Positions 1-64,000 are shown, counted from the first letter of the stretch. The stretch: DNA of 64,000 nt from an uncultured Gemmatimonadales bacterium (GCA_963779755.1 CAVZZO010000001.1:2240001-2304000), one strand, 5' to 3'. Notes: a model not told the origin generated them from the sequence alone. Numbers and translations are program-made.

Positions 1-302
1 TCGCGCCCCGCGGCCAGGACGGCGGTGACCGACCCCAGGCTGTCACCGGTCGCATGATCGCGCAGCGTCAGCACCCTCGATCCGGTCGCCAGCGAGGCGA
101 AGTCCGATGCCTGCGTGTTGCCGATGGCCTGCAGGATCGTCTTTCCATCAGCGGCCAGGTCGATACTGGGGACTCCCTGGCTGCCGTTCACGACCCGCAG
201 GCTGGCCGTCGTGGGCGGTGGTGGAGCGGTGGTGTCCTGGCTGCTGCAGGCGCCCAGGACCAGGCAGAGTGTCGCCGCGGCGGCGAGGTACGAACGTGGC
301 AT
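1..302 (-). CDS. Partial lipoprotein (DUF4397-like beta-sandwich), runs off the left edge; not in the ORF track
   Basis: Manual translation from ATG at 302: MPRSYLAAAATLCLVLGAC-SSQDTTAPPPPTTASLRVVNGSQGVPSIDLAADGKTIL..., with no stop to the window edge. Lipobox LGAC, GGAG upstream; LRVVN..S...P..D resembles the DUF4397 N-terminus. Confidence 0.75.
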   Translation of the reverse strand, partial: MPRSYLAAAATLCLVLGACSSQDTTAPPPPTTASLRVVNGSQGVPSIDLAADGKTILQAIGNTQASDFASLATGSRVLTLRDHATGDSLGSVTAVLAAGR

Positions 303-399
303 GGCCGGCTCCGGAGGGTGAGAGGCGGCGGCCCCCGTGGCCGCCGCTGTACCAGAGACTCCGCAAGCCCTTACGCGGTCACATGGGGGGAAGTGACGG

Positions 400-972
400 A
401 TGACGGTCATGGCGGGTCTTCACGTTGTGGACGACACCGATGAACGTCTGGTGTCCCGGGCGGCGGGAGGAGACCACGCGGCCTTCGGGCGGCTGATGGT
501 GCGCTACCGGCCCCGGTTCGCCCGCTACGCCTGCCATATGCTGGGCAATGTAGCCGATGCCGAAGAAGTGCTGCAGGAGTCCTTCATCCGTGCCTGGCGG
601 TCGCTCCCGCGCTGCGCGCATCCGGATCGGTTCGATGCCTGGCTCTTTCAGATCGTGGCCAACCGCTGCCGGACCGCTCTGGCGCGCCGGCGCCGGCGTA
701 ACGAGGTGGCCCTGCCGGCTCCCGAGACGGCGGTCCTGGTCGACGGCGCGCCGGCGCCGCCCGAGCGGACGGCCTGGCGGGAGGAAATCTCGCGGGCGCT
801 GGCACGGTTGCCGGTAGAGCAACGGGAGGCCTTTCTGCTGAAGCATGTCGAAGAGTTGAGCTACGACGAAATGGCTGCGCTGACCGGTGCGGGGACCAGC
901 GCGCTCAAGATGCGGGTGAAGCGCGCCTGCGAGGCGCTGCGCCGCTCGCTCGGCGAGGTCTATAGTGGCTGA
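400..972 (+). CDS. ECF RNA polymerase sigma-70 factor (start 400 or 409)
   Basis: Region 2 (DAEEVLQESFIRAW, WLFQIVANRCR) and region 4 (LPVEQREAFLL..VEELSYDEMA..TG....ALKMRVKRA). Confidence 0.95.
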   Translation: MTVMAGLHVVDDTDERLVSRAAGGDHAAFGRLMVRYRPRFARYACHMLGNVADAEEVLQESFIRAWRSLPRCAHPDRFDAWLFQIVANRCRTALARRRRRNEVALPAPETAVLVDGAPAPPERTAWREEISRALARLPVEQREAFLLKHVEELSYDEMAALTGAGTSALKMRVKRACEALRRSLGEVYSG

Positions 973-1522
973 CGACCCCGAACTGGGCCGCGTGCTCGCC
1001 CGCGCCGTGGCGGAGCTGCGGCGGCCGGTGGCGATCGACGAATCCCTTGACCGGCGGGTGCTGGAGGCCCTTCGCCGCCGCCCCGGCTGGGCCGCGCGGT
1101 GCTGGGCCTGGCTGCGCACCCCCCGCACCCTTCGGGTGTCGCCGCTCTCGCTGGCGGCGGGGGGCGTGGTCGTTCTGGCGCTCTTCCTGGCCGTGGCAGG
1201 GCGTCGTGGCGGTTCCGCCCCCGGCCAACTGGTGGCCCTGCCGTCCGGCGGCGAGCCGGTGCAGTTCGTCCTGACCGCGCCGCGCGCGTCCAGCGTGCAC
1301 CTGGTGGGCGACTTCAACGACTGGGATGCCGCGGCCACGCCTCTGCGGCACGAGCGGGGCGCGGTCTGGTCGGTCACCATCCCGCTCCTCCCGGGCCGCT
1401 ACCGCTATACCTTTGTGGTGGACGGACGCCGGTGGGTGGCCGATCCCGGCAAACCGCCCGCCCTGGGCGACGATTTCGGCCGGCCCACGTCCGTGATCAC
1501 CGTGCTGACAGGACAGACATGA
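965..1522 (+). CDS. Single-TM protein with C-terminal CBM48/isoamylase early-set (AMPK-beta-like glycogen-binding) domain; putative anti-sigma factor
   Basis: GTG start overlaps the sigma gene. Short N-terminal segment, TM helix LAAGGVVVLALFLAVAG, then VHLVGDFNDW...WSVTIPLLPGRYRYTFVVDGRRWVADP...DDFG. Confidence 0.85.
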   Translation: MADDPELGRVLARAVAELRRPVAIDESLDRRVLEALRRRPGWAARCWAWLRTPRTLRVSPLSLAAGGVVVLALFLAVAGRRGGSAPGQLVALPSGGEPVQFVLTAPRASSVHLVGDFNDWDAAATPLRHERGAVWSVTIPLLPGRYRYTFVVDGRRWVADPGKPPALGDDFGRPTSVITVLTGQT

Positions 1523-2160
1523 CGGTCCCACGGTTGCTGCTGCTTCCCATGCTGGCGGTTTGCCTCAGCCATCCCCTTCGGGCCCAGACGGACCGGCTCG
1601 ACGGGAGGCTCGATCCCGCCACCAGATCGGCGGTCGGCGCGCTGGTGGACTCTGCGCGCGCCCAGGGCCTGCCGGTCCGGCCGCTGCAGCTCAAGGCCAT
1701 GGAAGGGGCGAGCAAGCATGCGCCCCCGGAGCGTATCGTGCTGGCCGTACGCACCCTGTGGCACGGGCTGGCCCAGGCACGCGAGGCGCTCGGCGCCGCG
1801 TCCGGCGAGGACGAGCTGGTGGCCGGCGCGGCCGCCCTGCGCGCCGGCGTCACCCCCGGAGTGCTCCGATCCCTGCGGCAGAGCCGCTCCTCGGTGGCGG
1901 TGCCGCTGGCGGTGCTCACCGATCTGGTGGCGCGGGGCGTGTCCGTGGATTTCTCCAGCCGCTCCGTGGAGACCCTGGCCGAACGCCACGCGACCGATGC
2001 CCAGTTCCTTGCCCTGCGGCAGGGGGTCGAGGCCGATATCGCCGCCGGCATCCCGGCCAGCCTGGCCGTGTCGGAGCGGCTGAAAGGCATGCCGGCTGCG
2101 GGCCCCCCGGGGGGAGCCACGCCGGCCGCAAGCGGGTTGGGTGATGGGTCCAAACCGTAG
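1519..2160 (+). CDS. Secreted alpha-helical hypothetical protein
   Basis: ATGA overlap with the upstream stop; signal peptide MTVPRLLLLPMLAVCLSHPLRA-Q. The track ORF from 1099 is over-extended. Confidence 0.75.
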   Translation: MTVPRLLLLPMLAVCLSHPLRAQTDRLDGRLDPATRSAVGALVDSARAQGLPVRPLQLKAMEGASKHAPPERIVLAVRTLWHGLAQAREALGAASGEDELVAGAAALRAGVTPGVLRSLRQSRSSVAVPLAVLTDLVARGVSVDFSSRSVETLAERHATDAQFLALRQGVEADIAAGIPASLAVSERLKGMPAAGPPGGATPAASGLGDGSKP

Positions 2161-3331
2161 ACCGGCCGTCGCCGGCGCGCTGGTCTTCCTGCTGGCCGGA
2201 GCATCCGCCCGGGGCGCGCGCGCCCAGTCGGCCGGGTTCAGCCTGGAGGCGGGCACCGGCGCCACCGAGTGGGAGGCGCAGCCGAGCCGCACGGTGGTGT
2301 CGGTGGCGCCGGGGGTCTGGTGGGAGAACGGCTGGAGCCGGCTGCGGGCCGAGGCGGTCTACAGTGCCCAGGCCGATCAGGGATGGGCGCTGGACGGCGG
2401 CATGAACGGCGCATTGCTGCTTCCGTCGCTGGGGCCGCTCCGGCCCGAGATCGGCGCGCTGGCCGACTGGAGCGGCTACCAGTACTACCGGGGTTCCCAG
2501 CTGCTGCAGGCGTCCGGCCGGCTGTACGCCGGCGCCGGTGCTCGCGGCGCCTGGATCGGTGCCGGGCTCGGGCGGGCGTCGAATCGTGGCATCCACAACT
2601 CGCTGGTTCACCTGGAGAGCGGCGTCTGGGGCAGAGTGGGGCCATTCGATCTGCGGGTCACGCTGTCACGAACCTCGTTCCAGGACAGCACGCCGGGCGA
2701 GCGGATCACGGTCGATTCCGGCGGCGGTTTTGCCGTCACCCCGTCGCGGCGCTTCCTGCGGAGCTACAGCGATGCCTGGGCCGCGGTCCAGTGGCACACC
2801 CGCTGGGTCGAGTTGGACGCCGGGGTGGGACAGCGATTCGGCCAGCCCGAGTTCGTCGCCACCAGCTGGTTCACCAGCGCGGCACTCCATCTCACCGGCC
2901 TCGCCGATCTGGTGGCCGCCTTCGGACGCTACCCCTCGGATGTGGCGGCCTATCGGCTGGGCGGCCGATACGCAACCGTGTCCCTCCGCGTCCGGATGCC
3001 GGTCGCCAGCTCGGGTGCCGCCTACGGCACCACACCGGCCGCACGGGCCGCTTCCGCATTCCAGCTGCAGCCCACCGCGCCGGGCCGGTATCGGCTGGCG
3101 ATCGAAGCGCCGGGTGCCGGGCAGGTCGAGATCATGGGCGATTTCAGCGAGTGGCAGCCGCTGGAACTCGCGCCCGAGGGCGCCGGGCGCTGGACGGTCC
3201 TGCTCGCCCTGACGCCGGGCCTGCATCGCATTAACGTTCGGATAGACGGTGGGACCTGGACGGTGCCGGCAGGCACCGCGCCGGTCGAAGACGAATTCGC
3301 CGGCCGGGTGGGGGTGTTCGTGGTGGAGTAG
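2144..3331 (+). CDS. Probable outer-membrane beta-barrel protein with C-terminal CBM48-like glycogen-binding domain
   Basis: Signal peptide ending ARA-Q; alternating aromatic/Gly beta-strands; C-terminal VEIMGDFSEW...WTVLLALTPGLHRINVRIDGGTW...EDEFAG. Confidence 0.75.
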   Translation: MGPNRRPAVAGALVFLLAGASARGARAQSAGFSLEAGTGATEWEAQPSRTVVSVAPGVWWENGWSRLRAEAVYSAQADQGWALDGGMNGALLLPSLGPLRPEIGALADWSGYQYYRGSQLLQASGRLYAGAGARGAWIGAGLGRASNRGIHNSLVHLESGVWGRVGPFDLRVTLSRTSFQDSTPGERITVDSGGGFAVTPSRRFLRSYSDAWAAVQWHTRWVELDAGVGQRFGQPEFVATSWFTSAALHLTGLADLVAAFGRYPSDVAAYRLGGRYATVSLRVRMPVASSGAAYGTTPAARAASAFQLQPTAPGRYRLAIEAPGAGQVEIMGDFSEWQPLELAPEGAGRWTVLLALTPGLHRINVRIDGGTWTVPAGTAPVEDEFAGRVGVFVVE

Positions 3332-3370
3332 GGCGCCGCGCACCGGGGGCACTCGTGGGAAAGGTGGAAC

Positions 3371-3847
3371 ATGCGCGGTGTGAAGATTCTGTTTCTGCTG
3401 CTGGCCGGCATCGCCGCGGGGGCCTGCAGCGGTACACTGGGGCCGGGAGGCAAACCGGTCGTGAGCGCCCGCCTGGGCGAGGACTTCCAGTTGCAGCTGG
3501 GCCAGTCCGCCACGGTGGGCGGCAGCTTCTTCCAGATCTATTTCCGGGGCGTGCCGGAGGATACGCGCTGCCCCCAGGGGGCGCTCTGCATTTCGCCCGG
3601 CAATGCGCGGACCGAGTACACCGCCTGGTCCGGCGGATTGCAGGCCCCGCTGGTGATCAACACCAATCCGGCCGAGGCGGGGCAGGGCAGCGCCGGCCTG
3701 TGCGGAACCCCTCCGACGCCCTGCGGTACGGTGCCGCCGTATGAAATTCTGCTGATCGCGCTCGAGCCCTACCCCACCATCGGCGGCACCATCACCGCCG
3801 ACCAGTACCGGGTCACGCTCCGGGTCCAGAATACTCCCACGCCGTAG
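3371..3847 (+). CDS. Hypothetical lipoprotein with Cys pairs
   Basis: Lipobox AGAC; motif F.L.LGQ.A...EDTRCPQGALC; purine-rich RBS AAGGTGG. Confidence 0.75.
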   Translation: MRGVKILFLLLAGIAAGACSGTLGPGGKPVVSARLGEDFQLQLGQSATVGGSFFQIYFRGVPEDTRCPQGALCISPGNARTEYTAWSGGLQAPLVINTNPAEAGQGSAGLCGTPPTPCGTVPPYEILLIALEPYPTIGGTITADQYRVTLRVQNTPTP

Positions 3848-3859
3848 GGATCCGGCACC

Positions 3860-5902
3860 TCAGGGAACGGCACGGTCCGCCGGGCTGTCGCTCCCAGGGC
3901 TGTCCACCGCGGGCCCGGGCCACTGCTCCCGGCGGTGCGGCGCGATTTTCATGATTTCCGCCCAGATCGGTGCCGCGATTCTCCCCCCGGTGGCCGAAGT
4001 GTCCGGCAGAATCGGGCGGGGCTGGTCGAAACCGACCCAGACGCCGGCGAGGTAGTCGGGCGTCATCCCGATAAACCAGGCGTTGGTGGTCCCGTTGGTA
4101 GTGCCGGTCTTGCCCGCCACCGGGCCGGCATAGCCATGGCGCCGGATCGCGATCGCGGTGCCCCGTTCCACCACCTGCTGCAGCATGCCGCGCAGAGTCT
4201 GTGCGGTACCCGGAGTGATACCGGCCGCCGTAGCGGCCGGCCGCAACACGACGCTGTCCCCCGCCGCGTCTTCCACCACCCGGATCAGCCTGGGCCGGAC
4301 GCTCCGGCCGTCGCCTCGCGCCAGTGGTGCATAGGCGGCGATGAGATCGACCGGGTGTACGTCCTCGGAGCCGAGCAGCATGGCTGGTCGCGGGACCAGC
4401 GTGTCCACGTAACCCATGGCCCGGGCGGTGGCGGCCACCCGGGCCGGGCCCAGCCGCATGCCGAGCCGTACGGTGGCCCGGTTGAGGGAGCGCGCCAGGG
4501 CCGATTCCAGGGTGACGGTCCCGTTGCGTTCCTTCGCATTGTAGTTCTGCGGCCGCCAGATGTTACCGGCCGGCATCCGGACTTCAATGGGCTCATCGCT
4601 GATCGGGTCGTCCGGACTCATCCCCAGCTCCAGCGCCGTCGCGTACACGAAGGGCTTGAAAGCGGATCCGGGTTGGCGCCACGCCTGCGTCATGCGGTTG
4701 AACGGCGACTCGGCGAAGGACCGGCCGCCGATCAGGACCAGCACGTCCCCGCTGTCGGGATCGAACACCGCCAGGCCCGCCTGGAGATAGGGCGTGGCCG
4801 CCAGGCCGCGAGCCGCCGGCCCGGTGCCGCGTCTCGGTGCGGGAACGACCCCCGGCCCGGATTCCAGGCGGACCATCTGCTGTTCGAGCACGCGTTCGGC
4901 TTGCTGCTGGAAGGGCGCGTCCAGCGTGGTGTGTATGTGGTAGCCGCCGCGATACAGATCAGGGCCGAGACGTAGCTGCAGATCCCGGCGAACCGCCTCC
5001 AGGAAGTAGGGGCCCACGGTCGCATCGGCGCGGAACGGCTCGCCGCTTTCATCGGCCAGGCGGATGGGCTCGTGCCGCGCCTCCTGCCATTCGTCGTCCT
5101 GCAGCCATCCCAGCTCGTGCATGCGGTCGAGGACCGTATTGCGCCGCGCCCGCGCCCGCGCGGGAGCGCGGTAGGGGTCGCCCACCGAGGGCGCGTGGGC
5201 CAGGCCGGCCAGCAGCGCGGCTTCCCCCACCGAGAGGGCGCCGGCGGGCTGCCCGAAATAGATCCGGGCCGCTGCATCCACCCCGTAGGCGCCGTGCCCC
5301 AGGTAAATGGTGTTGAGATAGTCCTGGAGGATGGTGTCCTTGGGGAATTCATCCTCGATGGCGCGGGCCGCGCGGATCTCGCGGATCTTCCGCTCGAAGG
5401 TGCGCTCCCGCGGCGGCAGTATCGTGGGATAGACATTGCGCGCCAGCTGCATGGTGATGGTGCTGGCGCCCTGGACGGTTTCTCCCTCGCGCAGGTTTGC
5501 CAGCATGGCGCCAAGGACGCGGCGGAAATTGACCCCATGATGCCGATAGAACCGCGCATCCTCGATGGCCAGGAAGGCGCGGGGCAGGTAGGCGGGCATC
5601 TCCTCCAGGGAGGCGACGCGGCGGTATTCGGTAAAGAAGCGCCCGATCTCGCGGCCCTCGCGATCGTAGACGATCGACGCCTGGTTGGGCTGGAATTGGC
5701 GCAGAAGGTCGAGGTTGACGCAGGGCCCGGCGCAGAGCGCCCGATAGTAGTGCCAGGCCCATCCGGCGGCGGCGCCCAGGACAATGAGCAGGACGCCGAG
5801 CACCCCCAGCAGGACCGACAGGATTCGGCGTCGGGTCCCGCCGCCCGATCGGGGCGGGGCGGGAGCGGGAGGGGTCGGCTGGTTGAGGGGCTGATCAGCC
5901 AT
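3860..5902 (-). CDS. Class A penicillin-binding protein (PBP1A family)
   Basis: Transglycosylase motifs EDARFYRHHG, QGASTITMQLARN, RKIRE; transpeptidase motifs SAFK, SLN, KTGT. Confidence 0.95.
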   Translation of the reverse strand: MADQPLNQPTPPAPAPPRSGGGTRRRILSVLLGVLGVLLIVLGAAAGWAWHYYRALCAGPCVNLDLLRQFQPNQASIVYDREGREIGRFFTEYRRVASLEEMPAYLPRAFLAIEDARFYRHHGVNFRRVLGAMLANLREGETVQGASTITMQLARNVYPTILPPRERTFERKIREIRAARAIEDEFPKDTILQDYLNTIYLGHGAYGVDAAARIYFGQPAGALSVGEAALLAGLAHAPSVGDPYRAPARARARRNTVLDRMHELGWLQDDEWQEARHEPIRLADESGEPFRADATVGPYFLEAVRRDLQLRLGPDLYRGGYHIHTTLDAPFQQQAERVLEQQMVRLESGPGVVPAPRRGTGPAARGLAATPYLQAGLAVFDPDSGDVLVLIGGRSFAESPFNRMTQAWRQPGSAFKPFVYATALELGMSPDDPISDEPIEVRMPAGNIWRPQNYNAKERNGTVTLESALARSLNRATVRLGMRLGPARVAATARAMGYVDTLVPRPAMLLGSEDVHPVDLIAAYAPLARGDGRSVRPRLIRVVEDAAGDSVVLRPAATAAGITPGTAQTLRGMLQQVVERGTAIAIRRHGYAGPVAGKTGTTNGTTNAWFIGMTPDYLAGVWVGFDQPRPILPDTSATGGRIAAPIWAEIMKIAPHRREQWPGPAVDSPGSDSPADRAVP

Positions 5903-5943
5903 GCCGGACGGTAGAGCACCCCGCGCTCAGGGCGCAACCGGAC

Positions 5944-7911
5944 TCAGCGGCCGTAGAGGCTGCGGTAGAGCGCGAGGTTGCGTTCGATGGCCCGGACGTA
6001 GTCGCGGGTTTCGTTGAACCCGATATGCTCGACGAACAACTCGGGATCGTCGGGGAGGCCGCTGCTCCATCGCCGCACCCGGCTGGACCCGGCATTGTAG
6101 GCGGCCAGGGTGCGATAGACGTTCCCCTGGTGCCGCTGCAGCTGCAGGGCCAGGTAGTGCACGCCCAGCTGCAGGTTCAGGATGGGGTCGAGCAGGCGCT
6201 CGGTGCTGTAGCCGGTGACCTGCAGGGTCCGGGCGAGCTGACGACCCGTCGCGGGCATCACCTGCATCAAGCCCAGCGCCCCCGCCGAGGAGGTCGCCGA
6301 GGCCGTCCACATCGACTCCTGGCGGATGAGCGCGGCGATCAGAGGCAACTCCAGGCCCGCCGCCGAAGCCTCTCGGCTCAGATCGTCCTGCCAGCCCAGG
6401 GGGTAAAGCAGGCGATAGGTGCGGGCGTCGGCCGGGGCGCCGGCGGCCAAGGCGCGCCAGGTGAGCTTGATCGCCTGGGACATTTCGCCGGCATCGCGGA
6501 AGGCATCGGCTTCGGCCAGCAGCGCCTCGGCCGACCCTCCGGCCTGGCCGATGATCGCCTCCCGTTCCAGCCCCTGTTCTTCGGTCATGCTGAGACGGCC
6601 CAATAGCGTGATCCGTTCCAGGGCCGAATCGAGCCCGTCCATCTGCGCGAAACGATCCGCGGCGGCCGGTGGCGCCCAGGGCGCCACGCCGAGGCGGCGG
6701 GCGCTCAGCACCGCGTAATAGGACAGGCTGTCGTCGTGGAGAACGGTGCGCCAGCGGGCGTGCGCGTGGAGAGTATCGCCCAGCGCCTCATAGGCGCGCC
6801 CCGCCCAGTACCCCGCGGCAATGCCCGGCTCGCTGCGGGGGTAGCGGGCGTGGAGTTCGTCCCAGGCGTGGGCGGCCTCCGCGCTGCGCCCCTGATCCCA
6901 GCTGACCAGGGCCGCCAGCATTCGGGCGCGCGGTGCCAGGCTGCTCTGGGGATAGCGGGTGGCGAGCTGCAGCCATTCGCGCCGCGCCGCGGCACTGTCC
7001 GCCTTGCCGGCCGAGCGGTCGGCCAGCATGAAGAGCGCCCGGGAGGCGGTCGCGGAATTGTCGCGGTAGCGGGTGGCGATGTCGTGCCAGAGGCGTTCGG
7101 CCTCGCTTGCCCGGCCCAGCCGCAGTTCCGATCGGGACTCGAGGTAGAGCCCCTCGGCTTTCCGGGGCGACCGGCCCGGTATGGTGGACCAGACCTTGAT
7201 GGCTTCGGTGTGCCGGCCCACCGCCGCAAGGGCGCTTCCCCAGAGAATGCGATCGCCGTCGGTCAGCCCGGAACTCTGGCGGGCCCGGTGGAAGAGCGGG
7301 GCGGCCGCCTGGTTCCTGCCGGTCCGGGCGGAGGCCCGGGCCAGCGCCAGCGCCTCGCCGGTGGAATAGGTCGAGAACGAGGCCAGAAAGAGGTCGGCGG
7401 CATCGCCGGCGGCGGCGGAGGGCTGCTCCACCATGACGAGCAGGCCGGCGCGGGCGGATCGGCGGGCGCTGGAGTCGTCCGACAGAAGCCGGGTGCGGTA
7501 GGCATCCAGCACCCATCCCAGCGCTTCGTATCCCCGGGCCGCACCGAGGTAGTCTCCAGCCCCCTCCCGGGCACGCGCCTCGGCGACAGGAATGCGGTGG
7601 CGGGCGAGCCGGCCGGACACCCGGGCATAGAGCGCCGCCCGGGCGGTACTGTCCGGAGTCAGCTGTGCCGCCCGCAGGAGGAGCCAGTCCGAAACCGAGG
7701 GCAGCCGGGTGGCCGCCTCCAGGTATACCCGGCGCGCGAGGTCGTTATCGCCGGCCTGCACGGCGGCATGCGCGCTGAGCACGGCGGCCACCGGGTCGTC
7801 CACCGGGCCCGGGCGGGGTGAGGCATGGACTGTCAGCGGGAGGAGAAGCCCGGCGGCCAGGGCCATCAGGCTGGAGCGTACGCGGAGGGAGGTCGTGCCG
7901 GTCAGGAGCAT
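5944..7911 (-). CDS. Soluble lytic transglycosylase (Slt70-like, TPR/helical N-terminus)
   Basis: Signal peptide; C-terminal IRQES, GALGLMQVMPATG, AAYNAG, ETRDYV. Confidence 0.93.
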   Translation of the reverse strand: MLLTGTTSLRVRSSLMALAAGLLLPLTVHASPRPGPVDDPVAAVLSAHAAVQAGDNDLARRVYLEAATRLPSVSDWLLLRAAQLTPDSTARAALYARVSGRLARHRIPVAEARAREGAGDYLGAARGYEALGWVLDAYRTRLLSDDSSARRSARAGLLVMVEQPSAAAGDAADLFLASFSTYSTGEALALARASARTGRNQAAAPLFHRARQSSGLTDGDRILWGSALAAVGRHTEAIKVWSTIPGRSPRKAEGLYLESRSELRLGRASEAERLWHDIATRYRDNSATASRALFMLADRSAGKADSAAARREWLQLATRYPQSSLAPRARMLAALVSWDQGRSAEAAHAWDELHARYPRSEPGIAAGYWAGRAYEALGDTLHAHARWRTVLHDDSLSYYAVLSARRLGVAPWAPPAAADRFAQMDGLDSALERITLLGRLSMTEEQGLEREAIIGQAGGSAEALLAEADAFRDAGEMSQAIKLTWRALAAGAPADARTYRLLYPLGWQDDLSREASAAGLELPLIAALIRQESMWTASATSSAGALGLMQVMPATGRQLARTLQVTGYSTERLLDPILNLQLGVHYLALQLQRHQGNVYRTLAAYNAGSSRVRRWSSGLPDDPELFVEHIGFNETRDYVRAIERNLALYRSLYGR

Positions 7912-7973
7912 GAATAGATGTGAAGTATTACTTGATGTCTGATATTGGAACTCATTTTCCAGCTATCTATTGC

Positions 7974-7982
7974 ATTATATCA
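7974..7982 (-). promoter_or_regulatory. Extended -10 promoter (TGnTATAAT) for the slt-PBP operon
   Basis: Minus strand reads TGATATAAT about 60 bp upstream of the slt ATG, inside an AT-rich patch. Confidence 0.6.
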
Positions 7983-8142
7983 TCCACACGCGTTCTGCGC
8001 GAACTTATCGCGCCCCTTCTGGCGGCGTTGCGTTTCCCAACCGCCGGGTTAGCTTCCGCGCGCCATCGGCTGCCGCGCCGCTTTCATGGTGGTTCCGATG
8101 GTGGCCCCTTGTGGCCGACTTCCCTCCCCGATGGAGCCCCTG

Positions 8143-9633
8143 ATGTCGCTCGCCACTCGTGTGCTCTCGGAACGGCCTGAGAACCACCGGACCCCTGTTC
8201 TCGCCGTGGCTATTCCCGAGGGCGATCTACCCGCCTCGCTGCAGAAACTGGACCAGAAGACGCGCGGGGCGCTGAGCCGCCTCATGGCCGCGGGCGATTT
8301 CCGGGGAAAGCCGCAGGAGATCGCCCTGGTTTATCCCGAGGGTGCGGCACAGCGGATTCTCCTGGCGGGGCTGGGCAAGGTTGACGCCCTGACGCCACGG
8401 GTCCTGCGCCGTACCGCCTCGGTGGTGGGCAAGCGGATCCGGCAGATGGGAGTGGAGCGTGGCGCGTTTCACCTGGCCTCGGAGGCGCTGTCGGCGGTAC
8501 CCGCTCGGGCTGCGGCGCAGGCGATCGTCGAGGGGGTGTCGCAGGGTGCGTGGTATTTCGGTGAGATGAAACGGCCGCCGGAAGACCAGCGCGCCGAGCT
8601 GGAAGAAATCGCCCTGCTGGCGCCGGCACAGACGAAGGAATTCGAGGCGGGGCAGGCGACGGGCGCGGCCATCGCCGCCGGCCAGGCCTACACCCGCGGG
8701 GTGCAGGTGCTGCCGGGGAACCTGTGCACCCCGGCCTACCTGGCCGGGCGCGCGGAGGCGCTGGGCCAGGCTTACGGGTTTACGGTCACGGTGCTGGACC
8801 GTGCCGCCATGGAGCGGGAGGGCATGGGCGGAGTCCTGGGCGTGGCCCAGGGCAGCGCCCAGGAGCCGCGGTTCATCACGCTGGAATACCAGGGGGCCCC
8901 GGGCGATCCCATCGTGCTGGTGGGCAAGGGCGTCACCTTCGACAGCGGCGGGATCTCCATCAAGCCGGCGGCGAACATGGAGGACATGAAATACGACATG
9001 TCGGGCGCGGCCGCCGTGCTGGGCGCGTTCGAGATGCTGGGCCGGCTCCAGCCGAAGGTCCACGTGGTTGGCCTCATCCCCTCGGCCGAGAATATGCCGT
9101 CGGGGTCCGCGCTCAAGCCGGGCGACGTCATCACGGCGAGCAACGGCAAGACCATCGAGATCATCAATACCGACGCCGAGGGCCGGCTGTTGCTGGCCGA
9201 TGCCCTGTCCTGGGCGCGGCGGCTGCATCCCGCCTGCGTCATCGACGCGGCGACGCTCACCGGCGCCATTGTGATCGCGCTGGGCCACTCGGCGACCGGC
9301 GTGATGGGGACCAGCGACGAGCTTATCGAGGAGCTGCGCCGGGCGGGCGACCGGGCGGGCGAGCCGGTCTGGCCCCTCCCGTTGTGGGAGGACTACCGGG
9401 ATCTCATGAAGTCCGACATCGCCGACGTGAAGAACTCGGGCGGCCGGCCGGCGGGCAGCATTTCGGCGGGGTGGTTCCTGCGGGAATTCGTCGAGGGCTA
9501 TCCCTGGGCCCATCTGGACATCGCCGGCACGGCCTGGACCGACCGCGACATGTCGGACCTGGTCCGGGGCCCCACGGGAGTCGGCGTGCGGCTGTTCTGC
9601 GAGTTCATCCTCGGCCGCGCGGCCGCCTCCTGA
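8143..9633 (+). CDS. pepA: Leucyl aminopeptidase (M17)
   Basis: VGKGVTFDSGG, MKYDMSG, NTDAEGRL, HLDIAG; start set to ATG 8143 after GGAG. Confidence 0.96.
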   Translation: MSLATRVLSERPENHRTPVLAVAIPEGDLPASLQKLDQKTRGALSRLMAAGDFRGKPQEIALVYPEGAAQRILLAGLGKVDALTPRVLRRTASVVGKRIRQMGVERGAFHLASEALSAVPARAAAQAIVEGVSQGAWYFGEMKRPPEDQRAELEEIALLAPAQTKEFEAGQATGAAIAAGQAYTRGVQVLPGNLCTPAYLAGRAEALGQAYGFTVTVLDRAAMEREGMGGVLGVAQGSAQEPRFITLEYQGAPGDPIVLVGKGVTFDSGGISIKPAANMEDMKYDMSGAAAVLGAFEMLGRLQPKVHVVGLIPSAENMPSGSALKPGDVITASNGKTIEIINTDAEGRLLLADALSWARRLHPACVIDAATLTGAIVIALGHSATGVMGTSDELIEELRRAGDRAGEPVWPLPLWEDYRDLMKSDIADVKNSGGRPAGSISAGWFLREFVEGYPWAHLDIAGTAWTDRDMSDLVRGPTGVGVRLFCEFILGRAAAS

Positions 9634-9733
9634 CCGGCGGCATTTGATCCGCCCGGCGGCGGGCCGCCATATTGCGTCGGTCCGGCGGCGCCTTGCCGGC
9701 GCGACGGCTCACCGACTTCCGGATCCACGACGC

Positions 9734-11533
9734 ATGCCTCTGACGCTCCGGCGCCTGCCGGCGCTGCTGTTCCTGCTGGGCTCCGCTGTGGCCGTGCCGG
9801 CCGGGGCGCAGGTCGTGGATTCCCTGGGCCCCGACAGCACCGCGGCCGACACGGTGGACCAGACGGCGCGCTACCTCAAGGCCCAGGAAGCCGAAGGGGT
9901 GAGGCTCCCGGTGCTGCCGCGCATCGGGCTCACCGGCCCGTTTGCCGCGCAGAGCCGGATGGTCTTCACCCAGGATTCCATTCTGTGGACCAACGCCGAA
10001 ACCCTGGGGGATCTCCTGCAGGAGGTTCCCGGGGTTTTCCTCTGGCGGGGCGGCTGGTTCGGGCAGCCGGAGTACGCCAACTACCGGGGGCGCGGCACCG
10101 CCTCGGTGGAGTACTGGCTCGACGGGCAGCTGCTGCCGGCGCTGGGCCCCGACAGCCTGGCATTCGATCCGGCCACCCTGGCGCTCAGTCTTCTCGAGCG
10201 GGTCGAGATCGAACGGCTCCCCGGAACACTGCGGGTGCAGCTCTTCACCCGGCGCAACGACCGGCTCAGCGCCCAGTCCCGCATCGGCGTTTCGACCGGC
10301 GACCGCTCGGTCGCGCGGTACTACGGCGCGCTGGAACGACGCTTCCGCTCGGGCCTGGGGTTCTCCGGCGCATTCGACTACTTCAGCGCGCCCACCGGCA
10401 GCGGGTTCTCCTCCAATTATTCCAACCTGATGTACTGGCTTCAGGCGGGTTGGCAGCCCTCGCCCCGGTTCGGGCTGCAGGTGCAGAGCATCCGGATGAG
10501 CCCCGATCGGGCTCCGTTCCTGCGGGGCCCGGGGGATACTATCGCTACCGGTCTCAAAGGCAAACGCGAAGACGACCAGGTCCGCCTCTTCTGGGGCCGG
10601 CCCGACCGGGGGACCGGCGCCCGGCTGGATCTGCTCTACGGCCGCAGCCGCTGGAACGGGAGCGGCGTCATGCAGACGATGGACCAGGGCACGGCCCGGG
10701 TGTCGTGGCGGACGGTGCGCGCCGGCCTCGGCGGCAGCGCGACCTGGCGCTCGCGCTGGACCCCGTGGGACTTCCGGGCCACCGGGGGTGTGGCGCTGCC
10801 CGGCGGCCTGTCGCTCGACGGCGAAGCGGCCTGGCTGCAGCACGACAACAACCGCACCAGCCACTGGGTGTCGGGGCATGCCAGCCTGGCGCTCCCGCTG
10901 GGCGCGGTCCTCTCCGGCGGCGCCCGCTTCGGCCGCGAGGTCGCCGAGCCCTCGCTGGCATCGGATACGGCACAGAAGGTCGCCAGCTTCGAGGGGAGCT
11001 TCGGCTTCGAGCGGCCCTGGCTGGGAGTGGAGGTGGGGCTGACCCGTACCAGCGCCTTCGCGCCCCGGGTCTTCCAGCCTTACCTGGTGGTCGATCACTT
11101 CCAGTCGCTGGCCGATCGCAGCTGGATCACCGGGTCGATCCGGCTCCGGCCGGTGCAGTGGCTGACCCTGGAGTCGTGGTACAGCGACCCCACGGGCGAG
11201 GGCATCAACGGTATGCCTCCCACCCATTCCTATACGACCGCCACCATCCGCTCCCGGTTTCTCCACGACTTTCCCAGCGGGATCTTCGACCTGAAGCTGC
11301 AGGTCGCGATGGACGCCTGGAGCGACGGGGTGGTGGGTTTCGACGCCGGTGGCAATCCCATCAAGCTGGGCGGCGCCACCTTCTTCCGCAGCCTGATCGA
11401 GATCAGGCTGGCCGGCCTGGTGCTCTTCTGGGACCGCCTCAACCTCTCCGCCGCCCGCCGCAGCTACATCCCCGAATACCCCATGCCGCGGGCGGGGAGC
11501 GTGTATGGGGTGAGGTGGGAGTTCCTTAACTGA
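9734..11533 (+). CDS. Outer-membrane receptor with TonB-dependent-type plug domain
   Basis: Signal peptide ending AGA-Q; plug motifs DLLQEVPGV, YRGRG, YWLDG, LERVEIER; C-terminal YGVRWEFLN. Confidence 0.8.
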   Translation: MPLTLRRLPALLFLLGSAVAVPAGAQVVDSLGPDSTAADTVDQTARYLKAQEAEGVRLPVLPRIGLTGPFAAQSRMVFTQDSILWTNAETLGDLLQEVPGVFLWRGGWFGQPEYANYRGRGTASVEYWLDGQLLPALGPDSLAFDPATLALSLLERVEIERLPGTLRVQLFTRRNDRLSAQSRIGVSTGDRSVARYYGALERRFRSGLGFSGAFDYFSAPTGSGFSSNYSNLMYWLQAGWQPSPRFGLQVQSIRMSPDRAPFLRGPGDTIATGLKGKREDDQVRLFWGRPDRGTGARLDLLYGRSRWNGSGVMQTMDQGTARVSWRTVRAGLGGSATWRSRWTPWDFRATGGVALPGGLSLDGEAAWLQHDNNRTSHWVSGHASLALPLGAVLSGGARFGREVAEPSLASDTAQKVASFEGSFGFERPWLGVEVGLTRTSAFAPRVFQPYLVVDHFQSLADRSWITGSIRLRPVQWLTLESWYSDPTGEGINGMPPTHSYTTATIRSRFLHDFPSGIFDLKLQVAMDAWSDGVVGFDAGGNPIKLGGATFFRSLIEIRLAGLVLFWDRLNLSAARRSYIPEYPMPRAGSVYGVRWEFLN

Positions 11534-11614
11534 GGGACAAGGGACAAGGGACAAGGGACAAGGGACAACGGGGACTTAGTGCCTTGTCCCTGGTTCCTTA
11601 TCCCCCTGTGTCCC
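11534..11614 (+). repeat. (GGGACAA)5 heptamer array plus degenerate complementary arm
   Basis: Five perfect copies at 11534-11568, starting immediately after TGA; TTGTCCC/TGGTTCC/TTATCCC/GTGTCCC at 11584-11614. Confidence 0.95.
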
Positions 11615-11666
11615 ACGCCTGCGCCCAGCTATATTTTCCAGCTTTCCTTGTGCGGGAGCAGCGCCT

Positions 11667-12542
11667 TTGCCACGCAGCATGACCGGCTACGGGGCGGCGG
11701 ATGGGAGCGTCGCCGGCGGGCGGTTTGGCGTCGAGATCCGTACCGTCAACCACCGGTATTTCAATCTTTCGCTCAAGGTGCCGTCCGATTTTGCGCCGCT
11801 GGAGGGCGACCTCCGCGAGCTGCTGCGGCGGGAGTTCGAGCGGGGACACGTGTCGGTGTCGCTTCGCTGGACCGAATCGGCGGGCCGGATGATGGCGCCG
11901 CAGCTCAATCTGGAGCGGGCGTACGAGGTGCTGGACGTGCTGCGCCGGCTTCAAACCGAGCTGGGCCTTCCCGGCCAGATCGACGTCTCCATGCTGGCCC
12001 GGCAGCCGGAGGTCATCACCAACGCTGCCACCGAGCCGGAACCGCCGGCCTGGGACGCGGTGGCGCCGGTGGTGCAGGAGGCTGCGCGGGCCTGCAACGA
12101 GATGCGGGTGCGGGAGGGCGACGTCCTGGCCGGGGAGCTCAAGTACCGGCTGGACCTGCTGGAAGCCGGCCTGGAGACGGTCCGGGCGCTGGCCCCGGCC
12201 CGGCTGGTCCGTGAGCGCGACCGGCTGCACCGGTCGGTGGCCTCGCTGCTGGAGGGCGCCGCGCCCGATCCGGACCGGCTGGCGCAGGAGATCGCCCTCC
12301 TGGCCGACCGGCTGGACATCACCGAGGAGCTGGTGCGCTTCGCCGCCCATATCGCGGCGGCGCGCCGGGCGCTGGGGGCGGGCGGCCCCGCCGGCAAGCA
12401 GCTGGGGTTCCTGGCGCAGGAGCTGGGGCGCGAGGTGAACACCATCGGCTCCAAGGCCAACGACGCCGAGATCACCCGGCAGGTGGTGCAGATGAAGGGA
12501 GAGCTGGAGAAGTTCCGGGAGCAACTCGAGAACCTGGAATGA
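11667..12542 (+). CDS. yicC: YicC/YloC family endoribonuclease
   Basis: RSMTGYG, EIRTVNHRY, DITEELVRF, GKQLGFLAQELGREVNTIGSK; upstream of gmk. Confidence 0.95.
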   Translation: MPRSMTGYGAADGSVAGGRFGVEIRTVNHRYFNLSLKVPSDFAPLEGDLRELLRREFERGHVSVSLRWTESAGRMMAPQLNLERAYEVLDVLRRLQTELGLPGQIDVSMLARQPEVITNAATEPEPPAWDAVAPVVQEAARACNEMRVREGDVLAGELKYRLDLLEAGLETVRALAPARLVRERDRLHRSVASLLEGAAPDPDRLAQEIALLADRLDITEELVRFAAHIAAARRALGAGGPAGKQLGFLAQELGREVNTIGSKANDAEITRQVVQMKGELEKFREQLENLE

Positions 12543-13186
12543 GGCCCTTCCTGCTGGTCCTCTCCTCGCCTTCGGGTGGGGGCAAGTCCACCATCGCGCA
12601 CCACCTGCTGCAGGGGCGCGACGACCTGGGCTATTCCGTCTCGGCAACCACCCGCCCCCGGCGGGAGCACGAAGTGGATGGACAGGATTACTTTTTCCTC
12701 TCCCGCGGGGAGTTCGTGGGGCGGCGGGATGCCGGGGAGTTCGTGGAGTGGGCCACCTATTCGGGGCATCTCTACGGCACCCTGCGGAGCGAGCTGGAGC
12801 GGATCTTCGCCGAGGGCCGGCACGCCGTGCTGGATATCGAAGTCGAGGGTGCGCGCCAGGTCCGCAAGCAGTTCCCCAACGCGGTCCACCTCTTCGTGCT
12901 GCCGCCCACCGGCGCGGCGCTGGGGCAGCGACTGCGGGAACGGCGGACCGAAGCGTCTGCGGTGCTGCGCGCCCGGCTGGAACGGGCCGCGGAAGAGCTG
13001 ACCGCGGTGGAGCAGTATGATTACGTCGTGGAGAACGACGATCTGGCGGCGGCGGTGGAGCATGTCGCCGCGGTGATCGACGCCGAAGCGCACCGGGTGG
13101 CCCGGCAGAAGGACCTGGGAGCGCGGATCGAACAATTGCGGCGCGAGGTCGCCGCCGAGGTGGCCCGGATTCCGGAATCCGACTGA
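12539..13186 (+). CDS. gmk: Guanylate kinase
   Basis: SSPSGGGKST, SVSATTRPRR..EVDGQDYFF, YGT. Confidence 0.97.
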   Translation: MRPFLLVLSSPSGGGKSTIAHHLLQGRDDLGYSVSATTRPRREHEVDGQDYFFLSRGEFVGRRDAGEFVEWATYSGHLYGTLRSELERIFAEGRHAVLDIEVEGARQVRKQFPNAVHLFVLPPTGAALGQRLRERRTEASAVLRARLERAAEELTAVEQYDYVVENDDLAAAVEHVAAVIDAEAHRVARQKDLGARIEQLRREVAAEVARIPESD

Positions 13187-13220
13187 CGGCCGCCGTCCTG
13201 CACCAGCAGAGGAGCAGCAG

Positions 13221-13427
13221 ATGCGCATCTACACACCGCACGAAGCCGCCCGCGAGGCGGGTAACAAGTATCTCGGGGTCCTGGTCGCGGCGAAGTTCGC
13301 CCGCTATCTCAATGAGCTGCCGCCGGGCATGGATCAGGACCGGAAACTGACGACCGTGGCGCTCGACGCGCTGGCGTCGGGCCAGCTGTCCTACAAACTG
13401 CTGCGCCGGCGCCGGTCGGAAGCGTGA
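13221..13427 (+). CDS. rpoZ: RNA polymerase omega subunit
   Basis: GNKYLGVLVAAKFARYL...KLTTVAL; position between gmk and coaBC; GAGGAG RBS. Confidence 0.88.
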   Translation: MRIYTPHEAAREAGNKYLGVLVAAKFARYLNELPPGMDQDRKLTTVALDALASGQLSYKLLRRRRSEA

Positions 13428-14653
13428 CCTGGGCCGGCCGCCGCGTCGTCCTCGGCGTGTCGGGCGGGATCGCCAGCTACAAGAGCTGCCACCTCGCCCG
13501 GCGCCTCACCGAAGCCGGGGCCAGCGTAGACGTGGTGCTGACGCAAGGGGCCGCGGAGTTCGTGCGGCCCCTCACCTTTGAGGCCCTGACCGGCCGTCCG
13601 GTGCTCACCTCGCTCTGGGAACCGGGCACCGCACTGGCGCATATCCAGCTGGGCCGCCAGGCCGACCTGATCATCGTTGCCCCGGCGACGGCCCACCTGC
13701 TGGCGCGCGCGGCCCAGGGCATGGCCGACGATTTCCTCACCGTGTTACTGCTGGCGCGCGCCGCGCCCCTGCTGCTGGCCCCGGCCATGAACGACGCGAT
13801 GTACGCCCATCCCCAGACGCAGCGCAATGTGGCCGCGTTGCGCCAGGCGGGCGTGCACTTCGTGGGGCCCGAGGTGGGGCCCCTGGCCGAAGGCGAGTCC
13901 GACCGGCCGGGGCGGATGAGCGAGCCGGATACCATCCTGGCCCATGCGGAGCGGCTGGTCCGCCGGGGCGGGCCACTGGACGGGCGCCGCGTGGTCGTCA
14001 CCGCCGGCCCTACCCGGGAATCGCTCGACCCGGTACGGGTGCTCACCAACCGGTCCAGCGGCAAGATGGGCTACCATCTGGCGGAGGCCGCCTGGTTGCG
14101 GGGAGCGGAGGTACGCCTGGTCAGCGGGCCGGTGCAGCTGCCCCCGCCCGCCGGCCCGGTGGTGCGGCGGGTGGAAACCACGGCGCAGATGGAAACGGCG
14201 GTGCGGGAAGAGCTGGGCTCGGCGGATGTCCTGGTAATGGCGGCGGCACCGGCCGACTACCGGCCGCGCCAGGCGGCGGCGGTGAAACGCCCCCGCAGCG
14301 CGGGCGCGCCCGACCTGCGGCTCGAGGCGACGGCCGATATCCTCGAGGAGACGGCCGCGGCGCGGAAGCCGGGCGCGGTCATCGTCGGCTTCGCGCTGGA
14401 AACGGGGCCGGCGCTGGAGCGGGCGCGGGAGAAGTTGCAGCGGAAGGGCCTGGACCTCATTGTTGTGAACGACGCGCTCGAGCCGGGCGCGGGTTTCGAG
14501 CATGATACCAACCGCGTCACCCTGCTGCTGCGCGATGGCACGGCACGCGAGCTGCCGCTCTTGCCCAAGCGCGCGGTGGCGGAGGCGGTCCTGGATGCGG
14601 TGGAGGAGCAACTTGTCCGACGAACGGCGACGGTATCTCCAACAGCAGATTGA
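13424..14653 (+). CDS. coaBC: Bifunctional phosphopantothenoylcysteine decarboxylase/synthetase
   Basis: GVSGGIASYK, APATA, PAMNDAMY, TAGPTRESLDPVR.LTNRSSGKMG, GFALET. Confidence 0.96.
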   Translation: MTWAGRRVVLGVSGGIASYKSCHLARRLTEAGASVDVVLTQGAAEFVRPLTFEALTGRPVLTSLWEPGTALAHIQLGRQADLIIVAPATAHLLARAAQGMADDFLTVLLLARAAPLLLAPAMNDAMYAHPQTQRNVAALRQAGVHFVGPEVGPLAEGESDRPGRMSEPDTILAHAERLVRRGGPLDGRRVVVTAGPTRESLDPVRVLTNRSSGKMGYHLAEAAWLRGAEVRLVSGPVQLPPPAGPVVRRVETTAQMETAVREELGSADVLVMAAAPADYRPRQAAAVKRPRSAGAPDLRLEATADILEETAAARKPGAVIVGFALETGPALERAREKLQRKGLDLIVVNDALEPGAGFEHDTNRVTLLLRDGTARELPLLPKRAVAEAVLDAVEEQLVRRTATVSPTAD

Positions 14654-15362
14654 ACTGGGTGGCGCGGAGGCCCTGCTGGCCGCGCCCCCGGAAAACGGCG
14701 TGAGCGCGGGCGAGGCCGGGCAGCCCCGCTGGCGACGCGGGGCGCCGCCCATCCCGGGGCCGGGCCTGGTGATCGAGCCGCCCGCGCTCACCCTGCTGGG
14801 CGATGGCCCCGCCCTGGATTCGCTCGAGGCGGTCTCGCGAGTGGTGAGCACCTGTACCCGCTGCCCCCTGTGCCAGGGCCGCACCAATACGGTTCCGGGC
14901 GAGGGCGACCCGGCCGCCCGCCTGGTGCTGGTGGGCGAAGGGCCGGGGCAGACCGAGGACGAACTGGGGCGTCCCTTCGTGGGCCGGGCGGGCGACCTGC
15001 TGAACGACATTCTGACGGCGATCGAGTTGCCGCGGGAGCGGGTATTCATCTGCAACGTGGTGAAGTGCCGGCCGCCGCAGAACCGCAAGCCGCTGCCCGA
15101 CGAAATGGCCGCCTGTCTGCCCTATCTGCATCGTCAGCTCGCGCTGGTGGCGCCGCGGGTGATCATGGCGCTTGGTGCCACGGCCGCGGAGGCGTTGCTG
15201 GGCGTCCGCAAGAGCCTGGGCGAGCTGCGGGGGAAGGTGCACCGCTACGGCGCCACGCCGCTGGTGGTGACGTATCATCCCGCCGCCCTGCTGCGAAACC
15301 CCAACTGGAAGAAGCCGACCTGGGATGACGTTCGTATCGCCCGTCAGCTCCTCGAGCAGTGA
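14613..15362 (+). CDS. Uracil-DNA glycosylase family 4 (4Fe-4S)
   Basis: CTRCPLC, VGEGPG, PFVGRAG, NVVKCRPP, TYHPAALLR; TTG start at 14613 after GGAGGAG. Confidence 0.93.
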   Translation: MSDERRRYLQQQIELGGAEALLAAPPENGVSAGEAGQPRWRRGAPPIPGPGLVIEPPALTLLGDGPALDSLEAVSRVVSTCTRCPLCQGRTNTVPGEGDPAARLVLVGEGPGQTEDELGRPFVGRAGDLLNDILTAIELPRERVFICNVVKCRPPQNRKPLPDEMAACLPYLHRQLALVAPRVIMALGATAAEALLGVRKSLGELRGKVHRYGATPLVVTYHPAALLRNPNWKKPTWDDVRIARQLLEQ

Positions 15363-16719
15363 GTCGCTGACCAACCGCTCGGCTCCCTGGGACAACTCGG
15401 CGGAGCAGGCGGTGCTGGGCGCGATGATGCTCGACCAGAACGCCGCCCTGCGCGCGGCGGAGCTGCTGGACCCCGCGCAGTTCTACCGCGAGGGGCACCG
15501 GCGGCTCTTCCGCGCCATGAGCCGGCTGGTCCAGCAGGGCGTGGTCATCGACCCGGTCACGCTGCGCGACGAGCTGGCCCGCCAGGGCGAGCTGGATCAG
15601 ACCGGCGGGGTCGAGTACCTCTCGGAGCTGGTGGATGCGGTCACCTCGCCCGGCAACGTCGAGGCGCACGCGAGGATCATCCGCGACAAGGCGGTGGTCC
15701 GCCAGCTGATCGAGACCGCCTCCAATATCATCTCCGAAGCCTACGAGCAGCGCTCCACCGCCAACGAGCTGCTGGACGTCGCCGAGTCGCGGGTCTTCCA
15801 GATTTCGCAGACCCGGCACGAACGGGGCTTCACCCGGATCAAGGAGATGCTCTCGGACACCATCGAGCGCATCGAGCAGCTGCAGAAGACCGGGAAGTCG
15901 GTCACCGGGGTACCCAGCGGCTTCAAGGATCTGGACGAGCTGACGGCGGGTTTCCAGCGCTCGGAGCTGATCATCGTGGCCGCCCGCCCGTCGATGGGCA
16001 AGACCGCCTTCTGCCTCAACGTGGCGGCGCATGCCGCCATCGAGGAAGAAGTCGGGGTCGCGCTCTTCTCGCTGGAAATGTCCAAGGAGTCGCTGGTGCA
16101 GCGGCTGCTCGCGTCGGAAGCCTGGGTGGATACCCAGAAGATCCGCCGCGGCGGGCTGCGCGATCTCGACTTTACCAATCTGGCCAAGGCGGCCGGCCGG
16201 CTGCACAGCTGTCCCATGTGGATCGACGACACCCCCGCGCTCACCCTTCTGGAAATGCGCTCCAAGGCCCGGCGGCTCAAGGCGCAGAACGAGATCGGGC
16301 TGGTGATCGTGGATTATCTCCAGCTCATGCGCAGTCCGGAGAAGGCGGAAAACCGGGTGCAGGAAATCAGCGAGATCAGCCGGTCGCTCAAGAGCCTGGC
16401 GCGGGAGCTGGAGACGCCGGTGGTGGCGCTGTCCCAGTTGTCGCGCGCCACCGAGCAGCGCGGCGGCGACCGGCGGCCCATTCTCTCCGATCTGCGCGAG
16501 TCCGGCGCCATCGAGCAGGACGCCGACCTGGTGCTCTTCATCCACCGGCCCGAGATGTACAAGCCGCCGGAGGAGGCCCGCCAGGAGGGGCTGGAAGGAA
16601 AGGCGGAGGTGATCGTCGGCAAGCAGCGCAACGGGCCCACGGGCACCGTGCAGCTGTTCTACCACAAGACGTTCACCCGCTTCGACGACCTGAGCAACCG
16701 GCCCGAGCCGGAGGCGTAG
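15325..16719 (+). CDS. dnaB: Replicative DNA helicase
   Basis: AEQAVLG, AARPSMGKT, VDYLQLM, LSQLSR, DLRESGAIEQDAD, KQRNGPTG. Confidence 0.98.
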   Translation: MTFVSPVSSSSSESLTNRSAPWDNSAEQAVLGAMMLDQNAALRAAELLDPAQFYREGHRRLFRAMSRLVQQGVVIDPVTLRDELARQGELDQTGGVEYLSELVDAVTSPGNVEAHARIIRDKAVVRQLIETASNIISEAYEQRSTANELLDVAESRVFQISQTRHERGFTRIKEMLSDTIERIEQLQKTGKSVTGVPSGFKDLDELTAGFQRSELIIVAARPSMGKTAFCLNVAAHAAIEEEVGVALFSLEMSKESLVQRLLASEAWVDTQKIRRGGLRDLDFTNLAKAAGRLHSCPMWIDDTPALTLLEMRSKARRLKAQNEIGLVIVDYLQLMRSPEKAENRVQEISEISRSLKSLARELETPVVALSQLSRATEQRGGDRRPILSDLRESGAIEQDADLVLFIHRPEMYKPPEEARQEGLEGKAEVIVGKQRNGPTGTVQLFYHKTFTRFDDLSNRPEPEA

Positions 16720-16910
16720 TCAGGAGCCAGTACGCCTGCCGGATGTCCCGCCTGCGCCCTGCGCTGATTCGCCTCGGGGCAATCCTCCACCATCAGCTGC
16801 TATCTCTGTCCCCCGGCGGTCTCGGCGGTGAGTACACGCCGCAGTGCCGGGACTATTCCATCCCGCCCGACCCGGCGATATTTCCCACCCCATTCCACCG
16901 GACGACCTGA

Positions 16911-18272
16911 GTGCCCCGACCCCGATCCGTCTACCGCTGCCTCGAGTGTGGCCACGATCATCCCAAGTGGGTCGGGCGCTGCGAGGCATGCGGAGAATGG
17001 AACACCGTCGCCGAGGAGCCCCTCAGCCTGACGCCCGGACGGCCGGACACCCGGTCGGCAGGTGGGGGAGTGGTGAATCCGCCCCAGCGCCTCGCGGATA
17101 TCGCCGAGTCGCAGCTGACGCGCTGGCAGACCGGGCTGCGCGAGTTCGATTTCGTGCTGGGCGGCGGCCTCGTCCCCGGCTCCATGACCCTGGTGGGCGG
17201 GGAGCCGGGCATCGGCAAGTCCACCCTGCTGCTGCAGGTGGCCGCCCGGCTCGAGGCCTCGGGCCGCCGGGTGCTGTACGTGAGCGGGGAGGAGTCGCCC
17301 GAGCAGCTGCGACTCCGGGCCGACCGGCTGGAAGAAGACGCGGGGGCGGTGCACGTGCTGGGCGAAAACCGGCTCGAGGTGCTGCTGGAGGCGGCCGGGC
17401 GGCTGCCCGCCGACCTGGTCATCCTCGACTCCATTCAGACCGCGTACACCGACCTGCTGGAGGGGGCGCCGGGCAATGTGGGCCAGGTCCGCGAATGCGC
17501 GGCGCGGCTCATGCGCTTCGCCAAGGAGACCGGCATCGCCGTGATCACCGTCGGCCACGTCACCAAGGGCGGCGGCATCGCCGGCCCCAAGACCCTGGAG
17601 CACATTGTCGATACCGTGCTCTACTTCGAGGGCGAGGCGCATCACGACTACCGGCTGCTCCGCGCCACCAAGAACCGGTTCGGCTCGGTCGACGAGCTGG
17701 GCGTCTTCTCCATGGGGCCGCAGGGCCTGATCCAGGTGGCCAACCCGTCGGCGCTCTTCCTGGCGGCGCGCGACGCCTCCACCTGCGGCAGTGCCGTCAC
17801 CGCGCTCATGGAGGGGACCCGCCCCGTGCTGGTGGAGGTGCAGGCGCTGGCCGCCCATTCCGGCTTCGGAACGCCGCAGCGGGTGGCGACGGGCCTGGAG
17901 CAGAAGCGTCTCGCGGTGCTGCTGGCGGTGCTGGAGCGGAGGGGTGGAGTGGCCTTCGGCGACCTCGATGTCTTCGTGCAGGTGAGCGCGGGAGTCCGGC
18001 TGGCGGAGCCCGGTGCCGACCTGGCGGTCGCCGCCGCCCTGCTGTCCAGCCTGCACAACCGGCCGGCTCCCGCCCATACCTTGTTCCTGGGCGAGCTGGG
18101 CCTGGGGGGAGAAATCCGGCCCATCGCGGGGCTGGAGCGGCGGCTGGCCGAGGCCGGCCGGCTGGGATTCCAGCGGGCCATCGTTTCCGCGCGGAGCGGA
18201 TCGGCGGCGAGCGGGATCGCGCTGACCGGGCTTTCTCATATCGACCAGCTGGTGGCCACCCTTGCCGCGTGA
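16911..18272 (+). CDS. radA: DNA repair protein RadA/Sms
   Basis: N-terminal C4 zinc finger, GGEPGIGKSTLL, KNRFG, GELGLGGEIR. Confidence 0.97.
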   Translation: MPRPRSVYRCLECGHDHPKWVGRCEACGEWNTVAEEPLSLTPGRPDTRSAGGGVVNPPQRLADIAESQLTRWQTGLREFDFVLGGGLVPGSMTLVGGEPGIGKSTLLLQVAARLEASGRRVLYVSGEESPEQLRLRADRLEEDAGAVHVLGENRLEVLLEAAGRLPADLVILDSIQTAYTDLLEGAPGNVGQVRECAARLMRFAKETGIAVITVGHVTKGGGIAGPKTLEHIVDTVLYFEGEAHHDYRLLRATKNRFGSVDELGVFSMGPQGLIQVANPSALFLAARDASTCGSAVTALMEGTRPVLVEVQALAAHSGFGTPQRVATGLEQKRLAVLLAVLERRGGVAFGDLDVFVQVSAGVRLAEPGADLAVAAALLSSLHNRPAPAHTLFLGELGLGGEIRPIAGLERRLAEAGRLGFQRAIVSARSGSAASGIALTGLSHIDQLVATLAA

Positions 18273-18957
18273 TATCGGCGTGGTGGTCGTGGCCGCCGGC
18301 CGCAGCCTGCGGATGGGAGGCGATCTCCCCAAGCAGTTCCGCCGTATCCGCGGTGTGCCCATGCTGCTGCGCGCCCTGCGGCCCTTCCTGGCGCACGACG
18401 AGGTGCGCCACGTCGTCGTGGTCCTCCCGCCGGACCGCGCCGCTTCACCGCCGCCCTGGCTGCGCACCGGCGGCGTCGAGCTCACCTGCGTCGCGGGCGG
18501 CGAGGAGCGGATGGACTCGGTGGAGGCCGGGGTCGCCGCATTGTCTCAGCCATGTCGCGGGGTGCTGGTGCACGACGGCGCCCGGCCCTTCGTCACGGCC
18601 GGGGTGGTGGACGCCGTGATCCGCCGGGTGCAGGCGGGCACCGCGGCGGTGGCCGCCGTTCCGTTGCATGATACGCTGAAGAGCACCATCGAGGACGACG
18701 ACCGGCGTCTGGTTTCGGGGACGGTGTCGCGTGAAGGCCTGTGGCGGGCGCAGACCCCGCAGGGCTTCGCCCGCGCCCAGCTGGAAGAAGCCTTCGCGGC
18801 AGCGCGGCGCGACGGCGTAGCCGGTACCGATGAGGCCATGCTGATCGAACGGCTGGGGCACCCGGTCGAGATCGTTCCCGACTCTCCCTGGAATATCAAG
18901 GTGACTACGCCGGACGACTTCGCGCTCGCCGAGTGCATCGCCCGCGGCAAGACATGA
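18262..18957 (+). CDS. ispD: 2-C-methyl-D-erythritol 4-phosphate cytidylyltransferase
   Basis: AAGRSLRMG...PKQF, VHDGARP, AQTPQGF, NIKVTTPDD. Confidence 0.95.
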   Translation: MPRDIGVVVVAAGRSLRMGGDLPKQFRRIRGVPMLLRALRPFLAHDEVRHVVVVLPPDRAASPPPWLRTGGVELTCVAGGEERMDSVEAGVAALSQPCRGVLVHDGARPFVTAGVVDAVIRRVQAGTAAVAAVPLHDTLKSTIEDDDRRLVSGTVSREGLWRAQTPQGFARAQLEEAFAAARRDGVAGTDEAMLIERLGHPVEIVPDSPWNIKVTTPDDFALAECIARGKT

Positions 18958-19604
18958 CGTTGCCGTTTCTGACCTCCGCGGACGTCGATGCCGCCCTCCC
19001 GGCGGTCCGGGACCATCTCGCCGCGGGCAAGGTGCTGGGCTATCCCACCGAGACGGTCTATGGCCTGGGCTCGGCACCGGAAGCGGCGGGGCTCGGCGCT
19101 CTGGCACGGCTCAAGGGGCGCCCGGAAGGCAAACCGTTCCTGCTGCTGGTGGCCGGCCGGCCCATGGCGGAGCGCTGGGGGCTGGTGTTCAATACCTCCG
19201 CGGCGGCGCTGTCGGCGGCGTTCTGGCCCGGGCCGCTGACCCTGGTCCTGCCAGGCGGGGAGGGGAAGCTGCCCGACCTGCTCCGCGGCCGTGAAGGCGG
19301 CATCGCCGTGCGCGATACCTCGCATCCGGGAGTGCGCCGGCTGGTGCGCGGCCTGGGCTATCCCATTACCTCAACCTCCGCCAATCGTCCCGGCGGCCGA
19401 CCGGCGCCGGGCGCGGCGGCGCTGGGCGAGATCTTCCGGCCGGAGATCGAGCGCGGAGAACTGCTGGTGCTCGATGGCGGTGTGCTGGGCAACGTCCCGC
19501 CCTCGACCCTGGTGGACTGCACGACGCGGGTCCCCATGCTGATCCGGGAGGGCGCCCTGCCGCGGGCCGAGTTGCGGCGGGCGGTGGGGCGGCTCGCGCC
19601 CTGA
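18954..19604 (+). CDS. tsaC: L-threonylcarbamoyladenylate synthase (TsaC/YrdC domain)
   Basis: YPTETVYGL, KGRPEGKP, FWPGPLTLV, STSAN, PSTLVD. Confidence 0.93.
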   Translation: MTLPFLTSADVDAALPAVRDHLAAGKVLGYPTETVYGLGSAPEAAGLGALARLKGRPEGKPFLLLVAGRPMAERWGLVFNTSAAALSAAFWPGPLTLVLPGGEGKLPDLLRGREGGIAVRDTSHPGVRRLVRGLGYPITSTSANRPGGRPAPGAAALGEIFRPEIERGELLVLDGGVLGNVPPSTLVDCTTRVPMLIREGALPRAELRRAVGRLAP

Positions 19605-19738
19605 GGTACCATCCCGCATTGCTGTGACGCAGGACCATCGCATTCCCCGACCAATCTTTTACGTTTCAGCCTTGCCGGAGCGGGCCTTTGCGCCCGATGC
19701 CGTCCCAAAGCTGTTGTCTCCGTGCCCATGCGGTGTCA

Positions 19739-20212
19739 ATGCGTCTGCTTGTGGTCTGTACCGGAAATACCTGCCGCAGTCCGATGGCCGAGTTGCTGCT
19801 CCGGCACGCCCTGCGGGAGCAGGGCGATACCGATACCGACCTGGGCTCGGCGGGCGTTGGCGCGGTGGGGGGGGAGCCCGCGTCGGAGGGGGCGTATCTG
19901 GTGGCGCTGGAGCATGGGCAGGACCTGAGCGACCACCGCTCGCGTCATCTGAACCGGGAGATGGCCGACCAGGCAGATCTGATCCTGGTGATGTCCTCCC
20001 GGCATCGGGAGCATCTGCAGGCAATGCTGGGCGACGCGGCCGGCGACAAGGTCGTGCTGCTGGGCGAATACGCCGGCCTGAGCGGTGATGCGGCCGAAGT
20101 GAGCGATCCCTTCGGCGCCGATCTGGAGCAGTATCGCGAGACCTGGGACCAGCTGGAGCGGCTGACCCGCGCCGCGGCGGCCCGGCTGCGCTCGCAGAGG
20201 CGCCGGCGGTGA
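19739..20212 (+). CDS. Low-molecular-weight protein phosphatase, likely arginine phosphatase (YwlE type)
   Basis: P-loop VCTGNTCRSPMAE and DPFG. Confidence 0.9.
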   Translation: MRLLVVCTGNTCRSPMAELLLRHALREQGDTDTDLGSAGVGAVGGEPASEGAYLVALEHGQDLSDHRSRHLNREMADQADLILVMSSRHREHLQAMLGDAAGDKVVLLGEYAGLSGDAAEVSDPFGADLEQYRETWDQLERLTRAAAARLRSQRRRR

Positions 20213-20980
20213 TCAGCGGGCACACGCGTGTCTTTGCGCTGCTGGGCGCGTCGCTGGGGCATTCGCTCTCGCCCGCCATGCAGAACGCGGCCATCCGTGC
20301 CCTGGGCCTCGATGCGGTGTACGTGCCGCTGGCGTGCCACGAGGCCGAGGTGCCGGCGCTCATGACCGCGCTGGCCCGCGCGGGCGGGGGTGGCAACGTC
20401 ACCGTTCCTTTCAAGGAAACCGCGGCGGGGGCGGTGGGGCAGGCCAGCGAGCGGCTGCATATCTGCGGCGCCTGCAATACCTTCTGGGGGGCCGGCGGCG
20501 CGGTCGCGGGTGAGAACACCGACGTGGACGGTATTCTCTACTCGCTCGACCGGCTGGAAGCGCCCTGCAGCCGCTGGCTGGTACTCGGCACCGGCGGATC
20601 GGCTCGCGCGGTGGCCACGGCGGCCCGGGAACGGGGCGCCGGCCTGGCGGTGCGCTCCCGCTCGCCCCACCGGCGGCTGGAGTTCGAGAAGTGGCTGGTC
20701 GCCCGGGAGATCCGGCTCGCCATCGCGGAGGAATGCGAGGTGTTGATCAACGCGACGCCGGTGGGCATGAATCCGGGAGATGCGCTGCCGCTGGCGCTGG
20801 ACGAAACGCCGGCCGCCGCCGCGGCGCTCGACCTGGTCTATCGCCGGCAGGAAACGCCCTGGGTGCATGCCATGCGGCGGCGGGGCATGCGCGCCTGCGA
20901 TGGACGCGACGTGCTGGTGGTGCAGGGGGCGGTCGCGTTCGAGCGCTGGTTCGGCGAGCGGGCGCCGCTCGAGGTGATGC

Positions 20981-21009
<29 letters not shown>
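20209..21009 (+). CDS. aroE: Shikimate dehydrogenase
   Basis: HSLSP.MQN, NVTVPFKE, GACNT, NTDVDG, GTGGSARA, INATPVGM. Confidence 0.92.
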
Positions 21010-22808
<1,799 letters not shown>

Positions 22809-22809
22809 G

Positions 22810-22940
22810 GGTGAGCGGTGAGCGGTGAGCGGCGGAATCCTTCCCGGCTTGCCGCTCCCGCGACCCTGTTCCCTGTTCCCTGTTCCCTGTTCCCTGTTCC
22901 CCTTCCCGCTTACTGCTTACCGCTCACCGTTCACCGCCAT
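22810..22940 (+). repeat. Nested heptamer arrays: (GGTGAGC)3 ... (CCCTGTT)5 ... CCGCTYA-like x4-5
   Basis: Arrays at 22810-22830, 22864-22898 and 22906-22940; the outer arms are reverse complements. Confidence 0.95.
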
Positions 22941-24135
22941 GCCCAAACGCACTCTCCAGGATCTTCCGCCCGCCGCCCTCGAGGGCAAGCGCGCGCTGGT
23001 GCGCGTCGACTTCAACGTCCCGTTGAAGGACGGCGCGGTCGCCGACGATATCCGGATCCGTGCCTCCCTGCCGACCATCCGCTATCTGCGGGAACACGGC
23101 GCGCGGGTGGTGCTGCTGTCGCACCTGGGGCGCCCCAGGGGCGGCCCCGATCCGAAATACTCTCTGGCCCCGGTGGCCCACGCGCTGGAGTCCCTGCTGG
23201 GAGCGCCGGTGACGTTCATCGAACATCCGGATCGGCCGGATGCCGTCGCCGCGACCCGGCGCCTCACCCGGGGTGGCGTGGCGCTGGTAGAGAACACCCG
23301 GTTCTTCCCCGGCGAAGAGAAGAACGACCCCGCCACCGCGAAGATGCTGGCGGCGCTGGGCGATTTCTACGTCAACGACGCCTTCGGCTCGGCTCATCGG
23401 GCGCACGCCAGCACCGAAGGGGTGGCCCATCTGCTCAAACCCGCCGTCTCCGGATTCCTGATGGAAAAGGAACTTCAGTTCCTGGGCCACGCGCTGGACC
23501 AGCCCCGGCGCCCCTTCGTGGCGGTCCTGGGTGGGGCGAAAATCTCGGGCAAGATCGACCTGGTCGAGGCGCTGCTGCCCAAGGTGGACGCGATCCTCAT
23601 GGGTGGCGCGATGGCCTGCACCTTCTTCCGGGCCATGGGACTGGAGACCGGTACCTCGCTGGTGGAGGAAGACCGGCTGGATATGGCCCGCGGGCTGATG
23701 CAGAAAGCGGGCGATACGCTGGTGCTGCCGGCCGGCGCGGTGATCGCGCAGGAACTCAAGCCGGGCGTCGAGACCCGCGCCGTGGCGCGTGACGCCATCC
23801 CGCCGGGCTGGGCCATGTATGATATCGATCCGGCCACGGAGCAGGAATTCACCCGGCGCATCCAGTCGGCCGGAACGGTGGTCTGGAACGGCCCCATGGG
23901 CGTCTTCGAGACACCGCCGTTCGACCATGGTACCCGCGCCGTGGCCCAGGCCATGGCCGCCGCCACCGGCAGCGGGACGATCACCGTGGTGGGCGGCGGC
24001 GACTCGGCCGCGGCGGTGGCGGAAGCGGGCCTGAGCGACCGGATGACCCACGTCAGCACCGGCGGAGGTGCCTCCCTGGAGTTCCTGGAGGGCAAGCCGC
24101 TCCCCGGCGTCACGGCACTCGACGACAAGGACTAG
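22939..24135 (+). CDS. pgk: Phosphoglycerate kinase
   Basis: RVDFNVPL, SHLGRP, NDAFGSAHRAHAS, WNGPMGVFE, STGGGASLEFLEG. Confidence 0.98.
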   Translation: MPKRTLQDLPPAALEGKRALVRVDFNVPLKDGAVADDIRIRASLPTIRYLREHGARVVLLSHLGRPRGGPDPKYSLAPVAHALESLLGAPVTFIEHPDRPDAVAATRRLTRGGVALVENTRFFPGEEKNDPATAKMLAALGDFYVNDAFGSAHRAHASTEGVAHLLKPAVSGFLMEKELQFLGHALDQPRRPFVAVLGGAKISGKIDLVEALLPKVDAILMGGAMACTFFRAMGLETGTSLVEEDRLDMARGLMQKAGDTLVLPAGAVIAQELKPGVETRAVARDAIPPGWAMYDIDPATEQEFTRRIQSAGTVVWNGPMGVFETPPFDHGTRAVAQAMAAATGSGTITVVGGGDSAAAVAEAGLSDRMTHVSTGGGASLEFLEGKPLPGVTALDDKD

Positions 24136-24138
24136 CCC

Positions 24139-24879
24139 GTGCTGCTCTTCGCCGCCAACTGGAAGATGCACACCGCGCCGCAGGAGGCGCGGGAGTACCT
24201 GCGCCGGTTTCTCGATCGAACGCCGGCCCGGGAGGACCGGGAGATCTGGTTCTTCCCGCCCGCCGTGTCGCTCGAGGCGGTGGCGGAGGGACTGGCCGGC
24301 CGCAGCGATACCCGGGCCGGCGCCCAGAACGTCTACTGGGAGCCGAAGGGCGCCTTCACCGGCGAGATCTCGGCAGCGCTGGCGCGGGGCGCCGGCGCCA
24401 CCACGGCGCTGGTCGGCCATTCCGAGCGGCGCCACGTCTTCGGCGAGACCGAGAGCGAGACGGCCAAGAAAGTCCGCGCCCTTCTGGAGGCAGGCATGAT
24501 TCCGGTCCTGTGTGTGGGTGAGAAGCTCGAGGAGCGCGAAGCGGACGAGACGGAGAACGTCGTGCTGCGCCAGCTGGGCTCCGCCTGCGCCACACTGCCG
24601 GAGGAGGAATTGCGCCGCGTGGTGATCGCCTACGAGCCGGTCTGGGCCATCGGCACCGGACGCAATGCCACGCCGGCCGACGCGGCCCGGGTCCATGCGG
24701 CCATCCGCTCGGCGCTGCGCGACCGGGGAGCGCCGGATGCGCGAATTCTCTACGGCGGCAGCGTCAACCAGAAGAACATCGCCCAGCTGCTGGCGGAGCC
24801 GGAGATCAACGGCGTCCTGGTGGGCGGGGCCAGCCTCGATCCGGATACCTGGAGCGCGATCACTGGGGGCGCCGGATAA
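24139..24879 (+). CDS. tpiA: Triosephosphate isomerase
   Basis: ANWKM, GAFTGEIS, GHSERR, AYEPVWAIGTG, LYGGSV. Confidence 0.98.
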   Translation: MLLFAANWKMHTAPQEAREYLRRFLDRTPAREDREIWFFPPAVSLEAVAEGLAGRSDTRAGAQNVYWEPKGAFTGEISAALARGAGATTALVGHSERRHVFGETESETAKKVRALLEAGMIPVLCVGEKLEEREADETENVVLRQLGSACATLPEEELRRVVIAYEPVWAIGTGRNATPADAARVHAAIRSALRDRGAPDARILYGGSVNQKNIAQLLAEPEINGVLVGGASLDPDTWSAITGGAG

Positions 24880-24884
24880 CTGCC

Positions 24885-25051
24885 CACCGCGAAGACGCGA
24901 AGGACGCGAAGAACGCGACGAACCGCAAACGACTTTGTGTGGCTGTCACCAATCCCAAATGCTGGTTAGTCCTGCCATGCAGATCAATCTGTATCAGGAC
25001 CCCCAACAGAGTTGTTCTTCGCGTCCTTCGCGCTTTCGCGTCTTCGCGGTG
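24885..25051. mobile_element. MITE-like element: inverted arms of ACGCGAAG-type units around a 99-bp non-coding core
   Basis: Left arm CACCGCGAAGACGCGAAGGACGCGAAGAAC (24885-24914); right arm 25014-25051 is its reverse complement with one extra unit. Mobility is inferred only. Confidence 0.55.
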
Positions 25052-25094
25052 AAAAGCAGTCCTTGGCGTCATTCACGTCCGCGGTTTCGCTCCC

Positions 25095-25123
25095 TTGCCC
25101 TAAGGTGTTCCGGGGATTAGACT
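25095..25123 (+). promoter_or_regulatory. Putative sigma70 promoter of secG
   Basis: TTGCCC-17 bp-TAGACT, ending 10 bp before the ATG. Confidence 0.5.
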
Positions 25124-25133
25124 TTCCGCGCGT

Positions 25134-25535
25134 ATGTATACTTTCTTTCTGATTCTGCTCATCCTCGACGCCATCCTGCTGTCGGTCGTGGTGCTCATGC
25201 AGGCGGGGCAGGGGGGCGGGCTCGCCTCCCTGGGCGGCGGCACCAGCGACATGGTCGTGGGCGGGCGCCAGGCCGTGACCATCCTGACCAAGGCCACCTG
25301 GTGGACCGGCGGCATCTTCCTGTTCCTCTCTCTGCTGCTCTCGGTGCTCTACGCCCATCGGGGCACACCGGGCTCCTCGGCGGTGCAGGAGCAGCTGCAG
25401 CAGACGGCTCCGGTGACGCAGCAAGCGCCTCTTCCCGGCGATAACAACGCCGCCCCGGCCAATGCCGGTGGCGCGCCCACCAGCCAACCGCAGGCTCCGG
25501 CGCAACAGCCGGCGACGCCGCCCAAGCAGCCTTGA
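25134..25535 (+). CDS. secG: Preprotein translocase subunit SecG
   Basis: Two TM helices, VLMQAGQGGGLASLGGG, LTKATW; follows tpiA. Confidence 0.95.
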   Translation: MYTFFLILLILDAILLSVVVLMQAGQGGGLASLGGGTSDMVVGGRQAVTILTKATWWTGGIFLFLSLLLSVLYAHRGTPGSSAVQEQLQQTAPVTQQAPLPGDNNAAPANAGGAPTSQPQAPAQQPATPPKQP

Positions 25536-25581
25536 CGGCGCTGGTCTTCCCCAGCCGGGGAATGCGACGCGGGGGGGCCCG

Positions 25582-26697
25582 GTGAGCGGCCGCCCCGCGT
25601 TCGTGCTGCTGGAGGACGGCACCTGGTTTTCGGGCTCGCTGGTCTTCCCCTCCGGGCCCGCCTTCGGTGAGGTGGTCTTCACCACCAACCTGAGCGGCTA
25701 CCAGGAGACGTTCACCGATCCCAGCTATCTGGGCCAGATCGTCGTGATGACGGCTCCCATGATCGGCAACTACGGTATCAACCCCGAGGACATGGAATCG
25801 GGCCATCCGCAGATCAGCGGCGTGGTGGTGCGCGAGCTGGCCCGGCACCCCTCCAACTGGCGCTCCACCAGGCCGCTGGGGGAATGGCTGCACGAGGCCG
25901 GCATCCCGGTGCTGGAAGAGGTCGATACCCGGCGTCTCACCCGGCACATCCGCGAGCGGGGCGCCATGCGCGGCGTGATCGCCGAAGGGCTCGAGCCCAC
26001 CCGTGAGCTGATCGGGCAGCTGCAGGCCTCACCCCGCATGGACGGGCTCGACCTGGCCTCCCGCGCCACTGTCGACCAGCCGGTGACCGAAGGCAGCGGG
26101 CCTCACGTGGTCGCTGTCGACTACGGCATGAAGCGCAATATCGTGCGCATGATGGTGCAGCTGGGACTCAAGGTGACCACCGTCCCCTCGACCACCACCG
26201 CTGCCGCGATCCGGGCTCTGCAACCGGACGGGCTCTTTCTCTCCAACGGCCCCGGCGATCCCTCTGCGGTTGACTATGCGTTCAGCACGATCCGGGAGCT
26301 CGCCGAGTCCGAGCTCCCGACCTTCGGGATCTGCCTGGGGCATCAGCTTATCGGCCTGGCGTTCGGAGGAAAAACGGTCAAGCTCCCCTATGGTCATCGC
26401 GGTGGCAATCATCCGGTGCGCGAGTTGGCGACCGGGCGAGTACTGATCACGTCCCAGAACCACGGATTTGCCGTCGCCGGGGGGCCGGAGGGCATTCCAG
26501 GGGCTCCTGACCTGGAGGTCACCCACCTCAATCTGAACGACGGTACGGTCGAAGGACTGCGCCACCGGAGCCTCCCACTATTCGCTGTTCAGTACCATCC
26601 GGAGGCCTCTCCAGGGCCCCATGATGCCTACCCCCACTTTGCCGAGTTCCTGCGGCTGCTGCGGTCGCGGAGTGCCTCCGGCGCCCCAACCCCTTGA
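25582..26697 (+). CDS. carA: Carbamoyl-phosphate synthase small subunit
   Basis: LLEDGT, GEVVFTT, TDPSY.GQI, LSNGPGDP, GICLGHQ, SQNHGF, QYHPEASPGPHD. Confidence 0.97.
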   Translation: MSGRPAFVLLEDGTWFSGSLVFPSGPAFGEVVFTTNLSGYQETFTDPSYLGQIVVMTAPMIGNYGINPEDMESGHPQISGVVVRELARHPSNWRSTRPLGEWLHEAGIPVLEEVDTRRLTRHIRERGAMRGVIAEGLEPTRELIGQLQASPRMDGLDLASRATVDQPVTEGSGPHVVAVDYGMKRNIVRMMVQLGLKVTTVPSTTTAAAIRALQPDGLFLSNGPGDPSAVDYAFSTIRELAESELPTFGICLGHQLIGLAFGGKTVKLPYGHRGGNHPVRELATGRVLITSQNHGFAVAGGPEGIPGAPDLEVTHLNLNDGTVEGLRHRSLPLFAVQYHPEASPGPHDAYPHFAEFLRLLRSRSASGAPTP

Positions 26698-26722
26698 CAG
26701 TCAACAGGTAAGCTCGTAGCAT
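26694..26722 (+). promoter_or_regulatory. Sigma70 promoter of the HU gene
   Basis: TTGACA (26694-26699), 17 bp, TAGCAT (26717-26722); the -35 overlaps the carA TGA. Confidence 0.75.
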
Positions 26723-26780
26723 AGCCACTGGGTTCCCTCTCCGCGGGGTACCCTGTTGGTGTGACCTCCAGGGGGGATTA

Positions 26781-27107
26781 ATGACCAAAGCCGATCTCGT
26801 GGAGAAGGTGACGGAGTCCATCGCCCGCACATCCGGGCCCATGATCTCGAAGAAGGACTGCGCCCGCGTGGTGGACGCCTTCCTCGATGCGATCAAGGAG
26901 GCATTGCGTCAGCAGCAGAACATTGAGGTGCGCGGGTTTGGCACGTTCAAGATCCGGCGCCGCAAGACCCGCATGGCGCGCAACCCTCGCACCGGCGAGC
27001 CGGTCGAAGTCGCGGCCCGTCCGGTTCCCGTCTTCAAGCCCAGCAAGGAGTTGCGTGGGCTGGTAGCGGAGGCCGAAGAGAATGTGCCGGCCGAACCTTC
27101 CGCGTGA
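26781..27107 (+). CDS. HU/IHF family DNA-binding protein
   Basis: MTKADLVE, IEVRGFGTF, RMARNPRTGE, PVFKPSKELR. Confidence 0.96.
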   Translation: MTKADLVEKVTESIARTSGPMISKKDCARVVDAFLDAIKEALRQQQNIEVRGFGTFKIRRRKTRMARNPRTGEPVEVAARPVPVFKPSKELRGLVAEAEENVPAEPSA

Positions 27108-27128
27108 GGCTCGGCAGGCGCAGTTCCG

Positions 27129-27156
27129 GGGGGCCCTTGGGGCCCCCTTTTATTTT
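27129..27156 (+). terminator. Rho-independent terminator after the HU gene
   Basis: GGGGGCCC-TTG-GGGCCCCC followed by TTTTATTTT. Confidence 0.85.
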
Positions 27157-27233
27157 CAAGTGAGATTGCAGAGGGATACGGGCCAGTGACGACGACATCT
27201 TCTCCCCAGCCTGCCGGCACGACCGGCACCATT

Positions 27234-27476
27234 ATGGTGACGGTGCGGCTCTTTGCGCGTTACGCCGACGTGCTGGGGACGGAAGCGGTGGTCCTGAACG
27301 TGCCGGCAGGCGCGACGGTGGCGGATGCGCTCCAGTGGTTACGGCAGCAGATGCCGGCGGCGCAACAGCTTCCCCGGCAGCCACTCTGCGCCGTTGGCCT
27401 GAAGCAGGTGCTCCGGGAGCACGTGCTGGCCGATGGCGATGAGCTGGCGCTGCTGCCCCCGGTGGCCGGTGGCTGA
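27234..27476 (+). CDS. moaD: Molybdopterin synthase sulfur carrier (start 27186 or 27234)
   Basis: VRLFA...; C-terminal GDELALLPPVAGG. Confidence 0.92.
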   Translation: MVTVRLFARYADVLGTEAVVLNVPAGATVADALQWLRQQMPAAQQLPRQPLCAVGLKQVLREHVLADGDELALLPPVAGG

Positions 27477-27477
27477 C

Positions 27478-27924
27478 ATGTACCTCACTCGAGCTCCCCT
27501 CGACCTGGCCGCGCTGATGGCGCGGGTCCAGGCGCCGGAGCGTGGCGGGACCGCGCTGTTTCTGGGCACGGTACGCGACCACCACGCCGGGCGGCAGGTC
27601 GTGGGCCTGGAGTACAGCAGCTACGAGGAGATGGCCGAGGCAGAGTGTGATCGCATCGTCCGGGAGGCGGAAGGCCGCTGGCCCGTCGCCCTGGCGGTGC
27701 AGCACCGGCTGGGCGCCCTGGCGATCGGCGATGCGGCGGTGGCGGTGGCGGCCGCGTCGGCGCACCGGGATGCCGCCTTCGAGGCGGCGCGCTGGGTGAT
27801 CGAGGCGTTGAAGCAGCGGGTGCCGATCTGGAAGCGGGAACGCTACGCCGATGGATCGATTGCCTGGGTCGATCCCACCTCCGCATCCGGCATCGCATCC
27901 GCGCCCATGGTGGAAGACACATGA
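27478..27924 (+). CDS. moaE: Molybdopterin synthase catalytic subunit
   Basis: FLGTVRD, LEYSSY, HRLG, SAHR..AF, KQRVPIWKRE. Confidence 0.95.
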   Translation: MYLTRAPLDLAALMARVQAPERGGTALFLGTVRDHHAGRQVVGLEYSSYEEMAEAECDRIVREAEGRWPVALAVQHRLGALAIGDAAVAVAAASAHRDAAFEAARWVIEALKQRVPIWKRERYADGSIAWVDPTSASGIASAPMVEDT

Positions 27925-28943
27925 GCACCGCGCTCGACCGCCTGGGCCGGCCGCTGGGAAGCCTGCGGCTTTCGGTGACCGACCGATGCAATCTCCGCTG
28001 CCGCTACTGCATGCCGGAGGAGCACTACGTATGGCTGCCGCGCTCCGCCCTGCTCAGCTACGAAGAAATGACCCGGCTGGCGGGGATCTTCGCCGGCCTG
28101 GGCGTGCACAAGGTGCGGCTCACCGGCGGCGAGCCGCTGCTGCGGCACGATCTGCCCGTCCTCATCGAGCAGTTGCGTACCGACCGTCGCCTGCGGGATC
28201 TGGCGCTCACCACCAACGGGCTGCTGCTGGCCCAGCAGGCGGAGGCGCTGCACGCGGCGGGCCTGGACCGGGTGACGGTGAGCCTCGACACCCTCTCGCC
28301 CGGGAAGCTCAAGGCGTTTGCCCGGACCACCCGTCATGGCGACATCCTGCGCGGGCTTGCCGCCGCCCGGGACCTGGCGTTTCCGCTCAAGCTCAACACC
28401 GTGGTCATCCGCGGCTTCAACGACGATGAACTGGAGGACCTGCTCGAGTTCGGCCGCGGCCTCGATGCCGAGGTCCGGTTCATCGAGTACATGGACGTGG
28501 GCGGCGCCACCCGCTGGTCGATGGACGAGGTCGTTACCAGGGAAGAGATGCTGCGGCGCCTGGCGCGCCGCTATGGACCGATCGAGCCGATCCCGGCGCA
28601 GGGGCCGGCGCCGGCCGAACGTTTCCGGCTGCCCGACGGCAGCAGCTTCGGCATCATTGCATCCACCACGGCGCCCTTCTGCCGCTCCTGCGATCGGAGC
28701 CGCCTGACCGCCGACGGAACCTGGTATCTCTGTCTTTACGCCCCGGAGGGCGTGGATCTGCGGGAGCCGCTGCGCGCCGGCGCCAGCGACGCCGAGCTGG
28801 CGGGAATTATCCGGCAGACCTGGGCGCAGCGGGTCGACCGCGGGGCCGAGCAGCGCGCTGCCACCACCGGCCGGGAGGCGCTGTATCAGATCGACACCCT
28901 CCGCGCCGACCCGCGCCGGGAAATGCATACGCGGGGCGGGTGA
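27921..28943 (+). CDS. moaA: GTP 3',8-cyclase (radical SAM)
   Basis: LRLSVTDRCNLRCRYCMP, LTGGEP, FCRSCDRSRLTADG..CL, C-terminal GG. Confidence 0.97.
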   Translation: MSTALDRLGRPLGSLRLSVTDRCNLRCRYCMPEEHYVWLPRSALLSYEEMTRLAGIFAGLGVHKVRLTGGEPLLRHDLPVLIEQLRTDRRLRDLALTTNGLLLAQQAEALHAAGLDRVTVSLDTLSPGKLKAFARTTRHGDILRGLAAARDLAFPLKLNTVVIRGFNDDELEDLLEFGRGLDAEVRFIEYMDVGGATRWSMDEVVTREEMLRRLARRYGPIEPIPAQGPAPAERFRLPDGSSFGIIASTTAPFCRSCDRSRLTADGTWYLCLYAPEGVDLREPLRAGASDAELAGIIRQTWAQRVDRGAEQRAATTGREALYQIDTLRADPRREMHTRGG

Positions 28944-28966
28944 GCTTTCCCCCCGGCGTTCCCTGG

Positions 28967-29054
28967 CAGGAATCAGGAATCAGGAGTCAGGAATCAGGGG
29001 TCAGGGGACCTTGGTTTCCGCCTTACCGTCTTACCGTCTTGCCGTCTTGCCGCC
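28967..29054 (+). repeat. CAGGART-like x6 heptamer array followed by (CCGYCTTR)4 octamer array
   Basis: Arrays at 28967-29008 and 29018-29054. Confidence 0.9.
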
Positions 29055-29071
29055 ACTCTGCCCACTCTTAC

Positions 29072-29551
29072 ATGCTCCACATCGCGCTGCTCGAGCCGCA
29101 GATCCCGCCCAACACCGGCAATATCGCCCGTCTCGCCGCCGCGACCGGTGCCAGCCTGCACCTGGTCGAACCGCTGGGCTTCTCACTGGACGAGGCGGAG
29201 TTGAAGCGGGCCGGGCTGGACTACTGGGATGCGGTCGATCTCTGGGTTCATCCGCACTGGCGCGGCTTCCGGGACGCCATGAGCCGGGAACGATGTCTCT
29301 ACTTCTCGGCGCACGGCCGGAAGAACTTCTGGCGCGCGCCCTACCGGGCGAACAGCTGCCTGGTGTTCGGCAGCGAAACCCAGGGCATGCCGGCCCGGAT
29401 CCTGGAGAAGTATCCCGAGCGGTGCTATCGCATTCCGATGAGCGGGCCGGTCCGGAGCCTCAATCTGGCGACGGCGGTGGGTATCGTGCTGTACGAGGCG
29501 TTGCGGCAGACGGGCTTGGGGGAGGACCGGCCGGCCGCGGACCGGCCCTGA
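29072..29551 (+). CDS. trmL: tRNA (cytidine/uridine-34-2'-O)-methyltransferase
   Basis: PQIPPNTGNIAR, LKRAGLDYW, FGSETQG, RSLNLA. Confidence 0.95.
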   Translation: MLHIALLEPQIPPNTGNIARLAAATGASLHLVEPLGFSLDEAELKRAGLDYWDAVDLWVHPHWRGFRDAMSRERCLYFSAHGRKNFWRAPYRANSCLVFGSETQGMPARILEKYPERCYRIPMSGPVRSLNLATAVGIVLYEALRQTGLGEDRPAADRP

Positions 29552-29615
29552 TCCGGTGCGTGGCGAGCGCGGGCCACGGAGCCGAGGCTCCGTGGCCCTG
29601 GTCGTGCCCGCAGCC

Positions 29616-30041
29616 CTATTGCATTACGACGTAGACGGGGTTCCGCAGGGCGGCCGCCATGCGGGCGGCGGTGGTGAGGCTGCCGCGCAGGGCCTCGGCG
29701 CCCGGCTCCGCCGGGGAGACGACGGTGGCGTGGCGCAGCGCGGTGCCGCCCGCCGCGCAGGTCACCTTGATGTTCATGGGGGTGTAGATCCCCAGGGTGA
29801 GGGCGCCGACCAGCCCGTTGAGGAAGCTCTGTTGCGTCTCCACTTTCGCGACGCCGCTGGAACACTTCTCGGCGGCCTGCACTGTCTTCGGCGGGACCAG
29901 GCCATAGATCCAGGCGGAGGCGAAGGGCTGCTCCAGCGTCACGGTGGAGGGCGTGAGGCCCGTTTCCACGGTGGCATGGTAGCAGGCGGGCAGCAGGCAC
30001 AGGCCCGCGGCGGCGAGACCGAACGCGCGAAGCGAGGACAT
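29616..30041 (-). CDS. Bor/Iss family lipoprotein
   Basis: Lipobox LPAC-YHATV; WIYGLV...C..GVAKVETQQSFLNGLVGALTLGIYTP..IKVTC. Confidence 0.85.
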   Translation of the reverse strand: MSSLRAFGLAAAGLCLLPACYHATVETGLTPSTVTLEQPFASAWIYGLVPPKTVQAAEKCSSGVAKVETQQSFLNGLVGALTLGIYTPMNIKVTCAAGGTALRHATVVSPAEPGAEALRGSLTTAARMAAALRNPVYVVMQ

Positions 30042-30219
30042 GGGCGCACTCCTGGGATGGGGGATGGCGACCTTCTGCACCAAGGTTGCGTCGATCTGCG
30101 GGGCCCGCAAGCGCGGGCAAGTGGAAAGCGCCGCCCGATCCGGTTAGTTTCCGCGCGCCTGCCCTGGGGGCGGGCTTCACACTTCGCATCGCTCCTTCAG
30201 ACGCGAGAGAGCGTTCGCA

Positions 30220-31149
30220 ATGTTCAAGAAGATTACCGTCGTCGGCGCCGGGAACGTGGGCGCCACCGCGGCCCAGCGGCTGGCCGAGAAGAGCCTGGCC
30301 CGGACCGTGGTCATGCTGGACGTCCTCGAAGGCATTCCGCAGGGCAAGGGGCTGGATCAGTGGGAATCGGCCCCCATCGAAGGATTCGACACCCGGGTGG
30401 TTGGCAGCAACACCTACGACGATGCCGCCGGGTCGGAGCTGTTCATCGTGACCGCCGGCATCGCCCGCAAGCCGGGCATGAGCCGCGACGACCTGGTCAA
30501 GACCAACGTCGGCATCGTGAGCTCGGTGGCGGGGGAGATCAAGCGGGTCGCCCCGAAATCCATGGTCATCGTGGTCTCCAATCCGCTGGATGTGATGTGC
30601 CACGTCATGCGCCAGGCAACCGGCTTTCCCCGGGAGCGGGTGTTCGGCATGGCCGGGGTGCTCGACACCGCCCGGTACCGCTCCTTCCTGGCCGAGGCGC
30701 TGGACGTCTCGGTCGATGACATCCAGGCCATGGTACTGGGCGGCCACGGCGATACCATGGTGCCGCTGGTGTCGTATACGACGGTCTCCGGAATCCCGGT
30801 GCGCCAGCTGCTCAGGCCCGAGGCCCTCGATGCCATCGTCGACCGCACCCGAAAGGGCGGGGCGGAAATCGTCGGCTATCTCAAGACCGGCTCGGCCTAT
30901 TACGCGCCCAGCGCAGCCGCGGTGCAGATGGCGGAGGCGATCGTGCTCGACCGCAAACGGATCCTCCCGTGCTCGGCCTGGCTGCAGGGGGAGTACGGAC
31001 TGTCGGACGTCTATTGCGGGGTACCGTGCAAACTGGGCGCCGGCGGGCTGGAGCAGATCATCGAGGTCGAGCTGACCGATCCGGAGCGCCAGGCGCTGCA
31101 GCAGTCGGCGGCGGCGGTCCGCGAGACGGTCAAGGCGGCGGGGGTCTAG
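30220..31149 (+). CDS. mdh: Malate dehydrogenase (LDH-like)
   Basis: [41 protein letters not shown]. Confidence 0.97.
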
Positions 31150-31169
31150 GCGCGAACAGCGGAGCTGGC

Positions 31170-31838
31170 ATGGTCTCGTTCGGTTCGTTCTATCGTTCGA
31201 CGGTCGGCAAGAAGGTCATCATGGCGGTCACCGGGGTGATCCTGGTGGGGTTCATTATCGCCCATGTCGCCGCCAATCTGCAGGTCTTCTCCGGCAGTCC
31301 CGACAAGCTGGATGCCTACGCCCGGTTCCTCCGCAGTACGGGCGAGCTGCTCTGGGTGGCGCGGGCCATCCTGCTGGTGTCGGTCATCCTGCATATCGAT
31401 GCCGCCTGGAAGCTCACCCGGCGGAGCCACGCGGCCCGGCCGGTGGGCTACCAGCGAAAACGCCACGAAGCGGCCACCCTCGCCTCCCGCACCATGCGCT
31501 GGGGCGGGGTGCTGCTGCTGGCGTTTATCATCTACCACCTGCTGCATTTTACCTTCGGCGTTGCCCACCCGACCTGGCCCAATTTCAACCACACTACGGT
31601 CTACCGGAACATCATCATCGGGTTCCAGAACCCCTGGGTGGTGCTGTTCTATGAGGCGGGCCTGCTGGCGCTCGGGCTGCATCTCTACCACGGCATGCAG
31701 AGCATGCTGCTCTCTCTCGGCCTCACCAATCCGCGGTGGCTGGTTGTCTGGAAGCGGCTGGCGGTGACCGTCGCCGTCCTGGTGGCGGTCGGGTTCCTGG
31801 TCATTCCGCTCGCGGTCTATTTCGGGGTGGTGTCATGA
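31170..31838 (+). CDS. sdhC: Succinate dehydrogenase cytochrome b subunit
   Basis: STVGKK.IMAVTG, five TM helices with heme His residues; upstream of sdhA. Confidence 0.92.
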
Positions 31839-33748
31839 AGCTCGATCCACGGGTGCCGGCCGGTCCGCTGGAGCAGAAGTGGGACCAGCACCGCTTCCAG
31901 CTCAAGCTGGTGAATCCGGCCAACAAGCGGAAATACAACGTCATCATGGTGGGCAGCGGGCTGGCGGGCGCCTCGGCGGCGGCCAGCCTGGGCGAGCTGG
32001 GCTACAACGTGCAGTGCTTCTGCTTCCAGGACTCGCCCCGCCGGGCCCACAGCATCGCCGCGCAGGGCGGCATCAATGCGGCCAAGAATTACCAGAACGA
32101 CGGCGACAGTGTCTTCCGCCTGTTCTACGATACGGTCAAGGGGGGCGACTTCCGCAGCCGGGAAGCCAATGTCTACCGGCTGGCGCAGGTCAGCGTCAAC
32201 ATCATCGACCAGTGCGTGGCCCAGGGCGTGCCCTTCGCGCGGGAATACGGCGGATATCTCGCCAACCGTTCGTTCGGCGGGGCGCAGGTGTCGCGGACGT
32301 TCTATGCCCGGGGCCAGACCGGCCAGCAGCTTCTGCTGGGCGCCTATCAGGCGCTGGAACGGCAGATCGCCGACGGGAAGGTCACCATGTATCCGCGGAC
32401 CGAAATGCTCGATCTCATCGTGGTGGACGGCCACGCCCGCGGCATCGTGACCCGGAACCTGGTGACCGGGGCGGTCGAGGCGCACCTGGCCGACGCCGTG
32501 GTGCTGGGCACCGGCGGCTACGGCAACGTGTTCTATCTCTCCACCAACGCCAAAGGCAGCAACTGCACCGCCGCCTGGCGCGCCTACCGGCGGGGCGCCG
32601 CCTTCGCCAACCCCTGCTATACCCAGATCCACCCGACCTGCATTCCGGTGAAGGGGCACTACCAGTCGAAGCTCACCCTGATGAGCGAATCGCTCCGCAA
32701 CGATGGCCGCGTGTGGGTGCCGAAGCAGAAGGGCGACAAGCGTCCGCCCAACGACATCCCCGAGGCCGAGCGCGACTACTACCTGGAGCGGAAGTACCCC
32801 AGCTTCGGGAACCTGGCCCCCCGCGACATCGCGTCCCGCGCCGCCAAGGAAGTATGCGATGAAGGCCGGGGTGTGGGCGAGTTCGGGCACGGGGTCTATC
32901 TCGATTTTGCCGACGCCATCCGCCGGCTGGGGCGCCAGGCCATCGCGGAACGCTACGGCAACCTCTTCGAGATGTACGAGCGCATCACCGATGAGGATCC
33001 TTACCGGGTGCCGATGCGCATCTACCCGGCGGCCCATTACACCATGGGCGGGCTGTGGGTGGACTATGATCTCATGAGCACCATCCCGGGCCTCTTCGTG
33101 ATCGGCGAAGCGAACTTCTCCGATCACGGGGCCAACCGGCTGGGCGCCAGCGCGCTGATGCAGGGCCTGGCCGACGGCTACTTCGTGCTGCCCTATACCA
33201 TCGGAAACTACCTGGCGCAGACCAAGCCGGGGACGGTCGCGGCGGACCACCCCGCCGTGCGGGAGGCGGAGGAGGCGGTGGCCGAGCGGACCCGCCGCCT
33301 GCTGGCGATCAACGGGACGCGCACGGTCGATTCGATCCACCGGGAGCTGGGGAAGCTCATGTGGGACTACTGCGGCATGGCCCGCGACGAGGCGGGGCTG
33401 CACCATGCGCTGGAAGAGATTCCCAAGATCCGGCACGAGTTCTGGACCAATGTCCGGGTACTGGGGAAGGACGAGGAGCTCAACCAGTCGCTGGAGAAGG
33501 CCGGCCGGGTGTCCGATTTCCTGGAGCTGGCCGAGCTGATGTGCCGTGACGCGCTGCATCGCACGGAATCCTGCGGTGCGCATTTCCGGACTGAAAGCCA
33601 GACGCCCGACGGCGAAGCCCGGCGCGACGACGAACATTTCAGCTACGTCGCGGCCTGGGAGTACCAGGGAGACGACCGCCCGCCGGAGCTGCACCGGGAA
33701 CCGCTGGAATTCGAGCGGGTGCAGTTGAGCACGAGGAGCTACAAGTGA
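31835..33748 (+). CDS. sdhA: Succinate dehydrogenase/fumarate reductase flavoprotein
   Basis: [46 protein letters not shown]. Confidence 0.97.
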
Positions 33749-33776
33749 GGGACCAGGGACCAGGGACCAGGGACAG
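33749..33776 (+). repeat. (GGGACCA)3 GGGACAG array in the sdhA-sdhB spacer
   Basis: Begins immediately after the sdhA TGA. Confidence 0.92.
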
Positions 33777-33785
33777 AGGATACCG

Positions 33786-34559
33786 ATGAACCTTACGCTT
33801 TATGTCTGGCGCCAGCCCGGTCCCGAGGCTCCGGGGAAGCTGGTCAAATACGACGCCCGGGACATCAGCGATGAAATGAGCTTCCTGGAGATGCTCGACG
33901 TGGTCAACGAGGGGCTCATCGAGTCGGGCCAGGAGCCGATCGCGTTCGACAGCGACTGCCGCGAGGGCATCTGCGGCTCCTGCGGGCTCATGATCAACGG
34001 CATGGCGCACGGGCCGCTCCAGGGGACCGCCACCTGCCAGCTGCACATGCGCAGCTTCAAGGACGGCGACACCATCTATATCGAGCCCTGGCGGGCCCGG
34101 GCCTTTCCGGTCCTCAAGGACCTGGTGGTCGACCGGAGCGCGCTCGACCGGATCATCGCCTCCCGCGGCTACATCACCGCCCGCACCGGCAGCGCGCCCG
34201 ACGCCAACAGCATTCTGATCGGCAAGGACGATGTAGAGCGGGCCATGGACGCGGCAGCCTGCATCGGCTGCGGCGCCTGTGTCGCCGCCTGTCCCAACGC
34301 CTCCGCCATGCTCTTCACCGCCAGCAAGGTGACGCACCTGGGCCTGCTGCCCCAGGGACAACCGGAGCGGGCCCGGCGCGCCCTGGAGATGGTCGATCAG
34401 ATGGATGCCGAGGGCTTCGGCGGCTGCACCTGGTTCGGCGAGTGCCAGGAGGCGTGTCCCAAGGAGATCCGCATCGAAGTGATCTCCCGGATGTACCGCG
34501 ACTACCTGCGCTCCAGCGTCGGCAGCCGCGCCGATGCGGCGGTGGCCGGCGGGAGCTGA
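33786..34559 (+). CDS. sdhB: Succinate dehydrogenase iron-sulfur subunit
   Basis: [33 protein letters not shown]. Confidence 0.97.
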
Positions 34560-34623
34560 CCGGCAATGCAAGCCGGCGCCCTCCGGACGTCTCCTCCCTA
34601 GACTCACCGTTCGGAGCATTCCG

Positions 34624-35856
34624 GTGCGCGGTTTCCTCGCTCTGCTGATCGGCGGTCTCCTGGGCCGCCCACTGGCGGCGCAGGCGGCCGCGCCCTGGCT
34701 GCGGCTGTCCGCCGGCGCCGTCCCCTCGCTGACGCGGGTGGACGGCGTTCCGGGCGGCGGCTCGCTCTCCGAGTTCAAGGTGGTGCGGCCGGTGCTCCGG
34801 GCGCATGCCGGGCTCATGGGAGGGCATCTGCGGGTGCTGGGCACCTTCAATTTCGAAGGCTGGACCATGCCCCACGGGGAGCTGACGCCGGGCGGGTGGG
34901 GCGAAGGCTACATGGACCGGCGGCATCCCCATACCTATTTCCATGAGCTCATCGTCTCCCTGGTGGAGCCGGTGGGGCCGTGGCGCGCCTCGATCAGCGT
35001 GGGGAAGGGGTTCGCCCCCTTCGGCACCGACGATCCGATGAACCGGCCGCCGCTACGCTACCCGGTCAATCACCACTGGAGCCAGATCCTGGAGCGGGCG
35101 GTGGCCATCGCCGCCGTCGAGGCCGGGCCGGTCACCCTGGAGGGCGGCCTGTTCAACGGGGATGAGCCGGAGCACCCGGGCCAGTGGCCCCGGATCGGGC
35201 ACCGTTTCGGCGATTCCTGGTCGGCGCGGGTGCTGGTCCATCCGGTAGACGGGCTGGAGCTGCAGGGCTCGCGCGCGGTGGTGGCGTCGCCGGAAAACCG
35301 GCCCGGATTCGGCAGCACCCAGTACAAGTGGAGCGCCTCGGCGCGGTGGAGCCGGATGATCGGGGGCTCGCGGACCTACGCCATGATGGAGTGGGCGCGC
35401 AACTCGGAGCTGGAGGGGGTGTACGTGTTTCACACCTTTCTGGCCGAGGCCGCCTGGCAGGCGGGACGGCACCAGCCGTACTACCGCTTCGAGCGAACCG
35501 AACGCCCGGAGGAGGAGCGGCTGCTCAACCTCTATCGCTCCGTCCGGCCCCACCTGGAGAACTCGATTCTGGGACGGACCCGCTGGACCATTCACACCCT
35601 GGGCTACACCTATACGCTCCCGCTGCCCCGAGGGCTGCGGGCCGGCCCCTTCGCCGAGCTTTCTCATGCTCAGGTCCGGACTATCGACCAGGGGATCTTC
35701 AATCCCGCCCAGTTCTACGGCCGCTCGGACATCTGGGAACTGAGCGCGGGGGTGCGGTTGGCCTGGGGCATGCCGATGGCCCGGATGGGGCGCTACGGGG
35801 TGCTGGATGACGGGGCCGGAACGGAGCACACACGAGCGGTGAAGGAATCACGATGA
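34624..35856 (+). CDS. Hypothetical outer-membrane beta-barrel protein with His-rich motifs
   Basis: GTG start after GGAG; signal peptide ending AAQA; DRRHPHTYFHE, NHHWSQ; amphipathic strands. Confidence 0.72.
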   Translation: MRGFLALLIGGLLGRPLAAQAAAPWLRLSAGAVPSLTRVDGVPGGGSLSEFKVVRPVLRAHAGLMGGHLRVLGTFNFEGWTMPHGELTPGGWGEGYMDRRHPHTYFHELIVSLVEPVGPWRASISVGKGFAPFGTDDPMNRPPLRYPVNHHWSQILERAVAIAAVEAGPVTLEGGLFNGDEPEHPGQWPRIGHRFGDSWSARVLVHPVDGLELQGSRAVVASPENRPGFGSTQYKWSASARWSRMIGGSRTYAMMEWARNSELEGVYVFHTFLAEAAWQAGRHQPYYRFERTERPEEERLLNLYRSVRPHLENSILGRTRWTIHTLGYTYTLPLPRGLRAGPFAELSHAQVRTIDQGIFNPAQFYGRSDIWELSAGVRLAWGMPMARMGRYGVLDDGAGTEHTRAVKESR

Positions 35857-37025
35857 GCAATACACAGATCGGGCTGCTGGCCACGCTAGCGCTGGCCGCG
35901 GCCTGCGGCGGATCGAACCAGACCGGCCCGGGCACCCCGAATCCTCCCGCGGCAGACAGTTTCGTGGTGCTGGGCGGCGGGAACAACGTGCCGGAGCGCT
36001 ACAGCTCGGATCTCACGGTCCGTGGGGGCTACGCCTATACCGGCACCTGGGGCCACCGGGCCACGCCCGGGAACGCGGTCAAGGTGTGGAACGTGCAGGG
36101 CACCGACCCGGCGCTGGTGGATTCGATCATCACGCCATTCATCACTACCGTCAGCGATCTCGAGGTTTCCTCCGATGGCGCGGTGCTCATGTTCAGCACC
36201 GAAGGGGGAAGCGGCAACGGCCTCTATCTCTACGGCCTGGCCGACCCGGCGCATCCCACGTTCATCGCCAGCCGTCTGGTGAGCAGCGGGATCCACACCG
36301 CCAGCTTCGGCTACATCGGAGGGAAGCGCTACGCCTTTGCCGCCCGCGACCCCACCGACCCGGCGCTCCTGATCTTCGCGATCGACGAGACCCAGGCCAA
36401 CCCCATCGCGCTGCTGGACAGCGTGCCGGTGCCGGCCAACTACGGCATCCACGATACCTATGTCCGGGACGGCGTCTGTTTCGTCTTCGCCTGGAACACC
36501 GGGGTGATCATCTACGACGTGGGTAACGGGATCAGGGGCGGGTCGCCCGGCAACCCGGTGGAGATCAGCCGGCTCATTCCGTCGGCCAACAACGTGCCGG
36601 GCGGGCCCGCGGTGCATAACGGCTGGTGGTTCCACAACCCGGTGAGCGGCGAGCACCGTTACCTCTTCCTCGGCCAGGAGGGGCCCGGGACCGTGGGGAG
36701 TGCCTCGTCCGGCGATATCCACGTGCTGGACGTGTCGGATCTGGCCAACCCGCACGAGGTAGCGTTCTACCACCGCGAGCTGGCCGGCACCCACAATTTC
36801 TGGATGGACGAGCAGAAGCAGATTCTCTACGCGGCCTACTACAATGCCGGGGTCGTAGCGCTCGATGTTTCCGGCACCCTCAGCGGCGACCTGGCGCAGC
36901 GGGAGATCGGCCACATCGCCGAGGGCGGGCCGGGGAACACCTACACCTGGGGCGTCCAGCTGGACAACGGCGTGCTCTATGCGATCGATATGCTCAGCGG
37001 GCTGTGGAAGCTGGAACCGCTGTGA
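35853..37025 (+). CDS. Lipoprotein with LVIVD-type repeat beta-propeller
   Basis: Lipobox LAAAC; repeats GVIIYDV, IHVLDVSD..NP, YYNAGVVALDVS; His at blade starts. Confidence 0.82.
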   Translation: MSNTQIGLLATLALAAACGGSNQTGPGTPNPPAADSFVVLGGGNNVPERYSSDLTVRGGYAYTGTWGHRATPGNAVKVWNVQGTDPALVDSIITPFITTVSDLEVSSDGAVLMFSTEGGSGNGLYLYGLADPAHPTFIASRLVSSGIHTASFGYIGGKRYAFAARDPTDPALLIFAIDETQANPIALLDSVPVPANYGIHDTYVRDGVCFVFAWNTGVIIYDVGNGIRGGSPGNPVEISRLIPSANNVPGGPAVHNGWWFHNPVSGEHRYLFLGQEGPGTVGSASSGDIHVLDVSDLANPHEVAFYHRELAGTHNFWMDEQKQILYAAYYNAGVVALDVSGTLSGDLAQREIGHIAEGGPGNTYTWGVQLDNGVLYAIDMLSGLWKLEPL

Positions 37026-37075
37026 GGCGTAAGGGGTAAGGCGTGAGACGTGTACCGCTTACCCCTTACCTCTTA
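37026..37075. repeat. Paired heptamer arrays GRSGTRA-like x4 and (ACCNCTT)3 filling a convergent intergenic gap
   Basis: GGCGTAA GGGGTAA GGCGTGA GACGTGT then ACCGCTT ACCCCTT ACCTCTT; the arms abut both stop codons. Confidence 0.88.
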
Positions 37076-39034
37076 CCTGCTCCAGGCATTGTTCCCGCGG
37101 TTCACATCGGGCAGCGCCGCGTCGGGATCAACCACCACCTGCCTCACCGCTCCCGGCACCGTCAGGCTGTAGCGCGTGCCGGCATACCAGACCTGCACCG
37201 GGAGGCGCAACCGCCGCGGCGCGCCGGCGTCCGGGGTCAGCTGGAGCAGGACCGGCATGACCAGGTCCCCGGTATTCCGCAGGACGATACGGGACGAAAC
37301 CCTGCCGCTGGAGTCGGTGCGCACCACTACGCTATCCACCGCCTGGTCGAGCACCCCGGTCCCGTAGAACCATCCCCGCCAGAACCAGCTCAGGTCCAGG
37401 CCCAGGCCGTCCTCCATGGTGCGGAAGAAGTCGGCGGGGGCCGGGTGTCTGAAGGCCCAGCGGCGGATGTACTCCCGGAACACCGGATCGAACCGTTCGG
37501 GGCCGGCGATGGTCTCGCGCAGGATGCGCAGGCCCAGGCCGGGCTTGTTGTAGGCCAGCTCGCGCAGGGTGCCGCGGATGCGGTCGGCCGGGGTCATGAT
37601 GGGCTGGGACAGCCCCTGCCGGACCGACTGGAGATAGTTGTCCGGGTTGGACCGGCGGGCGGCCAGTTCGGGAAAGACCCGGGTCTGGCTGTAGTAGTTG
37701 ATGAAGGTATTGAAGCCCTCGTCCATCCAGGGATAGAGCCGCTCGTTGCTCCCCACCATCATGGGGAACCAGGTGTGGCCGAACTCGTGGTCGGTGACGC
37801 TGTAGAGCAGGGCGGCGCTGGTGCGCTCGTGGCAGAAGACGATCATGGGATATTCCATGCCGTTTTCGATGCCGTTCACGTTGATCGCCACCGGATAGGG
37901 ATAGGGCACCAGCCGGCGCGAATAGAACGCGAGGGCGGTGCGGCCGAACTGGGTCGCCCGCGACCAGAGCGAATCGGCGCTGGGCGGATAGAAACTCATG
38001 ACCAGGGTGCGGCCCTGGTTCGCCCGGGCGGCATCCCAGATGAAATGCGGCGCCGCGGCCCAGGCAAAGTCGCGCACACTGTCGGCGGTGAAGTGCCAGG
38101 TGAGGGTGCCGCGGCCGTTGTGCGGGCGGGAGGTCGAATCGGCCAGTTCCTCCCGGCTGCGTACCACCACCGTGGTGTCGCTCAGGCGGGCGAGCGCCAG
38201 GCGGGCCCGCTCCACCGGCGTCAGCACCGTCTGCGGGTTCCGCAACACCCCGGTGGCGGCCACGATCATGCCGGCAGGCAAAGTGAGCCGCACATCGAAA
38301 CTGCCGTACTCGAGGTAGAACTCGCCCTGGCCCAGGTAGGGCTCGGTATTCCAGCCCCGGATATCGTCGTAGACAGCCAGGCGGGGATACCACTGGGCCA
38401 CTTCGTAGATGGTGGCCCCGTCCACCCGTTCGATTCCCATCCGGCTGCTGAGCCCGTCCTGGAAGGGGAACGACCAGACGAGCTCGAAGACGTAGCGGTG
38501 ACGCGGGGCCAGCGGCTGCGGCAGCTCCACCCGCATCATGGTGCCGTAGGCCTTCCAGGCCAGTGCCCGTGCTGCCTGGCGCCGCCGGTTGGTGGCGGGC
38601 GGCAGGGCGGGCTGGCGTACCGTGTCGATGGTGAATCCGCCGGCGGCGGCACCGCTGCCGTACCAGCCGGCCGGCCCGAAGAGGGCCGCGCCCCGGCTGG
38701 TGTCGGTGAACAGGTTCTGATCGAGCTGGAGCCAGAGATATCGCAGCGTATCGGGCGAATTGTTGCTGTAGGTAATGCGTTCCTGCCCGCTGAGCCGGTT
38801 GGCCTGTGTGTCCAGCGTCGCCTGGATGACGTAGTCCACCCGCTGCTGCCAGTAGGCGGCCCCGGGCATGCCGCTGCCGGTGCGGTAGCGGTTGGGGGCA
38901 GGGAGCGCCAGCGGGCGGAAGATCGAAGTGTCGCCCGCGGCGGCGGGCGGAGGCGGCGGGACCACCTGGGCGGCGAGGGTCGAGCAGAGTGCGCCCAGAA
39001 GGGCGCAGACGACGAGCAGGCGGTAGTTCGACAC
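37073..39034 (-). CDS. M1 family metallopeptidase (secreted)
   Basis: Signal peptide; GMEYP, HEFGH..., WMDEGFNTF, AYNKP. Confidence 0.93.
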   Translation of the reverse strand: MSNYRLLVVCALLGALCSTLAAQVVPPPPPAAAGDTSIFRPLALPAPNRYRTGSGMPGAAYWQQRVDYVIQATLDTQANRLSGQERITYSNNSPDTLRYLWLQLDQNLFTDTSRGAALFGPAGWYGSGAAAGGFTIDTVRQPALPPATNRRRQAARALAWKAYGTMMRVELPQPLAPRHRYVFELVWSFPFQDGLSSRMGIERVDGATIYEVAQWYPRLAVYDDIRGWNTEPYLGQGEFYLEYGSFDVRLTLPAGMIVAATGVLRNPQTVLTPVERARLALARLSDTTVVVRSREELADSTSRPHNGRGTLTWHFTADSVRDFAWAAAPHFIWDAARANQGRTLVMSFYPPSADSLWSRATQFGRTALAFYSRRLVPYPYPVAINVNGIENGMEYPMIVFCHERTSAALLYSVTDHEFGHTWFPMMVGSNERLYPWMDEGFNTFINYYSQTRVFPELAARRSNPDNYLQSVRQGLSQPIMTPADRIRGTLRELAYNKPGLGLRILRETIAGPERFDPVFREYIRRWAFRHPAPADFFRTMEDGLGLDLSWFWRGWFYGTGVLDQAVDSVVVRTDSSGRVSSRIVLRNTGDLVMPVLLQLTPDAGAPRRLRLPVQVWYAGTRYSLTVPGAVRQVVVDPDAALPDVNRGNNAWSR

Positions 39035-39145
39035 GGCGGGCTCCGGCAGGAATTCGCGGGGGGTGTGCTTCTAACGTAATCGTGCCTCTGGAGCCGGGGC
39101 ACCGGTCCATGTAGGCTTCTCGCCCATACCATATCCGGAGCCGTC

Positions 39146-39853
39146 ATGTCCCGTTCGCTCGCCGCCGCCCTGCTGCTGGCCCTTGCCCTGGTTCCGCCGC
39201 GCCTGGCCGCCCAGGCTCCCTCGCACCTCGAGATCAAATACGTCCGCGACAGCGAGGAGTATCCCACCCTGGTGCGCCAGGTGTACCGCTCCGCGGCGGC
39301 CGCGGTGGAGCAGGGCCGCCGCGCGCTCCACTCCGGAACGGTCTGGGCAGTGGTACTGGATATCGACGAGACCTCGCTGGACAATTCGGTCTACCAACTG
39401 GAACGGGCCGCCTACGGCCGGCCTTACGACGAAGCCTCATGGAATGTCTGGGTACGCCGCCGGGAGGCGCCGGCGGCCCCGGGCGTGGCCGGCTTCGTGA
39501 GCGCGGTCCGCTCGGCCGGCGGGCGGGTGGCGTGGATCTCCAACCGCAACGTGTCGGTCGGGGAGGCGACCCGGGCGAATCTGGAGCAGGTCGGCCTGTG
39601 GCGGGACGGCGACCTGCTCTGTCTCGCCACCGACAGCACCTATCCCAAGGCGCGCCGGCGCTCGGAGCTCCGATCGGGGGAAGGGGCCTGCGCCTGGGAC
39701 GGCACCCCTGCGACCGTGCTGGCGTACGTGGGCGATCAGCTGGGAGACTTCCCCGCGGCGGGCGAGGAGCCGGGGGTGAGCGACCGGGACAGCGCCTTCG
39801 GCCGGCGCTATTTCCTGCTGCCGGACCCGATGTATGGCGCGTGGACGAGATGA
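39146..39853 (+). CDS. HAD-family class C acid phosphatase / 5'-nucleotidase (e(P4)-like)
   Basis: LDIDETSLDNS, ISNR, GDQLGDF, LPDPMYGAW. Confidence 0.9.
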   Translation: MSRSLAAALLLALALVPPRLAAQAPSHLEIKYVRDSEEYPTLVRQVYRSAAAAVEQGRRALHSGTVWAVVLDIDETSLDNSVYQLERAAYGRPYDEASWNVWVRRREAPAAPGVAGFVSAVRSAGGRVAWISNRNVSVGEATRANLEQVGLWRDGDLLCLATDSTYPKARRRSELRSGEGACAWDGTPATVLAYVGDQLGDFPAAGEEPGVSDRDSAFGRRYFLLPDPMYGAWTR

Positions 39854-40015
39854 AGCAGGAGAGGTGAGAAGCAGGAGAAACGGGAACGGGGAAACGGGAA
39901 AAAGGGAGGCGCTTCTTCCCGCTTCCCTATTCCCATTTCCCCTGGCCTGCCCTGACGACTCACGTCTCCCTTCTCACGCCTTACGTCTCACGTCTTACTT
40001 CTAGGTTCTTACTTC
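39847..40015. repeat. Nested paired heptamer arrays between convergent genes
   Basis: Outer GAGRTGA-like arm and TYACKYC-like x8 (39960-40015); inner GGGAAAC-like (39882-39906) and NNTTCCC (39914-39941) arms. Confidence 0.88.
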
Positions 40016-42045
40016 CCGCCCGTCGCGGCCGGAGCCGGGGCGCTCCACCCGTTATTGCCCGCGTTGAGGTCGGGGAACTGGCCGTCGGGGTTGACGGCGG
40101 CGGCCGTGACCGGCTTCGGCGTGGTGACCACCGCGGTGTAGGTATCTCCCTTGTACCAGACCTGCACCGGGTAGGTTTCCGTCCGGGTGCTGCCGTCGCT
40201 CAGGGTAAGCTGCAGTTCCACCGGCATCACCAGCTGCCCCAGGTTCTTGATAGTTACCCGGGCAACATTGGAGCTGTCCGGCTGCTGCCGGTTGCGCACG
40301 TCGGTTACCGCCTGATCCAGCGCGTCGGTGGTGTAGAACCAGCCGCGCCAGAACCAGGAGAGATCCCGACCGGAGACGTTCTCCATGGTGCGGAAGAAGT
40401 CGTCGGGCGTGGGGTGCCTGAAGGCCCAGCGGCGGATATAGGTCTGGAAGGCCGTGTCGAAGACGGAATCGCCCAGGATCTTGTTCCTGAGGAGCAGCAG
40501 GCCGATGCTGGGCTTGATGTAGGCCAGGCTGCCCAGATTGTTGTCGGTGACCAGCCGGTCGGGCGGCGTCATGATGGGCTGGGCGGTCGACTGCTGGTCC
40601 AGACGGAGGACGAAGTTCATCTCCGCCAGCCGCCGCCGGCTGTCATCCCGCTTGAAGTAGTCTTCCTCGCTGTACGTGTTGATGAAGGTGTTGAAGCCTT
40701 CGTCCATCCAGGGGTAGCGGCGCTCGTTGGAGCCCACGATCATGGGGAACCAGTTGTGCCCGATCTCGTGGGTGATCACCGCGTACAGCCCCTGCTTGGA
40801 GTTGTCGTTCGCCTCCATGGCCAGCATGGGGTACTCCATGCCGGAGACCGGCCCCTCGACCGCGCTGATCTGAGGATAGGGATAGCGGAACCACCGGGTG
40901 CTGTACTCCTGGATGGTGAACCGGCTCATGTCGGCGCCAAACTGCCAGTAGGTCTTGGCCGAGGGCCGGTAGTAGGCCTGCGCCAGCACCCCCTGCCAGG
41001 CCGAGGCATCCCAGAGATAGTCCGGCGCGGCGGCCCAAGCGACATCGCGCACGCTGTCGGCCTTGAAGCGCCAGGTCAGCATGCCGGTCGACTTCGGCCG
41101 GGCCGCGCCCGAGGTCAGGTCCGCTTCGGTGACGATGTGAATCGTGGTATCCGACTTCGCCGCCTGCGCCAGCCGGCGGCGCTGCTCGGACGTCAGGACT
41201 TCCTCCGGGTTCTGCAGCACCCCGCTCCCGGCCACGATGTAGCCGGCCGGCACGGTGACATTGTACTGGATGTCGCCGTACTCCAGGTAGAACTCGCCCT
41301 GGCCGATGTAGGGATCGGTGTTCCAGCCCCGCACGTCGTCGTAGACCTCAAGGCGGGGATACCACTGGGCCAGTTCGTAGAGGGAGCCGTCCCGGCCCAT
41401 CCGGTCGGCCCCGTGCTCCGGGATGGCAAAGTGATAGACCACCCGGATGGTGGTGGTCTGGCCCGGCGCCAGCGGGCTGGCCAGGTCCACCCGCATGCGG
41501 GTGTCGTTCACCACCGTGTGGAGCGGGCGGGGGGCGCCGGGGGTGGCTCGCGGCCGGTTGCGGCCCCCCGCCGGGGTGCCCGCCACCTGCTCGATGCTCT
41601 CGATCTTGAACCCGCCGTCGAAGCCCGCGCCGCCGAACCGGCTGTTCTGCGCGTTGAGCAAGGACCCGATGCTCCCGGGCTGGAACAGGTTCTGGTCCAT
41701 CTGGAACCAGAGGAATCCCAGCGAATCGGGCGAGTTGTTGGTGTAGCGGATGCTTTCTTCGCCCTTCAGGACCTTGGCCGCCGTGTCCAGGGTGGCCGAA
41801 ATGGTGTAATCCACCCGCTGCTGCCAGTAGCCCTGGCCCGGCGCGCCGTCGGGGCGCCGCTGCTCATCGGGGGCCGACATCGGCAGGGGACTGAAAATCC
41901 CGGTATCCTGCACCGGCCGCTGCAGCTCGACCGCCGCCGGCTTGGGCAGCGTGGGGGCCTTGGGCGTGGGCGGGGGAGCGGGTTGCTGGGCGGCCAGCGG
42001 GGCCGCAAGGAGGGCAAAAGCGAGCACGGACTTCAGAGTGCGCAT
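40009..42045 (-). CDS. M1 family metallopeptidase (secreted), paralog of 37073-39034
   Basis: Signal peptide MRTLKSVLAFALLAAPLAA-Q; GMEYP, HEIGH, WMDEGFNTF, AYIKP. Confidence 0.93.
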   Translation of the reverse strand: MRTLKSVLAFALLAAPLAAQQPAPPPTPKAPTLPKPAAVELQRPVQDTGIFSPLPMSAPDEQRRPDGAPGQGYWQQRVDYTISATLDTAAKVLKGEESIRYTNNSPDSLGFLWFQMDQNLFQPGSIGSLLNAQNSRFGGAGFDGGFKIESIEQVAGTPAGGRNRPRATPGAPRPLHTVVNDTRMRVDLASPLAPGQTTTIRVVYHFAIPEHGADRMGRDGSLYELAQWYPRLEVYDDVRGWNTDPYIGQGEFYLEYGDIQYNVTVPAGYIVAGSGVLQNPEEVLTSEQRRRLAQAAKSDTTIHIVTEADLTSGAARPKSTGMLTWRFKADSVRDVAWAAAPDYLWDASAWQGVLAQAYYRPSAKTYWQFGADMSRFTIQEYSTRWFRYPYPQISAVEGPVSGMEYPMLAMEANDNSKQGLYAVITHEIGHNWFPMIVGSNERRYPWMDEGFNTFINTYSEEDYFKRDDSRRRLAEMNFVLRLDQQSTAQPIMTPPDRLVTDNNLGSLAYIKPSIGLLLLRNKILGDSVFDTAFQTYIRRWAFRHPTPDDFFRTMENVSGRDLSWFWRGWFYTTDALDQAVTDVRNRQQPDSSNVARVTIKNLGQLVMPVELQLTLSDGSTRTETYPVQVWYKGDTYTAVVTTPKPVTAAAVNPDGQFPDLNAGNNGWSAPAPAATGGK

Positions 42046-42082
42046 GGATGGTTCCCGATGTTGGTGAGATCTGGACTGTAAG

Positions 42083-42150
42083 CGGCAGGACGGCAGCACG
42101 GCAAGACGGCAGGGCGGCAAGACGGCAAGACGGCAGGACGGCAAGACGGC
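42083..42150. repeat. CGGCARGA-like x8.5 octamer array
   Basis: Eight units plus CGGC, with about two more units near 42194-42210; reverse complement of the 29018 octamer. Confidence 0.93.
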
Positions 42151-42219
42151 CCTAAAGGACTTCCTCGCGGCTTTCTATTGGAGGCCGCTCGGTCGCAGGA
42201 CGGCAGGACGCCGCCCTGT

Positions 42220-42780
42220 TCACAGCCTCGGCAGCGTCACCCCCACCTGTTTCTGGTACTTTCCCTTCTTGTCGGCGTAGCTCACTTCGCAGATATCGTC
42301 GTCGTCGGCTTCGAAGAAGAGCACCTGGCAGATCCCTTCGTTGGCATAGACCCGGGCGGGCAGGGGGGTGGTATTGCTGATCTCCAGGGTGACGAACCCT
42401 TCCCACTCGGGCTCGAAGGGCGTGACGTTGGTGATGATGCCGCAGCGGGCGTAGGTGGACTTGCCCAGGCAGATGGTGAGCACGTTGCGGGGAATCCGGA
42501 AATACTCCACCGACCGCGCCAGGGCGAAGCTGTTGGGGGGAACGATACAGACGTCGCCGGTGAACTCGACGAAGCTGCGCGCGTCGAAATGCTTCGGGTC
42601 GACGATGGCCGAGAGCGCGTTGGTGAAGATGCGGAACTCGGGAGCCACCCGCATGTCGTACCCGTACGAGGAGAGGCCGTAGCTGATGGCGCCGGTCTTG
42701 ACCTGGCCGTCCACGAACGGGTCGATCATCCCGTGTTGGGTGGCCATGCGGCGGATCCAGCGGTCGGATTTGATGGACAT
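42220..42780 (-). CDS. dcd: dCTP deaminase
   Basis: [48 protein letters not shown]. Confidence 0.97.
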
Positions 42781-42819
42781 GGGGCGGCGTGAGGGCTGAG
42801 GACGGGTCAATATAACCCC

Positions 42820-42915
42820 GGGAGATGGGGGAACCGGGAAGGGGGAACGGGGGAATGGGCCCTCACCGGCAGGCACGATCGCCCCTTTCCCGATTCCCCT
42901 TTGCCCGTTCCCCGT
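42820..42915. repeat. Paired G-rich/C-rich degenerate heptamer arms in the dcd/nuoA divergent region
   Basis: GGGGAAC-like units at 42820-42859; CCCCTTT/CCCGATT/CCCGTT units at 42882-42915. Confidence 0.8.
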
Positions 42916-42924
42916 CCTGCCGGG

Positions 42925-42953
42925 TTGAAAGCCCTCCCTATCTCTTTTACCTT
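42925..42953 (+). promoter_or_regulatory. Putative sigma70 promoter of the nuo operon
   Basis: TTGAAA-17 bp-TACCTT. Confidence 0.6.
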
Positions 42954-42966
42954 CCAGCCGGGTGCC

Positions 42967-42984
42967 ACGTGAATTTTTTCACGA
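42967..42984. promoter_or_regulatory. Rex-type operator (redox-sensing repressor site)
   Basis: ACGTGAA-TTTT-TTCACGA; the core GTGAA-N4-TTCAC matches the Rex consensus TTGTGAANNNNTTCACAA; lies between the promoter and the nuoA RBS. Confidence 0.7.
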
Positions 42985-43002
42985 GGACGGAATACTAGCC
43001 GC

Positions 43003-43368
43003 ATGCTCAATGCCTATCTACCGATCGTTCTGGTGGCGGCGTTCGTCATACTGAATGCCGTCCTGATGATCGGAATCTCGTACCTCCTGTCGTCGTATCG
43101 CCCGACCCCGACCAAGAGCGCGCCGTACGAAAGCGGAATGCCCGTGCTGGGCAACGCCCGCGAACGGTTCTCGGTCAAGTTCTACCTGATCGCGATGCTC
43201 TTCATCATCTTCGACATCGAAACCGTTTTCCTCATTCCCTGGGGGGCGGCCTTCCGGCAGATGGTGCCGCTGCGGGGGGTGCTGCTGGTGGAGATGGGGG
43301 TGTTCGTGGCGATCCTGCTGGTGGGCTATGTCTACGTCTGGAAGAGGGGAGCGCTGCAATGGGAGTAA
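43003..43368 (+). CDS. nuoA: NADH-quinone oxidoreductase subunit A
   Basis: [27 protein letters not shown]. Confidence 0.96.
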
Positions 43369-43985
43369 CGCCGCAGGGGACGGACGCGCGGCGGTACCGG
43401 ACCGAGATTTCCGCGGTCTCGCCCAACTGGATCACCACCCGTCTCGATTTTCTCAGTAACTGGGCCCGCTCCAACTCGCTCTGGCCCATGCCGTTCGGGA
43501 CGGCCTGCTGCGCCATCGAATACATGGCCACGGCGGCCAGCCGCTTCGACCTGGCGCGCTTCGGGATGGAGCGGCAGAGCTTCTCGCCCCGCCAGGCCGA
43601 TGTGCTGATCTGCGCCGGCCGGCTGCCCTTCAAGCTGGCACCGGTCATCCGCAAGATCTGGGATCAGATGCCCCAGCCCAAGTGGTGCATCTCCATGGGC
43701 GCCTGCGCGTCCTCGGGCGGCATTTTCGACAATTACTCGATGGTGCAGGGGATCGACACCATCGTGCCCGTGGACGTCTATGTCCCGGGCTGCCCGCCCC
43801 GGCCCGAAGGGCTGATCTACGGCATCATGCTGCTGCAGAAGAAGATCCGGGGCGAGAGCTTCACCGATTCCTCGCTGCGGCAGGAGCACCTGGTGGGGGA
43901 ATCCGGGCTCTTTCTGCCCCCCCAGCGGATCGACGAGCTGTCGGAGCCCTTCGGCAACTCCGTCTCCCAGACCCGGTCCTCATGA
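43359..43985 (+). CDS. nuoB: NADH-quinone oxidoreductase subunit B
   Basis: [32 protein letters not shown]. Confidence 0.97.
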
Positions 43986-44599
43986 GCGCGCTTTCGCCCT
44001 CGGTGGCCGCCCTGCGGGAGCAGTTCGGTGACGCGGTCCGGCGGGCCACTGTCTCCTGCGGCGACACCATCGTGTTCATTGCCCGGGAGAGCGCGCCCGA
44101 GATCTTCCGCTGGCTGAAGGAGACGCCGCACCAGGAGTTCAACTATCTGGTGGATGTTACCGCGGTGGATTACCGCGATCCCGACCAGCCGCTGGAGGTG
44201 GTCTACCAGCTCCGTTCGCTGCACCGGCAGGCCGATCTGCGGGTGAAGATCGCGCTGGACAAGCGAGAGCCGCTGGAGGTCGCCTCGGTGGTCGAGCTCT
44301 GGCGCGGCGCCGACTGGCTGGAGCGCGAAGTCTACGACATGTTCGGCGTCCGCTTCCTGGGCCACCCGGACCTGCGCCGGATCCTGATGTGGGAGACCTA
44401 CGCCGAGGGCTATCCGCTGCGGAAGACCTTCCCGCTGCGGGGGCACTACAGCCGGGCGGAACAGACCCGGCAGGCCCTGGCCGCCAACCCGGAGGCGCAC
44501 TACTCGATGGAAGAGCTGAGCATCGCCGCTGCCTGGTCCGAGCTGCCGGACGAGATGAAAGCGCGGCTGGCCCGGGGCGAGCGGGGGCGGCTGCCATGA
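43982..44599 (+). CDS. nuoC: NADH-quinone oxidoreductase subunit C
   Basis: [37 protein letters not shown]. Confidence 0.95.
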
Positions 44600-45879
44600 G
44601 CCCGACGAAGACAAAAACCGTGGAATACCAGCTGGGCAGCCGCGGTGTGGATGCTGCCGGCAACCCGATGACGGTGCCGCTCGGCGTCACCAGCGCGCCG
44701 CCCGACCACCTGGCGGGCGAGCACATGCTGATCAACATCGGGCCGCAGCATCCGGCCACCCACGGCGTGCTGCGGCTGGTGGTGGAACTGGAAGGCGAAG
44801 TGGTCCGGCGGGTCATCCCCCACGTGGGGTATCTCCACTCCGGCTTCGAGAAGCTGGGCGAATACCGGACCTTCAACCAGATCATCCCCCTCACCGACCG
44901 CACCGACTACCTGGCGCCCATGGCCAATAATGTGTGCCTGGCGCTGGCGGCCGAGAAGCTCATGGGGATCGAAATCACCGACCGCTGCCGGGTGCTCCGG
45001 GTGATTGCCTGCGAGATGAGCCGAATCATCTCGCACCTGGTCTGGCTCGGCACTACCGGGATCGATCTGGGCGCCTATACCCCGTTCCTGTGGACGTTCC
45101 AGGAGCGGGAGCGGATCTACAACCTGCAGGAGGCCTGGACCGGGGCCCGGCTCACCACCAGCATGACCCGGGTGGGCGGGCTCATGGCCGACGTGCCCGA
45201 CGGCTGGGAGGACGGGCTGCGGCACTTCTGCCGCACCTTCCCCAATACCCTGCGGGAAGTCGAGACCATGTTCAGCAACAACGCCATCTGGATCGGCCGG
45301 ACCCAGGGCGTAGGGGCCATGAGCGCCGACGAGGCGATCAACTATTCGCTCTCCGGCCCGATGCTGCGGGCCAGCGGCGTGGCGTTCGACATCCGCAAGG
45401 ACAAGCCCTACCTCGGCTACGAGACCTACGATTTCGACATCCCGGTGGGCGAGCACGGCGATATCTACGACCGCTACCGGGTGCGGCTGGAGGAGATGTA
45501 CCAGTCGGTCCGGATCCTGGAGCAGGCGCTGGACCGGCTTCGCCCGGGGCCCATCAACGTCGCAGACCCGCGCGTGATTCTCCCACCCAAGAGCCGGGCG
45601 ATGAGCGACATGGAGGCGATGATCTTCCATTTCAAGCAGGTGATGGAAGGGGTGCGGGCGCCGGTGGGCGAGGCCTACCTGGCGGTGGAGAACCCCAAGG
45701 GCGAGCTGGGCTACTACTTCGTGGCCGACGGCACCGCCAAGCCGGTGCGCTGGCGCATCCGCCCGCCCGCCTTCATCAACCTGGCCGCGCTGCCCAAGAT
45801 GTGCGAGGGCGCGCTGCTGGCCGACGTCATCGCCATCAACGCCAGCGTGGACATCGTCATGGGGGAGGTAGACCGATGA
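44596..45879 (+). CDS. nuoD: NADH-quinone oxidoreductase subunit D
   Basis: NIGPQHPATHGVLR, GYLHSGFEK, ENPKGELG, DIVMGEVDR. Confidence 0.97.
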   Translation: MSPTKTKTVEYQLGSRGVDAAGNPMTVPLGVTSAPPDHLAGEHMLINIGPQHPATHGVLRLVVELEGEVVRRVIPHVGYLHSGFEKLGEYRTFNQIIPLTDRTDYLAPMANNVCLALAAEKLMGIEITDRCRVLRVIACEMSRIISHLVWLGTTGIDLGAYTPFLWTFQERERIYNLQEAWTGARLTTSMTRVGGLMADVPDGWEDGLRHFCRTFPNTLREVETMFSNNAIWIGRTQGVGAMSADEAINYSLSGPMLRASGVAFDIRKDKPYLGYETYDFDIPVGEHGDIYDRYRVRLEEMYQSVRILEQALDRLRPGPINVADPRVILPPKSRAMSDMEAMIFHFKQVMEGVRAPVGEAYLAVENPKGELGYYFVADGTAKPVRWRIRPPAFINLAALPKMCEGALLADVIAINASVDIVMGEVDR

Positions 45880-46403
45880 GCCCGGGCTCGCATATCCCGG
45901 AGACGTCAACCGCCGCCGCGGAGGCCTACCAGCCGGTGTTCGTGGGTGACGGCCGCGACCGGCTCGAGCGGCTGGCGGAGAAGTACCCCACCCGCCAGGC
46001 GCTGCTGCTGCCCGCGCTGTGGATGGTGCAGGAGGCCCGCGGCTGGATCAGCGAGCAGGCCATCGCCGAGGTGGCCGACGTGCTGAGGCTGACACCCGCC
46101 CAGGTGAAGGGGGTGGTGACGTTCTACACCATGTACCACACCCACCCGGTGGGGAAGTACTTCATCCAGGTCTGCACCACCAGCCCCTGCAACCTCTGCG
46201 GGGCGGAATCGGTGGTGAAGGCGCTCCTCAAGGAAACCGGCTGCGGCGAGCTGGGGGCCACCAGCGCCGACGGCCGGTTCACCGTGATCGAGGTAGAGTG
46301 TCTCGGGGCCTGCGGCTTCGCGACGCCCATCATGATCAACGACGACTTCATCGAGAACGTCACCCCGGAGCGGGTGGCCGGCATCCTCCAGAGGTACCGG
46401 TAA
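45876..46403 (+). CDS. nuoE: NADH-quinone oxidoreductase subunit E
   Basis: VVTFYTMY, VCTTSPCNLCG, VECLGACG. Confidence 0.95.
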   Translation: MSPGSHIPETSTAAAEAYQPVFVGDGRDRLERLAEKYPTRQALLLPALWMVQEARGWISEQAIAEVADVLRLTPAQVKGVVTFYTMYHTHPVGKYFIQVCTTSPCNLCGAESVVKALLKETGCGELGATSADGRFTVIEVECLGACGFATPIMINDDFIENVTPERVAGILQRYR

Positions 46404-47710
46404 TGGGCTATCCCCATCCGAGCCACGAGAAGGAAACGGTTGTCCTCTCGAAGTATTTCGGCGATGCCGGGGCCCGCAGCTATGAGGGCTGGGTGGAGCG
46501 GGGGGGCTATAGCGCGCTGCGCAAGGCGCTGGGCATGCCCCGGGAGGCGGTCATCGAAGAGGTGAAGGGATCCGGCCTGCGGGGGCGCGGCGGCGCCGGC
46601 TTCCCCACCGGCCTCAAGTGGTCGTTCATGCCCAAGGACGACGGCAAGGCGCATTACCTGGTCTGCAACGCCGACGAATCGGAACCCGGCACCTTCAAGG
46701 ACCGGGAGATCATGCGCTGGACCCCCCACGGGCTGCTGGAGGGCTGCGCCATCGGCGCCTACGCCATCGGGGCCGAGCGTTGCTACGTCTATATCCGCGG
46801 CGAGTTCACCGAGCCCTGGCGCACCATGACCCAGGCGGTCGCCGAGGCCTACCAGGCCGGGGTGCTGGGCGGGAACGCGCTGGACAGCGGCACGCGGATC
46901 GACGTGGTGCTGCATCGCGGGGCGGGGGCCTACATCTGCGGCGAAGAAACCGCGATGCTCAACTCGCTCGAGGGCAAGCGCGGCAATCCGCGGATCAAGC
47001 CGCCCTTTCCGGCCCAGGCCGGCGCCTACGGTATGCCGACCACGGTGAACAACGTGGAGACGCTCGCCGCGGTGCCGCACATCATCAACCGCGGCGCCGA
47101 GTGGTACAAGAGCCTCTGCCTGAGCAACCCCAAGAGCACCGGCACCAAGCTCTTCTCCGTTTGCGGGCACGTGCAGCGGCCGGGGAACTACGAAGTCACC
47201 ATGGGCTTCCCGCTCGGCACCCTGCTGGAGGAGATGTGCGGGGGCGTGCCGCCGGGCCGGAAGCTCAAGGCGGTGATCCCGGGCGGCTCCTCCGTGCCGA
47301 TCCTGACCGCCGACGAGGCCATGGACACGCTGCTGGACTACGAGGGCGTGGTGGCGAAAGGCTCCATGCTCGGCTCGGGCGGGGTCATCGTGATGGACGA
47401 CTCGGCCGACATGGTGTATCAGATCTACCGGCTGGCCCGCTTCTACGCCCATGAATCCTGCGCCCAGTGCACCCAGTGCCGGGAAGGGACGGCATGGACC
47501 GTGAAGATCATGGAGCGGCTCCTGGCGGGGAAGGGAACCCCGCAGGACCTCCAGCTGCTGCTGGATCTGTCGGAGCAGATGACCGGCAAGACCATTTGTG
47601 TGCTGAGCGATTCCTGCGCCGCGCCGGTGGTAAGCGGAATCCAGAAATTCCGCAGCGAGTTCGAAGCATACGTCAGCGGAAAGCGGGATCCGGTCATGGC
47701 GGGGGTGTGA
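46403..47710 (+). CDS. nuoF: NADH-quinone oxidoreductase subunit F
   Basis: GLRGRGGAGFPTG, NADESEPGTFKDR, GAGAYICGEET, HESCAQCTQCREG. Confidence 0.97.
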   Translation: MGYPHPSHEKETVVLSKYFGDAGARSYEGWVERGGYSALRKALGMPREAVIEEVKGSGLRGRGGAGFPTGLKWSFMPKDDGKAHYLVCNADESEPGTFKDREIMRWTPHGLLEGCAIGAYAIGAERCYVYIRGEFTEPWRTMTQAVAEAYQAGVLGGNALDSGTRIDVVLHRGAGAYICGEETAMLNSLEGKRGNPRIKPPFPAQAGAYGMPTTVNNVETLAAVPHIINRGAEWYKSLCLSNPKSTGTKLFSVCGHVQRPGNYEVTMGFPLGTLLEEMCGGVPPGRKLKAVIPGGSSVPILTADEAMDTLLDYEGVVAKGSMLGSGGVIVMDDSADMVYQIYRLARFYAHESCAQCTQCREGTAWTVKIMERLLAGKGTPQDLQLLLDLSEQMTGKTICVLSDSCAAPVVSGIQKFRSEFEAYVSGKRDPVMAGV

Positions 47711-47715
47711 ACCAC

Positions 47716-47787
47716 GGGAACAGGGAAACGGGAAAAGGGAACAGGAGCCGGCGTCGGCCGCTTCCCGCTTCCCCTTTCCCTTTTCCC
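47716..47787. repeat. Paired heptamer arrays (GGGAAMM)4 and (NYTTCCC)4 between nuoF and nuoG
   Basis: GGGAACA GGGAAAC GGGAAAA GGGAACA ... GCTTCCC GCTTCCC CTTTCCC TTTTCCC. Confidence 0.92.
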
Positions 47788-47810
47788 GCAGTCACGGGCA
47801 AGGAGCAACG

Positions 47811-49382
47811 TTGAGCGCCGAGAACGTCACCGTCACCATCGACGGCCAGCAGCTGCAGGTCCCCAAGGGCACGCCCATCATCGAGGCCGCCAAACGGGCC
47901 GGGATCCTGGTGCCGCATTACTGCTACCATCCCTCCCTGCCGGCGCCGGCCGTCTGCCGCATGTGCCTGGTGGAGGTGGAGAAGGCGCCCAAGCTGATGC
48001 CCGCCTGCGTCACCGCAGTGGCCGACGGGCAGGTGGTGCACGTCAACAGCCCGGCCGCCAAGAAGGCCCGCGAGGGCGTGCTGGAGTTCCTGCTGATCAA
48101 CCACCCGCTCGACTGCCCCATCTGCGATCAGGCGGGCGAGTGCGAGCTGCAGGACTACACCTTCCAGGAAGGGCGCGCCGGCACCCGCTACCAGGACTAC
48201 GCCAAGCGGTACAATCCGGTGGAGGACTTCGGCCCCGATATCCTGTACGTGGCCAACCGGTGTATTCTCTGCACCCGCTGCGTCCGCTTCATGGAGGCGG
48301 TGGCGCACGAGCCGGTACTCAACGTCTCCGACCGGGGCGACCGCGCCCTGATCGGCATCGACCAGGGGCACCGGCTGGACCACGCCTGGTCGGGCAACGT
48401 GGTAGACCTGTGTCCGGTGGGCTCGCTCATCTCCAAGGACTTCCTGCACAAGGCCCGCGCCTGGGACCTGGACAAGACGGCCAGCATCTGCCCAGGCTGC
48501 AGCCAGGGCTGCAACATGATGATCGACACCCGCGATAACGCGGTGGTGCGGCTGCGTCCCCGTCCCAATCTGGACGTCAACCGCCACTTCATGTGCGACT
48601 ACGGCCGGATGAACTACCGCTGGATGAACCGGGGCGACCGGGTGGAAGCGCCGCTGCTGCGGCAGGAAGGCCGGCTGCAGGCGGTAGACTGGGATGTGGC
48701 CCTGGCCCGCTTTGCCGAACTGCTGGATGAGGCCGCCGGTGCCGTCGTGGTCCTGGCGTCGGGCCGGGCGGCCACCGAGAGCCTGGGCCTGCTGCAGCGG
48801 CTGCTGGAGGGACATAAGGTCACCGCGGCGGTCGAGCTGCCGCAGGGCGAGGAGGCGCCGCTGGCCGGCGTCCCCAACCTGGCCCTGCGCCGGGAGCGCG
48901 CCCCCAACGGCGAGGGCGCCCGCATACTGGGGTACGACGCCACCTGGGATGCGGCCCTCTCCGCGGCGGCGTCGGCGCCGCTGGTCATCCTGCTGGATGT
49001 GGACCTGCCGGAGGAGACCCTCGCCCGCTTCACCGGGACGGTCGTGGAGTTCGCGACCATCGAGACCGCCGCGCTGGAGCGCGCGGCGCTGGTCCTGCCG
49101 GTGCCCACCATGGCCGAGGAGCACGGGACCTACGTCAACCGGGACGGACGGGTGCAGCGGTTCGTGCAGGCGCGGGGCGCGCCCGGCATGAGCCGTCCGG
49201 CGTGGTGGGTCGCCGCCGGGACGCTGGCCCTGCGCGACCCCTCCTTCGAGGGCCCCGTCACGGCGGCGGAGGCCTTCGCGCTGGTGAGCGCGCGCGCCCC
49301 GGCCCTGGGCGGGCTGCGCTATGAAGACCTGGGCTTCACCGGCCGGGTGGCCGAGGGCGCGCGGGCGGGCGCGGCCTCATGA
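47811..49382 (+). CDS. nuoG: NADH-quinone oxidoreductase subunit G (short form)
   Basis: TTG start after AAGGAG; CYHP...CRMC, HPLDCPICDQAGECELQ, CILCTRC..CP, CPGCSQGC...C. Confidence 0.93.
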   Translation: MSAENVTVTIDGQQLQVPKGTPIIEAAKRAGILVPHYCYHPSLPAPAVCRMCLVEVEKAPKLMPACVTAVADGQVVHVNSPAAKKAREGVLEFLLINHPLDCPICDQAGECELQDYTFQEGRAGTRYQDYAKRYNPVEDFGPDILYVANRCILCTRCVRFMEAVAHEPVLNVSDRGDRALIGIDQGHRLDHAWSGNVVDLCPVGSLISKDFLHKARAWDLDKTASICPGCSQGCNMMIDTRDNAVVRLRPRPNLDVNRHFMCDYGRMNYRWMNRGDRVEAPLLRQEGRLQAVDWDVALARFAELLDEAAGAVVVLASGRAATESLGLLQRLLEGHKVTAAVELPQGEEAPLAGVPNLALRRERAPNGEGARILGYDATWDAALSAAASAPLVILLDVDLPEETLARFTGTVVEFATIETAALERAALVLPVPTMAEEHGTYVNRDGRVQRFVQARGAPGMSRPAWWVAAGTLALRDPSFEGPVTAAEAFALVSARAPALGGLRYEDLGFTGRVAEGARAGAAS

Positions 49383-50620
49383 GCCCCGAGATCAAGGGGT
49401 TTCTGCTGGTCAGCCTGGTGAAGATGCTCCTGGTGTTCTCGGTGGTCCTGGTAGGGGTCGCCCTGCTCACGCTGATGGAACGGAAGGTCTCGGCCTGGAT
49501 GCAGAACCGGCTGGGGCCCAACCGGGTGGGTTATGGCGGACTGCTGCAGCCGGCGGCGGACGGGCTCAAGAATATTCTGAAGGAAGAGACCCGCCCGCTG
49601 CAGTCGAGCCATGCGCTGTTCACCCTGGCCCCGGCGATATCGTTCATTCCCGCCCTGATGCTGTCGGCGGTGATCCCTTTCGCGGCGCCGCTGCCGCTGC
49701 ACTTCGACTTCACTCTGGGCTTGCTCGGCCGGTTCGTCTATCAGGGGCCGACCCCCATGGTGGTGGCGGACCTGCCGATCGGCTTTCTGTTCATTCTGGC
49801 GATCAGCTCCCTCGGCGTCTACGGCATCGCCCTGGCGGGCTGGTCTTCCAACAGCAAGTACAGCCTGCTGGGCGGATTGCGGGCCAGCGCCCAGATGATT
49901 TCCTACGAGGTGGCGCTGGGGATGAGCCTCATTCCCCTGCTGCTGCTCACCGGCAACGTGTCCTTCTCGGCCATCATCACCGACCAGCAGTCGGGGCACG
50001 GGGTGTGGTTCATCCTGCCGCTCTTTCTCTCGTTCTTCCTCTTTCTGGTCTCCGGCTTCGCCGAGACCAACCGGCTGCCGTTCGACATGCCGGAGGCGGA
50101 GAGCGAGCTGATCGCCGGGTATCATACCGAGTACAGCGCGATGAAGTTCAGCCTCTTCTTCATCGCCGAGTACGCCAACATGGTCACCGTCTCCGCCATG
50201 GTGGCGACGCTGTTTCTGGGCGGGTGGGACATTCCCTTTACCGCCTGGGACCAGACTCCCGGCCTGCTGGCCACGCTGGCGACGGCGGTCGTCTTTTTCC
50301 TCAAGGTTTTCTTCTTCCTGTTCCTCTTCATGTGGGTCCGCTGGACCCTGCCGCGGTTCCGCTTCGATCAGCTCATGGCGCTGGGGTGGAAGGTGTTGCT
50401 GCCGCTCGCCCTGGGCTACGTCATGGTGATCGCGGTGGCGGTATATGTACTGGAGCAGGTGCTGGGGATCGCCGATCCGGTGGCTGAGGGGCTGCTGCTC
50501 TTCGGGCTGAACCTGGGGCTGGGGTTCCTGGTGTTCTTCATTCTGGACCGCAACATGATCATCAAAGGATCGCAGGTCTTCGCCAGCGACCTCGCGGCGC
50601 AGCCTCCGGTGGAGCGCTGA
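49379..50620 (+). CDS. nuoH: NADH-quinone oxidoreductase subunit H
   Basis: ERKVSAWMQNRLGPNRVG, AQMISYE, ETNRLPFDMPEAESEL, PRFRFDQLM. Confidence 0.97.
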   Translation: MSPEIKGFLLVSLVKMLLVFSVVLVGVALLTLMERKVSAWMQNRLGPNRVGYGGLLQPAADGLKNILKEETRPLQSSHALFTLAPAISFIPALMLSAVIPFAAPLPLHFDFTLGLLGRFVYQGPTPMVVADLPIGFLFILAISSLGVYGIALAGWSSNSKYSLLGGLRASAQMISYEVALGMSLIPLLLLTGNVSFSAIITDQQSGHGVWFILPLFLSFFLFLVSGFAETNRLPFDMPEAESELIAGYHTEYSAMKFSLFFIAEYANMVTVSAMVATLFLGGWDIPFTAWDQTPGLLATLATAVVFFLKVFFFLFLFMWVRWTLPRFRFDQLMALGWKVLLPLALGYVMVIAVAVYVLEQVLGIADPVAEGLLLFGLNLGLGFLVFFILDRNMIIKGSQVFASDLAAQPPVER

Positions 50621-50621
50621 T

Positions 50622-51128
50622 ATGGCCATTGGTGTGAAGGTGATGAAACGCCCGGACCGGCAGGTGAGCTACGTCCGGGCCACGCTCAAGGGCATGGCGC
50701 TCACGTTCCGGCACATGTTCCAGCCCCGGGTGACCATGCAGTACCCGGAGCAGAAGAGCACGGCGGACTGGAGCCTGGCGCCGCGCTGGCGCGGCACCCA
50801 CCGGATGCTCACCGACGAGGCGGGCCGCTCCAAGTGCGTGGCCTGCGGGCTCTGTCCCCAGATCTGCCCGGCAAACTGCATCAAGCTGGTGCCCGGCGAA
50901 GACGAGGCCGGCAACCGCTACCCGCTGATCTACGAGATCGACGAATTCCGCTGCGTTTTCTGCGGGTACTGCCAGGAGGTCTGTCCCGAGGAAGCCATTC
51001 ACGTGGGCGTGCACTACGAAAACTCGGAGTACAGCCGGGACCGGTTCGTCTACGACCTGGAGCGGCTTCAGGCGCAGACCCACCCCGTCTCGACCCTGTG
51101 GGATCCCACCGACCCGAAGGGCGAATAG
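50622..51128 (+). CDS. nuoI: NADH-quinone oxidoreductase subunit I
   Basis: CVACGLCPQICP, CVFCGYCQEVCP. Confidence 0.97.
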   Translation: MAIGVKVMKRPDRQVSYVRATLKGMALTFRHMFQPRVTMQYPEQKSTADWSLAPRWRGTHRMLTDEAGRSKCVACGLCPQICPANCIKLVPGEDEAGNRYPLIYEIDEFRCVFCGYCQEVCPEEAIHVGVHYENSEYSRDRFVYDLERLQAQTHPVSTLWDPTDPKGE

Positions 51129-51129
51129 C

Positions 51130-51687
51130 ATGACCGAGTCGGTCTTCTACTTCTTCGCCGCGGTGGCCGTGGTGTCGGCCCTGCTGTGCATCACCCGGAG
51201 GAACCCGGTGACTGCGGCGCTGTGGCTGGTCGGCACCATGTTCAGCCTGGCGGCCATCTTCGTGCTGCTCAACGCGCATTTCATCGCGGCCATCCAGGTG
51301 CTGGTCTACGCCGGCGCGGTCATGGTGCTGTTTCTCTTCGTCATCATGCTGCTCAACGTGGGGCATACCCGCTCCGACCTGCGGCGCGCCGGCTTCTGGT
51401 TCGTGGCGGTGCTGGCCGTGGGGCTGCTCTCGGCCCAGCTGCTGCCGCTGTCCCGCTACACCCCCGAGCGCCTGGCGCTGGAATACAGCCGGACGGAGGC
51501 GTTCTCCAACCCCGACCAGGTCTTCCCCGGGGGCCCGGCGGCGCGGGAAGCTACGCAGCAGGAGGGGGTGGTGGGCGCCGTGTCGCGGCCCCTGTTCGAG
51601 ACCTACCTGGTGCCGTTCGAGGTGACCTCGGTGCTGTTGCTGGCGGCCATCGTGGGCGCCGTCGTGCTCGCCAAGCGGAGGATCTGA
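51130..51687 (+). CDS. nuoJ: NADH-quinone oxidoreductase subunit J
   Basis: [30 protein letters not shown]. Confidence 0.96.
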
Positions 51688-51983
51688 TGCTGCTCGGACC
51701 GTCGCTCGCGCTCAGCGCGATTCTCTTCGCGATCGGGGTGGCCGGAGTGCTGCTCCGGCGGAATGCGATCGTGCTGTTCATGTGCATTGAGCTGATGCTC
51801 AACGCGGTGAACCTGTCGTTCATCGCCCTGGCCCAGGTGCACGGGCTCTCGGGCCAGGTGATCGTCTTCTTCGTCATGACCGTGGCGGCCGCCGAGGCGG
51901 CGGTCGGGCTGGCCATCATCCTGGCCGCCTTCCGTCACACCGAATCCGTGGATCTCTCCACCATCAACCTGCTCAAAGGCTGA
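51687..51983 (+). CDS. nuoK: NADH-quinone oxidoreductase subunit K
   Basis: RRNAI...[21 protein letters not shown]. Confidence 0.96.
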
Positions 51984-54010
51984 TGCTTCCTGCGCTGCTC
52001 GCCGCCCAGGCGGCGCCGCACGGCGGCTCCCTGGCCGGCACCGCCGCAGACTGGGTCTGGCTCGCCGTCGCCCTGCCGTTCGCCGGGTTCCTGATCAACG
52101 GCACCCTGGCGCTCACCCGGCGGGCGGCGAAGACGGCCGTTTCGCTGATCGGCTCGGGCGTGCTGCTTCTGGCCTTCGCCGTCGCCGTGCTGGTCCTCCT
52201 CGCGGTGGCCCGGGCACATCCCGAAGCGCCCTACGTCGTCACGCTCTGGAGCTGGATGCCGGTGGGCAAGCTCCAGCTCAACCTGGCCCTGCAGGTGGAC
52301 CAGCTCTCGACTGTCATGCTGCTGGTGGTGACGGGCGTCGGCAGCCTGATCCATCTCTTCAGCATCGGATACATGCGCGACGACCCGGGCTACCCCCGGT
52401 ACTTCGCCTACCTGAACCTGTTCGTCGCCTTCATGCTGGTGCTGGTGCTGGGCTCCAGCTTCCCGGTGCTGTTCATCGGCTGGGAAGGGGTGGGGCTCTG
52501 TTCCTATCTGCTGATCGGGTTCTGGTTCGAGAGCAAGGCCAATGCCGACGCCGGCAAGAAGGCCTTCCTGGTGAACCGGATCGGCGATGCCGGGTTCCTG
52601 ATCGCGATGTTCCTGCTCTGGCGCACCGTGGGGACGCTGGACTTCATCCCGGTCTTCGCCAAGGCACCCGCGTTCCTGGCCTTCGGCGGCGGGCTGGTCA
52701 CCGCCATTACGCTGTTCCTGCTGCTGGGCTGCGCCGGCAAGTCGGCCCAGATTCCCCTGTATATCTGGTTGCCGGACGCCATGGCCGGCCCCACCCCGGT
52801 CTCGGCCCTGATCCATGCCGCCACCATGGTGACGGCCGGCGTCTACCTGGTGGCGCGCTGTAACGTGCTGTTCGCCATGTCGCCCGTGTCCAGCACCGTC
52901 ACCGCGGGGATCGGGGCGCTGACCGCCCTCTTCGCGGCGACCATCGCGCTGCGCCAGTACGACATCAAGAAAGTGCTGGCCTATTCCACCGTGTCCCAGC
53001 TGGGCTACATGTTTCTGGGCGTGGGCTCCGGCGCGTACACCGCGGGGATCTTCCACCTGGTGACGCACGCCTTCTTCAAGGCGCTGCTCTTCCTGGGTGC
53101 CGGCAGCGTGATCCACGCCATGCACGCGGCCTACCACCATACCCACAGCCACGAAGACGCGCAGGACATGCGCAACATGGGCGGCCTGCGCCAGGCCATG
53201 CCCTGGACCTTCGTGCTGATGCTGCTGGCGACCCTGGCCATCGCCGGCTTCCCCGGTTTCTCCGGCTTCTTCTCCAAGGACGAGATCCTGGGCGCGGCCT
53301 TCGCCCAGGGGGCCGAGAATCCCCTGTACTACGTCTACTACGCCATGGGCATCGTGGCGGCGCTGCTCACCGCCTTCTACATGGCGCGGCTGGTCACCAT
53401 GACGTTCCTGGGCGAGAACCGCACCGGGGCCGAGGAACGGGAGCACCTGCACGAAGCGCCCTGGATCATGACCGGGCCGCTGCTGGTGCTGGGCATCCTG
53501 AGCGTGGTGGGCGGCGCCCTCAACCTGCCGGCCCTGGTGGGGGGCAACGCGGCACTGGAACACTGGCTCGACCCGGTCTTCGCCCCGTCCACCGGCTACG
53601 TCAGGGCGGTGGAGATTGCCCACAGCACCGAATACACCCTGATCGGGCTGGCGGTGCTGGTTGGCCTGGTGGGACTCTACGCGGGCTGGCGGGCCACCCG
53701 GCGCTCGCGCCTCGTGCCGGCGCGGGAGGCGCCGGCGGACACCGGCTTGGCTCGGGTCCTCTACCACAAGTACTGGGTGGACGAGATCTATGACGCCGTC
53801 ATCGTCCGGCCGCTGGTGTGGTGCTCCCGGGTGCTGCTCTGGCGCGGGGTGGACCAGGGGCTGATCGACGGCGCGGGCGTGAACGGCGCCGCCCGGGCTT
53901 CCAGCCTGCTGGGGCGTGCCGGGAGCCTGCTGCAGACCGGCTACGTGGGCGTCTATATCATCCTGTTCCTGGCGGGCGCCTTCTGGGTGCTGTTCGCCAT
54001 CGTCCGGTGA
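51983..54010 (+). CDS. nuoL: NADH-quinone oxidoreductase subunit L
   Basis: WEGVGLCSYLLIGFW, NRIGD, WLPDAMAGPTPVSALIHAATMV, HAFFKALLFL. Confidence 0.97.
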   Translation: MLPALLAAQAAPHGGSLAGTAADWVWLAVALPFAGFLINGTLALTRRAAKTAVSLIGSGVLLLAFAVAVLVLLAVARAHPEAPYVVTLWSWMPVGKLQLNLALQVDQLSTVMLLVVTGVGSLIHLFSIGYMRDDPGYPRYFAYLNLFVAFMLVLVLGSSFPVLFIGWEGVGLCSYLLIGFWFESKANADAGKKAFLVNRIGDAGFLIAMFLLWRTVGTLDFIPVFAKAPAFLAFGGGLVTAITLFLLLGCAGKSAQIPLYIWLPDAMAGPTPVSALIHAATMVTAGVYLVARCNVLFAMSPVSSTVTAGIGALTALFAATIALRQYDIKKVLAYSTVSQLGYMFLGVGSGAYTAGIFHLVTHAFFKALLFLGAGSVIHAMHAAYHHTHSHEDAQDMRNMGGLRQAMPWTFVLMLLATLAIAGFPGFSGFFSKDEILGAAFAQGAENPLYYVYYAMGIVAALLTAFYMARLVTMTFLGENRTGAEEREHLHEAPWIMTGPLLVLGILSVVGGALNLPALVGGNAALEHWLDPVFAPSTGYVRAVEIAHSTEYTLIGLAVLVGLVGLYAGWRATRRSRLVPAREAPADTGLARVLYHKYWVDEIYDAVIVRPLVWCSRVLLWRGVDQGLIDGAGVNGAARASSLLGRAGSLLQTGYVGVYIILFLAGAFWVLFAIVR

Positions 54011-54017
54011 GCATCCG

Positions 54018-55586
54018 ATGACGCACTTCCTGGCCTCCGTCGCCTACGACCGCTGGATCCTGCACGCGCTGGTCCTGCTGCCGCTCGCCGGGATCGTGCC
54101 GGTCCTGCTCGCCCCGGCGCGGCAGGCGAAGCTGATCGCGCTGTGGGTGAGCATCGCCGAGTTCGTGCTCTCCCTCGGCCTCTGGTGGGCGTTCGATCCG
54201 GCGAACGGCGGGATGCAGTTTTCCGCGACCGTGCCCTGGCTCACCCAGTGGGGCATCAGCTATCACGTCGGGCTCGACGGCATCAGCCTCTTCATGGTCC
54301 TGCTCAGCACCGGGCTCATGCCGCTCTGCGTCCTGGCCAGCTGGCGCTATATCACCAGCCGGGAGCGGGGCTATTACGCCCTGCTGCTGGCCCTCACCAC
54401 CGGCATGCTGGGGGTATTTCTCGCCCTCGATCTCTTCATTTTCTACATCTTCTGGGAGGTGATGCTGATCCCGATGTATTTCATCATCGGGATCTGGGGC
54501 GGGCCGCGGCGGCTCTACGCGTCCATCAAGTTCTTCCTCTACACCTTCGTGGGCTCGCTGCTCATGCTGGTGGCCATTCTCGTCATGGTGCTCAAGGTGG
54601 GCGACGCCACCGGGGTGTATTCCTTCTCCTACAGCCACCTGCTGGAGAACTCGATGCGCGTGACGGCGGCGGCCCCGTGGCTCTTCGCCGCCTTCGCGCT
54701 CGCGTTCGCCATCAAGGTGCCGATCTTCCCGTTCCACACCTGGCTGCCGGACGCCCACGTGGAGGCGCCGACCGCCGGGAGCGTGCTGCTGGCCAGCGTC
54801 CTGCTCAAGATGGGGACCTACGGGTTTCTCCGCTTCGCCGTGCCGTTCTTCCCCGATGTCGCCTTCACGCCTGCCGTCCGGGCCCTGGTGGTGGCCCTGG
54901 CGGTGATCGGGATTCTCTACGGCGCCCTGGTGGCGATGGTGCAGCCCGACATCAAGAAGCTGGTGGCCTACTCCTCGGTGAGCCACCTGGGCTTCGTCAT
55001 GCTGGGCATCTGGGCGGCCACGCTGCAGAGCGTCCAGGGAGCGCTCATGGTGATGATCGGCCACGGGCTCTCCACCGGCGCCCTGTTCTTCCTGATCGGC
55101 ATGCTCTACGAGCGGCGGCACACCCGGGAGATCGCCGACTTCGGCGGCCTGGCGCGGGTGGTGCCGCTCTTCAGCGCCATCTTCACCATCGTCGCGCTGT
55201 CCTCCATCGGCCTGCCGGGGCTGAACGGCTTCATCGGCGAGTTCCTGGTGCTGCTGGGCAGCTTCGGGCGGCATCCGGTGGCGGCGGGGCTGGCGACCGT
55301 CGTGGTGATCTTCGCCGCGGCCTACCTGCTCTGGGCGCTGCAGCGCATCATTTATGATCCGCTGAACCGCGACGAGAACCGCAGCTTGCTGGACCTGAAC
55401 CGCCGGGAGATCGCGGTTCTGGTACCGCTGCTCATCGGCATCGTGTGGCTGGGCCTCTATCCCCGGCCGGTGCTGCGCCGCATGGAGCCGGCCGCACAGC
55501 GCTATGTCGATCTGGTGGAGCCGCACCTGCTCGCCCCGCCGGGCCGCAACCCTCATCATCATCCGGTTTCCGAGGTCACCCCGTGA
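54018..55586 (+). CDS. nuoM: NADH-quinone oxidoreductase subunit M
   Basis: FWEVMLIPMY, HTWLPDAHVEAPT, KKLVAYSSVSH, GLPGLNGFIGEF. Confidence 0.97.
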   Translation: MTHFLASVAYDRWILHALVLLPLAGIVPVLLAPARQAKLIALWVSIAEFVLSLGLWWAFDPANGGMQFSATVPWLTQWGISYHVGLDGISLFMVLLSTGLMPLCVLASWRYITSRERGYYALLLALTTGMLGVFLALDLFIFYIFWEVMLIPMYFIIGIWGGPRRLYASIKFFLYTFVGSLLMLVAILVMVLKVGDATGVYSFSYSHLLENSMRVTAAAPWLFAAFALAFAIKVPIFPFHTWLPDAHVEAPTAGSVLLASVLLKMGTYGFLRFAVPFFPDVAFTPAVRALVVALAVIGILYGALVAMVQPDIKKLVAYSSVSHLGFVMLGIWAATLQSVQGALMVMIGHGLSTGALFFLIGMLYERRHTREIADFGGLARVVPLFSAIFTIVALSSIGLPGLNGFIGEFLVLLGSFGRHPVAAGLATVVVIFAAAYLLWALQRIIYDPLNRDENRSLLDLNRREIAVLVPLLIGIVWLGLYPRPVLRRMEPAAQRYVDLVEPHLLAPPGRNPHHHPVSEVTP

Positions 55587-57079
55587 CACCCTTTGATCTC
55601 TCCACGCCCGGCGGCGTGACCTACGCCCTGCTGCCCGAGCTGGTGCTGACGGGGTGGACGCTGGTCGTGCTGCTGGTGGTGAGCTGGCGGCACCGGGATG
55701 CGCGGGACACGCGGCTGGCGGCCTGGGTGAGCCTGGCCGGGCTGCTGCTGACGATGGGGGCCACGCTCTACCTCTGGCTGCAGCACCCGGTGGTGCAGGG
55801 GCTGCCCCAGATGGTGACGGTCGACGCCTTCCGTTTTGCCGGCGAGATGCTCTTCCTGGTGGCCGCCGCGGCCACGGTGATGATTTCGCTGCCCTATGTG
55901 GAGCGGGAGGGCCTGACCGCGCCGGAGTACTTCGTCCTCATCCTGCTGGCCACCGTCGGCATGATGTTCATGGCCGCGGCCGCCGATCTGATCGTAGTGT
56001 TTCTCGGGCTGGAACTCATGTCGGTGGCGGTCTACGCCCTGGCCGGCTTCAACCGGCGCAGCCGGTTCTCCGCCGAGGGGGCGCTCAAGTATTTCCTGAT
56101 CGGCGCCTTTGCCGCGGGCTTTCTGCTCTACGGCATTGCCCTGAGCTACGGCAGCACCGGGTCCACCAACCTGTACGTGATCGCGGGGCAGCTCGCCGGC
56201 GGGGCCATTCCCCTCATGGCCACGCTGGGTCTGGGGCTGCTGGCGATCGGGTTCGCCTTCAAGACGGCCGCCGTCCCCTTCCACACCTGGGCGCCCGACG
56301 TGTACGACGGCTCGCCCACCCCCGTCACCGGCTTCATGGCCACCGGCGTGAAGGCCGCGGCCTTCATTACGCTGGCGCGGGTGCTGCAGGACGGCTTCCC
56401 GGCGGCCATCGCGCATTGGCAGCCGGTGCTGGGCGTGCTGGCCCTGGTCACCATGATCGTGGGGAACCTGGTGGCCTTGGTGCAGCGTTCGCTCAAGCGG
56501 ATGCTGGCCTACAGCTCGATCGCCCACGCCGGTTACCTGCTCACCGCGCTCTGGTCGGGAACCCGCTTCGGCGCGGCGGCCCTGATGGTCTATCTGGCCG
56601 CCTACACCCTGGTGACGCTGGCCAGCTTCGGGCTCCTCGCCGCCCTGGGCCGCGACGGCGAGCGCAACATTACCCTGGACACTCTGGCCGGCCTTTCCAG
56701 CCGGCGCCCCTGGGTGGCGCTGGGCCTGGCGCTCTGCATGCTGTCGCTGCTGGGTTTCCCCGGCACCGTCGGGTTCATCGGCAAGTGGTATATCCTGCTG
56801 GCGGTGGTGAGCCAGCGGCAGTACATCCTGCCGGTGGTCCTGGTGCTCACCAGCGTGATCTCCGCCGGCTACTATCTGCCGGTGGTGATGGCCATGTACA
56901 TGCGTCCCGCCCCCGAGCGCGAAGAGGCGCGCCCCGGCCTCTCCGCCGCCGCCTGGACGGTCATCGCGGCCTGCGTCGTCCTTCTCGTGGTCTTCGGGGT
57001 CTGGCCCCGGGGCCTGCTGCTCCTGGCCCACGCCACCGTCGCTCCGCTGGGCCAGCTCTCCGGTCCCATCGTCCCCTGA
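55583..57079 (+). CDS. nuoN: NADH-quinone oxidoreductase subunit N
   Basis: EGALKYF, PFHTWAPDVYDGSP, KRMLAYSSIAHAGY. Confidence 0.96.
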   Translation: MTPFDLSTPGGVTYALLPELVLTGWTLVVLLVVSWRHRDARDTRLAAWVSLAGLLLTMGATLYLWLQHPVVQGLPQMVTVDAFRFAGEMLFLVAAAATVMISLPYVEREGLTAPEYFVLILLATVGMMFMAAAADLIVVFLGLELMSVAVYALAGFNRRSRFSAEGALKYFLIGAFAAGFLLYGIALSYGSTGSTNLYVIAGQLAGGAIPLMATLGLGLLAIGFAFKTAAVPFHTWAPDVYDGSPTPVTGFMATGVKAAAFITLARVLQDGFPAAIAHWQPVLGVLALVTMIVGNLVALVQRSLKRMLAYSSIAHAGYLLTALWSGTRFGAAALMVYLAAYTLVTLASFGLLAALGRDGERNITLDTLAGLSSRRPWVALGLALCMLSLLGFPGTVGFIGKWYILLAVVSQRQYILPVVLVLTSVISAGYYLPVVMAMYMRPAPEREEARPGLSAAAWTVIAACVVLLVVFGVWPRGLLLLAHATVAPLGQLSGPIVP

Positions 57080-57086
57080 GCGCCTC

Positions 57087-58460
57087 ATGAACGTCCCGCG
57101 TACCATCTTCCGCCAGTACGACGTCCGGGGGCTGGTCGGCAGCGAGCTGACCGCCGATTTCGCCCGCGCGCTGGGCCGCGCCTTCGCCTCCGCTGGATGG
57201 CAGAAGCTGGGCCGGGCGCCGGTGCTCGCGGTGGGGCGGGACAACCGCCCCTCGGGCGCGGAGCTGGCGGGGGCCTTTCGCGAGGGTGTGACGGCCAGCG
57301 GGGGCACGGCGGTGGATGTCGGCATGCTGCCCACTCCGGCGCTGTACTTCGCGGTGCAGACGCCGGGGATCGACGGCGGCTGCCAGGTGACCGGCTCGCA
57401 CAATCCGCCCGAGTTCAACGGGTTCAAGATGGTCCTGGCCGGTGACTCGCTGCACGGCGACGAGATCCTGGCCCTGTGGGAAGTGATCTCCGCCGAGTCC
57501 TGGCGGGAGGGACAGGGCAGCCAGCGCGCGGACGATACGGTACTGCGGCGCTACCGGGAGGCCATCCAGGAGCGCCACCAGCTGGCCCGGCCGGTGCGGG
57601 TGGTGGTCGACTGCGGCAACGGCGTGGGCAGCCTGGTCGCGGTGGAGACGCTGCGCGGCCTCGGTGCCGAGGTTACCCCGCTGTTCTGCGACTCCGACGG
57701 CACCTTCCCCAACCACCACCCCGACCCTACCGTCCCCGAGAACCTGGCCGACCTGCAGGCCGCCGTCCGACGTACCGGGGCGGAGCTGGGCATCGCCTTC
57801 GACGGCGACGCGGACCGCATCGGCGGAGTGGACGAAACCGGCCGCATTCTCTTCGGCGACCAGCTCCTGGTGCTCTTCGGGCGCGACGCGGTGCGGCGGT
57901 TCGGCAAGGGGATTCCGGTCATCTTCGATGTGAAATGCTCGGAGGTGCTACGCCAGGCTCTGGCCGACGCGGGGGCCGAGCCCATCATGTGGAAGACGGG
58001 CCATTCGCTCATCAAGGCCAAGATGAAAGAGACCGGCGCCCCGCTGGCGGGCGAGATGAGCGGCCACATGTTCTTCGCCGGCGACTACTATGGCTTCGAC
58101 GATGCCCTGTTCGCCGCCGCCCGCCTGCTCGAGATCGTCTCCCGGGGGCCCGGCGGCCTGGCGCCGCTTCTGGCCGACCTGCCCGCCACCAGCGCCACGC
58201 CCGAGATCCGGGTGGACTGCCCCGAGGAGATCAAGTTCGAGGTGGTCGAGCGGGCGGCGAAATATTTCGGCGCCCGCTATCCGGTCGTGACCATTGACGG
58301 CGTGCGGATGACCTTCCCCCACGGATGGGGGCTCATCCGGGCGTCCAACACCCAGCCGATCCTGGTGCTGCGCTTCGAAGCCACCGACCCCGCATCCCTC
58401 GAGGCCTACCGGAAGGAAGTCATGGACTGGCTCGCGGGGCAGGGCGTGCAGGCCGGCTAG
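57087..58460 (+). CDS. Phosphomannomutase/phosphoglucomutase
   Basis: FRQYDVRG, TGSHNP, FDGDADR, GEMSGH, RASNTQP. Confidence 0.95.
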   Translation: MNVPRTIFRQYDVRGLVGSELTADFARALGRAFASAGWQKLGRAPVLAVGRDNRPSGAELAGAFREGVTASGGTAVDVGMLPTPALYFAVQTPGIDGGCQVTGSHNPPEFNGFKMVLAGDSLHGDEILALWEVISAESWREGQGSQRADDTVLRRYREAIQERHQLARPVRVVVDCGNGVGSLVAVETLRGLGAEVTPLFCDSDGTFPNHHPDPTVPENLADLQAAVRRTGAELGIAFDGDADRIGGVDETGRILFGDQLLVLFGRDAVRRFGKGIPVIFDVKCSEVLRQALADAGAEPIMWKTGHSLIKAKMKETGAPLAGEMSGHMFFAGDYYGFDDALFAAARLLEIVSRGPGGLAPLLADLPATSATPEIRVDCPEEIKFEVVERAAKYFGARYPVVTIDGVRMTFPHGWGLIRASNTQPILVLRFEATDPASLEAYRKEVMDWLAGQGVQAG

Positions 58461-58466
58461 CCCGCC

Positions 58467-60932
58467 ATGCCCGGCCGCCGGGGACGCGTCGCCTGGGTGG
58501 CGGCGGTGCTGGTGGCCCTGCTCTTCCTGGGCCGCTGGACCACCGTGCTGCTCTCCGAGTACTGGTGGGCCCGGTCCATCTCCGAGGCCGCCGCCGCCTT
58601 CCTTGCGCGCTGGCATCTCATCAGGATTCTGCTTGACCTTGCCGGCATCGCGGTGGCCTCCGCCTGGTTCGTCGGCAACCTCCTCGTGGTGTACCGCGCC
58701 ATCGGCTCGGTGCAGGTGCCCCGCCAGCTGGCCAATCTCGAAATCCGCGAAGCGCTGACGCCGCGCGTCCTGGTGACCATCACCGTGGTCATCGGCGTCC
58801 TCCTCGGAATCGCCGCCGGCTCCGGCCTGGGGGCGCTCACCCGGGCCGTGATGCTGGCCTGGCATGGCGTGCACTACGGTCTGAGCGATCCCCTGCTGGA
58901 GCTCGACCTGGGGCTGTACGTGGGCCAGCTGCCGCTCTGGCGCCAGTTGCACTCGTTCTCCCTGCTGCTGGCGCTGCTGGGCTTCGGCACCGTCATCCTG
59001 AGTTATGTCCTGGTGGGCTCGGTGCGCTGGGTCTCCGGGCGGCCGGCCGTGAGCGACCACGCCAGGCGGCATCTCGGCTGGTTGCTGGCGCTGCTGGCGC
59101 TGCTGATCGTGTGGGGCTACCGGTTGGAGCCTTACGAGATGGTCGCCGGGCTGGACGGCATTTTCCGGAGCGGACAGGCGCAACTGCGGATCGTCGTCGC
59201 CCAGGTGCTGACCGGCGCCGGGCTGGCGGCGGCGCTGCTGTCCGCCTGGTGGGCCATACGTCCGCGCCACGCGCTCCTGGTCGCCGGGTGGGCGGTGCTG
59301 GTGCTCGCCTCCATCACCGGGCACCACATCCTGCCTCTCCTGCTGCAGAATCCCGGCGCCGCGATGCTGGCACCGCGCCAGCGCGTCCAGCTCGAAGAGC
59401 TGGCGTTCGGCCTGGGCGGAATGGAGGACACCACGCTGGGCTCCGGCGGCCTGCCGGGGCCGCCGGAGCATCCGGCACTCTGGGATCTCAGCAGCGTGGG
59501 CCAGCTCGGCGCCGGTGATTCCAGCGAGGTGGTGAGCGCCAACCCCGCGTCCCTCACGCTGCAGGGCCGGCGTCGCCCGGCCTGGCTGGTGCTTCGCTCT
59601 CTTCCCAACGGGCGCAGCCGCCTGCTGGCGGTGGCGGACGACCGGGTCACCGCCAACGGGGGCCCGCTCACCTACCGCCCCGCCGACTCGCTGGCGTATC
59701 CCGGTGTGCGCGCGTTTGTGGACCTGCCGCTCGCTGCCGTGCGCCCCGGCGGGCCGGAACATGCCCTGGTCCAGGAGGGCAGCCGTGGGGTTCCGGTGGG
59801 TGGCTGGGGGCGGCGGCTGGTGCTGGCCTGGGCACGGCAGGCCGGCGCGCTGCTTGGTGCAGTGCCCCGCGGCGACCGCCTGGTGTGGCACCTGAACCCG
59901 CAGGAGCGGCTGCAGCGCGTCGCGCCGTTCGTGGAATGGGGAGCGCCTCGCGCGCTGGTGGTGGAGGGGGCACCGGTCTGGTACAGCGAGGGGCTGGTGG
60001 TCTCCGCTACCTTCCCGCTCATCGAGCGCGTGGAATGGCAGGACCAGTCCCTGGGGGCGGTGCGGGCCGGCTTTCTCGGCACCATCGATGCCCTCACGGG
60101 ACAAACCCACATCTATCTGCGCCCCGGCCCGGATCCGCTCTCCCGCGCCTGGGCCGAGGCGGCGGGGCCCGTGGTCGAACCGGCGTCCGCGATCCCCGGG
60201 GCGCTGGCCGACGTGCTGCCGTATCCACTGGAGCTGTTTCAGCTGCAGGCGCGGGTGCTGCAGCGGCCCCAGTGGGTGGATGCCAGGCTGGCCGGCCGCG
60301 GCGACGGGGATCGCGAGGCGCGCGTCCAGGAGAACAGCTGGCTCCCCGACGGGAGCGGGCCGCGCTGGATTCTGGGCTTCCAGAACGAAGACCAGCGGCA
60401 TCTCGTTGCCTTGGTGTCCGCCTCGGAGGAGGACGGGTTCGGCCGGCTCACGCTGCGCCGGCTCACGGTGTCCAGCGCGCTGCCCGACCCCGGCAAGCTG
60501 GTGGAGCGCTGGCGGCGGTTCGCAACCTGGGAGCAGCTGAGCGATTCGCTCCGCGCGGCGGGCGTCACCGAGCAGGTGGGGCCGGTGCGCTGGTGGGTGA
60601 GCCCCGCCGGCGCCGGCGCCTACCAGGCGATCTTCGGCCGGGGGCCGGCGCGGCAGATCGCGCTCGCCTGGGTAAATGTCGCCGAGGGCGAACGGCAGGG
60701 CGCCGGGCGCACCACGCTGGAGGCCTGGCGCAATCTGCAGGGCGAATCGGCGCCGATCGTGCCCACCCTGCCCACCGGGCGGCTGGCCGAGGCGGAGCAA
60801 TGGATGCGGCTGGTCGATTCCGCCATGCAGCAGGGCGACTGGGCGCTCTTCGGCCGGGCGCTGGAATCGCTGCGGCAGGTCCTGTTGCCGGGCGCGGCGC
60901 CCGACAGCGGCGTGCGTCTTCCGCCCCATTGA
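58467..60932 (+). CDS. UPF0182-like membrane protein
   Basis: Multi-TM N-terminus with DPLLELDLGLYV..LP and ARRHL; ERLQRVAPF; IDALTG...Y...DP; YP.ELF..Q; C-terminal AMQQGDWALFG...L. Confidence 0.78.
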   Translation: MPGRRGRVAWVAAVLVALLFLGRWTTVLLSEYWWARSISEAAAAFLARWHLIRILLDLAGIAVASAWFVGNLLVVYRAIGSVQVPRQLANLEIREALTPRVLVTITVVIGVLLGIAAGSGLGALTRAVMLAWHGVHYGLSDPLLELDLGLYVGQLPLWRQLHSFSLLLALLGFGTVILSYVLVGSVRWVSGRPAVSDHARRHLGWLLALLALLIVWGYRLEPYEMVAGLDGIFRSGQAQLRIVVAQVLTGAGLAAALLSAWWAIRPRHALLVAGWAVLVLASITGHHILPLLLQNPGAAMLAPRQRVQLEELAFGLGGMEDTTLGSGGLPGPPEHPALWDLSSVGQLGAGDSSEVVSANPASLTLQGRRRPAWLVLRSLPNGRSRLLAVADDRVTANGGPLTYRPADSLAYPGVRAFVDLPLAAVRPGGPEHALVQEGSRGVPVGGWGRRLVLAWARQAGALLGAVPRGDRLVWHLNPQERLQRVAPFVEWGAPRALVVEGAPVWYSEGLVVSATFPLIERVEWQDQSLGAVRAGFLGTIDALTGQTHIYLRPGPDPLSRAWAEAAGPVVEPASAIPGALADVLPYPLELFQLQARVLQRPQWVDARLAGRGDGDREARVQENSWLPDGSGPRWILGFQNEDQRHLVALVSASEEDGFGRLTLRRLTVSSALPDPGKLVERWRRFATWEQLSDSLRAAGVTEQVGPVRWWVSPAGAGAYQAIFGRGPARQIALAWVNVAEGERQGAGRTTLEAWRNLQGESAPIVPTLPTGRLAEAEQWMRLVDSAMQQGDWALFGRALESLRQVLLPGAAPDSGVRLPPH

Positions 60933-60994
60933 GGCGGCTTGTTCCCCCTCTGGGCCGGCACTAGGTTCCCGGCCTCTCGCGCCGGAGCCGAACG

Positions 60995-61945
60995 ATGACG
61001 GCAGGACGCACCGCGGTCGTGGCCCTCGGCGGCAATGCGTTGGCGCGCTCGGGCGAGCCCGCCACGATCACCAACCAGTTCCGCCACACCCGCGAGAGTC
61101 TGGACCCGATCGTCGCGCTGGTGCGGGAAGGGTGGCGGGTGGCGCTGGTGCACGGGAACGGGCCGCAGGTGGGCGACGAGCTGGCCCGCAACGAGCTGGC
61201 GCGCGGCGTGGTGGAGCCGCTACCCCTGGGGGTGCTGGTCGCGGGGACCGCCGGCTGGATCGGCTACATGATCCAGCAGTCGCTGCAGAACGCGCTGGCG
61301 CGCGCCGGCATCAGCCGCGACGTCGTGACCCTGGTGACGCAGACGCTGGTCGATCCGGACGACGCGGCGCTGGCGGAGCCGAGCAAACCGATCGGGCACG
61401 CGGTGTCTCCGGATGAAGCCGCGCGGCTGCGAGGGCTCGGCCTCCCCCTGGCGCAGGATGCCCGGGGCCGCTGGCGCCGGCTGGCCGCGAGCCCGGCGCC
61501 CCTCGCCATTCCGGAGGCGGCCGTCATCGGGCGCCTGGTGGCGGACGGCACCATCGTCGTCGCCGGCGGCGGCGGCGGGCCGCCGGTGTACCGCGATCCG
61601 GTGCTCGGGCTGGAAGGCCTGGACGCGGTGGTGGACAAGGACCGGCTGGCCGCCGTGCTGGCGGCCGGCCTGGGAGCGGACGTGCTTCTGATCCTGACCG
61701 ACGTAGACGCGGTCTACCGGGGGTACGGAACGCCGGCGGAGGCGCCCATCCGGCGGCTCACGCTGGCGGAGGCCGACGCCCTGTTGCAGGGCTCGGAGCT
61801 GGCCGGCGGCAGCATGCGGCCCAAGGTCCAGGCCGCCGCCGATTTCGTACGGGGCGGAGGCGCGCGGGCGGTGATCGCGCACCTGGCCGATGGCCTGGCC
61901 GCCCTTCGCCATGAGGCGGGAACTCTGATCACGAGGGAAACGTGA
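60995..61945 (+). CDS. arcC: Carbamate kinase
   Basis: [47 protein letters not shown]. Confidence 0.93.
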
Positions 61946-63081
61946 ATCTCTACGAGTACCAGGGGCGGGAGCTGTTCACCGCCGGCGGCATTGCGATGCC
62001 GGACGGCGATGTGGCGGCGACCCCCGACGAAGCGGAAGCCATCGCCCGCCGGCTGGGCGGGACGGTGGTCATCAAGGCGCAGGTACATGCCGGCGGGCGG
62101 GGCAAGGCGGGCGGCGTCAAGCTGGCGAAGACGCCGGCCGAGGCGCGGGAGCACGCCGGCCGCATCCTGGGCATGACCATCAAGGGACTGGTGGTGCGGC
62201 GGGTGCTGGTGGTGCCCGCGGCGGATATCGCCAGCGAGGCCTATGCCGGCATCGTAATGGACCGCGAGAGCCAGCGCCCGGTGTTCATGGTGAGCGCCGC
62301 GGGCGGTGTGGACATCGAGGAAGTGGCGGCAAAGACTCCGGAGAAGATCACCCGGCTGCCGGTGGATCCGCGCTACGGGCTCCTGCCGCATCAGGCGATG
62401 GGGCTGGCCTTTACGCTGTACCAGGACATCAGGCAGGTCCGGGCCGCGGCCCGCATCCTGGAGCAGCTGTACGGGGTCTTCACCGCGAACGGCGCGTCGC
62501 TCACCGAGATCAACCCGCTCGTCACCACGCCGGACGGCGCGGTGCTGGCGCTCGACGCCAAGGTGGTGATCGACGACAACGAGCTGGACCGCCGGCCCGA
62601 TCTGGCCGCCTTGCGCGACGAAGAGGCCGAGGAGCCGAGCGAGGTGGAGGCACGGGGGGCCGGCCTCACGTTCATCAAGCTCACCGGCAACGTGGGCTGC
62701 GTGGTGAACGGGGCGGGGCTGGCCATGGCCACCATGGACCTGGTGAAGTACTACGGCGGCGAGCCCGCCAACTTCCTGGATATCGGCGGCAGCTCCAATC
62801 CGGAGAAGGTGGTGAGCGCGCTGCGGATCATCACCGCCGACACCGACGTGAAGGCCATTCTCTTCAATATCTTCGGCGGGATTACGCGAACCGACGACGT
62901 GGCCAACGGGATCGCGGCCGCGCTCAAGCAGATCGAGGTCAAGGTGCCCATCGTGGTGCGGCTCACCGGGACCAACGAAGCCGAGGCGGTGAAAATCCTC
63001 CAGGGCATCGGCATGACGGCCCTCAACGATATGGACGACGCGGTCAAGCAGGTGGTCCGGGTCGCGCAGGAGGCCGCATGA
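61942..63081 (+). CDS. sucC: Succinyl-CoA synthetase beta subunit
   Basis: [44 protein letters not shown]. Confidence 0.98.
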
Positions 63082-63956
63082 GCATCTTCATCGACGCGAA
63101 CACCCGGCTGGTGGTGCAGGGCATCACGGGGCGGGACGGTTCCTTCCACACCCGGCAGATGATCGACTACGGGACCAGGGTCGTCGCCGGCGTGACCCCC
63201 GGGAAGGGCGGCCAGAAGGTGCTGGACGGCGTGCCGGTCTTCGATACCGTGGCTCAGGCGGTGAAGGAAACCGGGGCGAACACTTCGGTCATCTACGTAC
63301 CCGCCGCCTTCGCCGCCGCGGCCATCTATGAGGCCGCCGACGCCGGGATCGGATTCATCGTCTGCATCACCGAGGGCGTGCCGGTCATGGACATGACCCG
63401 GGTGATGCCCTACCTGCGGGAGCGGAACGTCCGCCTGCTGGGGCCCAACTGCCCCGGACTCATCACGCCGGGCGTCTGCAAGGTCGGCATTATTCCCGGC
63501 AATATCTGCGCGCGGGGACGCGTGGGGCTGGTCTCGCGCAGCGGAACGTTGACCTACGAAGTCGTGAACCAGCTCACCCGGGCCGGCATCGGGCAGAGCA
63601 CCTGCGTCGGCATCGGCGGCGATCCCATCATCGGGACCAATTTCATCGATTGTCTGTCCGGCTTCGAAGGGGATCCCGGTACCGACGCCGTGGTCATGAT
63701 CGGGGAAATCGGCGGGACGGACGAGCAGAAGGCGGCGGAGTTCGTCAAGTCTTCAATGAAGAAGCCGGTGGTCGGCTTCATCGCCGGCCAGACCGCGCCC
63801 AAGGGGCGGCGAATGGGCCATGCCGGCGCCATCATCAGCGGATCGTCCGGCACCGCGGAAGAGAAGATCGCGGCCTTCGAAGCGGCCGGGATCGGGGTCA
63901 TGAAGCGGCCGGCGGATGTGGTGGAATTGATCAGGGCGGTGAGCGGTAAGCGGTAA
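63078..63956 (+). CDS. sucD: Succinyl-CoA synthetase alpha subunit
   Basis: [34 protein letters not shown]. Confidence 0.98.
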
Positions 63957-64000
63957 GCGGTGAGCGGGCGCGCACCTCCACCTTCGGTGCGTGCCCGCTC
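63936..64000 (+). repeat. (GCGGTRA)4 array overlapping the sucD stop, followed by a hairpin running off the window
   Basis: GCGGTGA GCGGTAA GCGGTAA GCGGTGA; then GAGCGGGCGCGCACC...GGTGCGTGCCCGCTC. Confidence 0.9.

Follow-up and report, generated by a model that had tools for sequence, protein, structure and literature searches.

Heptamer-periodic hairpin arrays between the genes of an uncultured Gemmatimonadales bacterium and their likeness to the inverted brackets around PF05635 genes

Tandem arrays of period 7 occur in the genome of an uncultured soil bacterium of the Gemmatimonadales (GCA_963779755.1) at an abundance well above chance expectation, and an inverted-array bracket encloses nearly every copy of PF05635, a four-helix-bundle gene without assigned function. 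Table 1 lists the modules in the window, the whole stretch of 64,000 nucleotides that was analysed (CAVZZO010000001.1:2240001-2304000); all PF05635 matches of the genome lie outside it, and the window modules share the arm type only. The reading that we tentatively favour, and that may well be right, is a genome-wide family of hairpin-forming tandem repeats established and maintained at the DNA level, of the kind found in Xanthomonas, Nostoc and Geobacter, which would represent the gene-less form of the bracket around PF05635 and GxxExxY genes and be renewed in a REPIN-like manner.

At all 11 window positions (11/11) where a preliminary description had placed a period-7 array, Tandem Repeats Finder reported one. 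Genome-wide, there were 193 perfect period-7 arrays of at least three copies; periods 5, 6 and 10 gave 13, 21 and 1, which bears out the enrichment over these periods, periods 8, 9 and 11 gave 86, 28 and 11, and an order-3 Markov simulation (1 Mb) gave none at any period of 6 or more. Periods 8, 9 and 11 are part of the same phenomenon, in the window at 24888 (period 9), 29018 (period 8) and 42083 (period 8), and the constant 7-bp period originally claimed must be given up. So must the claim that the unit differs from locus to locus, since the 318 perfect arrays sort into 82 unit types, individual ones of which were found at 40, 29, 23 and 22 loci. The GGGAATC-type unit, the heptamer type of Xanthomonas and Nostoc, is present in this genome, and (GGGAATC)x4 was found in at least six phyla. 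Gene calls made with a crude gene caller placed 362 of 465 non-redundant period-7 arrays in intergenic DNA, which makes up 17% of the genome; one or more arrays of period 7-9 occur in 605 of the 3320 gene gaps. Copy numbers of 3, 4, 5, 6 and 7 were seen in 93, 45, 26, 10 and 3 arrays, a slippage-like series whose geometric curve is fitted equally well by plain slippage.

A reverse-complement arm lay within 200 nt of 229 of 426 intergenic period-7 arrays, compared with 64 for a control query; the purine-arm/pyrimidine-arm pairing first described thus applies to about half of the arrays. The purine-rich arm came first in 147 of 168 classed modules, in codirectional (92:12), convergent (37:4) and divergent (18:5) gaps alike. 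Sense purine arms lay within -10 to +8 nt of a stop codon in 161 cases and pyrimidine arms in 29, with the stop codon inside the array in 61 versus 4, so the positional and polarity bias, including the suspected placing of the purine arm at stops, is real. Complementarity between arms is strand-symmetric, and a perfect arm may face a decayed partner. Folding of 12 stretches of the window gave one long purine-then-pyrimidine hairpin in six (11525, 22800, 37015, 39840, 42810 and 47700), at -35 to -75 kcal/mol; a seventh, at 24870, had been missed in the earlier list. The flanking genes gap-pgk-tpi, sdhA-sdhB, nuoF-nuoG and sucD were confirmed by Pfam, and with them the location of arrays inside the gap-pgk, sdhA-sdhB and nuoF-nuoG operons. 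The 44-nt dispersed element at 42151-42194 has a 20-nt core with 32 copies in the genome, 29 of which have octamer-like words on both sides.

Table 1. Arrays and hairpin modules of the window, with folding energies.
Position	Strand	Feature	Details	Fold (kcal/mol)
11533..11616	.	Hairpin module 3' of TonB-receptor-like gene stop	folded over 11525-11625	-47.7
11533-11568		Purine arm of this module	(AGGGACA)x5.1, 100% matches, Tandem Repeats Finder	
to ~11616		Degenerate pyrimidine arm of this module		
21748..21780	.	Unpaired array, leader of gap, no hairpin	(GCAACTA)x4.7	-15.6
22810..22937	.	Nested module filling the 130-nt gap-pgk spacer		-54.2
22810-22832		Outer purine arm, gap-pgk	(GGTGAGC)x3.3, 100%	
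22864-22901		Inner unpaired array, gap-pgk	(CCCTGTT)x5.4, 100%	
22902-22937		Outer pyrimidine arm, gap-pgk	(CTTACCG-like)x5.1; ends 1 nt 5' of pgk ATG (22939)	
24888..25048	.	9/8-mer arm pair 3' of tpi	(CGCGAAGAA)x4.1 + (CTTCGCGTC)x3.8; loop ~94 nt, gene-less; unit class that brackets GxxExxY genes elsewhere	-103.1
28967..29052	.	Purine array, then non-cognate pyrimidine octamer, after MoaA-like gene	(CAGGAAT/CAGGAGT)x5.6, (CCGTCTTA)x4.4	
28967-29005		Period-7 array of this module	x5.6, Tandem Repeats Finder	
33748..33774	.	Array-only state, without pyrimidine arm	(AGGGACC)x3.9, 100%; begins on last base of sdhA stop, reaches ribosome-site region of sdhB (ATG 33786)	
37025..37078	.	Hairpin between convergent genes	(AGGCGTA)x2.9, 37025-37044; (TACCTCT)x3.7, 37053-37078; stop codon touched at each end	-34.9
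39848..40008	.	Nested hairpin between convergent genes	GAAACGG, 39877-39906; ACGTCTC, 39955-40002	-75.4
42083..42210	.	Octamer array, dispersed element, second array	(CGGCAAGA)x8.5; 44-nt element 42151-42194; (GCAGGACG)x2	
42827..42915	.	Hairpin in divergent dcd/nuoA gap	(GGGGGAAC)x4.4, 42827-42859; (CCCCGTT)x4.9, 42882-42915	-69.2
47716..47789	.	nuoF-nuoG hairpin	(GGGAAAA)x4.3, 47716-47745; (CCGCTTC)x4.6, 47758-47789	-51.4
63936..64000	.	Purine arm containing sucD stop codon	(GCGGTAA/GCGGTGA)x4.6, 63936-63967; pyrimidine arm from ~63995, running beyond window end	

In most relatives the gene junctions concerned are tight or overlapping, and the comparison shows the modules to be additions of 80-130 nt. 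Junctions of at most 14 nt were found at gap-pgk in 26 of 29 relatives, at sdhA-sdhB in 22 of 26 and at nuoF-nuoG in 23 of 29, and modules with other units occupy these orthologous junctions in a few genera; empty and array-only states, whose existence had been predicted, are both found.

Seven of the eight PF05635 genes in this genome lie between inverted arms. Across the order, a bracketing inverted repeat (score of 30 or more) was found at 34/36 and 37/40 PF05635 loci, or 71/76, compared with 14 of 650 controls (11/300 small genes and 3/350 random windows), which turns the suspected link between such arms and four-helix-bundle (23S-IVP-like) genes into an observed one. The bracketing holds also in Xanthomonas euroxanthea, Luteimonas and Moorena. 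One Xanthomonas and one Luteimonas have a single PF05635 gene apiece, which in both cases is inside a heptamer pair at an apparent accB-accC junction, judging by the flanks, and most of the Moorena genes examined are flanked on either side by clear inverted arrays. Where a genome is poor in arrays, its PF05635 brackets take the form of long inverted repeats that are not tandem. Similarity of bracket units tracks PF05635 protein identity (Mantel r 0.32; none of 2000 permutations reached it), a signal driven in part by orthologous pairs and one that would also result if the entire locus descended vertically. Among 13 kin genomes sampled, period-7 arrays numbered 18, 12, 8, 5, 1 and 0 in the six with PF05635 (80-100 kb each) and 1, 1, 0, 0, 0, 0 and 4 in the seven without (20-100 kb each), the last 4 being GC-only units in 59 kb. 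A PF05635 gene is insufficient for free arrays, because two genomes with 11 and three such genes (G059 and G045) have almost none.

The predicted nuclease ORFs between arms were also found: GxxExxY (PF13366) nuclease genes have inverted-repeat brackets at 15 of 28 loci. Their arms are 8-11-mers, and the unit and period of a bracket vary with the cargo family, period 7 being present in 42 of 63 tandem PF05635 brackets and in 0 of 13 GxxExxY brackets. The suggestion that the gene-less modules are empty, non-autonomous copies found no support. Eleven queries with the inner flanks of seven PF05635 and two GxxExxY cassettes returned self hits only; because these flanks are unique in the genome, the modules are not internal-deletion copies of these cassettes, and, with no sequence in common beyond the terminal repeats in these queries, a MITE-like derivation was not supported. 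A loop sequence common to loci with the same unit was likewise not found. As for an enzyme of mobility, the candidates gave none: no reverse transcriptase was found in the 97%-complete genome, and the three Y1 transposase genes (PF01797) have no 7-9-mer arrays in their flanks, for which reason membership among REPIN-RAYT systems was also rejected.

Filamentous cyanobacteria carry the STRR, intergenic tandem heptamers with several types of unit, and the present arrays are alike in these respects; the STRR hosts belong to a different phylum from the Gemmatimonadales. REPIN-RAYT systems combine hundreds of intergenic hairpin-forming repeats with a protein gene bracketed by an associated repeat. 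The likeness to these systems (see Bertels and Rainey, 2011; PMC3116915) lies in the hundreds of hairpin repeats and in a protein gene bracketed by its own repeat. The present arms differ in being tandem microsatellites with many different units, and the bracketed genes are PF05635 and GxxExxY rather than Y1 transposases. A Calothrix report on STRR is cited in an account of heptameric G-rich repeats in Xanthomonas campestris, X. axonopodis and Nostoc (Rehm et al., 2015; PMC4692102). According to that account, these repeats have period 7, are about 90% intergenic, lie nearer the upstream ORF and are rarer between divergent genes; they form 70-75 "convergent" inverted pairs with the chirality seen here, and their sites are kept while length and sequence vary between close species, as here. 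The same signs were found in this genome: intergenic tandem 7-nt units over-represented against neighbouring periods, convergent inverted pairs, and arrays nearer the upstream ORF. Unlike the single consensus of Xanthomonas and Nostoc, a quadruplex-able G-tract unit (GGGANTN-like), there are dozens of unit types here, most unable to form three-tetrad quadruplexes, with periods 8, 9 and 11 taking part. PF05635 goes without mention in the portion of that account considered here.

Paired tandem-repeat sites of Geobacter metallireducens, classes 1-3 (Aklujkar et al., 2009; PMC2700814), are similar: units of 7-9 nt, three to five in tandem, stand on opposite strands, the distance between them varies, and each class has 16-48 sites. 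These sites are read there as binding sites of unidentified global regulators, and the portion of that paper considered here names no cargo gene. Some 23S rRNA intervening sequences carry a PF05635 ORF (10.1101/2024.02.27.582315; PMC3936711), and these sources likewise place the family within an inverted-repeat stem in transcribed and essential contexts. Unlike them, the window modules are gene-less and stand between protein genes, and an intervening sequence was rejected for this genome, whose 23S gene is full-length and uninterrupted (2971 nt on a 2925-position LSU model). The preliminary description had spoken of an undescribed system. For the repeats this goes too far, as the class is already described in Xanthomonas and Nostoc (PMC4692102) and in Geobacter (PMC2700814); for the gene link, our literature searches found no paper on PF05635 genes and arrays.

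In the favoured reading, the arrays would be the gene-less form of the inverted-array bracket that surrounds PF05635 genes (mostly 7-mers) and about half of GxxExxY genes (8-11-mers). They may be spread and renewed by a REPIN-like process in which the bracket-encoded protein would recognize its own repeat unit. After a gain at a tight junction, copy number behaves as under slippage; for the host the arrays would be near-neutral filler, tolerated only outside reading frames and with the purine arm beside stops. Counted against this reading are the unique inner flanks, the lack of common loops, the array-poor G059 and G045, and the lack of a mobility enzyme.

A possible though doubtful alternative is that these are plain palindromic microsatellites: polymerase slippage would favor 7-9-nt units in these lineages, template switching across the nascent hairpin would make and repair the inverted partner arm, and the small cargo genes would merely sit, or survive best, in hairpins that form anyway, with no dedicated protein. 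The geometric copy-number distribution, perfect arms opposite decayed ones, a mismatch spectrum symmetric between strands and the replacement of units between genera at the same junction all agree with this, as do the long non-tandem PF05635 brackets of array-poor genomes, as if tandemness belonged to the genome and not the cassette; PMC4692102 also quotes, from its reference 33, an account that puts the excess of heptamers down to slippage. However, independent origins would give neither one unit at 22-40 loci nor (GGGAATC)x4 across phyla, and modules arise where relatives have overlapping genes and thus no spacer to seed slippage. Slippage also offers no explanation for chirality, and further points against it are the dependence of period on cargo family and, in our tally, the lack of period-7 arrays in six of seven genomes without PF05635, two of them at 69-70% G+C. 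MutL is present in 61 of 61 genomes, array-rich and array-poor alike, so mismatch-repair loss does not separate the two.

Host RNA elements, whether RNase III processing sites, mRNA stabilizers or bidirectional terminators without a U-tract, like the stems of 23S intervening sequences, are a distinctly unlikely explanation. Modules do stand in transcribed spacers, between tRNA genes and, within the genome's own rRNA operon, between 23S and 5S (-53.2 kcal/mol, z -2.8), as well as between the cistrons of gap-pgk, nuoF-nuoG and sdhA-sdhB, and period-7 arrays are somewhat rarer in divergent than in convergent gaps (46 versus 87, 567 gaps each). A purine arm placed first could leave pyrimidine RNA on purine DNA behind the finished hairpin; such a duplex is the weakest type of RNA-DNA hybrid. 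RNase III, moreover, cuts 23S intervening sequences, according to the part of one report that treats them (10.1101/2024.02.27.582315). Two tests nevertheless count against an RNA-level stem under selection, and with it the RNA-level system first proposed: sense-strand mismatches in 109 codirectional modules showed no excess of G.U over A.C (106 versus 103; 41 versus 41 on the gene-sense strand of PF05635 brackets), and no sense-strand bias of unpaired arrays was found (132 versus 118). Divergent-gap modules show the same chirality (18:5). In 21000-40999 a terminator search called no module an intrinsic terminator and found no T-run after any hairpin, though it found a canonical terminator at 27128-27148, and strong termination is excluded because modules sit ahead of 5S rRNA and inside essential operons.

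A role as G-quadruplex or i-motif elements that work through DNA or RNA has been proposed for the heptamers of Xanthomonas and Nostoc, but is highly improbable here. Some units are GGGNNNN (GGGACAA, GGGACCA, GGGAATC), oligonucleotides of that type form quadruplexes in vitro (PMC4692102), and in 141 of 723 arrays a GGG unit is repeated at least four times. However, GGG is in the unit of only 292 of 723, the largest families (GGACTGA, CAGGAAT, GGTGAGC and GCAGGACG) lack it, and a complementary arm would compete with folding.

Beyond the favored DNA-level family lies a bolder proposal, which we regard as rather unlikely: PF05635 proteins would be candidate sequence-specific binders of short tandem repeats, each paralogue for its own bracket unit, seeding and renewing arrays together with host replication or repair, and GxxExxY would be a sister system on 8-11-mers. 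If true, this would be a REPIN-RAYT-like partnership without a transposase, and the STRR, the Xanthomonas heptamers, the Geobacter "global regulator sites" and the ORF-bearing 23S intervening sequences would be four faces of one system. Solved relatives of PF05635 are 2GSC and 2RLD, each filed with five chains.

Tandem arrays of short units occur throughout the source genome (G000; 4.23 Mb, 68.6% G+C), whose nearest GAPDH relatives are Gemmatimonadales assemblies at 78% identity. The window spans C1:2240001-2304000 of this genome. Counted over the whole genome, perfect arrays with three or more copies come to 13, 21, 193, 86, 28, 1 and 11 at periods 5 to 11, respectively, while an order-3 Markov simulation of 1 Mb produced none at any period of 6 or more. 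Period 7 thus exceeds periods 5, 6 and 10 (193 versus 13, 21 and 1), the comparison that the preliminary description had proposed. Among non-redundant period-7 arrays 362 of 465 are intergenic, compared with 17% of the genome, as judged with a crude GC3-based gene caller, and one or more arrays of period 7–9 are present in 605 of 3320 gene gaps. These arrays are real, pervasive and non-random. The preliminary description was correct in placing period-7 arrays at 11 sites in the window (each is listed by Tandem Repeats Finder) and in placing them within conserved operons, as Pfam matches identify gap, pgk, tpi, sdhA, sdhB, nuoF, nuoG, nuoA, dcd and sucD as flanking genes. Its view that the period is constantly 7 and the unit private to each locus has to be given up: periods 8, 9 and 11 belong to the same phenomenon, and 318 perfect arrays represent 82 unit types, single types occurring at 40, 29, 23 and 22 loci.

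At most of these sites the array is one half of a module, in which a purine-rich array on or just past a stop codon is followed by a short loop and then by a pyrimidine-rich, degenerate reverse complement; sequence reading and folding confirmed that the purine arm beside the stop codon forms the 5' half of a long, imperfect hairpin. A reverse-complement arm within 200 nt was found for 229 of 426 intergenic period-7 arrays at an alignment score of at least 24, versus 64 for a complement-only control query (166 versus 22 at score 30). The partner lies 3' of purine arms by 143:26 and 5' of pyrimidine arms by 150:23, so that the chirality is strand-symmetric. With a separate CAGATT 9-mer family (72 arrays) set aside, 176 non-redundant modules remain, and the purine arm comes first by 92:12 in codirectional, 37:4 in convergent and 18:5 in divergent gaps. 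In the interval from −10 to +8 nt around a stop codon, sense purine arms were counted 161 times and pyrimidine arms 29 times, with the stop codon of the gene inside the array in 61 versus 4 cases. Stop triplets are present in 24% of units overall, the same as in shuffled units, and are enriched solely in stop-adjacent arrays (39% versus 19%). Adjacency to stop codons is not the sole cause of the chirality, since purine-first order persists in divergent gaps.

These features also affect annotation, as arrays supply the stop codons of 61 genes, and gene starts are extended through pyrimidine arms. In the window, long open frames cross pyrimidine arms 5' of real starts at two places (see table); at one of them the caller over-extended pgk, and automatic callers are likely to over-extend genes with upstream pyrimidine arms in the same way.

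Positions of individual features in the window and in contigs C1 and C3 of the source genome
Feature	Location	Remarks
9/8-mer pair 3' of tpi	window 24888-25048	absent from the list of the preliminary description
Octamer array with embedded 44-nt dispersed element	window 42083-42210	absent from the list of the preliminary description
44-nt dispersed element	window 42151-42194	inside octamer arrays; 20-nt core in 32 genome copies
23S-5S spacer hairpin	G000 C3:61460-61536	9-mers (GGTCAAGAA)x3.8 / (CTCGACCCC)x3.7, purine then pyrimidine
Octamer hairpin modules between putative tRNA genes	G000 C3:706531-706853	octamer (AGACGGCA); tRNAs judged from reading
PF05635 fragment	G000 C1:1473999-1474148	model positions 4-53; one in-frame TGA; adjoins (AGGCGGGA)x6.9 array
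Open frames liable to over-extension	window 22825-22938, 28940-29052	long open frames 5' of real starts, through pyrimidine arms
Real start of pgk	window 22939	start called too far upstream by the GC3-based caller
YicC-like endoribonuclease gene	window 11667-12542	3' of first module
Canonical terminator	window 27128-27148
Palindromic element, ~110 nt	G000 C1:47578, 1263439, 1532287; C3:742266, others	after several GGACTGA arrays
Run of ~270-nt repeats	G000 C1:708300-711000	outside the window; each with a 130-nt unit between inverted 9-mers (CGCAGATTA / TAATCTGTG)
GxxExxY gene	G000 C3:1465509	bracketed by the same 9-mers

Comparison of orthologous junctions, with approximate spacer lengths obtained by extrapolation from tblastn ends, showed tight spacers in most relatives. 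The gap-pgk spacer is at most 14 nt or overlapping in 26 of 29 relatives, sdhA-sdhB at most 14 nt in 22 of 26, and nuoF-nuoG at most 14 nt in 23 of 29 (25 of 28 and 22 of 28 for gap-pgk and nuoF-nuoG without the single tight locus that each takes in from G014, an unpublished genome); inspection by eye of gap-pgk in twenty named assemblies agreed with this. At gap-pgk an 82-nt hairpin with a different unit is present in the closest relative, one genus has a 94-nt module at sdhA-sdhB, and at nuoF-nuoG a GCCNTAA-type module is common to two genera and a short GGGGACG array occurs in one. As these junctions are mostly tight in relatives, the modules are additions specific to certain lineages, at places where the two genes are as a rule translationally coupled. 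Of the empty, array-only and gene-filled states that had been foreseen, the first two exist, but none of the three junctions compared was gene-filled. Contigs from three soil runs, aligned to window positions 21500-41400, yielded from the same organism only short pieces without differences, and otherwise conserved genes of other organisms.

The clearest association of the arrays is with genes of the PF05635 family (four-helix bundle, 23S-IVP), which is present in 54 of 61 genomes of the order. The source genome has eight such genes and one fragment. Complementary arrays enclose seven of the eight, with the purine arm on the left whatever the orientation of the gene; at the eighth, judged from its flank, an IS3-like gene has taken the place of the right side. 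The eight paralogues are 25–39% identical to the first and each has its own unit, GGTGAGC bracketing one and GGCGGCAG another. The fragment looks like a decaying cassette. Family searches supplied the PF05635 genes of relatives. In a first sample, consisting of the eight own genes and the best match from each of 29 genomes, a bracketing inverted repeat of score at least 30 was present at 34 of 36 loci; one more locus was missed by the orienting motif and left out of the count, though it is bracketed too. In a second sample, the next 40 matches by E-value after passing over two too near a contig start (G060:C10 and G057:C35, from other genomes of the order), 37 were bracketed, and at 27 of these both arms were tandem arrays. 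Among controls, brackets were present at 11 of 300 small genes of the source genome and in 3 of 350 windows drawn at random from other genomes. The purine arm came first by 25:1 and 21:1 in the two samples. Protein identity also correlated with unit similarity (Mantel r 0.32, a value that none of 2000 permutations attained). A link to four-helix-bundle genes, which the preliminary description had suggested, is thereby substantiated.

A second family shows a related pattern. Genes for GxxExxY proteins (PF13366) are bracketed at 15 of 28 loci, by units of 8–11 nt of the CACGGAGA / CGCGAAGA kind. Period 7 was found in 42 of 63 tandem PF05635 brackets versus 0 of 13 GxxExxY brackets (Fisher p 6e-6, with related loci not independent). 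Samples of 80–100 kb from six PF05635-bearing genomes contained 18, 12, 8, 5, 1 and 0 period-7 arrays, and samples of 20–100 kb from seven PF05635-less genomes contained 1, 1, 0, 0, 0, 0 and 4, the last four consisting of GC-only units and coming from 59 kb of a genome with 74% G+C. The tie of the arrays to PF05635, and of 8–11-mers to GxxExxY, is the best-supported new point of this analysis.

Given this tie, a REPIN-like, protein-linked origin of the arrays is the leading explanation, although a tentative one. Several results speak against the proposal that free arrays are simply empty copies of cassettes. None of the arm-to-gene stretches of nine cassettes recurs elsewhere in the genome, and a MITE-like origin by internal deletion was rejected on account of these unique inner flanks. 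Loci with the same unit have no loop sequence in common. Two PF05635-bearing genomes have almost no free arrays, their brackets being long non-tandem inverted repeats. A REP/RAYT system was rejected because the Y1 transposase genes of the genome are not flanked by arrays, and a telomerase-like or retroelement origin because this 97% complete genome has no RVT_1 match.

Behind the REPIN-like origin comes plain slippage, a rather improbable reading. Copy numbers of the perfect 7-mer arrays do roughly halve per step (93, 45, 26, 10 and 3), and slippage has been quoted as an explanation for heptamer excess (Rehm et al., PMC4692102). Loss of mismatch repair was rejected as a cause, since MutL was found in every one of 61 genomes of the order.

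A function of the arrays in RNA is less probable again, and doubtful. Some modules do lie in spacers that are surely transcribed, including the 23S-5S spacer of the organism's own rRNA operon and gaps between tRNA genes. Selection on a transcript stem should make sense-strand mismatches favour G.U over A.C, and no G.U excess was seen in 109 codirectional modules (106 G.U versus 103 A.C, with 112 transversions and 2648 Watson-Crick pairs). Unpaired arrays showed no sense-strand bias (132 versus 118), a result that also removes Rho avoidance as a basis for the chirality, since this would need a sense-purine bias in them. The terminator check found no T-run at any module, and a canonical terminator is present elsewhere in the window. 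The RNA-level system first suggested thus finds no support in wobble or sense bias. Because G.U excess, sense bias and T-runs are all lacking, we conclude that complementarity is probably set at the DNA level, the modules seemingly being tolerated in transcripts. The 23S of the genome itself contains no large intervening sequence. The YicC-like endoribonuclease gene beside the first module is probably there by coincidence. Quadruplexes, although proposed for such repeats (Rehm et al., PMC4692102), are very unlikely to account for the arrays.

As a class, the arrays are a variant, rich in hairpins and with many different units, of a kind of repeat that has been described but not explained; heptamer excess in bacterial genomes has been noted since 2007 and, to our knowledge, has no accepted cause. 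GGGAATC repeats of Xanthomonas are 89–93% intergenic, lie nearer the upstream ORF and form 70–75 convergent inverted pairs, and GGGGA(C/T)T repeats of Nostoc have likewise been described (Rehm et al., PMC4692102). In Geobacter metallireducens, paired sites of three to five 7–9-nt units were read as sites for unknown global regulators (Aklujkar et al., PMC2700814); a search for five terms in the supplements gave no cargo names, and the lists of genes beside these sites may already show cargo genes. PF05635 genes occur inside cas operons (Zhang et al., PMC3936711), and 23S intervening sequences are cut by RNase III, the IVP domain being described as uncharacterised (CPR preprint, 10.1101/2024.02.27.582315). 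Our literature search found no paper linking the family names with repeats, nor any on Gemmatimonadota heptamers. A profile search found two solved PF05635 relatives, 2GSC (XCC0516) and 2RLD, both without a functional name; a structure search from a single PF05635 protein found none. As far as we know, the widespread PF05635 family, for which two structures have been solved, has no assigned function. Should the gene-repeat link hold, the heptamer puzzle and the PF05635 puzzle would each give access to the other: a particular protein could be assayed against a particular DNA or RNA ligand, and repeat turnover could be followed after deletion of a particular gene.

The association extends beyond the order. 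At least 125 stretches contain exact (GGGAATC)x4; their sources include Gemmatimonadaceae, Xanthomonadales, filamentous cyanobacteria and Acidobacteriota. Xanthomonas euroxanthea and Luteimonas sp. R10 each have a single PF05635 gene, which lies inside a GGGAATN / NATTCCC pair, at what looks from the sequence like the accB-accC junction, and in Moorena clear inverted arrays stand on both sides of most PF05635 genes examined. Exact (GGGAATC)x4 is likewise present in Vibrio jasicida, whose genome gave no PF05635 match, and in an assembly of a Thermoplasmata archaeon.

Several other small elements accompany the arrays. The 20-nt core of the 44-nt dispersed element has octamer-like words on both sides in 29 of 32 copies; the element is presumably similar to the small dispersed repeats that lie within heptamer arrays of cyanobacteria, a subject on which our search found no relevant literature. 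In addition to the palindromic element, two further REP-like elements lie 3' of GGTGAGC and GGACTGA arrays. Finally, the 130-nt unit within the run of repeats on C1 is, in our own reading, attC-like, and its inverted 9-mers recur around a GxxExxY gene on C3.
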